DNA of 64,000 nucleotides from Mobula hypostoma (taxonomy: Eukaryota). Positions within the stretch are counted from its first letter, which is position 1. The number at the start of each line of letters is the position of its first letter. Made by a program: the position numbers and the translations under genes. The notes below the pieces were generated by a model, which had not been told where the DNA came from, ran no database searches, and was given only the letters and a program-made list of their open reading frames with translations. Where the stretch lies: NCBI RefSeq assembly GCF_963921235.1, contig NC_086108.1, positions 61,940,001 to 62,004,000 on the forward strand. Direction: 5' to 3'. Below are positions 1 to 64,000 of this stretch, in pieces.

Positions 1-22
1 AAAAGCATGTTGTGTTAAATTA

Positions 23-182
23 CACAACAAAATGCTGGTGGAACACAGGATGCCAGGCAGCATCTATAGGAAGAGGTACAGTTGACGTTTCGGGCTGAGA
101 CCCTTCGCCCTGACCTGCTGCGTTCCACCAGCATTTTGTGTGTGTTGCTTGAATTTCCAGCATCTGCAGATTTCCTCGTGTT
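23..182. mobile_element. Short fold-back Penelope-terminus derivative
   Basis: Left arm acacaacaaaatgctggtggaac is the reverse complement of right arm gttccaccagcattttgtgtgt. It shares sequence with the PLE 3' end at 23000-23100. Flanked by direct repeat tgttaaatta (13-22 and 183-192). Confidence 0.8.
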
Positions 183-1724
183 TGTTAAATTAATTCAATT
201 CAAATGAAAACTTGGGAAAAACTCACAAAGTAGGTAAACTTGGTCTTCAGTACAAAGCCCTATGCAAAACTTTGATTTTTTGCTGATCCTTTACATAGTG
301 TTGAACAACTACAGACAATAATGTGTGGAACTCTTCAACAATTATTGATAAAGCAATAATCTTAAATACCGTGAAAATTACTCAGGGGATAACATGTGAC
401 CCATGTTGGAGATACTCTCCACAGGTGCTGCTTGACCTGCTGAGCATTTTATTGTTACTACTTCTGACATTTGTATGTTTAAAGGTGATTTTAAACATAC
501 AAGTTGTTTTGCTCAAAATTTACAGTTTTGAAGCTAATGAAGTCTCTTTCTCCTTTACATTGTAGCTTTCCCTCCTTTGGTTCTTTCCAGACTCAGCTGT
601 AACAAGGAACACCGTGAAAACTGAAGTGGCAGGCAGCAAGGGTACCGAAGACTGCAGCAGATCCAGCACCTACCAGAAGACCCACCAGCTACCAGCCCCA
701 GTAGGCAACCGTGAAAAAGTAATCAGGGTGTGAACCTTGACAAAAGGTCAGAACAGCTCAGGTTAGACTTTGGGTGACAGATAACAGATTTTGCAGAACA
801 GCAGTATTTCATGTTAGGAACTGTTAGGAATTTGCAGGGACATTTTAATTGCCTGTATTATTGCTCAGTGAATCTCTTCCATATAAACCTCCAGAAAAAA
901 AAATGAAGCAAAACACTGAGGAACTTAAGTGACATATTCTACATATTTTCAAATATAATGAGCACAACTGTTGTTGTATTCGTATTTACATTAAAGTCAA
1001 TAATCCAATAGTTGAAACAGCATTTGATATTAGATAAATCAATGTGACTTCCACTAATGTAATGGAGATAATACTTCATAGCATGATATTGTTTAAATTG
1101 GATTATTGTATGGACCAGAAACATGTATTTTCTGCTTTACGTGAAAAAGATGAAAGCTTCCCCAATCTGCCGACAGTCAACACTTGAAGACTTTAACTTC
1201 CTCCCATTTCTGTCAGTACCCTTAGTCCTGCTACTAGTTTACAGAGGCATTCACTCTCCTGTTTCAGCTGCCCATTCTTGTCACTGTCAGTCAGTATTGC
1301 ACCATAGCTGACATCACTGATAAGTCTGGTGTTTCATAAAGCCCTTGCCTGTCATTTACCAACATGGTTTTACCTCCAAGAGTGATAGGACGGCAATAAG
1401 AAGCGAAGACCGTGGATGATTATCCCCATCTGATTAGCCCACCTGCTGAGAAATCACTTAAAGTAACCCTACCAGCAGTGAGATCAGCTAATTCACCATA
1501 AAGAATAGATCCAACGCAAGACCTAGCTGGGTTGCAGGCTTCAGTTTCACCTGAGAGAGTGCAGCTCCCAAATGAGCCCCTGGCAGAGCTCTCAAGCGTT
1601 TGCAGAATTATTCATTCATTTATGCTGAATAATTCCAAGAACATTTGGAGTTTTCAAAAGCAAAATAGGTGCTTCATGATACAAAACTCAGAAATATTTT
1701 ATATAAAAAGCAATACTGGATATT

Positions 1725-2315
1725 GAGGTGAGTGAGACACCCCTCACCCCCCACCATTCTAACCAATTTTTACAGGAGCACCATTGAGAGTGTCCTGAGC
1801 AGCTACATTACTGTCTGGTACAGGAATTGTAGGGCATCTGACCACAAGTCCCTACAAAGGACTGCACAGATGGCTGACAGGATTATCAGGGTATCTCCTC
1901 CACCCAACAGAGATAGTAATCAGGAGCACTGCCTATGCAAGGCCCTTAGCTTTGTCAATGATCCCTCCTATCCGTCCAACAATCTCTTTGACCCCCTATG
2001 ATCAGGCAGGAGGTTTAGGACATGAGCGGTTAGGATGGGAAACTGCTTCTTTCCCCAGGCCTCAAGACAACTGAGCTCCCTGCCACCACAAAGGTCTAAT
2101 CACACATAAAGCACCGGTAGTGTTAAGCTGTTTACTTTTGAACTTGTGTTGTAAATAACCTTATTATTTAATTTATTTATGGTAATATGACTTAATGTGT
2201 TATGTGTTTGAGTTATACATACTATGTTGTGCACCTTGGTCCAGAGGAATGGTGTTTTATTTGGCAGTATACATGTCTATGGTTGTATGACAAAAAACTG
2301 TACCTGAACTTGATA
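1725..2315 (+). mobile_element. Rex1/Babar-like LINE, 3' fragment
   Basis: ORF 1732-2001 (FYRSTIESVLSSYITVWY...DPSYPSNNLF) matches the C-terminus of the Rex1-like ORF at 16752-17687. Ends in a tgaacttga-type tail. Confidence 0.8.
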
Positions 2316-2489
2316 CTGAAAATAACTTCCCTTCACAATTCTAGGATTATATTTACATTACTATTCATTTGAAAGCTCTAGAAAATCAAAGTATTTTGTC
2401 TGCCAAAGGAAAGACCCCATAATATAGCCTGCCACACTTGTTGCCAGTTCATAATACTTAAATGCTGATAAAAATGGTTTATCATTAAC

Positions 2490-3165
2490 TCTTAGAGGCC
2501 ATTTGGCCCAAATCATCCATGCCAAGCACTATGCCAATGTAAACCAAAGCCATTTACCTACATTTGGTCCATAACCTTCTCAAACTTTCCTATCAAGATG
2601 CCTTTTAAACATTATTGTACCTGCCTCTACCATTTTCTCCAGCAGTTCTTCCATCACCCTCTGTGGAAAAAAACTTTCCCCTTGGGTCCCTCTAAATCTT
2701 TTTCCTCTAACAGTAAACCTACACCCTCTACTTTTAAACTCCCCTGTCCTGGAAAAATGACCGTCACTATCCAGCTATACTCTTCATAATATTATATGAT
2801 CACCCCTCAGCCTCCATGGATCCAGGAAAACAGAACCAGGCTACACAGTCTCATCTTATAACCCAAGTCCAGATCAAGCAGCATTCATGTGAATCTCTTT
2901 TGCCTCCTCTTTGGTTAATTCTATTCTTCCTGTAGTAAGGTGACCAGAATTGCACACAACATTCCAAGCGAGAGCTAACCAATATTTTATACAACCGTAA
3001 CGTGACATTCCAACTCCTAGACTCGGTACCTCAGCCAATGAAGGGAAGGATACCATACATCTTCTTCACCACTCTGCCTATGTGTCACCTTTTTGGGGAA
3101 CTGTACTCATACACAAAGGACTCACAATTCAGTAACACTCCTCAGGACCAATTATTCACTATGTA
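2490..3165 (-). mobile_element. CR1 LINE 3' end (degraded), continuing at about 11595-14330
   Basis: Frameshifted YKxLVxxxLExCVQFWSP region around 2940-3000, and a CR1 3' UTR-like ggccatttggccc near 2500. Confidence 0.75.
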
Positions 3166-3171
3166 TAGTAT

Positions 3172-3735
3172 TGTTGGGTGAATGAAGTCACTGTAGTTAT
3201 GAAGCAGCCTCTTTATTTGACAAAGTGAGGCACAGCAGGAATCATATTTCTGTGGAAAGGTCTGCTTGGCCCAGCCCTGCACAGCATTTTCTGTGCTGAG
3301 GGTCAAAGAAAAGTTCAGGACAATTCAAATAAATCCATATTTACAAAGTTTCCTTTGATCTATGCATCCCATTCACACCTTCCTCCTTCGCACCCAAGCA
3401 CAAACAAATAATTAATTTAAATCAGTGTCATCTAGCAATAAGCCAGCTGGTGGCATAGTGGCATCAGCGCCGGACTTTGGAGCGAAGGCTCCCGAGTTCA
3501 AATCCAGCCGGCTCCCCAGGCACACTTCCCATCCGTGCTGGGTTGAGCGTCAAGCTAGCAACTTGACCTCGTAAAAAAGAAATTGCCTGCTACAGAAACA
3601 TCAACAGCAAAAAGTTGATAGCCTCTGCTCCCTCGTGAGTTTAAAAGGCAATTTCCATATACCTATTATTCAGAGTTGCACTTTAGATTTAATCTTCCAT
3701 GCATATTTATGTAGTAATCTAAAAACACTCCAACA
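3172..3735 (-). repeat. 3' LTR of the provirus (contains a SINE)
   Basis: Begins tgttgg and ends ccaaca (terminal inverted repeat). Collinear with 9655-9965. Followed by gttcttcctctt, a polypurine tract on the minus strand. Confidence 0.85.
3435..3661 (+). mobile_element. tRNA-derived SINE inserted in the 3' LTR
   Basis: Pol III A box tggcatagtgg (3451-3461) and B box agttcaaatcc (3495-3505). Absent from the 5' LTR, which reads tcta|cccattgttcagag. Confidence 0.75.
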
Positions 3736-4639
3736 GTTCTTCCTCTTGGCCCTCCAGGACAAAATAAATTTGTACGTGGAAAGGCCAACCTTAAGGAGGA
3801 TCTGCTCAAATAGGGTAGCAGAAATGCCCCGCTTCAAAACCCTCCCAATTAGTTTATGTGCATCTACCTCTACCCTATCATCTCCAATGGCTACCTACAA
3901 AATGCTAAGCAGAGAGATTGTTCCAGAATTTGAACAATCTTTAGAAATGCAGCTCCATTCATACGTCTGTTGGCTCTTCCTCATTGGCCGATTGCATCTT
4001 AGTCACATTCCTCATCTTTACCCCTTCATTCTCTGGTATCTTAAACTCTCTTTCTTGGGGCACCAGCAAGGTAAGTGTCTCAGGCTCACAGGACCTCCCA
4101 GCTCAATGTACGGGAAGGGGTTGGGATGGTCTCTATTTGAATGACTGGACGGACCTCTCCCCAGTGGCAACCCCTTCCCAAACTATCCAGCTGAACGCTG
4201 GCCCAACTGCTGAAAGGGCCCAGCTCATTTGTATATCTCCCCATTCAGGCTGGGGGTGACAGCTTTAAGGTGCTGTATGCAATTTTTCTCAGTCAAAATC
4301 GAAGTTGTGGAACCTGATTTAACTTGAATCCCTCCCCAGCTATTTTCCCCAATATCTTTTCTACTGTAAGCCATTCAACTAATCATCTACCTTCAGCAAC
4401 CAGCCTTCATTACAGAGTACTGTTACCATTACACTTCAGCATGCAATTCAGGGTTCTCTGTCATGATCTCGGTGTCTTCTGCCTTCGTGTTTCCTGCGGG
4501 TATATTTGCATCAGCTATGGTCGGGTCTGGTGTGGGCAGCTGGTGTTCATCTCTAAGGTTCTCTGTAATTACACGGTTACTGGGTACACTTGATCTATCC
4601 CCCCCACCCCCACCTGTGGGGGCAACATGAAGGTGTGTC

Positions 4640-5640
4640 GTACGGTTTAACCTCCCAGTCCAGTCTTTCCTCTGACTGCCTCACCGAGTCTGCACACAGA
4701 CACAAGTGTCACTTGTTAAAAGTACCATTTGTGGTCCTATCCATCTGGGAGTAATCACTGCCCTTTCAGGCAGCACCCTCACCATGTCTTGGTCACCCGG
4801 TTGTGGGAGAACCATCTTTTTTCCATCTGGCTCTCTCTGATCAGCAATGTGCTGCTGTTGTTTTGCTCGGTCCTCTAACATATTAAGTTGGTTACAAAGG
4901 TCCTTCATATACTGTGTCATTCTATCCCTGCAAGCCCAGGCTCACTGCAACCCATAATTACCCCATCAGAGAGTTACATGGCTTGCCCCATCAGTAATTC
5001 GTAGGGGCTGAGACACAGTGTGAGGTTTGGGGCTGCTCGCAATCTCATCAGGATTCCCTGGTAGTACATCAACCCACGTCTTTCCTGTCTCAGTTACAGC
5101 TTTGGCCAAGGCATTCTTGATTGTTTGGTTCATCCTTTCTACCATTCCTGAACTTCGAGGGTGGTAGGGTACATAGAACCGTTGTCAAATCCCTAGCAGT
5201 CAGCACATTTCCTTCACCACTTTCCCTGTGAAATGTTCTCCCTGGTACGAGTCCACCTGAACTGGGGTTCTGTACCTTGGGAGGATTTCCTGAACTAGGA
5301 TCCATGCAGCCGTTCTGACAGTGTAGTCACCTGTTGAGAAATCCTCTCCGTACTGGGTGAAATGATCCATGATCACTAGACAGTAGCTTTTCCCCCTGCT
5401 TTCTGGCAGGGGCCCCATGAAGTCCATTTAGATGTTTTCCCAGGGTCCCCTTGGCCATGGCTGGTTTGCCAGTTATAGCTTAATGCCCTTACCAGGGTTA
5501 TGCTGGACACAAATGATACAACAGCAGCAGAACTTCTCAACATCCCCAACCATCCCTAGCCACCACCCAGCCAGAAGGTCATGATCATGTTCTGCCTTCC
5601 CTGATGCATCACCCCATGATATAACTTCAGTTGTATCTGC
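4640..5640 (-). pseudogene. Retroviral-type integrase remnant
   Basis: CxxC zinc region near 5500-5530, core ORF 5200-5427, and a GPY/F-like WIGPQMVLL in ORF 4681-4920. Stops and frameshifts present. Confidence 0.85.
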
Positions 5641-5799
5641 CTAATACATGGTGGGGCCACCATGACTCCTTCCTCCCCGTGGGCCCAGCTCCCATCTGGA
5701 CCTTCCTTTGCTCCCTTTCTCCTTCTCTTCTGCCTTCACCTCTTCATATACTGGACTGGCTTCAGTGGTTTCTTCCTGCACACTTGCAATTTCAATTGC

Positions 5800-6375
5800 C
5801 TCTTGTTCCTCTGCTGCCTTCTTCACACTGATGTCTGCCCCCTAATTTCCTTTCTAGTCCTTGCTCTCCCCTTTCTGCTGAGATTTTACTCTAATTACTG
5901 CTACCTCTGCTGTCAGACCCACTGCTTCCAGTATTAGGTACCCATGCTGAAATCCTGCCACTGGTGAGGTTACAAATCCTCGTTGTGCCCTTGCCATCAG
6001 ATAATCATGCCCCACCCTGAAGGCATTCCAGTTGTCTGTATATACTGTATATTTCCTCATCTTCCTTTACTTTCGCGCAGTGCTTCTACCAAGGCCAACA
6101 CCCAAGCTGAGCAACCCCCTGGCAGTGCTCCTGAGGCTAATGCATCACCTGTTTCCTTCACCATGGCCTTCCCTGTCCATGGATTCCCGTCTGAGACTCA
6201 TCTATAGAAATTTCCTCTTTCTCCTTCCAGAGGTGGTTCCTTCACACCAATATCTTCTTCCTGATCTATCTCCAATTGGCACTCGTGTGCTTCCCCCCTG
6301 TGAGGTTGGTGCTCACAGGATTCATTCCAGTGTCCCCAGCTTTCGTTACTCTCTTGTGAGCCATTGTCAGTGTGC
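5800..6375 (-). pseudogene. Tether end plus retroviral-type RNase H remnant
   Basis: Manual translation gives NPV...GEAHECQ...PPLE...IDES...GCSA..LALVEAL. ORF 5854-6060 gives VYTDNWNAFRVGHDY...RGF...AVIRVKS. Confidence 0.75.
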
Positions 6376-6379
6376 CAGT

Positions 6380-7380
6380 TTTTATAGGATACTGATTCTG
6401 GGGTTTATGCAAGCCCCTTCCTATTTTAACTGGGTTTGTCTTTACTCAACCATATTGTTGCTTGTGTCTAGCCCATGCTGCTGGGAACTGCTGACAAAGT
6501 AACCCATGGACACTGTCCTTGCTCCAGTCTCTGATGATCAGAGTGGCTGTGACTATGCTGTGTACTCTGTTGGCTGTACAAGTTTGCTGCCCCTTGCTTC
6601 TCCATATTATTTCTCCTTTTCCTGAATCTATACTGGCCCGTTTCACATACGACGTCTAGTCCAAGGATAGTACCGTCATTATTTGGACAGGCCCAGAAAT
6701 ACACTGGAAGCTGCACCCCACCGATATCAAGTATCTGTGTCACGCTTCTTTCTGCTTTCACCATATTTCCTCCTACACCCATAATATAAATAACCTGTCC
6801 AGTTGCTGGCAAGAGTAGGTCAGTTATCCGTACCAATGCTCGTGTCAATTAACATATCGCATTGCCAGCCCCTTATCAATGCTGCTGTGTATATCCGCAG
6901 GTTACCAGCGCTGGCAATGATGGTTGTCGCCACCTTTTTCTCCCCCGATCTAGAAGCTGTCTTCACCAGATCTATGATCTGATTGGCAGTCAGTTTGGTC
7001 AGACTAGGTGCTGATGGGGTGAGAGATTGCGTGTCTGCCGTGACTTTCACCTGTTTTTCTTTCCACATTTTTAGACACTGTTTCCAACCATGTCCTGATA
7101 GGTCACAGCTGTGGCACATCAATTCCTCTACTGTTTTATGTCTGGTCCAGCAGTCCTTCGCTAGGTACCCTGGTTGCTGGCACACAAAGCAAACTCTTTG
7201 ACACGTCACAACAGGTACATCCACTATAGTCTCCACTATCTCTAAATCTAAAACTTCCTGGGCTGACCTCAGGCCTTCCTTCATCATTTTCAGGAACACT
7301 GAGTCACCCCTCCCTGGATTAACCAACTCTGAACACTCTTCGATATTTACGTTCTGCATAATCCACGGCTCTCTCATCAC
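6380..7380 (-). pseudogene. Gag C-terminus with two zinc knuckles, aspartic protease and RT N-terminal stub
   Basis: CFVCQQPGYLAKDC and CHSCDLSGHGWKQC, then MLIDT and TILGLDV, then AWARHKQQYG*VKTNPVKI...QYPIK. Confidence 0.85.
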
Positions 7381-7384
7381 CTCT

Positions 7385-9450
7385 TTGAATCACCACAATT
7401 ATTGTTCCCTAGTTACTCTCACCCCTCCCCAGTCGCTGCCTTTAAATGTTTTCCCAAATTGTCTGCTCCTATCCCTCTCCAGCACTATGGTACAGAGTTG
7501 TGATAACTACCTCCAAAATGCTCTCCCACCAAGAGATCTGACATCTGACCAGGTTCATTTCCCAATACCAGATCAAGTACAGCCTTTCCTCTAGTTGGCT
7601 ATCTACATATTGCATCAGGAAACCTTCCTGAACACACCTAACAAACTTCACCCCATCTAAAACCCTTGCTCAGGGAAGGTGCCAGTCAATATCAAGAAAT
7701 TTATAATCTCACATCACAGCAACCCTATTATTATTGCAGTGTTCCAGAATCTGCCTCCCAATCTGCTCCTCAATATCCCTGTTACTATTGGGGGTTCAAT
7801 AAAAACACCCAGTAGAGTTATTGCCCCCCTCCTGTTTCTGACTTCCACACATACTGACTCAGCAGATAATCCCCCCATGACTTCCTCCCTTTCTGCAGCC
7901 GTGACTCTCTCCATGATTAGCAGTGCCACGCCCCCACCTCTTTTGCCTCCCTCCCTTTTGAAACACTTAAAACCCAGCACACTCAGCAGCCATTCCTGCC
8001 CCTGAGTCATCCAAGTCTCCGTAATGGCCACAACATCATAGCTCCACTAATTGATCCACGCTCTAAATTCATCTGCCTTGTTTATGATTCTCCTTGCATT
8101 AAAGTAGACCAACCTCAAACCATCTGGTTGAGTGCATCTTTGCTCTATCATCTGCCTATCCTCCTACAAGCTGTCTTTACTTGTGCACCAAATGCCCCAT
8201 CCTCTGCCTCTTCACTGTGGTTCCCACCTCCCTTCAAAACTAATTTAAATCCTCCTCAATAGCATTAGCAAACCTCCCCGCCAGGATGTTGGTCCCCCTC
8301 AGATTCAAGTGCAACCCATCCTTTTTGTACAGGTCACACCTGCCCCAGAAGAGGTCCCAATGATCCAGAAATCTGAATCCCTGCCCCCACTCCAAGCCTT
8401 CAGCCTTGCACTTATTCACCACCTTTTTCTATCCCCATACTCGCTGTCGCTTGGCACAGGCAGTAATCCCAAGATTACTACCCTTGAAATCCTGTTTCTC
8501 GGCATCCTTCCCAATTCCCTGTATTCTGCTTTCAGTCCTCCCTTTTTCCATCTACGTCATTGGTACCTATATGCACCATGACCTCTGGCTGCTCACCCTT
8601 CCATTTCAGGATATTGTGGACCCATTCAGAAACACCACGAACCCTGGCGCCTGGAAGACAAATTACCATCTGTGTTTCTTTTTCATGCCCAAAGAATCGC
8701 CTATCCGTTCCTCAAACTATACAGTCCCCTATTACTGCTGCCATCCTCTTCCATTCCCTACCCTTCTGAGCCACAGGGCCAGACTCAGTGCCAGGTAGGT
8801 CCCTCCCACCCCAACAGTACTCAAAGTGGAGTACTTATTGTTAAGGGGGATGGCCACAGTGGTGCTCTCCACTACCTGACACTCTCCATTCCCTCTCCTG
8901 ACAGTCACCCACTTATCTGTCTCCCGTGGCCCTGGTGTGACTACCTGCCTGCAGCTCCTATCGATCACCTCCTCACTTTCCCCCAGCAAATCAAAGGTCA
9001 TCGTGCTGCAGCTCCAGTTCCCTAACTCTGTCTCTAAGAACCTGCAGCTCAATTCACCTGGTGCATATGTGGCCACCAAGGAGGCTGGAAGTCTCCTAGA
9101 TATCCCACATCTGACACCCAGAGCAGAAAACTGACCTTGCAGTCATACACAATGTTCTTAAGTTAGAGGCAAAAAGGTGATATGGAAGTATCTTACCTCC
9201 TTACCTCACCTAGGCCCATCCTTGCCAAAGCCCTACTACTCTGACTCATGCTACTCCGACGACGGCTTCTTCAATAACTGCTCCGCTAGGCAGAGTCTCC
9301 CTTTACCCCGGAACCTTCTCAGCAGCCATGTGTGATGACAAGCTACTGCATCTGCACACTTCTTCCAATCGAATCTCCCAGCTTTTTAAATTTTCTCAGT
9401 GGCCTTAAACAATGATGAGCCACTGTGTCTGCACACTTTTCCCAGTCAAA
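7385..9450 (-). mobile_element. CR1 LINE 5' portion (ORF1 esterase plus APE start) inside the provirus gag
   Basis: ORF 8240-8422 (DHWDLFW...DGLHLN, SGNH) and ORF 7714-8031 (AITETW...GGGVALL, APE). No RT or 3' tail. Confidence 0.85.
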
Positions 9451-9635
9451 TTGATACACAAATTTGTATCTCTTACATAACACGCATACTACTTTTATAT
9501 CTACCAGTTCAGTTCTCCATGTTGCCCTGTACCACCTACCCGAACAGGTTCAAGTGTGAGTGCTAATTTTAAAAATACTCACCCACTTGGACAGCTAAGA
9601 TCTCTGGCCTCATGATGGGTTGCGAGAAGGTACCT

Positions 9636-9649
9636 CACTTCTGACACCA
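9636..9649 (-). other. Primer-binding site, tRNA-Leu type
   Basis: Minus strand reads TGGTGTCAGAAGTG, complementary to the vertebrate tRNA-Leu 3' end ...CACTTCTGACACCA, directly inside the 5' LTR. Confidence 0.85.
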
Positions 9650-9650
9650 A

Positions 9651-11349
9651 AGGCATGAATGAAGTCATCGGAGAAAAGTACTGGTAGTTATGAAACAGCC
9701 TCTTTGACATACTGTGGTACAGCAGGCATCATATCGAGATCTTTTTGGTGGAAAGAACTTCTTGGCCCAGCCCTACACAACATTTTATGTGGTACAGTTC
9801 AAAGAAAAATTCAGAACAATTCAAACAAATCCATATTTACAATGCTTCCTTTGATCTATACACCTCATTCACACCCATACTACAGACATCCAAGTACACA
9901 CAAATAATGAAATTAAGTCAGTGTTGTCTACCCATTGTTCAGAGTTGCACTTTAGATTTAATCTAAAATCCATATTCAGATCAGAAATTTGGTTATTGAA
10001 GTCAATATTAGCATAGTATTATAGAATGTGAATTACATAGGAACTTAATGAGTCATATCACCAAGATGCTTCTAAGAATTTTGGTGACAAGAGCTAAAGG
10101 TAAGATACAAGCTGAAATAGGCAAAGAACAATGTGGTTTTGTGGAAGACAAAGGTACAAGAAACACATTATTGATGTTAAGGATACTATCAGAATGAGCT
10201 ATTCAAGTGCAAAAAGATCTGTTTGTTTGTTTTATCAACTACACAAAAGCATTTGATAAAGTGAAGCACAATAAGTCATTTGAAATATTACAGAAAACTC
10301 TAGATCTAGATTCGAAAGACCTCTGCCTAATCAGAAATCTGTACTGGGAACAAACTGCTGCTATAAGAATAGATGGAGAAGTGAGTCAGTTTATGAAAAT
10401 CAAGAGAGGCATTGGACAAGGGTGTGTTTTCTCCCCTGATTTATTTAATGTGTACAGTGAAACGATATTACAAAAAATAAGAGACACCTTGGGAAGCAAT
10501 GTTGGCAGTGAAAACATCAATAATTTCAGATATGCAGATGACACTGTGTTAATTGCAAGTATGGAGGAAGAACTACAATACTTAATTGATATAATTGTTG
10601 AAGAAAGTGCAAAAGTGGGTCTATCTGTCAACTGCAAAAAGACAGAATGTATGGTGATATCCAAAAAGAAGGAGAATCCTATCTGCAGGCTGAGACTAAA
10701 TGGGGAAGACATAAAACAAGTACAGAACTTTTGCTGCTTAGGAAGCTGGGTGACATCAGATGGCAGGTGCGACTTGGACATCAAGAGAAGAATAGGGATG
10801 GCAAAAAACACCTTTACGAGAATGAAGAGTATACTGACCAATACTAAACTAAGCATGACAACCCGCCTCAAAGTACTGAAATATTACGTTTATCCAGTTA
10901 TGTTATATGGCTCAGAATGTTGGACAATATCTAGTAACATGAGGAAATGAATTGTAGCAGCGGAGTTATGGTTTTTGAAGAGGATGCAAAGAATATCATG
11001 GAAAAAACGAATATCTAACGAGGATGTCATGAACAGAGCAAACACAAAAAGAGAAATAATGTATGAGATCATGAAAAGGCAAGGTAACTTCATTGGACAT
11101 GTGATTAGGAAAGAGGAGTTAGAATGCTTGATAATTATGGGAAAGATTGAAGGGAAGAAAGCAAGAGGAAGACAAAGACAAATGCTGATGGAAACAGCAA
11201 CCAGAGAACTGGAAATGAATACCAATGAATTGATCCACTTGACCCAAAACAGGAGTGTGTGGGCCATGGCAGTCAAAGCTCAAACTGGGCATAGCACCTG
11301 ATGATGATGATGATTAGCTTAATGTCCTAACCCCCAAAACACCCTAACA
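9651..11349 (-). repeat. 5' LTR, probably split by the RTE insertion (9651-10050 plus about 11325-11349)
   Basis: 9655-9965 aligns with the 3' LTR. aaaacaccctaaca (11336-11349) resembles the 3' LTR end aaaaacactccaaca. cttaatg is duplicated either side of the RTE. Confidence 0.65.
10051..11314 (+). mobile_element. RTE-clade LINE, 5'-truncated
   Basis: ORF 10207-10950 is an RT (KAFD, QGCVFSP, YADD). C-terminal ORF 10975-11301 (GKIEGKKARGRQR). (TGA)n tail. Confidence 0.92.
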
Positions 11350-11351
11350 TA

Positions 11352-11593
11352 CAATACTGTGCAAAATTCTTAGGCACATATAAATAGCTAGGTTGCCTGA
11401 GACTTTTGCATAGTACTCTATATTATGCCTTTCCGGTTACCAAATAACAATTAATACTGCTAAGCTAGTACAAAGCCAGGTACTCTTATTTCTGTTTTCC
11501 AACCACCTTCCTATTTTAACCAATATACAGTACTGTGCAAAATTCTTCAGTGCCCCAGCTACATACATGTGCCTAAGACTTTTAAACAGTACT
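11352..11593. mobile_element. Two Tc1/mariner-like ~70-bp palindromic MITEs (11352-11418, 11528-11593)
   Basis: Imperfect TIR cagtactgtgcaaaa...cttttgcacagtact, flanked by TA. Confidence 0.65.
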
Positions 11594-12094
11594 ATATGCC
11601 CTGCTGTTTTAACTACCCAAAATGCAAATTCCATCATCTACTTCTGTACCCTCTTTCCCAGTTGATCTGGATCCCTTTGTAACTTTAGACAATCTTCTGT
11701 ACAACTATACCACCATCTTTGACGTCATCTGCAAACTTACTAATCATACTTCCAAATTCTCTTCCAAATTCTTAATAGAAATAAAGAACAATAAAGGAAC
11801 AACAAAGATCTTTGCAGCACACAGGGGCCACTAGCCTAAAATCTGAAAAGTAACTCTCCACCTCCACTCCTGCTTCCTACCACCAGACAAGTTTGTACCC
11901 AGCTTGTAATCTCTCTCTAGAGTCCATGCATTCTAACCTTCTGGACAAGCCTCCCATTTGGGACCTTGACAAATGCCTCGTTAAAGTACATGTCAACAAT
12001 GTCCACTACCCTCCCTCAGCAATCCTCTTGGTCACCTCATTAAAAACTCAATCAAATTTGTGGGAAATGATTTTCCACAAAGTCATGCTGATGA

Positions 12095-12894
12095 CTCCTT
12101 TTGGCGCCCTACGGCAACTCCTTTGCCTGTATCTTCAAAAACAGTTCTATTTCCATCTTTAATATCTCTATTTTTCCCTTTCAGGGTTCTTTTGAAGACC
12201 CTGACCTGGAGTTACATGCTGGCTACGGTTCTTTGCAGAATAGGACCCGCTCTCGGGGTTCCACAATCAGCCGCTATTTGGCATGCTAAAGGCTTGGCCT
12301 AAGATTTCGGCATGGTTTCAGGAGCCTAGGATCTCAAGTAACTGGAGACGGGCAAATCAAGGGTCAGTGTCACCACAGGAGATCTGTGTGTAGTTGGGAG
12401 AGTTGAAACATCTGCTGTGTGTCTGGGGACCTGGGATCCTTGCGATCTCCAGGCACAGAGCTGGAAAAAAGTGACGTAACAGACTTTTAACATCATAAAC
12501 CAGTGAGTTGTTTGTTATGTCTTCCCCTCCTTGGAAAATGGAGTCGCCTTTTCTTCCTTATTAGGAAAGAGAGAGCCTGCAGCATGTCAAATTATCGGGT
12601 GAACAATGTAGACTTTGGGGTAACTGCAAGCCTGTGTCTTTGCTATTGCTTTGCTCACGCTTGAGTGCTGGTAGTGGGTGTGCTCTATCTTTGCCAGTGG
12701 GGGGAGGGGGATTGTTGCTCGCCACTGCTTACGCACGGGAGGGAGGGGAGGGAGGAGGGGACTTTCTTTGGGGTTCCAACACTTAACTGTCATTCATTCT
12801 TGGGGCACTCCTCTGTTTTCATGGATGGTTGTGAAGAAAAAGCATTTCAGGATGTATATTGTATACATTTCTCTGACATTAAATTGTACCTTTG
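12095..12894 (+). mobile_element. ~800-bp non-coding retroposon with a Rex-type 3' tail, inserted in CR1
   Basis: Interrupts the CR1 motif catgctga|ctatccctaatcag with tgact on both sides. Ends gacattaaattgtacctttga. Confidence 0.55.
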
Positions 12895-13311
12895 ACTATC
12901 CCTAATCAGTCCTTGCCTTTCCAAATGCAAATAAGTCCTGTCCCTCAGAATTCCTTCCACTAACTTACCTACCACAGACACAAGGCTTGCTGACCTGTAG
13001 TTCCTTAGCTTGTACTTGCAATCATTCTTGTTTAATGGCACCATGTTAGTAATCCTACAGACTTTCAGCAACTCGCATAGCTAATGAAGGTAGAAGAATC
13101 TGTGCTCAGTCCCCAGCAATGGTTTCTTCCCACAATGTTCGAGGACGATCCTCATCAGGCCTCTGGGATTTGTCCATTTTAGTACACCTCCTCCTCTATA
13201 AAGTTATCACTATTTCCTTCCCTGAGCTTATTAGCTTCCATGTCCTTCTCCACAGGAAATACAGTTGCAAAATGTTCATTTAATCTTATCCATCTCACAT
13301 GTGTCCACATA

Positions 13312-13550
13312 TTTAATTTAATTTAGAAATACAGCACGGTAACAAGATGAGCCTATTCTGCCTAATTACACTCATGCGATCAATTAACATAGCAACACTA
13401 TGTCCTTTGCAATGTGGGAGGAAACTGGAGCACCTGGAGGAGACCTACATGGTCATGGCGAGAGCATAAACTCCTGACAGACAGTAGTGGGAGTTGAAGC
13501 AGGGTTGCTGGCACTGTAAAGTAATGCACTGACCACTATGCTACCATGTT
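13312..13550 (-). mobile_element. V-SINE (tRNA head plus V domain)
   Basis: Minus strand reads ggtagcatagtgg...ctccaggtgctccagtttcctcccaca, with an A/T-rich tail. Confidence 0.75.
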
Positions 13551-14843
13551 GCCCACATGGATTACTACACTTAAGGGAACCTATTCTCTCCCTAGTTACC
13601 CTTTTGCTCTTAATATACTTTAAAGATTCTCTTATCTCTTAGTTGCCAGGGATATCATATGCCCCTTCTTTTTATCCCAAGATCTTTCGGTGCATTAGAA
13701 GGGATTCGCTTGTTCCCAGCAGCCTATACCTGACATACATCTCCTTTTTCCTGATGGGAACCTCACTATCCCTCATTAATCAGCGTTCCCCAATCCCTGT
13801 CAGCATATCCCTTCACTCTAACACAGGGGTTTCCAAGCTTTTCTATGCTACAGGCCAATGCCTTTAAGGGAATCCCTGCAAATGTGCTGGCCATTAGCTC
13901 CCCTATCTCACTTTTAAAAGCCTCCCGCTTATCATACGTTTATTTCCCTACTAGCAGCCTCTCCCAGTCAACCTTTGCAAGTTTGTTTCTAATGCCATCA
14001 TAATTAGCTTTGCCCCAATTTACAGATTTCACTTGTGGCCCAGTCTTAATTTTTTTCCATTATTACCTTTAATTTAATCTAATAGAAATATGGTCACTGG
14101 TCCCAAAGTGCTCTCCGTCTAATGTATTATCCATTTTCCCAGCCTCACTTCCGAAGTGGGGGTGTGTGCAATTCATTTTCTAGAAGAACCATCTGCAAAT
14201 TGTTTGAGAAAACGTGCATTTAAACATGAAACAAATTCTGCCCCATCTGATCGTCTAATACGATGGCACTCCAAGTCAATGTCAGAGAAGTTAACATCAG
14301 CTATAATTACTGCCCTATTATTCCTACATAGTCACCAGGGACATTATGCAGAATTTTTCAAATTTTCATCGAGTTTATCTATTTGAAAGTAATGTAATAT
14401 AGTTGATTTTAGATTCATTTGACCTTTACATGCAGGTTGACACATTCACTGAAATATTGACAGTAAATGCCATTTTCCAAAGAATATTATTCTAAGTGGT
14501 GGATTTCTTTAAAATATAAAACACAGAAAATTGAGGCAATTCAAACAAAGATTAATAGTCCAATATATAAATGTAATGTGAGCTTAATGGATAGACTAAC
14601 AAATTGGACAATCTTGCCAACACACACATCTGTTTGCTTTGGTAATGAAGAGTTGTCAGTGTTCAAAATTGTGGCATAGTGAAGCTCTTTATCCTAATAG
14701 TGGAAAACTTGGCTTGAGACACAAATTAAATGCACAGATGATAGGACTGCTTACTTTGACAATTTTTAGATAGTCAGATATTAGCTGTCCAATTGCATAA
14801 TCAGACTAGTGTGTACTTATTGCCAGATCTCATTGTTACTGGG

Positions 14844-15491
14844 AACAACAGGAATTCTGCAGATGCTGGAAATTCAAGCAACACACATCAGAGTTGCTGG
14901 TGAACGCAGCAGGCCAGGCTGCATCTGTAGGAAGAGGTGCAGTCGACGATTCAGGCCAAGACCCTTTGTCAGGACTAACTGAAGGAAGAGTGAGTAAGGG
15001 ATTTGAAAGTTGGAGGGGGAGGGGGAGATCCAAAATGATAGGAGAAGACAGGAGGGGGAGGGATGGAGCCAAGAGCTGGACAGGTGATAGGCAAAAGGGA
15101 TACGAGAGGATCATGGGACAGGAGGTCCAGGAAGAAAGACAAGGCGGGGGGACCCAGAGGATGGGCAAGAGGTATATTCAGAGGGACAGAGGGAGAAAAA
15201 GGAGAGTGAGAGAAAGAATGTGTGTATAAAAATGAGTAACAGATGGGGTACAAGGGGAAGGTGGGGCCTTAGCGGAAGTTAGAGAAGTCGATGTTCATGC
15301 CATCAGGTTGGAGGCTACCCAGACGGAATATAAGGTGTTGTTCCTCCAACCTGAGTGTAGCTTCATCTTTACAGTAGAGGAGGCCGTGGATAGACATGTC
15401 AGAATGGGAATGGGATGTGGAATTAAAATGTGTGGCCACTGGGAGATCCTGCTTTCTCTGGCGGACAGAGCGTAGATGTTCAGCAAAGCGG
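14844..15491 (-). mobile_element. 5'-truncated Penelope-like element (GIY-YIG end plus terminal repeat)
   Basis: Minus strand encodes RFAEHLRSV...LPVATHFN...EATLRLEEQHLIFRLGSLQPDGMN. Degenerate hammerhead at about 14940-14976. Perfect 14-bp TSD tcattgttactggg (14830-14843, 15492-15505). Confidence 0.92.
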
Positions 15492-15894
15492 TCATTGTTA
15501 CTGGGTATGCTTTCCAGTGAAATTTGGTTATTTTATTATATTAAAGATAAGAGTGAAAATGATGCATGTTTAAATGCCTTCTCATTGTTATTTCATGTCT
15601 GTTTTTGGGATATGCAATCAAGGATAAATCTGGTTAAACAAAACACGTTAAGTCATGAAGTCGGGTCTCTGGTACTGAGTCTGCCTCTGTATCTCAGAGG
15701 AGAAGGGGGGGAAAAGAGCAGTGCAGTAGTGATAGGGGATTCCATAGTTAGAAGAGCAGACTGGAGGTTCTGTGGAGATGAAAGAGACACCTGGGTTGTA
15801 TGTTGCCTCCAGGCGTCAGGGTCAGGGATGTCTCGAACTGGGTCAACATCATTTTAAAGGGGGGGGTGTGAACGGCTGGTAGTCATGGTATATA

Positions 15895-17878
15895 CCAACT
15901 CTGTCCTTGAGCACATCAACAAGTGTGTAGATAGAGTGACATGACAAAAACAAATAAAAGTTTTCCCCAATCAGAAACCATGGATGAACAGAGAAGTTCG
16001 CCTCCTGCTCAAAGCCAGAGATTCAGCCTTCAGGTCTGGAGACCGAGAGGCTTACAGCTCAGCCAGGGCCAACCTGAGGAGGAGAATCTCTCAGGCTAAA
16101 CACATATACAAACAGAGAATCGAGGAGATTTCAACTCCTTGGACCCCCGGTGCATGTGGCATGGCATACAGGTCATTACAGACTTCAAACCACCTAGTAC
16201 TGTGCCCCCTTCCAGCTCTGCTTCCCTCCCTGATGAGCTCAATTACTTCTACGCTCGCTTTGACCAGGAGAACAAGGAGGTCACCCTCAAAGCGGATCTC
16301 CCACCTGGTGAACTGCCTCTCTCACTTTCCACCTCTGATGTTTGCGCCACCATGAGCAGGGTGAATGTACGGAAGTCAGCTAGTCCAGATGGAAGACCTG
16401 GCCATGTGCGCAGAGTCTGTGCAGAGCAGTTGGCCGGGATCTTCACGGACATTTTCAATCTGTCCCTGGCCCAGGCAGTTGTCCCCACAAGCTTCAAGAT
16501 CACCACCATCATGCCAGTGCTAAAGCATTCCACTGCCACCAGCCGGAATGACTTCCGCCCAGTTGCACTCACCCCCATCATTGCAAAGTGCTTTGAGAGA
16601 CTGGTTCTATCACATCTGAAATCCTGTCTGACCACTCTACCCTGGATCCCATCAATTTGCCTATCGCACCAACAGGTCAACAGAGAACGCCATCTCCACA
16701 GCACTTCACTCTGCCCTGACCCACCTGGACAGCCCCAACTCTTACGTCAGAATGCTGTTCATTGACTCTAGTTCGGCATTCAACACTGTGATCCCCTCCA
16801 AGCTGATCGCCAAACTTCGCCAGCTTGGTATCAGCTCATCCCTCTGCAATTGGACCTTGGACTTTCTGACTAACAGACCCCAATCAGTTAACTTAGACAA
16901 CCTCTCCTCCTCCGCTCTCACCCTGAACACCAGCGTGCCTCAAGGCTGTGTGCTGAGCCCTCTTCCGTACTCCCTTTTCACCTATGACTGCATTCCTGTA
17001 TATGTTTCTAACTCCATAATCAAGTTCGCAGACGACACCACAGTGGTTGGCCTGATCAGAGGGAATGACGAGAAGGCCTACAGGGACGAGGTCCAGCACC
17101 TGGCCGTGCAATGTGCCAATAACAACCTGGCCTTTAACACCCAGAAGACCAAGGAGATCATTGCAGACTTCAGGCATGCTAGGAGCCACACTCACATCCC
17201 CATCTACATCAATGGAGCTGTAGTGGAACGTGTATCAAGCTTCAAATTCCTTGGTGTCCACATTTCCGATAATCTCACCTGGTCGCTGAACTCCTCCATC
17301 CTGATCAAAAAGGCGCAACAGTGCCTTTATTTCCTGCGGAGCATCAAGAAAGCTCACCTCTGTACCATTGAGAGCATACTCACCAACTGTATCTCAGTGT
17401 GGTATGGCAATTGTCCCATATCAGACCACAAAGCACTCCAGCATGTGGTGACAACTGCCCAGCGGATTATCGGCATCCAATTGCCCACCATTGAGAATAT
17501 CTACCATAAACGTTGCCTGGGCAGGGCGAAAAGCATTATCAGGGATGCATCTCACCCTAACCGTGGACTTTTTACTCTCCTCCCATCCAGTAGGTGCTAC
17601 AGGAACCTCCGCTCCCGCACCAGCAGGCACAGGAAGAGCTTCTTCCCTGAGGCTGTGACCCTGCTGAACCTCACATCACAGCGCTAAGCAGTATTGCACC
17701 CATATTGTACTGTCTCAGTACTTCTATATTTGTGTGACGTAGCACTTACAAATTAACTGTGAATAAAAAGTAAGTAACACTATTCTTTGCATTTCTGGTT
17801 AGATGCTAACAGCATTTCATTGGCTTTGTATCTGTACTCGGCACAATGACAATAAAGCTGAATCTAGTCTAAACTAAT
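15895..17878 (+). mobile_element. Rex1/Babar-like LINE, 5'-truncated and frameshifted
   Basis: ORFs 15984-16355, 16139-16765 (DFRPVALTP) and 16752-17687 ([13 protein letters not shown]). Tail gacaataaagctgaatcta. Confidence 0.92.
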
Positions 17879-18730
17879 ATAATCGGAACCAACAACACAA
17901 GTAGAGAAAAGACCGAGGTCCTGAAGAGAAAATATATGGAGTTCGATAGAAAGCTGAAAAGCAAGACCTCAAGGACAGTAATGTCCAGATAGCTCCACGG
18001 GCCAGATGCCAGTGTAAGTAAGAACATGATCATTTGGCAGATGACTGCAAGGCTGAGGAACTGGTACAGGTGGCAAGGTTTTAGGTTTCTGGATCATTAG
18101 GATCTCTTCTAGGGAAGGTATGATCTGTACAAAAAGGACAGATTACAACTTACTCAAGGGGAAGCTAATATCCTTGAAGGTAGGTTTGCTGGAGTTGTTG
18201 GGGAGTTTAAACTAATCTGGCAAGGGGATGGGAACCAGAGTGATAAGGCTGAGGATGGGGCAGTTGGTATACAAGTTGATGCAGTGTGTAGTGAGACTGT
18301 GAGGAAGGACGGGCAGACGATAGGGCAAAATTGCAGTCAGTGGGATGAGATGGAGCATGAGGACAAGATGGAAAAGGGTGACAAATACAGGGCTAAAGAT
18401 CTTATATTTGAATGCACACAGTATACAGGATAAGGTAGATGATCTTGTAATGCATTTAGAAATTGGTAGGTATGAAATTGTAGGCATTACTGGGTGGTAA
18501 CTTAAAGAAGGTTATAGTTGGAAACTTAACATCCAAGGATACACATTGTATCAAAAGGACAGGAGATAGACAGAGGGAGTGTGATGGCTCTATTAGTAAA
18601 ACAAAATCAAATCCTTACATAGATGTGACATAAGATCAGAAGATGAAGAATCCTTGTAGGTAGAGTTAAGAAACTGCAAGGGTAAAAAGACCCCAGCGGG
18701 TGTTAATATACGGACCTCCAAACAGTAGCC

Positions 18731-19310
18731 ATAAACATAGGAACATAAGAATTAGGAGCAGGTGTAGGCCATTTGGCCCGTCAAGTCTGCTCTGCCATTC
18801 AATAAGATCATGGTTGATATGACCATGGACTCATCTCCACCCACTTGCCTTTTCCCCATAACCCTTAATTCCTTCTGCTATGCAAAAGTCTATCCAACCT
18901 TGTTTTAAATCTATTTACTGAGGTAGCCTCCACTGCTTCATTCCGCAGAGAATTCCATGGATTCACAACTCTCTGGGAAAATCAGTTGCTCCTCATCTCC
19001 ATCCTAAATCTACTCCTCCGAATCTTGAGGCTATGTCCTCTAGTTCTGGTTTCACCTACTGGTGGAAACAACTTACCTGCCTCCATCTTATCTATCCCTT
19101 TCACAATTTTATATGTTTCTATAAGATCTCCGCTCATTCTTCTGAATTCCAGCGAGTACAGTCCCAGGCGATTCAATCTCTTCTCATAGTCTAACCCCCT
19201 CATTTCTGGAATCAACCCGGTGAATATCCTCTGCACCACCTCCAAAGCCAGTATATCCTTCCTCATGAAAGGAGACCAGAACTGCACACAGCACTCCAAG
19301 TGCAGCCTCC
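18731..19310 (-). mobile_element. CR1 LINE 3' fragment
   Basis: ORF 18982-19299 (CVQFWSP...RTRGHSLK) and an (aacata)-type tail at 18731-18750. Confidence 0.9.
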
Positions 19311-19485
19311 CAGGGTACTGAAAGAAATGCAGAAGTTATAGTAGAGGCTTTGGTGACGATTTAACAAAATTCTTTGGACTCTGGGTAGATCCTGGCAGAT
19401 TGGAAGAAGGCAAATATCACGCCACTGTTCAAAAAAGGATGTAAGTTGCAGGATACAAATTACCAGGGGAGATAGATAAGGCATG

Positions 19486-20333
19486 TGTAACCCTTTCATC
19501 ATGGCTTGTAACAAACCTGGCTCGTTAGCTAACTCTAACAGCCACATGACTTAGCATTGCATGAGTAACTGTGAGAAGAAAAGTCGGCCTGTTCTGATGA
19601 GGGAACAAAGATTGTGGTGAATGCTGTGTAAATACTGGCCCATGTAAAGTATTGTTCAGTAGGAAATAACAGATCGCATATGGAAATACAATTACAGTGG
19701 AAGTATACTAACCAATATTCAACTTTAATGAACAGTTAACAGAAAAAGGAAAGTAAAAGGGCCTATAACTGTTTAAACCAGTCTAAATGTGCACATAAAT
19801 GTTGGAGCTTGTTTCTGTTGTAGTATCACTTTAGTCATACCGCTGAACTCCCATCACCAGTTGCAGGTCGAACTTCCCTTGAAGAACATCATAAACAACT
19901 GCCTAACTCAGAAATACTGGCACTTTCTCCCTGAAACCATTCGTCTGCACAAAGCATGTCTTGTGATAAGGTCTCTCCTTCGGGTGGGATCCTCTAATTG
20001 TCTTCCCTGCTGCTTTTTCCCACACCTCCTCGCAAAAGACCTCAAACCAGACTACTCTCCTTCAGAAATTTAATCCTGTCCAGCTCTCTCAAATATTCCA
20101 TAGCGTCCCACTGGGCAGAATATTACAACATGTTACCAAGTCAAACCTGATCGACTGACACAACCTACCTAGATTGGGCAAGTGTCTCCTTATCCTTAGC
20201 CAAAGCCAAAACACTAATCTATGACGCTTAATTAACTGGATACAATGTGTTTGCAGAAAACCTGCTAAAATAAAAATACCTCACAATGTAGCAGTAGAAG
20301 TACAGTGAAACATGTCCTTAAACTGGCATTACA
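19486..20333 (-). repeat. Probable 3' LTR of a Gypsy element
   Basis: tgtaa...ttaca termini, followed by ttctacacccgccct (a PPT on the minus strand). The left boundary is uncertain. Confidence 0.6.
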
Positions 20334-23300
20334 TTCTACACCCGCCCTCACCAAAAATAGTTATGTCCTCATGGCTTTGTAGACCACTCAAACTTATCAG
20401 ACCATTATTAATAACACAGTATTCAAATTAATTTTGTGATTCAACCTGCAGATGCTGGAAATCCAAACCACACAAACAAAGTGCTGGAGGAACTCAGCAA
20501 ACCAGGCAGCATCTATGGAAAAAAGTATAGTCGACATTTCAGGCTGAAACCCTTTGGCAGGACTGGAAAAAAAAATCTGAGGAGTAGATTTAAAAGGTGG
20601 GGGGAGGGGAGAGAGAACGACCAAGTGATGGGTGAAACCTGGAGGGGAGGGATGAAGTAAAGAGTTTGGAAGTTGATTAGTGAAATGAGGTGAGAGAGGG
20701 AAAAGGGGATGGGAAATGGAGAAGGAGCAGAGAGTTTGTCTCCCTTTGTCCCCCTGCTCCCAGTGAGTTCTGCACCCGCCATGACACTGAGCTCTCCTCC
20801 CGCTGCCTCCGCCTCCAAGCCCATTTCGTTGGTGAGGACTCTCCATCCCGCACCAATGACCCCTTCTCCCATTTTCAACCCACCTCCTCTTCCTGGACGC
20901 CCCGCCCCGGTCTTCTGCCTACCCTGGACCTTTTCATTGCCAACTGCCGATGGGACATTAACCGTCTAGACTTTAACTCTCCTCTCTTCTATTCCAACCT
21001 CATTCCTTCTGAATGCTCAACTCTCCATTCCCTCCACACTAATCCTAACCTCACCATCAAACTCGCAGATAAGGGAGGTGCTATACTATAGTAGTCTGGC
21101 GAACTGACCTCTACTTTGCTGAGGCCCAGTGCCAACTTTCAGACACCTCCGCTTACTCACCCCTCGAACAGGACCCCACTAAGGAACACCAGGCCATCGT
21201 CTCTCACACCATCACCAACCTTATTGACTCTGGAGATCTCCTGTCCACCACCACTGACCTCATAGTTCCCGTACCCTACACCTCCTGTTTCTACTTCCTA
21301 CCCAAGATCCACAAACCTGCTTGTCCAGGTAGACCCAATATTTCAGCTTGTTCCTTCCCCACTGAATCCATATCTGCATACCTCGACTGTGTTTTATCCC
21401 CCTGGTTCAGTCCCTTCCTACCTACATCTGTGACACCTCACATGCTCTTGATCATTTCAAGGATTTTAAGCTGCCTGGTCCCCATCATCTCATTTTTACT
21501 GTGGATGGCCAGTCCCTATAGACCTCCATCCCACACTAGGAAGGCTTCAAGCCCTCTGTTTTTTCTGGACACCAGACCTAACCAGTTCCCCTCCACCACC
21601 ACTCTCCTCCACCTAGCAGAACTTGTCCTCACTCTCAATAATTTTTCCTTTGGCACCTTCCACTTCCTTCAAACAAAAGGTGTAGCCGTGGGCACTCACA
21701 TGGGCCGCAACTATGCCTGCTTGTTTGTCAGCTGTGTGGGACAGTCTGTGTTCCAAGCCTACACTGGTGATCGTCCCACTCTTTTTCTATGCTACATCGA
21801 TGACAGCACTGGTGCTACTTCCTGCACCACTCGTCTCTTCATCCACTTTGCCTCCAACTTCCACCCTGTCCTCAAATTCACTTGGTCCATTTCTGATACC
21901 TCCCTTCCCTTTCTTGATCTCAATGTCTCTATCTCCAGAGACAGCATATCCACCGATGCCTATTACAAACCCACAGACTCTCACAGTTACCAAGACTACA
22001 CCTCATCCCACGTTACCACTTGTAAAAATGCCATTCCCTTTTCTCAATTCCTCCATCTCCACCACATCTGCTCTCAGGATGAGGCTTTTTATTCTCGAAT
22101 GAAAGAGATGTGCTCCTTTTTCAAAGAAAGAGGCTTCCCTTCCTCCACCAACAACGCTGCCCTCAACCGCCCCTCTTCCATTTCATGCACGTCTGCTCTT
22201 ACCCCAACCTCCTGCCACCCTATCAGGGATAGGATTCCTTTTGTCCTCACCTACCACCCCACCAGCCTCTGAGTCCAGCACATAATTCCCTGAAACTTCC
22301 GCCACCTCCAACGGAATCCCACTACCAAGCACATCTTTCCCTCTGCCCCAAGTTCTGCTTTCTGCAGGGATCGCGCCCTACACAACCCCCTTGTCCATTC
22401 ATCTCTCCCCACTGATCTCCCTCCTGGCACTTAACTTTGCAAACAGAACAAGTGCTACACCTGCCCCTACAACTCCTCCCTCACTACCACCCAGTGCCCT
22501 AAACAGTCCTTCCAGATGAGGCGACACTTTACCTGTGAGTCTGATGGGGTCATTTACTGTGTTCAGTGCTCCTGGTGTGGCCTCCTGTACATTGGTGAGA
22601 CTGACATAGATTGGAAGACTGCTTTACAGAGCATCTACACTGTCTGCCAGAACAAGCGGGATCTCCCAGTGCCCACCCATTTTAATTCCACTTCCCATTC
22701 CCATTCTGATATGTCCATCCATGGCCTTCTCCACTGTTGTGATGAGGCCACGCTTAGGTTGGAGAAGCAACAGCTTATATTCCATTTGGGTAGTCTCCAA
22801 CCTAATGGCATGAACATTGATTTCTCAAGCTTCCAGTTATGCCTCCCAATATCCTCCCCCCTTCTCTATTTCCCATCCCCTTTTCCCTCTCTCACCTCAT
22901 CTCACCAATCAAGTTCACAGCTCCACGTTTCACCTATCACCTGGTGGTTCTCTCTCCCTTCCCCCGACCTTTTAAGTCTACTGCTCAGCTTTATTTCTTC
23001 AGTCCAGCCAAAGGGTTTTGGCCTGAAACATTGACTGTACCTTTCTCCCCTATAGATGCTGCCTGGCCTGCTGAGTTCCTCCAGCATGTTGTGTGTGTTG
23101 CAGCATATGCCAGCCTATCTGGGGGTTTCCTGACTCTGAGACATCCTCATCTCACTTTCAGCTTCTTTGGCCTCAGCCACTCCTTGTGACTGTTCTTGTC
23201 TGCTTGGGGATGTCTTCCCCCTGTCTGTCACTTGTACCTCTACATGATTCTGTTCCCCTTGCCCCCTGACTGAACTCAGCTTTATCTCCAATTATATGGG

Positions 23301-24465
23301 AGCCTAGTTTCCCTTCACTGTCCATTACCACAAATGATGTCCATTGGTAGTCCTCTCCATTATATCTGGGTGGAGGCTGGGAGATGCAGACATCTCTTCA
23401 TCAGTGTCTTGGGGAGTTAGCATAAGGTTGAGCATACCACACTCCCATTACCTCATCCTCAGAGTCTGTACAGTATTCAGTGGGTTCATCTGGTCTCTCC
23501 CGAGGCCATTCCACTGAAATTATACCATTGTCAGCTTGTTGCCTTTCTATTCTCCTTCTTCTGCGCAGAGTTTTTCCACGTTAGACTCTGGGTCAACATG
23601 TACTTCCTGCCCGAGGGGTAGAAGATGATTCCAATGGAGAATTTTGACAGGACCGTTCCCATCCTCTGGCTTCACCCAGAAAAGTGGCAAACTTGGCATC
23701 TGTCTCTTCATTACGCAAATTGTAGAAACCCAGAGGTCAGCCAACTTGTGCTTCCCTGCTAGCTCTCTCTCCAGGCATCATTTGGGTGACCCTAATCTTT
23801 TGATCATATCTCCTCTTGTTTCCTTGGTAGCAGAAACTGCTGCTACCTCCTAAGCTTTCTGCAGTTCTTTCTCCATGTCAGACACATACTTGAGATACAT
23901 CTTCTGCGACAAGTCTTCACCACTGGTTTCAAAACAAAGATCTACAGGAAATCTCGTTTGCGTCTGAACATCAAGTAGTATGGCGAGTAGCCAGTAGCTT
24001 CATTCTGTGTACAGTTGTAGCAATGTACCAAATGCCCAATATGCTGGATCTATTTGTTCGTCTTGTTGGCATCCAGAGTTCCAAGCATGTCTAGCAATGT
24101 CCGGTTGAACCTTACAGGCTGAAGATCTCCCTAAGGGTGATATAGAGTCGTTGGTCTTTGACTTCCTGACTTCAAGCATGGTCAGCCAACGCTCTCCAAG
24201 TCTCTTCCCTGATCTCAGGAGGCCATAATGAATAAAATATTTCTCCCATAACACGTTTGGCACTGTTAATGCCCTCTGATCCTTTGTGGGGAAAGCTTGA
24301 GCATATCTGGTGTGGTGATCCGTGATAACCAAGACATTCGCAGCACTACTAGAATCAGGCTTCATGGACAGGAAATCCAAACACACACCAACTCACGTGG
24401 TCCTATGCTTTGTAAATGTGATAATGCAGCAACTCTTTTATACAGTGTCTTTCTCTGAATATGTC
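20334..24465 (-). mobile_element. Gypsy/Ty3 internal remnant (integrase), split by a PLE
   Basis: ORF 24000-24386 (CLDFL...VITDHHTRYAQAFPTKDQ), ORF 23547-23744 (HWNHLLP), and RKPPDRLAY near 23110. Confidence 0.85.
20445..23100 (+). mobile_element. Penelope-like element (Neptune type) with an inverted 5' terminal repeat
   Basis: RT motifs ADKGG, YFLPKIHK, QTKGVAVG and YIDD (ORF 21430-22272). Cys linker CKQNKCYTCP. GIY-YIG GVIYCVQC...YIGET (ORF 22516-23034). 20445-20730 is an inverted copy of about 22850-23100. Confidence 0.93.
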
Positions 24466-24480
24466 GACAAAAGAAAAGAG

Positions 24481-25035
24481 CTTTGACCAGTGACCAACCT
24501 AGACATTGGAAGTTTTGAAAGGAGGGGATATCACTCAGGTCCACTACTCGAGTAGAAAATCCAGCAGAGTGTCACTACAGCAAAAAAAAAAGCTTTGACC
24601 AGCCACCAATCTGGACATCAGAAGTTTGAGAAACATAGAAAACCTGCAACACAATACAGGCCCTTCAGCCCTCAAAGCTGTGCTGAACATGTCCCTACCT
24701 TAGAACTACCTAGGCTTACCCATAGCCCTCTATTTTGCTAAGCTCCATGTATCCATCCAGGAATCTCTTAAAAGACCCTATCGTTTCTGCCCCCACCACC
24801 GCCGCTGGCTGCCCATTCCACGTACTCACCACTCTCTGCGTAAAAAAACTTACCCCTGACATCTCCTCTGTACCTGCTTCCAAACACCTTAAAACTGTGC
24901 CCTCTCATGCTAGCCATTTCAGCTCTGGGGAAAAGCCTTTTGAGAGGAGAGATTTCACAAAGGTCCACTGCTGGAGTAGAAAAGCCAGCCGTGAGTTGCT
25001 ATAGCGAAAAAAGGAACTTTGACCAGCGACCAGTC
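24481..25035 (+). repeat. ~111-bp tandem monomers at the CR1 5' end
   Basis: ctttgaccag starts at 24481, 24593 and 25017. Periods are 112 and 110 bp once the 314-bp insertion is removed. Confidence 0.8.
24632..24938 (-). mobile_element. CR1 3' fragment inserted in monomer 2
   Basis: ORF 24768-24968 (RGHSFKV), aaacatagaa tail, TSD tttgaga (24625-24631, 24939-24945). Confidence 0.88.
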
Positions 25036-28000
25036 AGCATTTGGGATTGATTGGCAAAAGAAAATTAAAGGAAGGCAAGGGCAGGCACAGCAGCCATTGT
25101 CTAAGTGGACAGAGTCAGAGCGGTGATCTTAAATTTAGCTCTTCGAGGCTTCAGCGAAGAGAAGCTTCAGTCAGAGAAGGTGAAAGAAAAGCTGAACAAA
25201 TAAGTTTCTTTCTCCCTTCCCTTCATATGTCCCCTAGTTACCTGCTCAAATAGGACAATAGAGATGCCAGGCAGGATAGTTGAATGCTCCTCATGTAGGA
25301 TGTGGGAAGACAGGGAGTCCTCCAGTGTCCCTAATAACTATAAGTGCGAGAAGAGCATTCAGCTGCGGCTTCTAACAGTTTGTGTTAAGGAGCTGGAGCT
25401 GGAACTGGATGAACTCTGGATCATTGGGAGGCTGGCAGGATGATAGATAGGACATATGGAGAGGTAGTTGCACCCAAGGGGCAGGACACAGGAAACTGGG
25501 TGACAGTCAGGAAGGAGAAAGGGTTATACAGCCAGTTGAGAGTACCCCTGTGGCCACCCCCCTCAACAACAGGTATACCACTTTGGATGCTGTCGGTGGC
25601 GGGGCGGGGATTGACCGAACAGAGGAAAGTCACAGTGGTTAGGTCTCTGACACTGAGTCTGGCTCTGTGACTTTAAAAGGGAGGTGAGAAGAAGAAGCAT
25701 GCTGTGGTGATAGGGGATTTGTTAGTTAGGAGAATAAACAGGGGGCTCTGTGGGTGAGAACAAGATTCCCAGTTGGTTTGTTGCATCCCGGGTGCCAGGG
25801 TTCTGGATATATCGGATCAAGTCCTCAGCATTCTTAAATGGTAAGGTGAACAGCCAGAAGCCATAGTCTATGTAGGTAACAATGACATGTGTAGGACAAG
25901 TGACAAGGTTCTGCATAGGGAATTCAGGGAGTTAGGTGCTATGCTGAAGGGCAGGACCTCCAGAGATGTGATCTCAGGATTGCTACCTGTGCCACGTGCC
26001 AGTGAGACCAGAGCTAGGAAGATTATACAGTTTAATACATGGCTAAGGACTTGGTGTAGGAAGGAGGGCATAAGAGTTTTGGATCATTGGTCTCTTCCTG
26101 GGAAGGTGGCACCTGTACAAACAGGACAGGTTGTATCCGAACTGAGGGGGACTAATAACTTAGTGGGAAGGTTTGTTAATACTGCATGGCGGGGTTTAAA
26201 CTAAAGTTGCTAGTGGATGGGAACTAGGGTGCCGGAACAGTAAGAGGAGAGGTTATGGAGGCAGATGTTGGTAAGGCCTCATACAAAGTTAGGAATCAAA
26301 AGGTTGAGCATGGTGCAACTAGTGTCCTGCACTGCCTATATTTCAACGCAAGAAGTATCATAGGAAAGGCGGATGATAGTGCTGAAGATGAGGTAACTAG
26401 TTTACAAACAGAGGCAATGTGTAGTGGGAAGAGGCTGTTGTTAGGGGAAACTTATTGTCAACAGGATGAGTTGCAACGTAAAAGGCGGACAAAATTGAAA
26501 AGGGTGAATACAGGACTGAAGGTCTTAAATTTGAATGCACACAGTACACAGAATAAAATAGATGAACTTGCAGCTCAGTTACAGATTGGCATGTGTGATG
26601 TTGTAGGCATCATTGAATCATAGCTGAGAGAAAATTATACTTAATGCCCAAGGATACACATTATATCAAAAGGACAGGCAGGAAGGCAGAGGGGGCGGCA
26701 TTGCGCTGTTGGTAAAAAATGAAATTCAATCATTAGAAAGAGTTGACATAAGTTCAGAAGGTGTTGAATCATTGTGGATAGAGCTAAAGAACTGCAAGTG
26801 TAAAAAGATCTTCATGGGAGTTGTATACAGACCACCCAAAACAGTAGTAAGGATGTGGTCTATAAATTGCAACGGGAGATAGAAAAAGCATGCTTAAAGG
26901 GCAATGTTACAATAATCATGGGGGATTTCAATATGCAAGTAGATTGTTGCCGGATTCCAGGAGGAGGAGTTTCTAGAATGCCTTTGAGATGGCTTTTTAG
27001 AGCAGCTCATGGCTGAGCCCACTGGGGAAATCAGCTATTCTGCAATGAACCAGAATTGATTAGAGAGCTTAAGGTAAAAGAACCCTCAGGGGAAGTGATC
27101 ATAATATGATCAAATTCACCCTGAAATTTGAGAGGAGAAGCTAAAGTCAGATGCTTCCGTATTGCAGTGGAGTAAAGGGAATGACAGAGGCATGAGAGAG
27201 GAGTTGGCCAGAATTAATTAGAAAAGAACACTGGCAGAGATGACAGCAGAGCAGTAATGTCTAGGATTTCTTGATGCAAAGGGAAAGAGGTATTATAAAA
27301 GCAAGATGACACAGCCATGGTTAACAAGAGAAATCAAAGCCAACATAAAAGCCAAAGAGAGGGCATATAACAGAGCAAAAATTAGTGGGAAGTTAGAGGA
27401 TTTGGAAGCTTTTCAAAACCAACAGGAAACTAAAAATGTCATTAAGAAGGTAAAGATGGAATTTGAAAGTCAGCTAGCCAATAACATTAAAGGAGATATC
27501 AGAAGTTTCTTCCGATACATACATAAAGTGTAAAAGAGAGGTGAGAGTGGATATCGGACCACTGGAAAATGATGCTGGAGAGGTAGTAATGGCAGACAAG
27601 GAAATGGCAGAAGAACTGAATAAGTATTTAGCATCATTTGTTCACTGTGGAAAACATTAGCATTATGGTGGAAATTCCAGGTGTCAGGGATCATGAAGAG
27701 GGTGAAGTTACCATTAGCAGAGAAAAGGTTCTTGGGAAACTGAAAGGTCTGAAAGTAGATAGGTCATCTGGACCAGATAGTGTAGCCCAGAGTTCTGAAA
27801 GAGGTAGCTGAAGAGATTGTGGATTAATTAGTAACAATCTTTCAGGAATCTTTTGATTCTGGAATGTTTCCAGTGTACTGGAAAATTGCAAACGTCATTC
27901 CACTCTTCAAAAAGAGAGAGAGAGACAGACAGAAGAAAGAAAACTATAGGCCAGTTAGTCTAAGGACAAATCTCTTGGAATTCTTTGAAGAAATAAGCTG

Positions 28001-29162
28001 GATAGACAAAGGAGAATAAGTTGATGTTGCGTACATAGATTTTCAGAAGGTCTTTGACAACGTGCTGCATGAAGCTGTTTAACAAGCTACAAACCCATGG
28101 TATTACAGGAAAGATCCTAGCACAGATAAAGCAGTGGCTGATTTACAGGAAGCAAGAAGTGGGAATAAAGAGAGCCTCGTCTGGTTGGATACCAGTGACT
28201 ATTGGTATTCCACAGGGGTCTGTGTTGAGACCGATTCTTTTTATGTTATATGTCAATGATTTGGATAATGGAATTGATGGCTTCGATGCAAAGTTTGCAG
28301 AGAATATGAAAATAGGTGGAGGAGCAGGTAGTTTTGTGCAAGTAGAGAGGCTACAGAAGGACTTAGACAGATTAGGAGAATGGGCAAAAAAGTAGCAGAT
28401 GGAATATAGTGTCGGTAAGTGTATGGTCATGCACTTTGGTAGAAGAAATGAAAGGATTGACCATTTTCTAAATGGAGAGAAAATACAGAAAACTGAGGTG
28501 CAAAGGAACTTGGGAATTCTTGTGCAGAATTCCCTAAAAGTTAATTTTCAGGTTGAGTCTGTGGTAAGGAAGGCAAATGCAAAGTTAGCATTTATTTCAA
28601 GACGACTGGAATATAGTTCAAGGTGAAAGGTCTTGATAGAGTGGATGTGGGGAGGATGTTTCCTGTGGCTCCTGTTTCCTGTGGTGAGGGGGGTCTGCCG
28701 GAGCACACATCCCCAGAATAGAGGGGTGTCCTTTTAGAATAATGAGGAGAAATTTCTTTAGCCAGAGAGTGGTGAATCTGGAATTCTTTGCCACAGGCAA
28801 CTGTGGAGGCCAAATCTTTGTATATTTAAGGCAGAGGTTGATAGATTCTTGATTGGTCAGGGCATGAAGGGATACGGGGAGAAGGCAGGAGATTGGGGCT
28901 GAGAGGAAATTGGATCAGCCATGATGAAATAGTAAAGCAGACTCGATGGGCCAAATGGTCTAACTCTACTCCCAAGTCTTGTGGTCTAAGATGGTGGTGA
29001 TGACAAGTTCCCAAGAATGATGCGTGGCTGGGGTCGTGTGTTTGGGTGAGCACATGGTCAAAACTTCAGGGGGCAGCAGAGATTACAGAGGGGGAGCAGT
29101 GAGAGGAGGTTTCACTGAACTCCCGTCAAAGAGAAGATTTAAACTTCTTCAGGGTAGCTGTC

Positions 29163-29393
29163 TGTGGTAAACCATATATATATGTTGTAACTGGGTTAAC
29201 TGTCTGGACACGCCCCTCTGCTGACTACCCCTGTGGCTCCTCCCACAGAGTCCTGTATAAAGGTGATTTCGTCTTGCCCCTCTCCCTCAGTCCGGGGGCA
29301 GACACTCACCATGGAGGTCGTATCGTACAGCCAGTAAAAGCCGTTCAGTACTTTACCAAACCTCGGTCTTTTGGAGTTATTGAAGGTGCTTCA
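29163..29393 (+). mobile_element. Solo LTR (231 bp)
   Basis: TG...CA ends, tataaa and agtaaa signals, 5-bp TSD ctgtc/ccgtc. Confidence 0.8.
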
Positions 29394-30154
29394 CCGTCCC
29401 TTGAAGAGACTTCATATTGGAGTAGCAAATCCTACATACAAGAGGTTCTGCATATGCTGGAAATCCAGAGCAACGCTCAATGCATTAGTAAGTTTTAAGT
29501 GCTTATCATATCCATGACACAGTGAACATGATTTGTAATCCAGTGCTTAAGAATATTTTGGGAATGCTTGGAAATCGTTTGCAGGTTGACACTTTCATAA
29601 TTCAGACAGACATCAATTTTACTCTTTTACTGAGATGCAGGCAGCATCTTAATAAGTGAACCACTTCAATGCGGCAAATAAAATTTAGCAGATGCAGCTG
29701 TGCATAATAACAATGGGAGTGATGATGAGGTGACACTGATGTCTTCTGCCATGTAATACTGAGATTCTTTTCTTCCATTAAAGTGACAGTTTCATTCTGT
29801 TCTCAATAACATGACAGTTCTATCAAGTCATTAACATCATTACAACGCTCTTCTTTAAAATACTATGAATACCTTCCTAAATTGCAAGCATGTTATTGTT
29901 AGTTTCTCCCCCATATGTCAACTCCATACCTTTGTCACTCTTCTTAACCTTTAAAAGCACCAAACACCAATTGATTGAAAAGATGAAAATTATATTCTCA
30001 GCATTTGGGCACAGGAAACCCAACTAGTTATAGTATGGTTTGCTACACCGCCGCTTCATCAAATGTTTATTTTGCAGGTATTGCATTGCGTGACAATGCA
30101 TATACTCAATAATGTGCTTTTGTTGACGGGGGGGGGAGGGGGGTGACATGATAG

Positions 30155-30395
30155 GGGGTGACGTGCCCAGGGTTCAGAGTTCACTTCCAACGCAACGTGT
30201 AAGAAGTATGTACATCCTTCCCGTAGGCACGCCGGGTTCCTCCCATATTCCAAAGACATATTGTTAAGTAGGTTAATTGGCCATTAGAAATTGTAAACCC
30301 ATGGTTAGGCTTGGGTTAAATGGAGTGGCTGGGCAGTGCGCTTCATTGGGCTGGAAGGACCTGTTCCACACAGTATCTCTAAATAAAAATAAAAA
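30155..30395 (+). mobile_element. V-SINE remnant
   Basis: ccgggttcctcccatattccaaagac V domain and an aaataaaaataaaaa tail. Confidence 0.65.
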
Positions 30396-31519
30396 CAAAT
30401 TCAGTATCATAACATTCTGAACTATTGTCAATAGTACCTTCAGTTCTATGCAAATGAAATTCTTTAATTTCGCACTGTTAAGGCTAAATATACTTGCAGG
30501 ACATATAGGTTAATGAACCAGAGGCACAATATTTCAGCCTTTTTCCAGAACAGAGTACTGGATTCATGCAGTAAGTGGGGGTTTCCTGTACTACCTCTTA
30601 GATGTGGTTTAGATCAGTAAATACCGTTTAAAAATCTTGGTTGCATCTTATTCCCTTAAAGATAAAATGTTAGAGCTTTATACATTTTCAATACCTTCTC
30701 ATCCTGTCAACCATCCAAATGTGAGGTTACTTTGGCAAGTCCTGTCATAGGTCAGCTGGAACATTGGGGAGGTGAACGAAGGGTAGCAGAGAGCTTGATT
30801 GCATACCTGTTCAGACAGGTATCATTCTGCCAACAGTAACGTTAAACTTTCTGCAAAGCCTCATGATTTAGCTAGCTTGCTCTATCAATCAAGATTGCAG
30901 TTAAAATTTAATTTATTAATTTTTGGGTTATTAACATCCATGCCTTGAGGACATCTCTGCTGTCACTTCAAACTGTTCACAATTTCATTTTATGCACTGT
31001 TAAACTTCCCTCAGCACTAGCAATATGTAAGACAAAGATTAAGCTGCAGTACTAGAAGTGAGTTGGGTCCAGAGCGAGTGAAATTGAACTGTCTCGAAAG
31101 TGTACAGGAGTCCCCAAACTACTGACTGCTGTGCAGACAGCTGGTTGACATTGTGTTACCTTGTCACTTCCAAGATTTCTGTTTTCAGCTAGCACCAAAC
31201 TTTAATTCATTGGTCACATTCACAGTATCATAACAGCAATAACTTCAGGTAAGGGCAGCATGCACAAGCTAAAGGTGTGTGGGGCTACATTGGTTACTGT
31301 ATCTGGCAGTTCTGCAGAAAGTAAATATGATAAAGGAAGATTGAAATACACCATGAGAGAATACAGGAGAAGATAGTTTTGCTGATGTTACGTTAAGTGA
31401 TTTGATGAAAGTAAGAGAGATGTGTAGGGGAATGGAGGAGCTCGGGGACACTCCAGACACAGACACCAGACCAAGGGACCTAGCTGCACAAAGTTTAATA
31501 ACCTATAATAGTGGCCAAG

Positions 31520-32263
31520 GTTAAATCAATAGATCAAGTTTAATTATCATTCAACCACACATGAATAAAGTCGAATGAAGCAGAGTTCCTCCAGGGCAAA
31601 GATTCAATATACATAACCACGTGTGCCTTTGGTAGTGATTTCAATAAAACATACAGTCACAAGAAAAGTCCCTGCATGGCAAGACTGTAGAATTGATAAC
31701 AAGTTGTCCATGTCCAGCTTGTTCTTCTACCAAGCAAGCACTGGTGGGGTAGCACTGACAGGCGGGGTCAGTCCCCAACCCAGCTATGGACTTCAATGTG
31801 CCCCGCAGGGCTCTCCCACACCGCACTCGTGTCTCCTCTTCTGGTTGGCTGCCACAGGTGACACTTAGGGCTCGGCCTAGTCCTTGCCGTAACCACGGTA
31901 ATGCAGCTCCCCTGCCGATGGTCTCGCCAGTGAACCAGACTGGCAGTATTCTATGTCACCAGTGTTCAAGAGGGTCTAGCAATCACAATAAAAACATCCA
32001 GGACAATCACTCCCTCTGTTTGTTGGTCTGTGTACCTTCTTGACACAACAGTACACAACAAGTCCAGGTAACAACACAACAAGAGCACATCACAAGTCCA
32101 GCTCTATCACTATTGAACAACTTGCTGATGGGATATTCCTGCAGCATTTGATGTTCTTAGTATCCAGCGGTGACATGTGATTGTAAAAAAAAATATATAA
32201 AGATCAACAAATACAGCTTTGACTGGACCCAGGGTGGTCATTGACCAAGCATGCTGCCATCTT
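31520..32263 (-). mobile_element. Non-coding bipartite retroposon (aagatggc 5' end, Rex-type 3' end)
   Basis: The first ~170 bp on the minus strand are homologous to 42510-42680. The tail resembles the Rex1 3' ends in this window. No RT. Confidence 0.55.
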
Positions 32264-32558
32264 ACCATGTTGCTTTTTGCTGTGTTGAAATACATCTTCA
32301 AATGTCATATCCGATCGTTTGTTCAGCTAATCTCAATTCACAACACTCCCAGCACTCAATTGCCAACATAATCAATCAACTAGGGCTCACACCTAACATC
32401 CATATGCTTCACTTAACCCTCCATCTTACAAGCAGTTCGCAGACTTTGCCAGCTATTCAATGTCACCCAAAGAGATTACGTAAAACTCACTGACACTCTG
32501 CTCTTCTCTTCTCTTGCAGCAAGTGATCAATTGGAGGCAGGAGGAGTTGCTTCTAGAG

Positions 32559-32637
32559 CAGGGGTTTGAAACCTGGGGTCCACAGACCCCTCAGTGAATG
32601 GTAGGGGTCCACGGCATAAAGAGTTTGGGAGCCCCTG
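32559..32637. mobile_element. hAT (Charlie-like) MITE, 79 bp
   Basis: cagggg...cccctg termini and a perfect 8-bp TSD ttctagag (32551-32558, 32638-32645). Confidence 0.88.
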
Positions 32638-32776
32638 TTCTAGAGGGATTGTCTTACAAGTCCTCACCCCAAGCTGATCACTATTGGAATAGCCACTGCT
32701 GAAATCAGGGTAGATGGCAAATGTGAAACAATAATAACTGATTTCTTTAGCTTAAATCCCATTTCCCTCTCATATG

Positions 32777-32922
32777 ACCATAAGATAATAGGAGCAGAAT
32801 TAGGCCATTTGTCCCATTGAGTCTGCTCCACTATTTCATCATGGCTGATCCAATTTTCATCTCAGCCCTAATCCCCTGCCTTCTCCCTGCATCCCTTCAT
32901 GCCCTGACCAATCAAGAATCTC
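32777..32922 (-). mobile_element. CR1 3' UTR fragment
   Basis: Reverse complement of the CR1 3' end seen at 28840-28990. Confidence 0.8.
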
Positions 32923-34054
32923 ATACTTTTTTCCTGCAGAGAGTGAATCTTCCAATTTTTGCCTATTATTTTCACTAAAAAAAGATACAAGAAGAAAGAA
33001 CAAGAGTAAACTTTGATACCCTTGGTGCCTCTTCTGCTGTTCAATAAGTCCATAGCATTAACCTCACAGCCTTTCCATCACACTTGGGAACTCCAGACTG
33101 GTGACGCACTTCAGGAAAAGCAAGACAGCAAATGATGAAGATACAGAAACATCACTTAATCTCATATGTATGACCAATCAGCTCTTGAAGCTAACTCCAC
33201 ATTCATAAATATTGGGGGTAGGATTTATACATCAGATATTATTGACCTGCATTGCAGGTAGTTGGCTAGGATACCACATTGGTATGTACTGTAAGGTTCC
33301 CAGTAAATCTGTAGTTGAGGGTTTGATGGGAAGGTCATTCAGTTTGAAGCTGAGTTTGTTAGACATTTCCATGTGTGGTGCTCATTGACTGGTTCCTGTA
33401 TAACATGAGTGCTGCTACCAAATATCAGTCCTAGCCTGACTGCTGGTGTCCGGGCTTTCCTGCATACAGACGTGGACTGTTCCATTACCTGATAAATTAA
33501 AATTAAACTGAACATTAGACAAGCATGAGGGAAAGTAATGAAGGGAAGGCAAAGGTGAAGGTGCCTTGATAAGCAGCTGAAGGTACTCTTGCTTAATAAC
33601 CAATAGCCAAAATAACCACATTCCTTCTAAGATTGCTTTTCTATTAGAAACTCACTGAGTTCTTGAAAACCAGCACCTACCTCATATCAACTGCTCAATC
33701 CAATGTTCTTTCAACTCCATTTGGATGTACTTAAGGGATCTCCCCCAAACTAAGTTTATATATCTGCTCACTTAGACTCAATGTCAGAATTAATATACTT
33801 ACAGCTATCTCAACAGATCGAAGGACTTGGTATCTGTGATAGTTTCCATAGCAACAACTAAGTGTCAAATCTTATTTATAATCTTTGTTCACAAGGCCAA
33901 TATGTTGAGAACTGCAAAGATCCTCCAGTTGTCTACTCAGGATACAATGTGTCACCAAGGTTCTGAATGGATTGATTATCAGCAAAATCAGAAGCCACTT
34001 CAGCAGAATAGCTGTAGTCATAAATGATTCCTCTTTCATTTACCCTAGAGCTTC

Positions 34055-34540
34055 ATTCAAGATTATTTGTCATTCTTCAATACATGAGTGTAAAGGAGAA
34101 TGAAATGATTGTTACTCGTGCTGCATTTGATCCAGAGAAAAACACGGTGAGAAAACAATAAAAACACAGTATAAAGAAACCCTATAAAATACAACATCCA
34201 AGTAACTGTTATATACATAGACTGATTGTAAGGAAATAAAGTGACACTACTTGATGTGTATGTAGTTGTATTGGGTTGGGTTTATGGGTGAGGTGTTGAT
34301 CAGCCTCACGGCTTGTGGGAAGTAACTGTTTTTGAGTCTGGTGGTCCTGGTGTGGATTGTGCATAGCCTCTTTCCTGCTGGGAGTGGGACAAAGAGTCCA
34401 CAAGCAGGGTGTGTGGAATCCTTTATGATTTAGCTGGCTTTCCCCCCCAAGCACCTTTCTGCATGCATGAACTTGATGGCGAGTAGATTGGTGCCAGTGA
34501 TGCATTGGGCAGTTTTAACTACCAGCTGCAGAGCCCCATC
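34055..34540 (-). mobile_element. Rex1-like 3' fragment
   Basis: Minus strand carries aaggattccacacaccctgct...accaccagactcaaaaacagttacttccc and a Rex-type tail. Confidence 0.7.
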
Positions 34541-34589
34541 ATCTGTTGGTTCTAGAATTTACATTAAATGACTAACTGAGTCAAAGTCT

Positions 34590-35260
34590 TAGAATAATTC
34601 AGCACAGAAACAGACCCTTTGACCCAACTTGTTCATTCTGATCAAGATTCACACCCAGGCTAGTCGCATTTGCCCACATTTGGCCCATATCCTCTATTCA
34701 TGTATTGTCCCAATCACATCTGAATGTTATTATTGTGCCTGCTTCAGCCTCTTTCTCTGTCAGCTCGTTCTATATATAACACCACCTTCTGCATGAAGAA
34801 ATTGTTCCTTACATTCTTTTTAATTTTTCCCCTCTCACATTAAAACTATGACCTCGAGTTTACGTAAAAACGAAATTGGAACAAAGTGGGTGAAGTTGAG
34901 ATGGTTGATGAACGGAGGGTCTTGGCCTGAAACGTCGACTGTGCTTCTTCCTATGGGTGCTGTCTGGCCTGCTGCATTCCACCAGCATTTTGTGTGTGTA
35001 CCTTGAGTTTATGGTTCCCTTTGCCTGGGAAAGAAACTGTGCATTCACCATATCTGCGCTCATCACCTTATGCATCTCGAAATGGCCGCCCCTCAAAATC
35101 CTACATTCCAAGGCATAAAGTCCTAGTCTGCCCAGCCTTTCCCCAAATAACTCAGGTCCTCGAGTCCTGGAAACATTCTTATAGATCCTCACTGCACTTT
35201 TTACAGCTTAATGACAACCTTCCTGTTACAGATAGACCAAAGCTGTGCACCACAATTGGA
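34590..35260 (-). mobile_element. CR1 3' fragment containing a PLE-terminus insertion
   Basis: ORF 34860-35192 (ERLGRLGLYALE). Confidence 0.75.
34863..34999 (+). mobile_element. Short PLE-terminus insertion with ~50 bp of unrelated 5' sequence
   Basis: agggtcttggcctgaaacgtcgactg...gcattttgtgtgtg, with TSD acctcgagttta/accttgagttta (34851-34862, 35000-35011). Confidence 0.8.
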
Positions 35261-36084
35261 CCATGAAGGTGTCCCTATTTTGTTATCCTACATGGTTAAA
35301 GTTGACATCTAGTGACTGTAAAGCAATTTAAGCAGTTGATGGCACACTGCATTGGAAAACTAGCGCAGTTGTAAAGTTTCTCCACTTGAAAAGAACAAAA
35401 TATAACTACTTTCTTTGAATATGGAGTCTCTCTTATTGATGGAAAATTCTGTGACGTTGCAAATATGTTTAGTTCTATCTTGTATGTAGACTGGTGCACT
35501 GCAGATATTTGTAACATTTCACCCTCTCCATCCACCCCATCTCATTCCCCAATCCATGCCCGTTTGGGGGATATCACAATGAGACTGGCATGGCTGAGCT
35601 GTATTTCTTGCTGATAATTTCTGACAGTTCATACACTTCTTTTTCTGAACTACTGTACCGAACAAAGGGTGAATTTCCAGTTGTCAGCCCTCAATAGCAG
35701 CTCACTGTAAGGTGGCATTTATTGTAAAGTACCCAGGAGTATTTATAATGAAGAAAAACAGTTAACTAGCAGAAAATAAAGGAATTGGATATGCATAGGG
35801 GAAGAACTGAAGACATTGATAAAGAATTACTGCAGCAGGGATGGGAAATGTTTTTTGTTCTTTTCAGAGTGGGTTCAGAAAGAATTTCAGAAGAAAGGAA
35901 ACAGTTGGTGAAGTATTAAACTGGACACAGTCAGACTGAGATAAGCATCAAATGATGGAGATAATGAGCAGTACTCAGTTGTAGGATTTTATTTATTCAC
36001 TTATCAATGCAAGTGTCACTAGCAAGGTCTACGTTTACTGTCAAAAAACAAAAGTACGATGACTATTTAAGTCTGAAGTAGGTA

Positions 36085-36297
36085 CAGGGAATGCTTCAAA
36101 TTCTGGTCAGTCAGACAGTCTTTATAGTAAGGGGAAAAAAGTCAAGATTTCAGGTCAATGATTTGGAAAATTGAATCTTTCGCTTATCTTCATCACAACT
36201 GATATGCTGATGAAAGGTCATCAACTTGAAATGTTAATTTAATATCTCTCTCCACAGATGCTCTCAGGCCTGCTGGGTATTTCCAGCATTTACTGTC
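36085..36297. mobile_element. Older degenerate PLE-terminus fold-back element
   Basis: ctgatgaaaggtcatcaacttgaaatg...cacagatgct...cctgctgggtatttccagcatt, with a weak inverted left arm. Confidence 0.55.
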
Positions 36298-37299
36298 CAT
36301 CCTTAATTTCCTTTAGGAACTGCTGGCTAATTTGTAAATCTAGAAATAATATGTGTTGCAGCTTTAATAGATCAGAAAAGCCTTGCCTAATTAAAACTAG
36401 CCAATATAGTAGTGAATTGTTCATTTTTTAGGTGCTGGATTAACTGAGCTTGAAATGACAATCATTGAGAGTCATCAAACATATAAAACTAAAAATAAAA
36501 TGGTCTATGCCAATCCAATTTCAACAGTTCTCAAAATCAGGAAATTAGAAATTTGGAAACTGGGTCATTTCCTCAATGAGAATGAACTTAAGCCATGACC
36601 CTAGTTGGTATGCAACAAATTTAGTGAGTTGAATCCAATGCTGCTCCCAGCCCTGCCTTCCCATACACTTCTTCCAAAAATGGAAGGGACAAAAGGTTGA
36701 CTCCTTAAACTGGTCAGAGAGGGTTTGAATGGCTTTAAGTGACATGTTAGCCTCAGAGAGCAAGGATATTCTGAATCTCTATGTTTACTTGACAACCTTT
36801 CATCATCTATTTCTCAAAGGATTTATAATAACCTATAACTGGAGCCAATGGACTTTTAGAAATTTATTCAACAAGGAACGTAAAATTAAAATAGTTAATT
36901 GTAATTAACAACACATTGCAAATATTAGCAAATAGTTAAAATGATAAAAGGTAAAGAGCTTGTTTGTACTTTCTTTTTTTTCTTAGAGCTGGCTACCTTA
37001 TCTATTACTCCTTGTCCTAAAGCTGAAACCCAGATGTCAAGTGTTCCCTCGGCAAGTTGCTCTCTGGTGCAGACCCAATGGGGGACCAAACAATGGAGCA
37101 GGTAGACTGATAGACTGGCATATCACCATCCAGACATTTCAGGTTTCTAGCATGGCCGCGCATGTTCAAAGGTCTCAGACTTCCTGAGATGTGAACACTT
37201 GATAGGTATGCGTTCTCAGTCAGTCCAGAGTGAAGGTATACCTGGACTGCACCATATCGATTTAATATCAGTTAACTGAGTGAAGAATGGAAGATCTCA

Positions 37300-37605
37300 A
37301 GTATGTGGAGGCACTTGCAAGACCATGGATCTGTGCCTGGAAAGTCTTCACTCTCCAGGGCGCAGGCCTGGGCAAAGTTGTATGGAAGACCAGCAGTTGC
37401 CCATGCTGCAAGTCTCCCCTCTCCACGACACCAATGTTGTCCAAGGGAAGGGCATTAGGACCCACACAGCTTGACACCAGTGTCGTCGCAGAGCAATGTG
37501 TGATTAAGTGCCTTGCTCAAGGACACAACACATGTTGCCTCAGCTAGGGCTCAAACTCACGACCTTCAGGTCGCTAGTCCAATGCCTTAACCACTTGGCC
37601 ACGTG
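37300..37605 (-). mobile_element. CORE-type tRNA SINE
   Basis: Minus strand shows A box tggccaagtgg, B box gagtttgagccc and core gtgtccttgagcaaggcacttaa. Confidence 0.78.
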
Positions 37606-37900
37606 TAGAGGCACTACAGAGAGATTAAATTGCAGGAGTCAAAAACACGAGGGGTATTGGTGGAGTAAGAGGTTGGTGACTCTGCTCACTGCCAGAACTG
37701 CAGATAATTAAAATACACAAATATAAGATAATTCACAATGAAAGAAGCCAGAGAGAGAAAGATATGTGTGGTGATCTGCAGTTAAGCTGAAAACCTCAGA
37801 TGAAACTTTTTCTGAAATGGACACACCCAGAGTGTAGGTTTCACGTAGTATATTGGTGACCACCAGGAGAGGCAAAGTGAGTAAGCATACATTGCAGAGA

Positions 37901-38099
37901 TCCCCTGTTGCTATTCCCAGCGGCAACAAGTATACCCCTTTGGATATTGCTGTGGGGTAATGACCCATCGGGCACCTGCAGCAGCAGTTGGGACTGTGGT
38001 TCCCCTGTTGCTATTCCCAGCGGCAACAAGTATACCCCTTTGGATATTGCTGGGAGGGACGTCCCATCGGGCACCTGCAGCAGCAGTCGGGGCTGTGGT
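37901..38099 (+). repeat. 100-bp tandem duplication in CR1 ORF1
   Basis: tcccctgttgctattcccagcggcaacaagtatacccctttggatattgctg starts at 37901 and 38001. Confidence 0.95.
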
Positions 38100-39067
38100 T
38101 GGCACTGGGGCTCAGCAGGGAAGGGTAAAGTCGGGCAGAATGATAGTAATAGGAGACTTGATAGGGGAATGGACAGGAGATTCGATGGCCATGGAAGAGA
38201 TGCCAGGATGGTGTATTGCCTACAAGGTGCTAGGGTGCAGGATGTCTCAGAACGACCACAGAAGATTCTCAAGAGGGAGGGTGAGCAGCCAGAGATCATG
38301 GTGCACATTGGCACCAATGACTTAGGGTAAAAGCGAGGGAGGTCTTGCACAGTGAGCATAGGGAGTTAGGGAAGAGGCTGCAGAGCAGAAACTCCAAGGT
38401 AGTAATCACTGGGTTACTCCCAGTACCATATGCTAGTCAGGGCAGGAATAAGATGATAGCACAGATGAATGAGTGGTTTAGAATGTGGTGCAGGTTGCAA
38501 GATTTCAGATTTCTGGATGATTGGGATCTCTCTGGAGAAAGTATGACCTGTACAAAAAGGACAGGTTACACCTGAACCCGATTGGGGCCAACATCTTTGC
38601 AGACAGGTTTGCTAGAGCTGTTAGTGAGGATTTAAACTAATTTGGCAGGTAGATGGGAACTAGAGTGATAGGGCTGAAGATGGGGCAGTTCGAAGTACAA
38701 GTCGATGCATTGTGAAGTGAAACTGTGAGGAATGACAGGCAGATGATAGGGCAAAATTGCAGTCAGTAGGATAAGTTGAAGTGCAATATGGGGGTCAAGA
38801 TTAAAAAGGGTGATGCATACAGGACTGGAGGTGTTATATTTGAATTCACACAGTATATGGAATAAGGTAGAAGACCATGTAACGCAGTTAGAAATTGGCA
38901 GATATGATGTTGTGGGCATCACTGAGTCATGGCGCAAGGAAGATTATAGTTGGGAGCTTAACATCCAAGGATACACCTTGTATTGAAAGGACAGGCAGGT
39001 AGGCAGAGGGGATGTGGTGGTTTTGTTGGTAAAAAATGAAATAAAATCCTTAGAAAGTGGTGACATG

Positions 39068-41136
39068 GGGGGACTTCCGGCGAGGCACGAGGCGAGATGG
39101 CAGCACAGCACTGAGCACTGACATATAACCCTCCTTTTTCAAGTTCTTTAGGGTTCATAGATGGTCTTAACACAAGATTGAGTTGGGGAAAGATATAACT
39201 AAAGACATGATCTCAAAAAAAGATCAAAATTCAACCAGGAAACAAGATACCAGCAGATGACACCAAGCTAGCGATTCATCCGAGGAAATAGCTTTGCTAA
39301 TTAAGCAAACAATGGCAACGGAGATGGAATCGCTGCAAGAAACGGTAGTCCACATGCTAAAGAAGTCGCTGGAAAAGGCTCTTGACCCCATACAGAAGCA
39401 TATGGCAGAGAATGGCAACATTCTCCGGTCATTAAAGGAGCAAGCGGACATTCATGCTAAAAAATTTAGCACGGTCTTCAACAAAATAGACAACATTCAG
39501 ATTTGCTTACGCAAGAATGAGAAAGTTACTAACTCCTGTCTCGCGGAGGTGTCTAAGATATGGAAGAAGCTAAACGACTTGGAGGACAAGTCCAGGAGAA
39601 ACAATGTGCGGCTGGTCAACTTACCGACAGATGCTGAGGGCGACGATCCAAGAGGTTACCTCCAGGAGATGCTGCCTAATTGGATTCCAGCGCTCAAGAA
39701 TTCCCACAGCACTCCATTGGAGATCGATAGAATACATAGAATCTTTTCAAACAACACCTCAACACCGCGGACCATGGTTTTTAGGCTTCTACGGTACACC
39801 GACCAGCAGGCTATCCTGGAGGGCGCGAGGAAAGCCAAGCCTACTCTCCCTGATGGCACCCAGCTACAGTTCTTCGCCGACTACATCCCCGGCACGATGT
39901 AGGAACAGCAGGGATACAAAGAGATCAGCACTAAGCTTCGACGGAAGGGGATCGACTCATTCTTCATACACCCTGCAATTTTGAGAGTGAATATAAAGTG
40001 GATAGAGATGTCATTTAACTCGGCAGAGGAAGCTAAAGAAGCTCTGAATTCATCAGTGCTGAGAGATATGGAAGACGACCCTTGGCAAAGTCCACACGCC
40101 CGTCGGGAGGAGATGGAACTGCATTAAGAACTCGGGCTAGCCTGTATGCGCAATCTAACAGGCACGGGCAAGTTAACGTCCTGGGTGTGAAGTTTTCTGG
40201 TTATTCTTTTATTGGAAAGTCATTCGATGTACTTTTGTATTTAGTTAATTAAGGAGCCAATTTGTCTCTGAGTATTGCAGGTGAGAGTTTTAAGGTAATG
40301 GCTCAGTTAACTTGTTAGTACAAGGATAACATGGTAAGGTGATACAAGTCCGCCTAGATTTATACTTTTTATCTTTTACTTTCTAAGGTGATATTCAATA
40401 TACCCAAATGTCATACTTCATCAAGAATGAAGCTGAAAAACAGCAGTTTGTTCTGATTCTGAATAACTTTAGTTGTACATGTTCATTTCGGGTTATGTCT
40501 CCAGTAGACTTGTTTACGTTCCTGGGCGCCAGATAAGACATCACTGGTGCCATTGCAAAGCGACAGACTATTAAACCAACAGTTTCTCACAAGAGAGCTG
40601 TTGGGATCTTGATTACGTGGTATATTATATTTGAGACGGAAATGGTTTTAATTATATAGGTTAATGGGTTTGTCCAGGTTTTTTTTTTCTTGTCTCTTTG
40701 ATATGATTGTCTATGAGAACTGCTTTGCCTTTCTAATTTGTTGGTGCGAGAGGGGGGCGGTTATTGTTCAGTGTCTGACATTGCTAAGTGACACTCACAG
40801 ATGTTACAAAGTAAAGGGTTGAATGTGAGGGGTGATGGGAGGGGTGGTGGGAAGGGGGTAACTCAGGGCTCCACCACCAACTTACAACAACAGATTCAGG
40901 GGAGGATGAGCAACACAGATAAATTAGAAAATCTTACTGTTGTACAAAATAGGAATGCTTTGTCTGTGTATGCACTACTATTCAGTTGGTTGGTGGAGGG
41001 GAGAGGGATGGGGGGAGAGAGGGGTGGAAGGGGGATGGTGCTGAAGGTTGGGATAAACAGTCAAAATGTAATTGGCAACTGGTTGTATTGAAAGTAATTT
41101 GTTGGAGTTGCAATAAAAAATTAGTAACAAATAAAA
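39068..41136 (+). mobile_element. ORF1-only L1-derived element (HAL1-like)
   Basis: 5' gggggacttccgg start. L1 ORF1 (LNDLEDKSRRNNVRLVNLP...IDRIHR...QFFADY). No ORF2 motifs seen. aataaa and an A-rich end. 16-bp TSD agaaagt(g/t)gtgacatg. Confidence 0.85.
39208..40126 (+). pseudogene. L1-type ORF1 protein (coiled coil, RRM, CTD) with premature stops
   Basis: ATG at 39208, with in-frame stops near 39258 and 39900 bracketing ORF 39294-39902. Confidence 0.8.
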
Positions 41137-42836
41137 AGAAAGTTGTGACATGTGATCAGAAGATGTAGAACCCTTGTGGGTAGAGGTAAGAAACTGCAAG
41201 GGTAAAAAGACCCTGATCCCTGATGGGAATTATATACAAGCCTCCGAACAGTAGCCAGGATGTGGGATATAAATTTCAAAGAGAAATAGAAAAGGCGTGT
41301 AATAAGGGCAATGTTACGATAGTCATGGGGGATTTCAATATGCAGGTAGATTGGGAAAATCAGGTTGGTGTGGGATTCCAAGGGAGGAATTTGTAGAATG
41401 CCTAAGAGATGGCGTTTTAAATCAGCTTGTTACAGTGGTATAAGGGGAATTATAGAGGTGTGAGAGAGAAAATGAAAAAGTTGATTGGAAGGGGACACCA
41501 GCAGGAACGACGACAGAACAGCAATGGTTAGAATTTCTGGGGGAGATTCGGAAGGTGCAGGATAGATAAATCCCAAAGAAGAAAAAGAATTCCAAAGAGA
41601 GGATAAGGAAAGATTGGCTGCCAAGGGAAGTCAAAGACAGCATAAAAGGAAAAGAGAGGGCATATAATATAGCAAAAATTAGTGGGAAGTTAGAGGATTC
41701 GGAATCTTTTAAAAACCAACAGAAGGTAACTAAAAAAGCCAAAAAGAGAGAAAAGATGAAAAATGAAGCTAGACAGTGATATAAAAGACCATACCAATTG
41801 TTTTTAAAACATACATACAAAGTAAAAGAGAAGTGAGAGTGGATATCAGACCCCTGGAAAATGATGCTGGAGAGGTAATAATGGGGGGGAGGGACAAAGA
41901 AATACCAGACAAATGTACGTATTTTGCGCCATTACAAGTAGTAATGCAGAAATTTGAAGTTTAAGGGGGCAGCAATGAATGTAGTTGCTATTACTAAGGA
42001 GAAAGTTCTTGGGAAGCTGAAAGGTCTGAAGGTAGATATGTCACCTGGACCAGATGGTGTACATCCCAGAGTTCTAAATGAGGTAGCTGAAGAGATTGTG
42101 GATTCATTAGTAACAATCTTTCAAGAATCATTAGATTCTGGACTTGTTCCAGTGTACTGGAAAATTGCGTATGTCACTCCACTCTTTAAAAAGTGAGGCA
42201 AAAGAAAGAACATTATGGGCCAGTTAGCCTGACTTCCGTGGTTGGGAAGATACTGAAGTCCATTATTAAGGATGAGCTTTCAGGGTACTTGGAGGCACAT
42301 GATAAAGCAGGCCAAAGTCAGCATGGTTTGTTTAAGGGGAAAGTCTTGCCTGACACAAGTGTTGGAATTCTTTAAGGAAATAACAGGCAAGATAGACTAA
42401 AGAGAGTCAGTGGATGTTGTTTACCTGGATATTCAGAAGGCCTTTGACAAGGTACCACATATGAGGCTGCTTAACAAGAGTCGGTGGTATTTCAGGAAAG
42501 ACTTCTGGTAAGATGGCAGCATGTTCAAACGCAGTGACCTCTCGGGGGGCCAGTCAGAAGTGTTTTTGTCCTTTTTGTGATCACAGGATAATGTTGGACA
42601 TTAAGAACATCAGGTACTGCAGGTCTACTCCATCAGCAAGCTGCTCAGTGGTGGAGCAGCTAGAGGAGCTGGACTGGTGCGGACTGCGTTACTGCCTGCT
42701 ACAGGAAGGCCTCAGGGTCGGTGCCCGAAGGCAGAGTGCAGTCTATCAGCGAACGACTGCCTTGGACCTTCCTCCTGTGATTGCAAGAACATGTTAGATA
42801 CTGTAATGTAGAATGCTGCAAGTATATTTCCCTTAC

Positions 42837-43053
42837 AACAGGAATTCTGCAGATGCTGGAAATTCAAACAACACACATCAAATTTGCTGGTGAACGCAGC
42901 GGGCCAGGCAGCATCTCTAGGAAGAGGCGCAGTCGACGTTTCAGGCCAAGACGTCCTGATGAAGGGTCTCAGCCTGAAACGTCGACTGCACCTCTTCCTA
43001 GAGATGCTGCCTGGCCTGCTGCGTTCACCAGCAACTTTGATGTGTGTTGCTTG
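42837..43053. mobile_element. Palindromic PLE-terminus derivative
   Basis: About 80-bp inverted arms (42870-42950 versus 42966-43049) with few mismatches. No TSD seen. Confidence 0.88.
42953..42986 (+). ncRNA. Minimal type I hammerhead ribozyme motif
   Basis: gtc-CTGATGA-agg(gtctcag)cct-GAAA-c-GTC-gac: core boxes, stem II, short stem I and a vestigial stem III, as known for PLE hammerheads. Activity untested. Confidence 0.7.
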
Positions 43054-43354
43054 TTCTGCTTTGTGTACAGTTTCGGAAGTAGGTTTAGATCACCAGTGAG
43101 GAAGAAACCTCCATCAAAAATAGACGGTAATACTTCAATGTTAAAAATCAGTTTGTGGAAGATCCATGAAGGGAGGTGACAAGGTAGAGCTGGGTGTCAA
43201 TGATATATACACGGAAACTAATCTGATATCATTTGACATCAGGCAGCAAAAGGATTCCACAAGTAGATGCTCGGGGTGCACCAGAGGGAATAGTAAATGA
43301 GTAGGAAGCCAGTCATACAGAGCAAAAAGTGTCAACAGACTCAAGTCTAGATGA

Positions 43355-44070
43355 ACAATGAACGTAATAGCACAGTAAAGGCCCTTCAGCCTATTATGTT
43401 GTGCCGATCTTTTAACCTTTCTCTCCTACGTGGCCCTCCATTTTTCTAACATGCACATGCTTGTCTCAGCGTTTCTTAAATGCCCCTAATGTACCTGCCT
43501 CTACTATCATCCCCAGTGGGCATTCCATCACCCAGTACTACATGCAAAAGAAAAACTTACCTCTGACATTCCCCCTATTCTTTCCTCCAATCACCTTAAA
43601 ATTATGTCCCTCTTATGAACCATTTCTGCCCTGGGCAAAGGTCTCTGGCTGCCCACTCATTCTATTCCTCTTATCACCTTGTATACCTCCATCAGTCACC
43701 TCTCATCCTCCTTCAGTCCAAAGAGAAAAGTCCTAGCTCGCTCAACCTGTCCTCATAAGACACGCTCTCTCATTCAGGCAGCATCCTCTCCAAAGCTTTC
43801 ACTTCCTTCCCATTGTGAAGCTACCTGAACTGAACACAACATCCCAAGTGTGGTAGAACAAAGGTTTTATAGAGTTGTAACACTACCTCACAGTTCTTGA
43901 ACTCATTATCCCAACTAATGAAGGCCGACAAACCATTTGTCTTTCTAATGACCCTATCAACTTGTGAAGCAACTCTGAGGGATCAATGGACTTGGAGCCC
44001 TAGACCTTCCTGTTCCTCCACACTATTCAGAATCCTGCCATTAACTCTGTATTATGCCTTCATATTCATC
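43355..44070 (-). mobile_element. CR1 3' fragment
   Basis: Minus strand PHLGCCVQFR-like region near 43830-43860 and a CR1 3' UTR near 43370. Confidence 0.75.
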
Positions 44071-44769
44071 CTTCTGGGCATTTTTTGGATGAACCTAGGT
44101 TACTGTAGAAGAAAAAGTGGAAAATGCAGAAGCTCTGAAAGCAATCTTTCAATCCTCTTTGGAGCCTGAGGGATGAATAACTGCAAATGATTCACCGTCA
44201 GTTAATGAATGGGCAGGATGATGACCTGTAACTTCAGATCAGTCAATCTAATAAATGAATGCCAGCAGAGATGTCTAAAATATAAACTTTGACTAAGGGA
44301 GGAGAAAACATTCACCTAGAGGATGGTGAGGATCTCAAATTCTCCAAATGAAACCTTCTCCCATTTAAAAGTCACACCCTGGATCAGTAATTGCCCCAAC
44401 CTTTAACTCTACTAAGATGTGGAAAGTGAAATGTAATAAGTGAAGTAGTTCCCCATGCTTTCCATGGACAGAATGGAAGTATGAACTTCTATTTCTGTGA
44501 TTCTATGAACCTAACATCACAGAGATCTGCTGGTGTCCCGGACAACATTCCTCCTTCCCCTTGCATTACCAGCGCAGATTCTTTGGTTAGTCATATTTTT
44601 ATATTTTTATGATATTATGAAGCCCTTTGTCCCATCAAACGTATGCCAGCCTGCTCAGCATCTCATCCCTCTCATCCATGTAAGCTGTCCTTTCTCTCAC
44701 GGCATCAAGTCCATCTCCTCATCTCCACAAACCCCGTACACACACACACACACAAAATTCTCCAACCAT

Positions 44770-44980
44770 TCAACTATCTTCAGCAATTTACAGTACGCTA
44801 TTTCCTGATCAGACAACACATATTTGGGATTTGGGATGTGGGAGTGTGACACAAGTACCCAGGAAGAACCCATGTAGTCACAAGCGAAACATTGAACTTC
44901 ACACAGTTAGCACTGGATGTCAAGAGTAAACTTCAGTCACTAAAACTGTGAGCCAGTCACAGTACCTGCAGTGTAACGTG
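44770..44980 (-). mobile_element. Degraded V-SINE
   Basis: gtacccaggaagaacccatgtagtcac, similar to 13430-13460. Confidence 0.5.
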
Positions 44981-45059
44981 CCTTCCTCTGCTGTAAGTGG
45001 GTCCACTCTGTGCATTAATTAGCCGTACTGTTTTTCTCTACAACAAATACTACACATCC

Positions 45060-46390
45060 CTTAGTCAGCTTGGACCAGGAAAAAGACCTTGACAGGGTAT
45101 CACACACGTACATGATGGATGTATTCTCTGGGGAGGAAATCAGGAATTGGATCTAGCTGCTCTACACAGACACCTAGAGTGCAGTCCAAATCATTGGATG
45201 AGAAACAGACAGCTTTCCCAGTAAATCTGGAGTCAGGCCTGGTTCCCCACTCTCCCTTACCTTGTTTGTGTGCTGTATAGAGCCCTTTGCTGAAGCCATC
45301 AGGAAGGATAAGAGCATAAGGTGTGAGACACCTCCAGGCAGTGGAGGGACCCAAGTGAAAAACTCCCAGTACCTGGACAACGTCACTCTCTTCCGCTCAG
45401 ATCAGAGGTGAGTTTGCAGATTGATCAGCATCTCTGACCAGTATGATTTGGCACCAGGGGCCAGAGTTAACCCCACAAAGAGCGAGGTCACGCTCTTTGG
45501 CAACTGGCCCGACTGATCCAGTGCCCCCTTCACCATCAGGTCTGATTACGTGAGGGTGCTGGGGACCTGGTTCAGGGAGGCTGAGGTGTACAACAAGAAT
45601 TAGCTGGGGTGGATTGGGACGGTAAAACAGAAAGTGATACTGTGAGGAGGGCACTCCCGATCGATAACTGGGAATAACCGGGCCATCATGAGTGAGCTGC
45701 TCTCATGGTGTGGCCCATTCCCCATTCTTCCAGCTTGGGAATCATCCCAGCGGTCCTCAGGTTCAACTGGGGATCCAACATGGAGCGGGTCTGTGCCAAT
45801 CCCCTGGATAAAGGAGGCAAAACATACCCAATATTGCCCTCTAAGAATGGCGGGTTTGCGAAGAGGGTATGGAGAAAGATGCGAGGGCCTGGGCCATGGT
45901 TTATCCAAAGCAGCTGTTTGTTGAGGACTCTCTGACCTACAGACTGTTCGCAGGGCCACAAACATCAAGTGCTGCTAGGAGATCATCGATGAAAGATGCT
46001 CTTTGGTCTGCCTGAAAGTTGTAGGTCTGCCAGCAGGTTGAGATATGCATGCAGGAATGCTGCCGACTGACCCATTCCAGGCTACAGGAGCACGTGCCGA
46101 GGGAAACAGTGGGAAGCTTGCTGCAGCCACCACACAGGCTCAGTGGGGAAGGACCATAGTGTAGGGTTCTTCGGCTACTGGAGATGGGGTGGGGGAGGTA
46201 CCAGGTCAATAATACCCCTCAATTATTGTAGTGGTATACCACCCCAGGAGCCACACAAGTGGCAGCTGTGTTGTCAGTGTTGTTGAGTGTAATAGAACAG
46301 TATGGAACGCTTTGACTACGAATGTAAAGAACGAAAAAGCATTGAACTTGTAAATACTTTTTTTACTATGAGTAAAGCTTATTTTATTAA
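45060..46390 (+). mobile_element. Tx1-like (L1 clade) LINE remnant with internal deletions
   Basis: Manual translation gives LDQEKDLDRVSHTYM, SGVRPG, LFVCCIEPFAEAIR, QYLDNV and a C-terminal KDALWSA. Confidence 0.75.
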
Positions 46391-46879
46391 AATTAGTTAG
46401 GATGTGCTCAGGAACTGACGTGGAATGTGATGACAGGATCTTCTTAATGCGAAATATATTGGACACATCCACACATGCAGTCATGCCACAGGTTACCGAG
46501 CATAGCTCTGCACACGCCACAGGAATTGATATTTCCTAATTCTGAAATTATTTACCAAACATCAAAATCAGCTTGTAGCCTGCTAATTTCACCCCCTGTT
46601 GTCAGTCTTTGTGTACGTTTTCTATAATCTATGAACTTAATAACAGTGCTTTTAATGTCTTCCTGGGGACTACTAATAAATATAATGAGCAGCCAAGATT
46701 CTTAATACAGATCACAAGGGAAACTCCATTTAATCCTATTATAATTATCTTAGTTTCAATCTCCTAAAGATGCTTTCTTTCACTAATAATATCAAAAACT
46801 CAGTATGATTGCTGTTAAAATTTTCCAACCAGTCACAACCCTTCCCCCATATAACATCATTAGCACACAAGTGTCAAAT

Positions 46880-47635
46880 GAGTTCAAAGATTCGAAGTAC
46901 ATTTATTCTCAAAGTAGGTAGCACTGTATAACCCTGAGATTCGTCTTACCCACAGACAGTCATGAAACACAGAAAAATCATGGAACCCAATCAAAGAAAA
47001 TCATCAATCCCTCACGCTTAAGAAAAATCATGCAAATGGCAACCAAAAAAGAAGAGCAAAGATCATAGAATACAAAACACAAAATTGAAGGAGTCCAGGC
47101 ATAGTCAGTTCAGCTCGGAGTTTGTTATCTGTAGGCTGCCCAATTCAAAATATCCAAAATAGCAACAAAAAAAGAGCAAACAGAAACCAGAAACATATCA
47201 TAACGTGAACTACAGAGTCAAATTCACAAACCATGTTGATTACCCTGTCCAAGACCTGAACTCCGGCACTATCCTCCCAGCATCAAGGGAAAGGGAGATG
47301 GTCACATGCAGACACCTGTCTCCAGCAGCAGCAAGTCAGAGGTTGAACATCCACTCACCTCGATGACTTCAGTCTTCCTCTGTGCTTTAATTGGTGAGAT
47401 TGCCGAGAAATGGGGTTAATCATGGGCTCACACCCCGTCTTCAGGCTTCTTGGCCTCGAGGGACACCCTTTGCACAAAGCCTCACAGACAGCAGATCAAT
47501 CAGCCCGAAAACACACCACGAAAATGTAAATCACAGAGGCAAAACCACATTGGAAAGAAAAAGATGTAAAAGAAGTAATAGTGGTTGTTTCATGAACCAT
47601 CTGGAGGATGTTGCCCTTGTTCGCACTGTTCTACT
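46880..47635 (-). mobile_element. Probable non-coding retroposon with a Rex-type tail
   Basis: Minus-strand end aatctcagggttata...aataaatgtacttcgaatctttgaact resembles 60745-60817. Confidence 0.5.
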
Positions 47636-48374
47636 GAGGTGCATTCAAGGTATAGTCACTGTTTTATTTGGTTTATCATTTTCAAGTTGCTGTAGCCGAT
47701 CTGTTAATTGTAAGGGGTGCAGGTGGGTCTGAGCACAACTGCAGACAGAGGCAGTGACAGCAAATGTCTTCAAACTTTACTTCAGCAGTCAGAGATACTT
47801 AGCACAGCTGTCTTGCCACATTCACTTGTTCAGAATCCAACCAGAATACACAAGCAACTTGGGAGTTCCCAGCAAATACAACAAAAAGACTTCAGATAAA
47901 CTGTCCCACAAGAACCAATACTTCAGGAGAAAATCAGACAAGTTTATCTACAAGACACAGGGAATGTTTCCACAGGCTAGATCCCAGGCAAGTCTTTTCA
48001 CAGTACAGGTGCAGGTAAGTAAATCCACAGAGAATGAATAACTCTAACAGTTGATACTGAGCAACTGGAAGACGCAGCCACCAGCCTTAAACACATCTCA
48101 ATCCGTCTCAGGTGTGTCCTGTAAATCCAGTTGAGATTCCTCCCAGTGATTAAGGAGAAGGTCTCCACCCAGACAGATGACATTATTGCTGTTGGAGGTG
48201 TCGATGACACCTGCTGGGTGCTTGAGGTGTTACAACCACAGCAAATTTGGATATCAATGCCAATCAAAATAGCTGTGTTCCTAGACAATTTTCAATTGGC
48301 ATTTAGTTGATGGGCCAAATTGCTTCCTTCAACATTGTAAAGAAATATACTTAATAAAATATATTGTTCACATT

Positions 48375-48605
48375 CATTCAGTTTATTGTCATTCAATCGT
48401 ACACATGTATATCACCAAACAACGTACCTCCAGACCAAGATGCAAAACACAGTACATATAACTCACACGCAGCACATAATGTAATATTACCATAAATACA
48501 TTAACAAATAATAAGGTGAATACAAGTTAAAATGTAAACAGTATAAGGCTACTGGCCCTTCATACGTGATGAGACCTGGGTGATGGCAGGGAGATCAGTA
48601 GTCTT
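48375..48605 (-). mobile_element. Rex1-like 3' UTR fragment
   Basis: Reverse complement of about 2100-2310. Confidence 0.7.
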
Positions 48606-49882
48606 GATATTGCTGTTGATCATTGCTGGAGATGTCCATGGTGATCCTGATCATGTCCTTAACTTTGTTTTGTGGAATGAAAGTTACCTGTACATAATTT
48701 TGACTAGATGATTGGACAGTTAATAACCAGTTATTACAGAGGCTTGACTGAGTGCAGTTTTAATCTGGCAGCAAGGATCCTAAGCAATAGGAGTCCAAGT
48801 ATGACCATTAATATCTGACATTGATGTCACAGCTATATGCACTTATCAACTTCATTTTAAGTTGTGGAGAAGCTGGTTTGAGGACTGATAGGACAAAGAG
48901 AATATCTCTGAAAGAATTGCTTTGGGGATGAATTGTAGAAGTTATCTGGTTGATGACTTAATGAGTGCAGTTTGAGAATGAGCATACAAACAAAGGAGAA
49001 TAAAAATGTTGTGCAAAACATGCCCAGCAACCAGAATGGAGAAAAACTGATCAATATCAGAGAGGGATGTTGGTATGTAAACAGCTAAAATGGTTGTTCA
49101 GATACCAACTGGTATAGTGACTTATCTGGAAGTCAGTAATATAAGAAAATCAAACTAGAAATCTCAAGTAAGTTACTTGAAGTTGGAGAATGTGATATTG
49201 AATCTGGAAACTTTTGACTATCTGAGAAAAATGTAATTGAAACCTAAGAATTCAAACTAGCACAAAACTTATGGTCTATCATGCAGTCATGATCCCTTCT
49301 GCATGTTTGTAACACCTGGATACTTAACTTAGGTACTTCAGAGCACTGAGAGTTACCCCCAATGCCCTCCTTTCAAAAATTTGCAAACCCACTGACAGAG
49401 TAAACAAATGGACATCAGAGTCCTCTCCCTGGCCAAGGTACTCATCACTGAAGCTCCAAATACATTCAGTCAGCTCTAAATCGAGTGCCTTTTCAGGAAC
49501 CTGCTGTCAGGAATATAAATGATATGGCCTGTCTATTAGAGCTGTCTGTATGTAATTTAAGATCATCTTAACCCTTTTCTCTATCTACAAACCTATGCTA
49601 AGAGATTAACAGATAGAGAAAAAGATTAAAATGATCTTAAAGCTTCATTCTTTATAATTCCTGATCTTTGGTTATTCAAAATGGGGAAGGAACCAGAGGA
49701 TAGTATTAAGGACCTGAATTCCATTTGCTGGAAACTCATAGAAACCCTGCAAAGTTTAGAAGCTAGCCACCTCCTAATCTACCCTCACACCAACTACCTA
49801 CTGATGAGGTTTGTAGTCCTCATCAGCCACCTCAGAGCCTCCAAACTGGAGTAGAAATGTGTTATTCTCAATCCTTAAAATA

Positions 49883-50036
49883 CAAGTCGACCTTCACTAA
49901 TCCGGCACCATTGAGACCTGAGGAGTGCCAGATTAGTGAAAATGCCGAATTACAGAAGGATCACATTAAGCATAATCAGTGCCGGATTATCGAAGGAACC
50001 GGATTACAGGTAGTCGGATTAGTGAAGGTCGACCTG
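49883..50036. mobile_element. Tc1/mariner-pogo (Tigger-like) MITE, 154 bp
   Basis: 22-bp TIR ca(a/g)gtcgaccttcactaatccg with 1 mismatch, TA on both sides. Confidence 0.88.
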
Positions 50037-50084
50037 TATTCCAAAGTAGAAGAGAAAGCTCCCCAAAAGTAGTATTGACAACCA

Positions 50085-50690
50085 GATCAGGTGACTGATT
50101 TGTGGAGCACTTATATTCAATCTGCACAGGGGTAACTGCGAACTTCCTGTTGCCTGTCATATTAATTCCCTTTCCCAGTCTGACCTATCTGTTTGTGGCC
50201 TCCTGCATTGTTACAATAATGACTAACATAAGCTTGAGTAACAACAGCTCATTTTCCATCCAGTTGCATGCTTCAGAGCCATTATCAAGTTCTCCAGCAT
50301 TAGATAAATTGCTCTCTCTGCATGAGAACTGGCCTTTCTGTTGCAATTCATCCACTGGTGATACTAGTTCAATATTTCTCCCCTTCATTAACACAGGCTA
50401 CCTAGGCATGATCAACAGCCTACAGTTCCCAACATTTTATCTGCGTGATTATTGTCTCACTGATGCCATTAAGCCATCGACCATCATGCATTTCCAGGGC
50501 AATCCAGGCCTTACCCTAACAGAGACCGTCCTTTTGTCCTTTCATTGTTCAGCTGATTGCAGCTGAAAATTAACCTTATTTTTCTTTTAATTCCGATAAA
50601 GGGGCTTTGACGTAAAACATTAACTCTGTTTGTCTTTCCATGGGCGCTGCCTGATGTAGTGAGAGTTTTTCCGGTATTTTCTGTTTATCC
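50085..50690 (+). mobile_element. Old degraded PLE 3' end
   Basis: GLLHCYN..KLE*QQLIFH resembles the GIY-YIG tail. Decayed terminal motif at 50590-50685. Confidence 0.55.
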
Positions 50691-50909
50691 TTTAGCATTG
50701 ATGAGGGGTTTTAATGGTGGCTCAGGGATACACATTGACAAGGGTTTTTTTTTCAGGTACAGATTTATTTATCACTGTACATAGAAACATACAGTGAAAT
50801 AGGTCATTTGCGTTAGCAACCAACACACCCTAAGGACATGCTGGGGGCTGCCCATAAGTGTCGCCACACATTCCAATGCCAACATAGCATGCCCAGGACC
50901 TTTGGAGAT

Positions 50910-51090
50910 AACTCCTCTACTCTTCTTCAAAATTGCACCCTTTGCATTGACCTAAATAACCAATTGGTTTAATATATCCTTGTAAAATCAGAATCTCCAG
51001 CTACGCAACACTCTCAGTATTGTGATGGAGTGTCGGCCTAGATTTTACTGCAAATATTCAGAATGGAACTTGAACCCATAACCTACTGAC
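50910..51090 (-). mobile_element. Deu-domain SINE remnant
   Basis: ctctcagtattgtgatggagtgtcggcctagatttt...gaacttgaacccataacct resembles the recalled DeuSINE consensus. Confidence 0.6.
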
Positions 51091-53523
51091 AATGAAATAA
51101 CACTAGATATAGTTTTTCACATTATGTTGGTGTGTTTCTGGAATGTACAGTCCATCCAAATGGAAACGAGGGCAAAATTTATACGTTAAGCCACATTGCA
51201 GGAGTACTTGCATTTCAATTGGTGTGGGATTTAGCACCCATCACAATCGGTTTCAGCAGCACATACCCTAGCTGCTTTAGTCTCGATAAATGATTACATG
51301 GCAGCATCTAACAACATCAGGAACCACCTCAAGAGACTGTTTTTCTTCAAAATCTCATCTCAGTACCTAGTTCTCGACTTACCTTAATGACCTTATTGAT
51401 CCCGACAAAAAGAAGTAATTCTCCTTCTGTTCCAGTGTCTCTGTTATTGATCTCCATTCACAAGCTGCCCTCTTTTCTACAACTCACATCTAATTCCTTT
51501 ACTTGCTGCTTCCAAGAGCAGTGAGTAAATTGTTGCTCTTTGGGAAAATGATAAGTTTAAAACTGAACTATCCATTTTCAGGGCCTTATGGCAGTCTTAT
51601 ATTAAGATCACATGCCTTTTGAATTTCTGTAATTACAAAGTCTATTCTTAAGCAAAATTTGCATTTCCTTAAATAACAGTCTTGCTTGATTGTTTTACCC
51701 CAGAGAATTTATGGGGCAATTTTTAATGAATTAAATTGACAAGGAGTTTGTAGAAAATGAATTCAACTGCAGGTAGCCTTGCTTTATTGTAGAAAATGTG
51801 TTTCTCTGCAAAGATAACTTGAATGCAGGGCTATTTTTGAAATAACGAGCAATTCATGGAAACTTTCAAAAGCTCCACATAATGAGGTGCACTAAAAATG
51901 CTGATGTATGTAAAAATGTGTCAAAGGAAAGACCAGAGCAGACATCTATTTTCTTCTGGAATACATGAAGACACTGTAAAGATATGTTTAAACTCTGATA
52001 TTAATTTCACAGTGTCATGGCTAAGTACAATAGCTGATACTTCAGCCTGAAGATACAATTATATTTCTGAAATTTGCAGATCCAGTCTGTAAAATTCAAA
52101 TGATAAAAGCTACAGTATGTTAAGATGAGAAATTCATTTCATATAGATCAAGCTATTTTATTTTGCCTTACTCTGTATGGTATGAAATGTAGATTTCATA
52201 TATTTTATCAACAGCTACATGCATAATTATGAGTCATTAAAAAGAAGAAAATATTCTCTTAACATGGAAAAATATACTTCGCTTTACATTTTCATGCGCT
52301 TTTAAAATAATTTAACCCAATATAATTCAAAGATAGAAATAGACATCATACATGCTGGAAAGTAGGTGGCAGAGTCATTTTTTTATGGAGATCTAAAGTA
52401 AAATCAAACATTGCTTAAAAATAGATAGTGAACATCTTTCATGCCATAGTCCCAAGGACACATAGGATTGCTTAGAAGGAGTGAGAGTTTAAAAGAAGTG
52501 AGCAGGGGCAGTATACACATTTTGCACACAACATTTTCAAAGAGCTAGTAGATTGTGCTTAATTAGGCACTTGGAAAGGTTGAATAAAAATAAGTTAGTT
52601 TTAAGCAGAGTGGTCATTGTGTGAGTGGGCTGGTGTTGGAGTGGGAAGTTGAGGCTTTCGCTCATTGAGGCTTCAGCAAGAAGAGGGGTAGACTACAGGT
52701 ATATTTTATTTTGTTAATTATTCTCCTTTATTTCTTATTGCACATTTAAAGCAGTGGGAATGCCATACAAGATTCTGGAATACTCTTCTTGCGGGATATG
52801 GAAAAGTAGGGAGATCTCCAGTGACTCTGGTGACTACACCTACAAGAAGTGCATCCAGTTGCAGCTTCCAACAGACAGTGCTAAGGAGCTGGAGCTGGAA
52901 CTAGATCAAGTACTACTCGTTCGGAAGGCAGAGAAACTGTTATACAGGGCAGACTGGAAGACACTGCAGTTACACCCAAAGTGCAGGACATGGGTAAATG
53001 GGTGACTATCAAGAGGAGGGAAAAGGGATAGGCAGACAATACAGGGCACATCTGTGACCATTCTCCTTAACAGCAGACATACCGCTTTGGATATTGTTGG
53101 GGGAATGACCTAGCAGAGGAAAGTCACAGCAGTCAGGTCTCTGGCATTGAGTCGGGCTCTGTGCCTCAGAAGAGAATGGGGAGAAAGAGGCAAGTTATAG
53201 CGACAGGAGATTTGTTGGTTAGGGGAATAGAAAGGAGGTTCTGTGGACGAGAATGAAATTCCCAGATGGCTCGTTGCCTGCTCCCCTACATACCAAGGTC
53301 AGGGTCATCTCAGATCGAGTCCACAGCATTCTTAAGTAGGAGGGTGAGCGTCCAGAGGTCATGGTCCACGTCGATACCAGTGACATTGGTATGAGGGCTG
53401 ACAAGGTCCTGCAAAATGAGTTCAGAGAGTTAGGTGCTAAATTAAAGGACAGGACCTCCAGGGTTGCAACCTTGGGATTGCTAACCATGCCACATGCTAG
53501 TGAGGCCAGAAATAGGAAGATAA

Positions 53524-53755
53524 TTTTTTACGCAGAGAGTGGTGAGTGCGTGGAATGGGCTGCTGGTGACAGTGGTGGAGGCAGATACAATAGAGTCTTA
53601 TAAGAAACTCCTGGATAGGTACATGGAGCTTAGAAAAATAGAGGGCTATGGGTAACCCGAGGTAATTTCTAAAGTAAGTACATGTTCAGCACAGCATTGT
53701 GGGCCGAAGGGCCTGTATTGTGCTGTAGGTTTTCTATGTTGCTCTATGTTTCTAT
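53524..53755 (+). mobile_element. CR1 3' fragment (same family as 24632-24938)
   Basis: tttttacgcagagagtggtgagt...gttttctatgtt interrupts the host ORF1. Confidence 0.85.
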
Positions 53756-54052
53756 ACTGTTCAACATGTAGCTAAGGAATTGGTGCAAGAGGAAGGGTTT
53801 CAGATATTTGAATCATTGAGCTCTCCTCCAAGGAAGGTGGGACCTGCACAGAAGGGATGGTTGTTTCATGAACTGGAGGGGAACAAATATCCTATTGGGA
53901 AGGTTTGCTAGTGCTGCACGAGGGAGGAGGGGGATTTAAACTAGGAACCAGTAGGGGGATGGGAACCAGTACACCAAAACAGACAGTGGAGGGCTTGTGG
54001 AGAATGAAGTTGCTAAGCCTGCATACAAAATCAGAAATCGAAAAGTCAAGCA

Positions 54053-54282
54053 TTTATATATTTATTTTTTGAAATTCAGTGTGTAATAAATAGGGTTTTT
54101 GAGCCACAACATCCAACAATCCCCTGATTTAATCCTAGCCTAATCACAGTACAATTTACAATCACTAATTAACCTACCAACTGGTACTTCTTTGGACTTT
54201 GGGAGAAAAATGGAGCACCCGGAGGAAACCCATGTGTTTACAGTGAGAATGTACACACTCCTTGCAGCAGCAGCGGGAAATG
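54053..54282 (-). mobile_element. V-SINE with truncated head
   Basis: ggagcacccggaggaaacccatg V domain. Confidence 0.75.
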
Positions 54283-56002
54283 ACATAGAAACATAGAAAA
54301 TAGGTGCAGGAGTAGGCCATTCGGCCCTTTGAGCCTGCACCGCCATTTATTATGATCATGGCTGATCATCCAACTCAGAACCCCGCCCCAGCCTTCCCTC
54401 CATACCCCCTGACCCCCGTAGCCACAAGGGCCATATCTAACTCCCTCTTAAATATAGCCAATGAACTGGCCTCAACTGTTTCCTGTGGCAGAGAATTCCA
54501 CAGATTCACCACTCTCTGTGTGAAGAAGTTTTTCCTAATCTCGGTCCTAAAAGGCTTCCCCTTTATCCTCAAACTGTGACCCCTTGTTCTGGACCTCCCC
54601 AACATCGGGAACAATCTTCCTGCATCTAGCCTGTCCAATCCCTTTAGGATTTTATACGTTTCAATCAGATCCCCCCTCAATCTTCTAAATTCCAACGAGT
54701 ACAAGCCCAGTTCATCCAGTCTTTCTTCATATGAAAGTCCTGCCATCCCAGGAATCAATCTGGTGAACCTTCTTTGTACTCCCTCTATGGCAAGCATGTC
54801 TTTCCTCAGATTAGGGGACCAAAACTGCACACAATACTCCAGGTGTGGTCTCACCAAGGCCTTGTACAACTGCAGTAGTACCTCCCTGCTCCTGTACTCG
54901 AATCCTCTCGCTATAAATGCCAGCATACCATTCGCCTTTTTCACCGCCTGCTGTACCTGCATGCCCACTTTCAATGACTGGTGTATAATGACACCCAGGT
55001 CTCGTTGCACCTCCCCTTTCCCTAATCGGCCACCATTCAGATAATAATCTGTTTTCCTATCTTTGCCAACAAAGTGGATAACTTCACATTTATCCACATT
55101 AAATTGCATCTGCCATGAATTTGCCCACTCACCCAACCTATCCAAGTCACCCTGCATCCTCTTAGCATCCTCCTCACAGCTAACACTGCCACCCAGCTTC
55201 GTGTCATCCGCAAACTTGGAGATGCTGCATTTAATTCCCTCATCCAAGTCATTAATATATATTGTAAACAACTGGGGTCCCAGCACTGAGCCTTGCGGTA
55301 CCCCACTAGTCACTGCCTGCCATTCTGAAAAGGTCCCATTTATTCCCACTCTTTGCTTCCTGTCTGCTAACCAATTCTCCATCCACATCAATACCTTACC
55401 CCCAATACCATGTGCTTTAAGTTTGCACACTAATCTCCTGTGTGGGTCCTTGTCAAAAGCCTTTTGAAAATCCAAATATACCACATCCACTGGTTCTCCC
55501 CTATCCACTCTACTAGTTACATCCTCAAAAAATTCTGTGAGATTCGTCAGACATGATTTTCCTTTCACAAATCCATGCTGACTTTGTCTGATCATTTCAC
55601 CGCTTTCCAAATGTGCTGTTATCACATCCTTGATAACTGACTCCAGCAGTTTCCCCACCACCGACGTTAGGCTAACCGGTCTATAATTCCCCGGTTTCTC
55701 TCGCCCTCCTTTTTTAAAAAGTGGAGTTACATTAGCCACCCTCCAATCCTCAGGAACTAGTCCAGAATCTAACGAGTTTTGAAAAATTATCACTAATGCA
55801 TCCACTATTTCTTGGGCTACTTCCTTAAGCACTCTAGGATGCAGACCATCTGGCCCTGGGGATTTATCTGCCTTCAATCCCTTCAATTTACCTAACACCA
55901 CTTCCCTACTAACATGTATTTCGCTCACTTCCTCCATCTCACTGGACCCTCTGTCCCCTACTATTTCTGGAAGATTATTTATGTCCTCCTTAGTGAAGAC
56001 AG
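54283..56002 (-). mobile_element. Young 5'-truncated CR1 LINE with an uninterrupted RT frame
   Basis: ORF 54375-56108 has NYRPVSLTS, DFQKAFD, GVPQGSVLGP and KFADD with no stops. The first ~35 aa come from flanking DNA. (gaaacata) tail. Confidence 0.95.
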
Positions 56003-57456
56003 AAGGGGTTGGTTGCAGGAGGGGCAGCTTAACTGGCAGCTCAATGTTACAGCATTCTGTTGATTTAGACATGTTAGAACAGGAGAGATTAAAGGGGAAG
56101 AGTGGCATTATTAATCAAGAAGAATGTCACAGCAGTGCTCAGTCAGAAGAGACTGAAGAGTTCCGTTAGTTAGGCTTTATGGATAGAACTGAGGACTAGG
56201 AAAGGTATGACTATGTGAATAGGATTATATTATCAACAACCCAATAATCTGGATGATTTCGAGGAGCAAATTTGCAGAGAGATTGCAGACTGTTGCAAGA
56301 AACATAAGGTTGTGATATTAGATGATTTTAACTTTCCACATATTGACTGGGACTCCCATACTGTAAAAGGTCTAGAGTTTGTCAAATGTGTTCAGGAAAA
56401 TTTCCTTCATCAGTACATTGAAGTCCCAGCTAGAGAGAGAATGCAGTACTAGATCTCCAGTTAGGGAATGAGACAGGGCAGGTGACAGAAGATTGTATCG
56501 GGAAACACTTTGCATCTAGTGATCACAATACTATTAGTTTCAAGGTGATTATGGGAAAGGATAGGTCTGGTCCTTGGGCTGAGATTCTAAATTGGAGAAA
56601 GACCAATTTTGATGGTATGAGAAAGGATCTGGCAAGTGTTGATTGAGACTGGTTGTTTTCAGACAAAGTTGTACTTGGTAAGTGGGAGGCATTCAAATGT
56701 GAAATTTTGAGAGTACAGAATTTATATGTTCCTGTCAAAATAAAAGACAAGGATAACAGATTTTGAGAATTTACTTTTTGGAAGATATTGAGGCTCTGGT
56801 TAGGAAGAAGAGGGAGTTGCATTGCAGGTACAGGCAGGAAGGGAAAATAAGGGACTTGAGAAGTATAAGGAATGCAAGAGCACAGTTAAGAAGGAAATCA
56901 GGAGGGCTAAAAGAAAGCATGAGGTTGCTCTAGTAGAGAAGATGAAGAAAAATACCAAAGGTTTCTACAAATCAATGAAGAGCAAAAGGATAGCAAAGGA
57001 CAAATTTGGTTCCCTGGAAGATCAGAGTGGTAATCAATGCATAGAGCCGAAAGGGATCGCAGATGGATTTTAAGCATTTTTATTTACTTGGGAGACAAAA
57101 ACAGAGTCTACGGATGTGAGGCAATGCAGGAAAAAAGTTATGGACCTTATACAGATTACAGAGGAGGAGGTGTTTGCTACATTGAGGCAAATTAGGGTGG
57201 ATAAATCCCCAGGGCCTGGCAAGATAGTTCCTCTGACCCTGTAGGAGGCTAGTACAGAAATTGCAGGGGCCTCAGCAGAGATATTTAAAACACCCTTAGC
57301 CACAGATGAGGTGCTGGAGAATTGGAGGATAGATAATGTTGTTCCGTTATTTAAGAAAGCTTCCAAAAATAAGACAGGACATTATAGGCTGGTGACTCTG
57401 ACATCAGTCGTGGGAAAGTTATTAGAGGTTTTCTAAGGGACTGGATCATTTTTTAT

Positions 57457-58297
57457 TGTTAAAGAGCACTTAGGCATTCACCTTGGTAACACTAAAATAG
57501 CTGCCTGTGCCTTTAAGAGAAAACGCTGATGTCATTTTGCATGGAGTAGAATGAAGAGTTGCCATGTTCTAGAAAGGACAATGTTCGAATGCTTTTCCCA
57601 GGTTTGGTGAGGAAAGGTGAACAATACTTGATAATATCCATGTAAATTCGTTAATACTTGTTTGAAAATCTAGCATATCAGTAATTTGATGTGTTTTACA
57701 TGTGGATGCTTTAGATTTTCGTGAGTAAATTGATCAGCCCTGGACAGTGTGATTGCAAAGTTCCTTAATAGGTCTACTAGGTTGGTCTTTTTAGTCATTC
57801 AAATGCAAAGCAATATATTGTAAAAGTTTATTTGTCTTTCTTTATTGTTTCATGACCAAATGTGAATGTGTTCATCTCTGTTCACGTAGTGCACGCGAGG
57901 TGAACTCATTTCAAAGTCTAGACTATATGTGTTTGGAAGTTAAGCATGTGTGTGCCAAATGTGAGTATATCTCTTAGTTAAGATGAGATGTATTTATTCA
58001 TATTTTACATGTTGTGGGATTCTAACGTTGTTTGTGTTTTTTTTTAGAACTGTCACTACCATATTGGTTTTGTATATTTTGTTTTAGTTATTTTCATACT
58101 GTATACATAGCAAGGGTGTGGTCTGAAATTAAACTGAGATTGTAATAGCGGGAACTGTTGTTTTAATTTATTTTGTCGTTTTTATTTTGATACTCTCTTT
58201 CTGCAATAAAACCTCTAAAACAGATAAATGAATTTAAGACCCGAAAAAGTACTTGTTGTCCTGCATGTGTATTTTTCCCCAGGATACAAAATATAAC
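57457..58297 (+). mobile_element. Probable solo LTR (~840 bp, possibly BEL/Pao)
   Basis: Interrupts CR1 cleanly. tgtta...taac ends and aataaa at about 58205. TSD imperfect. Confidence 0.5.
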
Positions 58298-58480
58298 TAT
58301 TTGGAAAGATGGGCTGATTAGAGTTACTCAACATGGCTTTGTGCATGATATGTCACATGTAACCAATCTTATTTTTCAAGGAAGTTACCAGGAAAGATGA
58401 TGAAGGCAAGGTAATGGATATTGTCAAGGCCCTTGACAAGGTCCCTCATGGGATGTTGGTCAAGAAGGTTCAATTGTTTG

Positions 58481-59044
58481 TGTAACACGCTGTAAGGTTT
58501 CACTGCTAAGGCTAATGTAATGGCTTCTATGTACTGTTCCACTGCTAAGGTAATGGTTTCTCTGTCGCAGCAATGTTTGTGTTATGACTAGAGATAATGG
58601 GGCATGTTAGCCAATGAGGGGATCTTGTTCTTTCTTGTGTATCTGGGAGCTGGGATTTTGGGGTCTTTCGTCGGGGAGCGATGGAAAGAGTTGGTAGAAC
58701 ACCGGATGAAGTGGACTGAGGAGCGAGCGTCCAGGGCTGGCTACGCTCAGAGGTTGATGGGAACAAATGAACAAACAGTGAGCTCCAACATTGCACAATA
58801 GACTGTTTTATGAGAATGGGCCCTTTTCTTTTTTTTGTTTCTTTACTAACCATATAGTCAAATTAAAAATTATAAAGCTCAATTGTTTAATCGCATATTG
58901 TGTACTGTTTGCGATTTCGCGGTGCAGGTTTGTATCTGGGCAACACATCACACAGCATCCACACAAACGTGATTTGTCAGTTTGGCAGGGCCAGAGGCTG
59001 TTTTCCCATAGATGAACATGTACTGGCTGAACCCAAGGATTACA
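58481..59044. mobile_element. Solo LTR (564 bp, Gypsy-like)
   Basis: tgtaa...ttaca termini and a 4-bp TSD tttg/cttg inside CR1. Confidence 0.78.
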
Positions 59045-59460
59045 CTTGGCGTTCATAATTTGGAGTATTGTGTCCAGTGTTCGTCACCTCAGAATTAATC
59101 CAAGACCTTGGCCTCACTACTTCCCTTGCACTGGATGGTTGATTTCCTCAATTGCAAACTCCAATCAATTCGGAATAGCAACAATATCTCCTCCATGATC
59201 TCCACAAGGCTGTTTGCGTAGCCCCTGCTCTACTCATTTTACACTTATGACTGTGACTAAACACAGCTCCAATGTCATATTCAAGTTTGCTGACGACACC
59301 ACTGCTATAGGCTGAATCAAGGGTGGTGATGAATCAGCATACAGGAGGGAGATTGAGAATCTGGCTGAGTGGTTCTATAACAACAACCTTTTACTCAATG
59401 TCAGCCAAGATCAACTGGCTGATTATTGATTTCAGGAGAAAGAAACCAGATGTCCATGAG

Positions 59461-59666
59461 CAACACACATAAAAGTTGCTGGTGAACGCAGCAGGCCAGG
59501 CAGCATCTCTAGGAAGAGGTACAGTCAATGTTTCAGGCCGAGACCCTTCAGCCCGAAACATCGACTCTAACTCTTCCTAGAGATGCTGCCTGGCCTGCTG
59601 CGTTCACCAGCAACTTTTATGTGTGTTGCTTGAAATTCCAACATCTGCAGAATTCCTCGTGTTTGT
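59461..59666. mobile_element. Palindromic PLE-terminus derivative
   Basis: Perfect 58-bp inverted arms (59461-59518, 59571-59628). TSD catgag(c) at 59455 and 59667. Confidence 0.92.
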
Positions 59667-60287
59667 CATGAGCCAGTCCTCATCGGAGGATCAGAGGTGG
59701 AGAAGGTCAGTAACTTTAAATTCCTCAGTGTTATTATTTCAGAGGACCTGTCCTGGGCCCAGCACATAAGTGCAATTACGAAGAAAGCACGGTAGGGTCT
59801 CTACTTCCTTAGGAGTTTGCGATTCAGCATGACATCTAAGACTTTGTCAAACCTCTATGGATGTGCAGTGGAGAGTATTTTGACTGGCTGCACCACAGCC
59901 TGGTATGGAAACACCAATGCCCTTGAACGTAAAATCCTACAAAAGTAATGGGTACAGCTTAGCCCTTCACAAGTAAAGCGCTCCCTACCATTGATACACC
60001 AAAGGTTGTCATTTGAAAACAGCATCCACCATAAGGAACCCCCACCACCTGGGTCATGCTCTCTTCTCACTGCTGCCATCAGGAAAAAGATACAGGAGCC
60101 TCAGGACCCACACCACCAAGTTCAGGATCAGTTATTACCCCTCAACTATCAGGCTCTCGAACCAAAGGGGATAACTTCACTTGACTTCACTTGCCCCAAC
60201 ATTAAAATGTTCCCACAAACTAAGGACTTTACTGTCAAGGTCTTTTCATCTCATGTCCTCAACTTTTATTTCTTATTTATTTATTAT

Positions 60288-60638
60288 GTCTTGCCTTCAC
60301 GTCTTACAAGCGCAAAACAAAAGACTGTGTGGCGCGCCACTCCTCACACAGACAGTAGGTGGCCGTGGACTCAAAGAGTTCATCCGCCCCTTGACAGGTT
60401 TTGCTTTTAGACCTGCTGGGTGCCTACACACCCTCCTCCTCGGTTAACCGAAGTGCACCGGGGGGTGTGCCGGCTGAGTTGCCACCAACCCGACCCGAGA
60501 CAGGTAGTACTGGGCTACGTGGTGCCAATAGCAAGGCAAGGCCCTGACCTGACCCGACCCGATGCCAGCCCCCTAGGCCTGAGTCGACCTAGTAATAGTA
60601 GCAGCAGCAGTAGTAGTAATAGTAGTAGTAGTAGTAGT
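60288..60638. mobile_element. Unclassified GC-rich ~300-bp insertion with an (AGT)n end
   Basis: Abrupt GC-rich block in the Rex1 3' UTR, bounded by atttattat on both sides. Confidence 0.5.
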
Positions 60639-62044
60639 ATTTATTATTATTATTATTATTTCTTCTTTTTGTATTTGCACAGGCCATTGTCTTTTGCACT
60701 CTGGTTACTATTCCATGGATTTATTGAGTATGATTGCAAGACAATGAATCTCAGGGTTGTATATGATGATATACTGTCTATATTTGGATAAGAAATTAAC
60801 TTTGAACCTTGAACTTTACGGTAAAGATGTAAATAAGATTGATAGAGTGCAGAGAAAATTTACAAGTATGGTCCCGGGACTTAAGGACCTGAGTTATAGG
60901 GGAAGGTTGTTTGGTGAGGACTGTATTCTTTAGAACGTAGAAGATTGAGAGGAGATTGATAGAGGCATACAAAATTATTAGGGGTATAGATAGGATAAAT
61001 GCAAGCAGCCATTTCCAATTGAGGTTGGGTGAGACCCCAACTAGAGGTCATGAGTTAAGGGTGAAAGGTGAAATGTTTAAGGACACGGTGAAGAGGAACT
61101 TCTCTACTCAGAGGGTGGTAAGAGCGTGAAACAAGCTGCCAGTGCCAGTGGTTGATGCGGGATTGATTTCAAGAGAACATGCAGGGGAAATGTGGATAGG
61201 TACATGGATGGGAGGGGTAGGGAGGGCTATGGTATAGGTGCCAGTTGATGGGACTAGGCACTGACTAGATGGGCCAAAGGGCCTATTTCTGTGCTGGAGG
61301 TGTTCTATGGCTCTATGACTCTATGAATATATGAACAGGCACCATTGAGGACAGGAATTTCAGACTAGTCATTACAAAATAAATATCCCATTAATTATTG
61401 GATGTTTTAATGGGAAAGTACAGTGCTATATAACACTGGCAGAGAGGGACAGCTTTAACATGTGCTTTGTAAGCTACCCACATTATAATACATACCAATT
61501 TCCATCATGAGTAACCTGATAATACCTGTGATGTACTATATCTGTAATCTTGATATGATCGGACACATTGTCTTGAGGAGCATAATGAATAACAAAATGA
61601 AATAAAGAAATGATTAGATACTTGACGTTAAAGCACATTTTTAAATGCATTAGTACTGAATTGATTTGAATATTGCATCCAATTCATATTCTTTGTGCAG
61701 ATTATGCTGGTATTGCAGGTGGCATCAGTGGATGTTCAATTAGTACTAGCTAAAAGTTTGAAGAACCTACAGGTTTAATATTAATCAATATCTGACAATA
61801 ATTTAATGCCAGTGCTACTACTTTGAAGCTCACTGCTCTAACAAATAACCTGTTATAACAATGGAGCAAGGGAGGTAATGGGCAGCGTGCAGAGGACATG
61901 AGTACATTCTTGATATGGGTTAGATTAAGAACCACATAATATGCTTGTCAGCAAGACAGCAAGAAAGGGCCAGTACCTACAAGGCTACAGAATCTTCTAA
62001 AGGACGGAAAAAAGACATTTGTGGTTAACATAGGAAATCTTTAC

Positions 62045-62720
62045 CGATGGATGAAGGTATTGCTGGCAAGACCAGTGTTTAATGGTATTTGTGGAGAAGA
62101 TGGTGAACCACTTTCTTGAACTACTGCACTCCTTCTGGAGAAGGTGGTCTCACAAAACTGTCAGGTAAGGAATACCAGAAAACTCACCCAGAGAAAATAA
62201 GGGATTTCCAAATGAAGCTTGTGTGTGCAACTTGGAGATGGTGGTGTTGTTTCTCTCGGAGAGGTTATAGATTTAATAGTTCCTGTAAAGCAGCCTTCAC
62301 AAGTTGCTGGACTGCTGTCATGGTAGCTGTTAGAGGAAGGAGATGATTTTCATAGCAGTAGATTGTTTGCTTTGTCCTAAATTTACTGAGCTTCCCAAGT
62401 GTTGTTGGGGACAGGGGGAGTTGTATTTCCTGACTTGAGACTTGTAAATGATGAATAGTTCTGAGAGAAGTGGGAGATGAGTCCCTTGTCAGAGCATGCT
62501 TCTGATTTGTTCTTGTAGCAACAATACTTAGGTGTTGGTTTAATTAAGACGTTTCCTAAAGTGATGCCAAGTGATGTTTCTGGAAGATTTGCTGAAGAAA
62601 ATGTTGAATGCCAAGGGGAGGTGATTGGGTACAGTTAGTCATTGTCTGGTACTTGTTTAGAATGAATATTACTTTCTATCTACCAGTACACGTTGAACTG
62701 TTTTGCAGTTGCTTCAGGCA
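62045..62720 (-). mobile_element. Old LINE (CR1/L2-like) remnant; a related stretch lies at about 33250-33700
   Basis: Weak similarity to a recalled shark LINE 3' region. No readable ORF. Confidence 0.35.
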
Positions 62721-62916
62721 GATATGGCTCATTAGCCGTGGTTGGCAGCTCAGCCAGAAGAAGGAAAACTCTGATCTCAAATCCCTGTTGCCTTGCGGCT
62801 ATACACATTCATGGGAAAGGCTTCAAGAGTAAACCATGAGGAAAATCTGGAGCTGGAGTCCCTAAGGCAGTCCTACATTGACTGCCAGCTCCTGTGATGC
62901 CACAAGTGTCAAATTA

Positions 62917-63700
62917 CACTGGACAACAAAGATTTTGCTTCCCGAACACCTTTAGGTGTATCTTATGAACTTTGGGTTACTGATCATGAAAATCACAATG
63001 AAATTTCCTTATCACATGCCATTTTTAATAAACTTATGTTTATTATTTCAATTCATAGTTCAAGTCAATTAAAATGTTGCCTACAATGTAAGCTGGAAAG
63101 TTTCCTATCTTGTCCGGGCATGCTTGGGCATGCTTAGGTGGCGTGGCTGCTGCGTGGCAGGACAGGTTTTAGTAATAATTATTGGGTTCAGGACTGTAAG
63201 GATGGAATTTGCTATCACCAGGCACAAAAATTTATATGAAGGATTTTGATATTTGATTCAGATGCTTCCCAGAATAACCGATGCCAAGATTAAGGAAAGC
63301 ATTTTTGTTGGTCCACAATCAAACAGGTCATCAATGACAGGCAATTTGAAGAATTTCTAGTGGGACCGGAGAAAATCACATGGAAGGCATTCAAGGAAGT
63401 TGTTGAATTTTTTCTCGGCATCTACAGAGCACCAAACTACATGCAGCTGGTTGAAAGCATGCTTCAAGCATATAAAACCATGAAATACAACATGTCACTA
63501 AAGATTCATTTTCTGCATTCCCATTTAGACTTCTTCCCTGCAAATCTTGGTGCCGTTAGTGACGAGCATGGTGAAAGGTTTCACCATTGCGGTCATGGAG
63601 AAAAGATACCAGGGCAACTGGAATCCATCAATGCTGGCGAATTATTGTTGGACACTTAAGTGAGAAGCCTCAGACACTGAGTACAAATGAAAATCATGTG
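62917..63700 (+). mobile_element. Chapaev3-like (CMC) DNA transposon, internally deleted
   Basis: tta|cactggacaac terminus and ORF 63360-63659 (MSLKIHFLHSHLDFFP.NLGAVSDEHGERFH). Confidence 0.75.
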
Positions 63701-64000
63701 CACAATTCTGATTTGATGGAGACAGATGTGAGAGTATGGAGGAACATCTGGAGAAACTTCTGAATAGCAGTTTCCGCTGCTACTGTGTGGTAACCGTAAT
63801 CTCCAGAGCAGAAGGCCCCGAATCCTTGGCTTCGCTTGTTTTGGCAACCGGGGCTAGGTCGAAGGCGCTCGGTAGAGGATGGCGCTCAGGAGGCTGTATC
63901 AGAGGGGCTGGTCGGAGGCTCAAAGCTTTTGGATGGACGGACTCGGTGTCGGCTGTGGTCAGCTGCTTCCAAGGCACCAGCAGTTGTCGGTGCCTTGAAG

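What the first reader, a model, noticed from the sequence alone, without database searches (positions are those of the whole stretch)
13..59673. Complete PLE size series in one window, converging on the hammerhead-bearing terminus
Seen: at least eight related pieces (23, 14844, 20445, 34863, 36085, 42837, 50085, 59461). They run from a 2.6-kb RT+GIY-YIG element down to ~140-220-bp stubs. Four have TSDs of differing length (about 10, 14, 12 and 6-7 bp). Stub boundaries repeatedly fall within about 20 bp of the hammerhead core. Inference: the ribozyme defines where reverse transcription stops or switches template, producing an abundant hairpin family.
Basis: partly seen in the sequence, partly recalled or inferred. 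Interest (0 to 1): 0.7.

Follow-up and report, generated by a model that had tools for sequence, protein, structure and literature searches.

The report
Penelope stubs starting at hammerhead edge
These are ordinary leftovers of a very abundant Penelope-like jumping gene, and their short copies begin far more often than chance allows at the outer edge of its hammerhead motif, about 32 bases before the predicted cut site, likely because the element's RNA starts there and not because the ribozyme cuts.

Summary
The pieces are real by-products of a high-copy Neptune/Nematis-type Penelope-like element (PLE). Seven of eight carry the terminus; 50085 is an endonuclease fragment. The four TSDs check out. 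The window's density is ordinary (11 arms seen, 12 expected).

Breakpoints are not uniform. With 0 as the first base after the predicted hammerhead cut, 37 of 151 young arms reaching -28 end by -37. That is 2.8 per 100 nt, against 0.54 just upstream. Genome-wide junction counts are 2524 at -32, 1937 at -31, 89 at -39 and 278 at the cut. So the peak lies at the 5' edge of helix I, not at the cut.

In 46 of 47 inverted insertions, one tailed arm is paired with one untailed arm.

Best reading (about 0.55): both ends of a staggered target cut prime RT at the two internal tail sites, and cDNAs from the 5' pLTR run off the RNA's likely start at A(-32). A TATA-like box lies about 30 nt upstream. An uncut ribozyme fold or a splice acceptor at the same base is not excluded. 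siRNA production is untested.

The architecture is published, and this scan found the same peak before on other DNA of this genome.

The parts
24..183 (.). Inverted stub: minus arm 24-107 (-24 to +60, untailed), plus arm 111-183 (+28 to +102, tailed); 10-bp TSD at about 13-22 and 183-192
14844..15493 (-). Solo 5'-truncated young copy, tailed (+101) to -554 (end of GIY-YIG, 3' UTR, hammerhead, tail); 14-bp exact TSD
20445..23101 (+). Older-subfamily element: inverted tailed arm 20445-20725, 5'-truncated broken RT to GIY-YIG ORF 20743-22836, untailed 3' terminus to 23101; decayed hammerhead; no TSD found
34863..35010 (+). Stub from -25 to about +70 (34912-35000), preceded by a 38-nt inverted ORF fragment (34874-34910, E 0.017); 11-12 bp TSD with one mismatch
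36206..36298 (+). Decayed hammerhead terminus of an older related family; the inverted partner at 36083-36190 is not significant
42835..43053 (.). Hairpin stub: tailed minus arm from -18, untailed plus arm from -31 with intact core; folds at -171.6 kcal/mol, z -22; no clear TSD
50140..50260 (+). Decayed GIY-YIG fragment of a PLE; no terminus, so not part of the claimed series
59459..59664 (.). Hairpin stub: untailed minus arm from -23, tailed plus arm from -15; 7-bp TSD
29438..29474 (-).

Best explanation
These are 5'-truncated and head-to-head inverted insertions of a high-copy endonuclease-bearing Penelope-like element, and their short arms pile up at A(-32)/G(-31), likely because reverse transcription primed inside the 5' pseudo-LTR runs off the RNA's 5' end, predicted to be a transcription start.

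Inferred cycle: the GIY-YIG nuclease makes a staggered cut of about 13-15 nt. Both 3' ends prime RT. The two RT centres of one complex start at the two tail sites (about +68 and +102). Two minus-strand cDNAs are then joined end to end, which gives one tailed and one untailed arm, head to head, between TSDs. If only one end primes, a solo stub results. A complex bound at the 3' pLTR can give long copies. A complex bound at the 5' pLTR can copy at most about 100-135 nt, down to A(-32) or the minor A(-36). The hammerhead is copied through uncut.

Shown: architecture, TSDs, breakpoint peak, arm coupling. Inferred: transcription start, twin priming, dimer.
For: Peak: 37 of 151 arms end at -28 to -37 (2.79 per 100 nt), against 6 of 114 at -38 to -47 (0.54); edge p = 1e-5. 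It holds in the systematically spaced sample alone (13 of 50) and in solo arms (17 of 91). Tailed and untailed arms peak in the same bin although they start 34 nt apart, so the stop is fixed in sequence, not in length.

Genome-wide junction counts: -30: 1282; -31: 1937; -32: 2524; -34: 426; -36: 567; -39: 89; 0: 278. Corrected, these are about 3.1, 5.4, 5.8, 1.4, 2.0, 0.3 and 1.0% per nt. The steep upstream edge with a downstream shoulder is the shape expected of run-off, and both maxima fall on pyrimidine-A steps.

TSDs abut G(-31) with 0-2 extra nt in L262, L268, L277, L309 and L154. An A/T-rich box lies 25-31 nt upstream of A(-32) in 81 of 90 young copies; in 57 older copies A frequency peaks at 0.54 at 27 nt upstream.

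In 46 of 47 inverted pairs one arm is tailed and one untailed (p = 3e-13 against independent choice). In 26 of 47 neither arm contains the other. Short pairs with short and long with long (odds ratio 23, p = 2e-5). TSDs of 11 bp or more were found in 43 of 47 pairs and 32 of 73 solos, against 1 of 360 controls.

In vitro, the anole PLE extends both DNA strands, starts at two internal sites that bound the tail, is predicted to be a dimer, and inserts equally well with dead-hammerhead RNA (PMC11167929). PLE promoters lie in the pLTR (PMC2377424), and a TATA plus Inr-like pair is described in a rotifer pLTR (PMC3846280).
Against: No RNA 5'-end data were available; only Logan contigs were served, and they cannot show starts.

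The motifs read as TATA and Inr read equally well as branch point, polypyrimidine tract and AG. In D. virilis Penelope the intron ends at the 5' end of helix I, and the start site lies 46 nt upstream of that 75-nt intron. -32 is also exactly the helix I boundary. The young TATA-like box is a weak variant, judged from recalled consensus. No excess G that would mark a copied cap is evident before A(-32) in the 100 listed matches (by eye).

The edge is weaker for tailed arms alone (p = 0.10). Copies holding the ORF 5' region are rare (3 loci besides one short fragment), so the source RNA was not identified. The in vitro work is on a Poseidon element, while this family has the Neptune/Nematis linker. 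Short-short concordance could also come from simultaneous early termination.
Confidence: 0.55

Rival explanations
1. The uncut hammerhead fold sets the boundary. Helix I (-32 to -29 paired with 0 to +3) protects the RNA from 5' trimming, or makes RT release there.
For: The modal breakpoint (-32/-31) is the first base of helix I. The minimal hammerhead is intact in 75 of 130 young arms that reach -33. In the anole PLE the hammerhead folds and cleaves only with protein.
Against: An RT arriving from the 3' side opens helix I at +3 to 0 first, so a stall should show near +4 or -9, where the hazard is low (0.06-0.65 per 100 nt). The secondary maximum at A(-36) lies outside the fold. The minimum-energy fold of a single arm is not the hammerhead and is no more stable than shuffles (z -0.79).
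Confidence: 0.15
2. The boundary is a conserved 3' splice site. Splicing factors bound at the polypyrimidine tract and AG block RT on unspliced RNA, or RT copies spliced RNA and fails at the junction.
For: Branch-point-like motif, pyrimidine tract and AG at -36/-35 and -32/-31 in young copies, and one AG at -32/-31 in older ones. The D. virilis intron ends at helix I (PMC4209133).
Against: No join of upstream PLE sequence ending at a GT to -30/-34 was found in 310 loci plus the window. TSDs abut -31 directly in several solos, leaving no room for an exon. Ends include the AG more often than they stop at -30. No GT..AG joint was listed in four possibly-RNA contig sets (weak).
Confidence: 0.12
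3. Hairpins arise by self-priming or fold-back (on an antisense template, or through the alternative -46 to -18 hairpin whose loop covers -34 to -29), and the nuclease later trims the ends to give the one-sided tail.
For: Proposed in print for head-to-head PLE repeats (PMC3846280); the tail is attributed to nuclease resolution in PMC8557442. The predicted RNA hairpin has its loop on the peak.
Against: Only 1 of 47 pairs has the symmetric junction with 4 or more shared bases that this hairpin predicts. Microhomology of 4 nt or more occurs at 9 of 107 inverted arms, and 39 of 107 have inserted bases. Solo stubs show the same peak. In vitro, sense RNA is copied and the tail ends are RT start sites.
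Confidence: 0.1
4. Hammerhead self-cleavage creates the template end at which RT stops (the strong form of the first reader's idea).
For: 278 genome-wide junctions at 0, about 1.0% per nt, about three times the rate at -39. A minor contribution remains possible, and no neighbouring position was counted as control.
Against: The rate at -32 is about six times higher. Peak stubs contain the 5' side of the cut, which a cleaved template would lack. Locally 3 of 187 arms end there (p = 0.12), and at least one (L142) joins through the helix I microhomology. Dead-ribozyme mutants do not change insertion in vitro, and no RNA-seq reads ended at the cut in the anole.
Confidence: 0.04

Closest known systems
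Canonical C-terminal EN+ Penelope-like elements, Neptune/Nematis type (Craig et al. 2021, PMC8557442; Arkhipova et al. 2013, PMC3846280)
   Same: Single RT plus GIY-YIG ORF with DKG and CX4CxxC linker, pLTRs, frequent 5' truncation, adjacent inverted 5'-truncated copy, 30-40 bp tail at one end, TSDs.
   Different: Very high copy number (about 180,000 young arms). A single-base-resolved pile-up of 5' ends at the hammerhead's 5' edge, and 46-of-47 tail coupling, were not in the passages I read.
Poseidon PLE of the green anole studied in vitro (Frangieh et al. 2024, PMC11167929)
   Same: Two internal RT start sites bounding the tail, both target strands extended, hammerhead shortly upstream of the tail and dispensable for insertion.
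   Different: Different clade. In the anole element the ORF starts in stem II; here the start codon was not determined. That paper reports no distribution of genomic 5' ends in the main text I read.
Minimal type I hammerheads of metazoan PLEs (Cervera and de la Pena 2014, PMC4209133)
   Same: Core, extra base before helix II, G-C/U closing pair, palindromic CG in place of helix III; mostly single motifs from truncated PLEs; opposite-strand pairs 100-700 bp apart already noted.
   Different: Helix II is 4 bp here, shorter than the 7-8 bp described for the Schistosoma motifs. Cleavage was not tested here.
Non-LTR retrozymes (Li et al. 2026, bioRxiv 10.64898/2026.07.22.740005)
   Same: Non-coding, PLE-terminus-derived, hammerhead-bearing.
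   Different: Retrozymes are head-to-tail tandems with a hammerhead in each unit; these are solo or head-to-head insertions with TSDs.
L1 twin priming
   Same: Both ends of the cut target prime cDNA and give an inversion between TSDs.
   Different: In L1 the two arms come from non-overlapping parts of the RNA. Here both start at the terminus, 34 nt apart, and overlap, so the product is a hairpin.

Membership tests
EN+ Penelope-like element | RT with DKG motif and C-terminal GIY-YIG nuclease in one ORF | tested here: met
   ADKG, YIDD and IYCVRCSRCGLLYIGET in the 754-aa frame of L182; Pfam RVT_1 E 4e-4 and GIY-YIG E 0.015, both below gathering; window 21088-22836 matches at 70%
EN+ Penelope-like element | Pseudo-LTRs from partial tandems | tested here: met
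   L066:1357-5214 is pLTR, tail, ORF, pLTR with a 13-bp TSD
EN+ Penelope-like element | Optional 30-40 bp tail and adjacent inverted 5'-truncated copy | tested here: met
   3' ends bimodal at about +57 to +78 and +95 to +102; 47 inverted pairs
Neptune/Nematis type | CX2-5CxxC linker before GIY-YIG | tested here: met
   CKRNKCYTC at residue 621 of the L182 frame; definition
Neptune/Nematis type | RT phylogeny placing it in Neptune rather than Nematis | not tested
   No tree was built
Minimal type I hammerhead | CUGANGA and GAAA core, helices I and II, extra base before helix II, palindromic CG, NUH | tested here: met
   75 of 130 young arms reaching -33 fit the descriptor; no Rfam hammerhead match in the window at E up to 1
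Minimal type I hammerhead | Self-cleavage (as dimer or protein-assisted) | not testable with these tools
   Needs an in vitro assay
Non-LTR retrozyme | Head-to-tail tandem of two or more hammerhead-bearing short units | tested here: not met
   Window self-comparison shows solo or inverted arms only
Self-copying non-autonomous hairpin (MITE-like or SINE-like) family | Many copies share one internal junction | tested here: not met
   47 of 47 junctions distinct in the unselected pairs. Among the 30 best matches to 42837, four share its -18/-31 junction, but these were picked for likeness, and a -17/+18 junction recurred in two loci in the raw calls
Hairpin endo-siRNA source | 21-23 nt phased reads from both arms | not testable with these tools
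   No small-RNA reads were served; 45 of 47 pairs share 21 or more pairable bases

The most novel reading that the evidence does not exclude
The hammerhead of this PLE works uncut, as a structural marker of the RNA's 5' end that fixes where cDNA synthesis ends. A dimeric RT-nuclease primes both target strands from two sites 34 nt apart, so each integration can write a ready-made hairpin. The tens of thousands of such hairpins then supply the small RNAs that silence the element.
Probability: 0.12. Interest if true: 0.65.

Novelty: new member of a known kind. Interest (0 to 1): 0.36.

Why it matters
How PLEs form their inverted, one-side-tailed insertions, and what their hammerhead does, are open questions. 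With about 180,000 young arms, this genome gives a base-resolved record of both. It shows that the cut site does not set the main 5' boundary, and it shows near-obligate pairing of a tailed with an untailed arm, as a two-site twin-priming dimer would give. It names one base (A -32) whose three possible roles can be separated by one CAGE or 5'-RACE experiment. The window itself is ordinary, and the architecture is in print.

Tried and rejected
Rfam scan of the window: no hammerhead family matched; four weak hairpin-driven hits were taken as chance.

Pfam on the window's broken PLE frames: no hits.

The first breakpoint pass with all subfamilies against one young reference was rejected, because older copies falsely end at -32. 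Analysis was limited to arms at 86% or more identity over 30 nt or more, without the old-type motif.

The de-duplication wrongly removed symmetric hairpin arms and was redone. There, 2 duplicated arms were dropped, 3 edge-censored arms excluded and 4 false stops extended, leaving 216 of 221. The junction refinement mishandles indels in a few arms (for example L142 and L205/L206), so the cut-site count is given both raw (3) and refined (1).

The 30 loci most like 42837 were not used in the histogram, since they are selected for its length.

Sequencing runs: no RNA holder was listed on record, only contigs. Two lay-outs could not show starts or splicing. Loose ends before -32/-31 mix old-subfamily sequence with true junctions and were not counted as evidence.

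Splice-like joins: none found. A length-fixed stop was rejected, since both start classes peak at the same place. A hairpin master element was rejected.

Literature searches listed no paper whose title or abstract start reports a pile-up of PLE 5' ends at the hammerhead edge. The library lacks most subscription papers. The anole paper's supplementary figures S1-S2 were not seen (only 3 text files) and may bear on the RNA ends. bioRxiv supplements are closed.
Full report
Setting. The window is G000:C50:61940001-62004000 of a 3.48-Gb genome. The repeat is an endonuclease-bearing Penelope-like element. L066:1357-5214 is a complete pLTR, tail, ORF, pLTR unit with a 13-bp TSD. The 754-aa frame of L182 has ADKG, YIDD, a CX4CxxC linker and a GIY-YIG core with two internal cysteines, which is the Neptune/Nematis type by the definition in PMC8557442. 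The terminus holds a minimal type I hammerhead as described in PMC4209133, intact in 75 of 130 young arms that reach -33. I number from the first base after the predicted cut (0). Helix I starts at -32, the core at -28 and helix II at -20. The two 3' ends lie at about +68 (untailed) and +102 (tailed).

Observation. Six listed pieces carry the terminus clearly, and a seventh (36085) carries a decayed older one on its right half only. 50085 is an endonuclease fragment without terminus. The four TSDs are there: 10, 14, 11-12 and 7 bp. The window is not special: 11 arms against about 12 expected from 119 spaced 10-kb stretches. One exact 37-mer occurs 54,258 times in the genome. Young arms number about 180,000 (range 141,000-227,000).

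Breakpoint test. I used 139 systematically spaced 10-kb stretches and 100 loci picked by exact motifs lying downstream of the cut, so selection did not depend on the 5' end. Older subfamilies were excluded because their different upstream sequence fakes a stop at -32. Of 221 young arms, 216 were usable. Stops per 100 nt at risk: +17 to +5, 0.32; +4 to -4, 0.06 (3 raw events at 0/+1, 1 after refinement); -5 to -16, 0.65; -17 to -27, 1.17; -28 to -37, 2.79 (37 of 151); -38 to -47, 0.54; -101 to -200, 0.15. The best 10-nt window held 37 events against a maximum of 29 in 5000 simulations. The peak holds in the spaced sample alone, in solos, in pairs, and for both start classes; the upstream edge is not significant for tailed arms alone (p = 0.10).

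Genome-wide check. Patterns requiring two non-matching letters before the element gave 1282 (-30), 1937 (-31), 2524 (-32), 426 (-34), 567 (-36), 89 (-39) and 278 (0). Scaled by anchors extrapolated from 32-47 hits in 1.39 Mb, these are about 3.1, 5.4, 5.8, 1.4, 2.0, 0.3 and 1.0% per base, each good to about a third. The -30 to -32 patterns also admit older subfamilies, hairpin flanks are not random, and the cut site had no neighbouring control.

Inverted copies. In 46 of 47 head-to-head pairs one arm is tailed and the other is not, though 45 of 112 unpaired arms are tailed. In 26 of 47 the untailed arm reaches at least 5 nt further upstream, so neither arm contains the other. Short arms pair with short (25) and long with long (14). 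TSDs of 11 bp or more flank 43 of 47 pairs and 32 of 73 solos, against 1 of 360 shuffled controls. All 47 refined junctions differ. Microhomology is slight and insertions are common. Short young hairpins number about 17,500 (7 in 1.39 Mb; range 7,000-36,000). The one at 42835 folds at -171.6 kcal/mol, z -22.

Mechanism. A staggered cut leaves two 3' ends. If each primes RT at one of the two tail sites and the two cDNAs are joined, the product is exactly the observed arrangement: TSD, inverted arm, arm, TSD, with one tail. The anole PLE in vitro extends both strands, starts at two internal sites that bound the tail, is predicted to be a dimer, and does not need hammerhead cleavage (PMC11167929). 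Because priming is internal, a complex on the 5' pLTR of a transcript has only 100-135 nt to copy before the RNA ends. A steep edge at A(-32), a minor one at A(-36), a downstream shoulder, TSDs abutting -31 and an A/T-rich box 25-31 nt upstream in young and older subfamilies fit a transcription start there. This step is inferred. The same letters read as branch point, pyrimidine tract and AG, and the D. virilis intron ends at helix I, but no spliced join was found in 310 loci and the window. -32 is also the helix I boundary, but an RT coming from the 3' side would have opened that helix already. An alternative predicted hairpin has its loop on the peak, but only 1 of 47 pairs shows its fold-back signature. 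RNA data were contigs only and could not decide. My odds: run-off at a start site 0.55, uncut fold 0.15, splice acceptor 0.12, self-priming 0.10, cleavage 0.04.

What is known. 5' truncation, an adjacent inverted copy and a tail at one end are described in PMC8557442 (passages) and PMC3846280 (passages; it proposes self-priming on antisense RNA). Opposite-strand hammerhead pairs and solitary motifs from truncated PLEs are in PMC4209133 (parts 1-2 of 4). PMC11167929 was read in parts 1-2 of 4 with a term search of 3 supplementary text files. PMC2377424 was read in passages. The retrozyme preprint was read in part 1 of 5 and passages. L1 twin priming and the TATA, Inr and splice consensus motifs are recalled. 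Seven searches listed no paper reporting this breakpoint peak. Earlier notes of this scan report the same peak on other DNA of this genome and similar stubs in other genomes; they are not independent support.

Verdict. A real but ordinary set of PLE by-products. The sharp edge at -32 and the tailed/untailed coupling are useful, testable constraints on PLE integration. Interest 0.36; new member of a known kind.

Noticed in passing
window 29078-29157 (-): 80-nt piece of the PLE ORF's 5' region (89% to L066) with no terminus next to it. A similar piece is in L220, and public contigs join this region back to -32/-23. It may mark a further RT start or template jump near +215.
   Followed up: partly
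window 54375-56114 (-): 579-aa open frame with an RT domain (Pfam RVT_1 E 1e-31), CR1-like by recall; other RT remnants at 16632-17687 and 10198-10950.
   Followed up: partly
window 6468-7389 (-) and 24000-24392 (-): Decayed LTR-retroelement-like frames: a zinc-knuckle and protease-like stretch, and an integrase-like stretch (by eye; no Pfam hit for the two frames scanned). Observed only.
   Followed up: no
window 39261-39902 (+): 213-aa frame resembling an L1-type ORF1 protein by recall; no Pfam hit at E 0.001.
   Followed up: no
window 63294-63659 (+): Frame resembling a DNA-transposase remnant by recall; no Pfam hit.
   Followed up: no
window 37901-38100: 100-bp direct tandem duplication at 92% identity.
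   Followed up: no
L201, L256, L282, L124: 10-17 nt extra bases between the TSD and the stub's 5' end. In L256 and L282 they are the reverse complement of the tail end, that is, minimal second arms, so some 'solo' stubs are two-armed.
   Followed up: partly
L183:4365-7000: Long 53-bp satellite array beside a PLE copy.
   Followed up: no

Follow-up and report, generated by a model that had tools for sequence, protein, structure and literature searches.

An L1 derivative that carries only ORF1 interrupts a CR1 LINE in the ray Mobula hypostoma, occupying 39052..41152 of the window, by which we mean the whole 64,000-nucleotide (64-kb) stretch of DNA that we analyzed. This 2.1-kb element is a genuine insertion, and what it retains of ORF2 is a start codon and the first few codons, joined at a sharp junction to the 3' tail. 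We favor, at a probability of about 0.5, an origin as an L1 copy that lost ORF2 and whose short RNA was copied a few times through the ORF2p of intact relatives; the window copy may thus belong to a small enzyme-borrowing family.

An insertion inside a CR1 element

The locus reads as follows.

38100..39051, forward strand: 5' part of the host CR1 LINE, with a decayed esterase-type ORF1 (Lipase_GDSL_2, E 0.003) and the start of the endonuclease
39052..39067, forward strand: left target-site duplication (TSD), of which 15 bp are certain and the 16th, the final G, is not
39068..39206, forward strand: 5' UTR of about 140 bp, a G-run and then a conserved L1 start common to the related contig L001
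39207..40127, forward strand: L1 ORF1 (coiled coil, RRM, C-terminal domain), 306 codons with two in-frame stops
40128..40905, forward strand: native spacer between ORF1 and ORF2, 778 bp as against 835 bp in L001, with about 70% identity to the pre-ORF2 spacer of L001 in its 3' part
40906..40944, forward strand: ORF2 remnant, start codon at 40906, 13 codons, stopping short of the first endonuclease motif
40944..40945, forward strand: sharp deletion junction; aligned pieces from runs X1 and X15 end at 40944
40945..41136, forward strand: 3' tail of 192 bp containing a G-rich tract, two AATAAA signals (41112 and 41130) and an A-rich end that is short
41137..41152, forward strand: right TSD, one mismatch in 16 against the left TSD
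41153..42480, forward strand: continuation of the host CR1 LINE, with the rest of the endonuclease and the start of the RT, decayed, the frame continuing

Direct comparison of the two flanks confirmed the 16-bp TSD with one mismatch that the first-pass annotation had described, and a chance origin is ruled out by random zone pairs drawn within the 64-kb window, none of which (0 of 3002) gave a match of that grade. Because the last G of the duplication may belong to the G-run at the 5' end of the element, only 15 bp are certain. TT precedes the left TSD, so that the site reads TT/AGAAA, which we take to resemble an L1 endonuclease site. Joining the flanks without the insert restores the CR1 endonuclease frame, and the empty site is seen both in two CR1 paralogues within the window and in many contigs from all four public runs that we aligned, so the CR1 does resume exactly after the insert, as had been claimed. 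The continuation of the host matches the CR1 paralogues at 26735-27961 and 55435-55885 of the window. On the 5' side of the host CR1, 37901-38100 is a 100-bp tandem duplication (92%).

A dead ORF1, its native spacer and a trace of ORF2

The element carries L1-clade traits at both ends and in between: a target duplication, AATAAA, an A-rich end and an ORF1p of the coiled coil-RRM-CTD type. Its 5' end, which had been called intact, is so by comparison with L001, to which it is 83% identical over 48 bp. A profile of 34 ORF1-related sequences matches human L1 ORF1p structures (E 1e-11), and the match of ORF1 to Pfam Transposase_22 is weak (E 0.035). The single L1 ORF1 of the first-pass annotation is therefore right as to type, but the frame is not whole: in-frame stops at codons 18 and 232 mean that the window copy is dead and cannot supply ORF1p now. 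A domesticated ORF1 gene like L1TD1 was also considered and is ruled out by the two stops and by the TSD inside CR1. Against L001, ORF1 has a dN/dS of 0.13 over 290 codons, a value that mirrors autonomous history, so that it does not decide the question of selection. The 24 listed ORF1 sites at which this copy departs from the family comprise 14 replacements, 9 silent changes and 1 stop; the silent share among all possible single ORF1 changes is 21%.

Behind ORF1, the annotation had seen a kilobase with no ORF2 in it. The element indeed contains no endonuclease or RT catalytic motif, and the sole significant tblastn match listed (about 6 of 120 ORF2 queries) is an N-terminal piece; the kilobase nevertheless proves to be native spacer followed by a 13-codon remnant of ORF2, which leaves the element with the HAL1-type trait of an ORF1 without ORF2 coding capacity. 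Residues 5-82 of P0103, a full-length ORF2 protein, match 40720-40944 (tblastn, E 7e-21), and a DNA match of about 70% to L001 over 40749-40941 runs from the end of the spacer into the first ORF2 codons. The tblastn search for ORF2 remnants across 40130-41130 thus found one, at 40906-40944, albeit short. We had also entertained a new, unrelated 1-kb 3' UTR, which is ruled out by the identity of this sequence as native fish-type inter-ORF spacer. The last 200 bp of the spacer (40720-40944; L001 1749-1934) are about 70% identical at the DNA level between distant relatives, and the rest of the spacer is not conserved. From its conservation, this spacer end is a candidate signal for ORF2 translation that the deleted copy has retained.

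Missing at the junction are some 3.7 kb of ORF2 (a size taken from P0103) and part of the 3' UTR. The tblastn matches listed include no ORF2 C-terminus in the 192-bp tail, none of 15 candidate proteins matches the frame that crosses the junction at E 10 or better, and Rfam gives no match inside the element. The polyadenylation signal of the annotation is there, in two copies of AATAAA, and so is its A-rich end, though this is short and no long poly(A).

Relatives that carry ORF2

One of 16 candidate stretches, the metagenome contig L001, is a relative of the element. It has the same 5' start, an ORF1 at 74% DNA identity (dS 1.46 to the window ORF1), the longer spacer and an ORF2 whose open frame includes an endonuclease domain. 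P0103 matches human ORF2p at E 1e-148 and displays the L1-type APE endonuclease and RT of the parent ORF2; it forms a Logan pair with P0002, the closest ORF1 match, and the two are probably one element, both lying on 5308-bp contigs. The window ORF1 protein is 71-77% identical to those of these fish-type autonomous L1s (L001, P0002/P0103). A Tx1 element, judged by the matches of both ORF1 and ORF2 to human L1, appears ruled out. An ORF2-bearing parent lineage exists and could supply the enzyme. The search for a partner autonomous L1 accordingly yielded relatives with ORF2, but none from a named ray, and a HMMER search with the ORF2 piece of L001 added no named ray protein. ORF1 relatives were absent from 42 stretches in viral contigs and 22 in prokaryotic contigs, and the junction pattern had no match in viral contigs; these searches have no bearing on rays.

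The junction in public runs

Parts of the element are held by 20 of 24 listed runs, from 9 studies and under 7 organism labels, each with at most 0.46 of the element's words. We aligned to the element and its CR1 flanks the contigs of four of the 24: X1, a DNA run of organism A; X15, under the same label and presumed to be an RNA run, its RNA status being a guess; X5, of organism B; and X11. All 30 bins of the element are covered in each. The median summed depth over 5' UTR, ORF1 and spacer (1925 in X1, 1477 in X5, 572 in X11) is far above the depth of about 4-15 of most long single pieces and therefore suggests that the family numbers of the order of 100 copies, a rough figure, as summed depth is not copy number. 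Relative to the body, the two tail bins stand at 4.9x in X1, 4.3x in X5 and 3.0x in X11, the three large runs, and at 0.7x in X15. Such an excess is as expected if a partner family shares the tail, or from 5'-truncated ORF2-bearing copies, and together with the pieces that end at 40944 it points to a partner in the same genomes.

Does the junction recur? In the letter rows listed, distances to the end ("from_end") were counted to the end of the aligned piece, a rule checked on X15 record 17, where 4 of 4 sites fit; the alignment of this record starts at 39072, with 34 other letters ahead. In X1, distances of 49, 41 and 6 at 40896, 40904 and 40939 all lead to 40944, neither of the two contigs over 40939 (summed depth 567) aligns beyond 40944, and record 8 is aligned to 40944 with its final two letters different. 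None of eight X11 contigs aligns beyond 40948. X5 has one bridging piece, from 40839 or earlier to at least 40969, and X15 another, which covers at least 40916-40962; the side past the junction is short, with 25-30 letters certain in X5 and 18 in X15 against the tool's bar of 31. By alignment, then, the joined form is present outside the window in two of four runs (X5 and X15). For most of the traceable copies the alignment breaks off at the junction, which is how ORF2-bearing ones would behave, so the suspicion that other copies contain ORF2 may hold for the majority, but not for the two bridging contigs. Among the pieces listed for the four runs, none spans the element or ties the junction to a flank, and neither these runs nor the 64-kb window revealed a second insertion site with the junction and its own TSD. 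More than one copy of the ORF2-less form is probably present, though such copies look like a minority.

Whether the bridging contigs are other copies or the same locus in related animals is the point on which the main alternative turns. This alternative supposes a one-off event, either a template jump during cDNA synthesis by the element's own ORF2p or a loss of 3.7 kb after insertion, with the bridging contigs as orthologues in related rays; we regard it as likely, if less so than our favored reading. The ends and the TSD would appear identical under it, the window copy has a decayed ORF1, and BLAST of the element against the 64-kb window found no second copy. Bridging is nil in X1 (0 of 2) and X11 (0 of 8), and the great length of the bridging piece in X5 is what one would expect from a single diverged locus. 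Organism A does have an orthologue-like contig: X1 record 5, with 4 differences in 254 and a depth of 12.6, is by sequence a probable near-identical orthologue of the window copy, and at 8 of 40 listed sites X1 shows a depth of 12.0-12.7 without the family letter. Organism B, with a word share of 0.29-0.34 versus 0.20-0.24 in organisms C-E, may hold an orthologue of the window locus as well. Against a single locus, the organism A orthologue has many window letters, whereas the bridging pieces have the family letter at 40939, as do all contigs over that site in the four runs, never the window's. X15 has nothing but the family letter at all eight orthologue-type sites, which makes another copy a likelier source of its bridging piece than the orthologue. 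The evidence thus favors other copies as the source of the bridging contigs, at least for X15. Also against a single locus, the deletion takes nearly all of ORF2 and leaves everything that a trans-mobilized RNA requires.

At the other extreme, most of the roughly 100 copies might be ORF1-only members of an abundant HAL1-type family, the tail excess coming from a separate partner. Depth is flat over 5' UTR, ORF1 and spacer in all runs, and since single sites elsewhere show losses of depth as great as 90%, the bridges missing from X1 could have been lost in assembly. The long single-copy contigs of X11, none of whose eight bridges, tell against such abundance, as do the differing last two letters of X1 record 8, which reaches 40944, and the presence of ORF2 in the closest complete relatives; we consider this the least probable of the readings.

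A third possibility is that the junction is a splice. Parent RNA spliced from inside the ORF2 start to the 3' UTR might occasionally be retrotransposed in trans, leaving dead-end copies with one common junction and no self-propagating master. X15 has a piece of depth 17.1 that ends at 40944 and three pieces (13.5 combined) that begin after 40904, one of them bridging; this fork is present in the presumed RNA run and not in the DNA run X1 of the same organism label, although the RNA nature of X15 is a guess. The final three matched letters at the junction start with GT, but the L001 codons at the matching place form no consensus donor. Spliced human L1 RNAs do retrotranspose, according to the available part of PMC5860796, yet the splices of the SpIREs described there lie in the 5' UTR or lead into ORF1 and do not cross ORF2. 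On balance we hold a splicing origin to be improbable.

Kinship of ray and teleost ORF1

Among named proteins, one of the stingray Hypanus sabinus is nearest to the window ORF1, with 80% identity across the open piece; identities to teleost proteins are 80% for Larimichthys (216 aa), 75% for Aldrovandia and 70% for two notothenioids. Descent from a mammalian L1 is not supported, the nearest named relatives being ray and teleost proteins at 70-80%; no mammalian protein stands among the named ORF1 matches. The 70-80% identity between ray and marine teleost ORF1 involves proteins P0005, P0009, P0012, P0013 and P0064, the teleosts being Larimichthys, Aldrovandia, Dissostichus and Chaenocephalus. 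For Aldrovandia affinis, 12 or more gene models represent this ORF1, several of them of 256 aa. Teleost ORF1s of different orders are 73-77% identical to one another, and the ray ORF1 is comparably close to them. In a midpoint-rooted tree of 39 rows (rows below 220 aa, P0018 and P0040-P0062 excluded), the window and Hypanus sequences pair (100/97) within a polytomous group (88/87) that includes these teleost proteins, with other teleost lineages outside; lacking an outgroup, the tree does not tell which way any transfer went.

Horizontal transfer of an L1 lineage between rays and marine teleosts is possible on this evidence and would explain the identity. The kinship is noteworthy because L1 seldom moves between vertebrate lineages, as stated in the accessible portion of PMC7070016; the transfers among marine eukaryotes covered in the corresponding portion of PMC6036668 are mostly Tx-like cases. 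ORF1 is also more conserved in non-mammals than in mammals, which counts against the transfer reading. A fuller version of the story, in which a ray HAL1-type family evolved independently by near-clean removal of ORF2, occupies several sites, still makes RNA and depends on an L1 lineage that has crossed between rays and marine teleosts, seems to us unlikely.

Other elements in the window

A 579-aa open frame at 54375-56114, reverse strand, encodes a reverse transcriptase (Pfam RVT_1, E 1e-31) similar to that of the host CR1 and is, by sequence, a young CR1-type copy. Two further LINE reverse-transcriptase frames, at 16100-17687 and 10198-10950, are presumably Rex/Babar-like and RTE-like, respectively, and we take the decayed frames at 21073-23034, which have no Pfam match at 0.001, to resemble a Penelope RT and a GIY-YIG nuclease. 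On the reverse strand at 6820-7389, a frame that has a pair of zinc-knuckle-like motifs and looks like a protease at its end (again no Pfam match at 0.001) is perhaps a decayed LTR element. A repeat of about 110 bp forms head-to-head inverted pairs, with a hairpin, at 42835-43053, 59459-59663 and 14845-14975; its microRNA matches are sub-threshold.

Discussion

We propose the following history for the element, in keeping with an ORF2-deleted L1 copied a few times in trans. A fish-type L1 with a short 5' UTR, ORF1, a long spacer and ORF2 would have multiplied in rays until there were of the order of 100 copies that had 5' ends. One of these copies would have suffered an internal deletion from ORF2 codon 13 into the 3' UTR. 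With its promoter region, ORF1 and polyadenylated end retained, it could still have yielded a 2.1-kb RNA, which its own ORF1p would coat and the ORF2p of intact relatives would reverse-transcribe. A few copies with an identical junction would have resulted, the window copy being one that inserted into CR1 and later decayed. Observation supplies the anatomy, the junction, the TSD, the decay, the ORF2-bearing relatives and the bridging contigs in two data sets; from these we infer an RNA that was without ORF2 when it inserted, an origin of the bridging contigs in other copies, and mobilization in trans. In the same way, "retrotransposed as a unit" and "family", both terms of the first-pass annotation, go beyond what was seen directly. 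Its HAL1-like family borrowing ORF2p is upheld as regards an ORF1-only L1 derivative, an ORF2-bearing lineage and two bridging contigs; the ORF2 remnant and the many copies that end at the junction weigh on the other side.

HAL1 (half-L1) elements of mammals were reportedly described by Smit in 1999 and by Bao and Jurka in 2010. They are ORF1-only L1 derivatives with several independent origins in mammals, by the available parts of PMC5753468 and PMC13756887, and are thought to depend on ORF2p in trans, by those of PMC5786205 and PMC3627910. Like them, the ray element is L1-derived, has ORF1 only, retains both ends and would require ORF2p in trans, and if our best reading holds it may be expected to work like HAL1. 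Unlike them, it resides in a cartilaginous fish and retains a long fish-type spacer and the ORF2 start codon, and the number of copies with its junction looks low. Guinea pig HAL1 is reported to have maintained ORF1 coding capacity for 29-44 Myr; the ray element so far gives no such sign. Among the literature matches listed (the best 20 of 208, all 7 of 7, the best 20 of 36 and the best 20 of 3440), from a library with few subscription journals, no title or abstract concerns HAL1 in cartilaginous fish.

The closest comparison in layout is the fish-type autonomous L1 (PMC5381506), with which the ray element shares a short 5' UTR, an ORF1 of about 900 bp, a spacer of several hundred base pairs and an AATAAA end, but its ORF2 is cut to 13 codons, and its tail has a G-rich tract whereas most non-mammalian L1 3' UTRs have none (PMC5381506). 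Human SpIREs, as presented in the available part of PMC5860796, are likewise internally shortened L1s with normal insertion hallmarks and a common junction; they lose 5' UTR or ORF1 sequence, whereas the ray element loses ORF2. HeT-A (Jockey clade) and Ag-Sponge (CR1 clade), listed in the accessible part of PMC5786205, are non-autonomous LINE derivatives with an ORF1, but they belong to other LINE clades and hosts, and the ray element shows no telomere association.

Either way, the kind of element is already known. As a single locus, it would be an ordinary L1 with an internal deletion. Should dispersed copies share its junction, ORF1-only parasitism of L1 would not be a mammalian speciality, and the retention of the spacer and of the start codon of ORF2 would reveal how families of this sort originate and which features ORF2p requires of a foreign RNA.

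Follow-up and report, generated by a model that had tools for sequence, protein, structure and literature searches.

A short hammerhead-bearing hairpin in the Mobula hypostoma genome as a probable head-to-head insertion product of a young Neptune-type Penelope-like element

Introduction

A 217-nt hairpin with a minimal hammerhead motif near its centre lies at positions 42837-43053 of a 64,000-nt stretch of Mobula hypostoma DNA (contig NC_086108.1, positions 61,940,001 to 62,004,000; hereafter the window). We propose, with a probability of roughly 0.85, that it arose in one very short head-to-head insertion of an abundant, young Penelope-like element (PLE) of the Neptune type, in which both ends of a staggered cut primed copying of one RNA and the resulting copies were joined. 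Judged from sequence comparison, we conclude that 42837-43053 is a dead-end insertion product and not a replicating unit. An earlier, sequence-only reading of the same letters had taken it for a non-coding, retrozyme-like parasite of a Neptune PLE, with inverted rather than tandem repeats. The single copy is ordinary, and the weight of the analysis lies in the population pattern to which it belongs. The PLE transposition cycle is still described as unresolved in the available text of two sources (PMC8557442, PMC11167929). A stop hot spot at the edge of the hammerhead and a rule relating the lengths of the two arms, both described below, yield exact and testable predictions for the in vitro PLE assay concerning the site of RNA start, the use of one RNA for both strands, and uncleaved RNA as template. 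Mini-hairpins of this kind also carry an annotation risk, as they are easily mistaken for MITEs, microRNA precursors, or new ribozyme elements.

Materials and Methods

The sample comprised 1.464 Mb, consisting of the window, the adjacent 200 kb, and twelve blocks of 100 kb each, picked blind with round coordinates. Counts exclude pieces with less than 84% identity to L189, and insertions made up of three pieces were not treated as pairs. Positions within the element are given as t, the number of bases counted from the end of the PLE tail, where t1 corresponds to 42837 and the reference is a real copy, L189.

Results

Anatomy of the hairpin

The hairpin consists of t-1 to t116 in antisense, followed by t129 to t29 in sense. 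Its left, tail-bearing arm (42835-42952, a PLE-end copy spanning t-1 to t116 with its sense on the minus strand) is 95% identical to the young copy L189, with six differences over t1-116. The right, tail-less arm (42953-43053, a plus-strand sense copy of the PLE end from t129 to t29) is likewise 95% identical to L189, and its 5' end falls at a stop hot spot seen genome-wide. The paired segments, 42865-42952 and 42966-43053, are 88 nt each, 93% complementary, and separated by a gap of 13 nt; comparison of the arms leaves about 30 nt of PLE tail on the left (42835-42864, minus strand) unpaired and with no partner. The predicted RNA fold has an energy of -171.3 kcal/mol (z -23), and none of 200 shuffles folded equally well.

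The two arms meet in a 6-nt palindrome, GAC/GTC (42950-42955), at which t116 abuts t129. This junction takes away two of the five base pairs of stem I found in the parent, leaving a stem I of 3 bp in the hammerhead at 42953-42986 (plus strand). The latter reads GUC (42953-42955), CUGAUGA (42956-42962), the stem II region (42963-42975), GAAA (42976-42979), C-G (42980-42981), UC (42982-42983), and GAC (42984-42986). On L189 numbering the hammerhead spans t131-94, and the predicted cut, after C42983, falls between t99 and t98. The complete minimal type I core with short stems I and II, as the sequence-only reading had described it, is present letter for letter: CUGANGA, GAAA, NUH, both stems, and a palindromic 15.2-16.2. 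CUGAUGA derives from CUGACGA in the parent and CAG in stem II from CGG, both being CpG-decay changes. A minimal-hammerhead descriptor found 43 sites in the 1.464-Mb sample and none in each of five shuffles, whereas Rfam, run over 36-50 kb, returned no hammerhead at E<=10 and only sub-threshold hairpin-type microRNA models; minimal PLE hammerheads lie outside the Rfam hammerhead models.

The inverted arms are thus real, but they do not enclose the ribozyme as had been suggested. The loop proper is 42953-42965 only; 42966-42986 belongs to the right arm and pairs with its own antisense copy, the antisense of the hammerhead's 3' two-thirds lying within the left arm (42930-42952, minus strand) and pairing with 42966-42988. 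Folding predictions agree with the earlier proposal that the long fold-back sequesters the ribozyme, since forcing the hammerhead stems in 42837-43053 would cost 35 kcal/mol relative to the fold-back. The same gap argues for a transcript locked as a hairpin, and not for the two competing folds that had been envisaged with it; self-cleavage of 42953-42986 in this context is predicted to be unfavourable.

We found no target-site duplication (TSD) at this hairpin, the best match being 7 nt, which is the chance level. The left flank (window 42500-42836) is an old dispersed repeat, about 77-80% identical to its best copies and cut at the insertion, and in a search for an empty site the copies of this repeat continued unlike the right flank. 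Because there is no TSD and the repeat is not continued on the right, the insertion site is unreadable, and we assume a deletion at or after insertion.

The parent element

The arms correspond to the end of a PLE whose young copies run on into a GIY-YIG and RT coding region. In one such copy, L186, where the coding region is contiguous with the arm, Pfam detected GIY-YIG at 22.8 bits (cut-off 22.6) and RVT_1 at E 1.8e-5, below the cut-off. Inspection by eye of the L186 translation revealed a Cys-rich C-x4-C-x2-C motif in the RT-EN linker, a mark of Neptune and Nematis elements in the available text of PMC8557442. These features uphold the assignment of a Neptune-type PLE source, although the choice of Neptune over Nematis rests on the host group. 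No Pfam match was obtained with the window's own older Neptune-type frames. All 40 scored genome matches to a 158-nt piece of the ORF 5' part are 100% identical, indicating that the family is young. The tail end (t1) lies 208 nt upstream of the ORF 5' piece in 19 of the 30 loci that reach the ORF 5' part, which identifies full-length units as partial tandems (pseudo-LTR). Hammerhead, arm, and tail together form the 5' start of the full-length unit and the start of the ORF.

At t107, in stem II of the parent, the young subfamily has U and older ones have C (C in 15 of 52 copies), so that G10.1-C11.1 has become G-U. A pyrimidine tract and CAG precede decayed hammerheads in many older related families (330 profile matches in 1.464 Mb), as at 36205-36240 and 23000-23040 of the window.

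A population of head-to-head insertions

The sample contained 27 head-to-head pairs, all but one of which (26/27) combine one tailed with one tail-less arm. In 24 of these 26 pairs it is the tail-less arm that extends further (binomial p 1e-5; 0 of 100,000 permutations), the remaining two breaking the rule. Arm lengths are also correlated (Spearman 0.84): both arms are at most 160 nt in 17 pairs and both longer in nine, and no pair is mixed. The same head-to-head architecture extends over 0.16-4.4 kb, and in most pairs each arm contains sequence absent from its partner. TSDs of at least 10 nt accompany 22 of the 27 pairs, compared with 6 of 209 mismatched controls; the hairpin at 42837-43053 is one of the 17 short pairs and one of the five in which no such TSD was found. 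Similarity searches returned 45 further hairpins, 38 with an exact TSD of at least 9 nt, and in 23 of those the TSD measured 13-14 nt. Thus the insertions of this PLE family, though not 42837-43053 itself, carry 13-14-nt TSDs, and they have two outer ends about 35 nt apart, one per arm. Microhomology at the two outer ends is modest: a match of at least 2 nt occurs in 10 and 14 of the 38, against about 7% expected, and these observed counts are inflated by BLAST end placement. Extrapolated from 17 in 1.464 Mb, some 40,000 mini-hairpins would be present genome-wide. A search-derived hairpin at L032:1496-1727 is tailed on both arms and forms an exception to the one-tail rule.

Clustering of arm ends at the hammerhead's 5' edge

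Among the 95 arm pieces, 28 terminate within t118-137, and t128-131 alone accounts for 14 (3.5 per nt, against 0.2 per nt at t99-117); expressed differently, 28 of the 75 arms that reach the 5' edge of the hammerhead stop within 20 nt of it. Solo copies halt at the same t118-137 hot spot. Its peak coincides with the 5' strand of stem I, and a shoulder at t120-122 with the 5' edge of stem II. Exact-pattern searches of the genome gave 3,253 ends at t129 and 3,458 at t130, each count being limited to three of the four leading bases and about 1 in 8 of the listed t130 sites belonging to another subfamily; 42,925 sites run past t140. Under the same three-base limit the pattern at T131 gave 4,960 sites, judged by eye to be mostly ends at t131-138. 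The sequence context at the t129 and t130 junctions is heterogeneous. Hammerhead cleavage was considered as the source of these template ends and rejected: the cut site, t98, yielded 1,101 exact-pattern sites, about one third of 100 listed being junctions by eye, so that t98 ends are several-fold rarer than those at t129/t130 and form no dominant pile-up. Upstream repeats of tandems that reach t118 behave otherwise, with 0 of 17 stopping in t118-137 (Fisher p 0.001 against 28/75).

At even odds, we read the stop at t128-131 as run-off at an RNA 5' end. Many templates may begin at the hammerhead 5' edge, at an initiator-like TTAGTCC with A at t130, which we take to fit the initiator consensus YYANWYY, and copying would then run off after about 100-130 nt. 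The tandem result counts against this reading; it might be reconciled with such starts if long templates were read-through or circular RNAs and the stubs were copied from RNAs starting in the repeat. Likewise against run-off, an extra G, which is a cap signature, does not stand out by eye before t130 among 100 listed sites, and transcription of D. virilis Penelope starts about 120 nt upstream of the hammerhead (available text of PMC2377424 and PMC4209133). In one sequencing run, 22 contigs had loose ends at t130; these may be DNA or read-through and cannot show RNA starts. At several of the listed junctions, GACGAAG(G) from the hammerhead is copied a second time immediately ahead of GTCC, perhaps by RT slip-back at the stop site.

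Replicating unit or by-product

The 30 best genomic matches to the hairpin have many different centres, and a search with the outer arm only returned hairpins, long inversions, and solo arms alike. The exact centre junction recurs in 15 exact-pattern copies in 3.48 Gb. These vary both in their outer ends and in the markers of their subfamilies, and in four of them the tail is on the opposite side. In the blind sample, the six-site subfamily haplotypes of 20 of 24 short pieces match those of long pieces. Absence of excess conservation in CUGANGA/GAAA was one of two findings that the sequence-only reading had named as speaking against itself, and we saw no such excess: among 52 copies, non-CpG changes affect 4/520 core positions and 39/3222 others.

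A retrozyme is defined by at least two consecutive head-to-tail units with complete hammerheads, and here a single hammerhead lies between inverted arms; a unit of fixed sequence is likewise rejected, as junctions vary and haplotypes are common to short and long pieces. A MITE needs symmetric TIRs and a fixed length, but the present ends are asymmetric by about 35 nt and length is continuous.

It is therefore very improbable that the hairpin is a parasite propagating itself, its transcript being cleaved by the hammerhead and put back into the genome whole by the Neptune RT. Such a cycle would suit the abundance of short hairpins (the 17 sampled and 40,000 extrapolated), the fact that 12 of 17 short hairpins retain the CUGA start on one arm or both, and the recurrence of one palindromic junction, which by eye is present at some 15-17 of the 100 t129 sites listed. 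It is at odds with the varying junctions, with the spread of the exact junction over several subfamilies and both tail orientations, and with the sharing of haplotypes and of the same architecture with insertions on the kilobase scale. Moreover, no tandem hammerheads occur on one strand, the fold-back is the preferred predicted structure, and the hammerhead core shows no excess conservation.

Discussion

A model for the origin of short hairpins

In the explanation that we favour, full-length units are the partial tandems described above, with hammerhead, arm, and tail at their 5' start, and insertions of the family have 13-14-nt TSDs and two outer ends, one per arm. An RT dimer may start at both sites on one RNA, with the RT that starts further 5' taking the lead; it is for this reason that the tail-less arm would reach furthest. 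This step is consistent with the in vitro behaviour of an anole PLE, for which the available text of PMC11167929 describes cutting and extension of both strands from two adjacent internal start sites, a predicted dimer, and the use of uncleaved RNA as template. Where the template begins at the hammerhead edge, both copies would remain short, and the two cDNA ends would be joined at short matches such as GAC/GTC. A transcript of 42837-43053 is predicted to fold into a long hairpin and to escape cleavage, and the copy would decay neutrally. One RNA copied by two RTs about 35 nt apart, with the 5' one leading, would explain why only one side has a tail and why arm lengths are correlated yet unequal, whereas two independent copying events would not yield correlated arms.

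More tentatively, and at somewhat less than even odds, the stubs may be a fossil record of both steps: of an RT dimer priming from the two cut strands at sites about 35 nt apart on one RNA, and of RNAs starting from the hammerhead's first base that give rise to retrovirus-like strong-stop cDNAs. If this is so, the transcript would open with the hammerhead, which would remove a capped leader of 32 nt, and truncated copies could produce short RNAs that are mobilised in trans, like a SINE.

Alternative explanations

The origin of the hairpins could be as proposed and the stop at t128-131 could still reflect stalling or release of a newly started RT after it has copied the hammerhead, owing to refolding of RNA and cDNA or to a protein on the adjacent pyrimidine tract. 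We regard this as possible though on balance doubtful. The position of the peak matches the 5' strand of stem I exactly and that of the shoulder the 5' edge of stem II, the parent hammerhead is predicted to fold as a -11 kcal/mol rod, and the 0/17 stops on a second pass through tandem repeats fit a barrier met only early in synthesis. However, second arms do not accumulate at t93-98, the place at which priming by a snapped-back cDNA would be expected, and the sharp drop beyond t130 and the local re-copies (ACGAAG before GTCC at several listed sites) fit a physical template end equally well. A 3' splice site at this position, with short copies made from spliced RNA, seems improbable. Such sites comprise a branch-like motif, a pyrimidine tract, and YAG, and the element offers CTTAC/TACTAAC and a pyrimidine tract, with CAG (t133) or TAG (t129) as the YAG; by eye, such a tract and a YAG are found ahead of the hammerhead in young families as well as old ones. 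In D. virilis Penelope, moreover, an intron ends at helix I (available text of PMC2377424 and PMC4209133). Against splicing, the junctions have no common upstream exon, the AG is needed anyway for stem I pairing, and of seven solo short copies with a scored TSD four abut the TSD and three have only element-derived extra bases in between.

As to the arms, in most pairs each has private sequence and a single fold-back cDNA therefore cannot make both unless it is later trimmed; simple fold-back without trimming is ruled out for 24 of the 26 pairs. A self-priming fold-back is argued for in the available text of PMC3846280, and an extrachromosomal fold-back cDNA from whose first strand about 35 nt, the tail, are later trimmed at endonuclease resolution would likewise predict a longer tail-less arm and correlated lengths, and junctions are often palindromic. 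We nevertheless consider it unlikely, given that solo copies have the same two outer ends, with TSDs, that some target-matching bases are present at both outer ends, and that in the anole PLE reverse transcription begins directly at two sites, with extension of both strands (available text of PMC11167929).

Comparison with known systems

An inverted copy, a tail, and a TSD are described PLE features in the available text of PMC3846280 and PMC8557442. To the extent covered by these two sources and PMC2377424, head-to-head insertions of EN+ PLEs resemble ours in the inverted 5'-truncated copy, the palindromic junction, the 30-40-bp tail at one end that overlaps the ORF start, and the TSD (here at family level); ours differ in that arms may be as short as 40-150 nt with no ORF between them, and in the hammerhead-edge hot spot and the longer tail-less arm. 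The arm-length rule and the hot spot go beyond the descriptions in the literature consulted: no description of the t128-131 pile-up or of the arm-length rule was found there, subscription papers and supplements lying outside that scope. The minimal type I hammerheads of metazoan PLEs, as presented in the available text of PMC4209133, share the absence of helix III, the palindromic 15.2-16.2 (C-G), the short helix I, the extra base after position 9, and the existence of tens of thousands of solo copies; hammerhead pairs on opposite strands, 100-700 bp apart, are also reported there. The hammerhead at 42953-42986 differs from these in its truncated 3-bp stem I and in being paired with its own antisense.

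The anole PLE is alike in its two RT start sites bounding the tail, its cut and extended strands, its uncleaved template, and a hammerhead near the ORF start; it belongs to the Poseidon clade and not to Neptune, and the available text of PMC11167929 describes neither head-to-head products nor 5'-end pile-ups. Animal non-LTR retrozymes (available text of bioRxiv 10.64898/2026.07.22.740005) are similarly non-coding, carry a type I hammerhead, and originate from PLE terminal repeats. Theirs is a head-to-tail tandem arrangement, in contrast to the inverted, one-hammerhead, and non-clonal copies described here.

Other elements in the window and elsewhere

A second mini-hairpin of the same PLE family, with a different junction, lies at 59459-59665 (minus strand), its tail-less arm reaching t121 and its tail arm t113, and contains no CUGANGA. 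An older mini-hairpin at 22-191 (minus strand) has a tail-less arm to t122 and a tail arm to t70. The family is further represented by a solo 5'-truncated copy with tail at 14844-15493 (minus strand; t-2 to t646), which has a 16-nt TSD match. An older, broken Neptune-type copy at 20440-23101 (plus strand) is about 78% identical to the young family in its RT and GIY-YIG region and bears an inverted, tail-bearing arm at 20440-20730, thus displaying the head-to-head architecture at 2.7 kb. Fragments of other non-LTR retrotransposons with RVT_1 matches occur at 10198-10950, 16632-17687, and 54375-56114, and an unrelated AT-rich hairpin at 49555-49642 gave weak matches to microRNA models. Elsewhere in the genome, a partial tRNA-like insert separates an inverted arm from a sense copy at L195:1113-1166 (G000:C9 near 94.833 Mb). 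It scores 28.4 bits with the Rfam tRNA model, just under the cut-off of 29, and is negative with ARAGORN; its position suggests that copying switched to a tRNA as template in the course of insertion.
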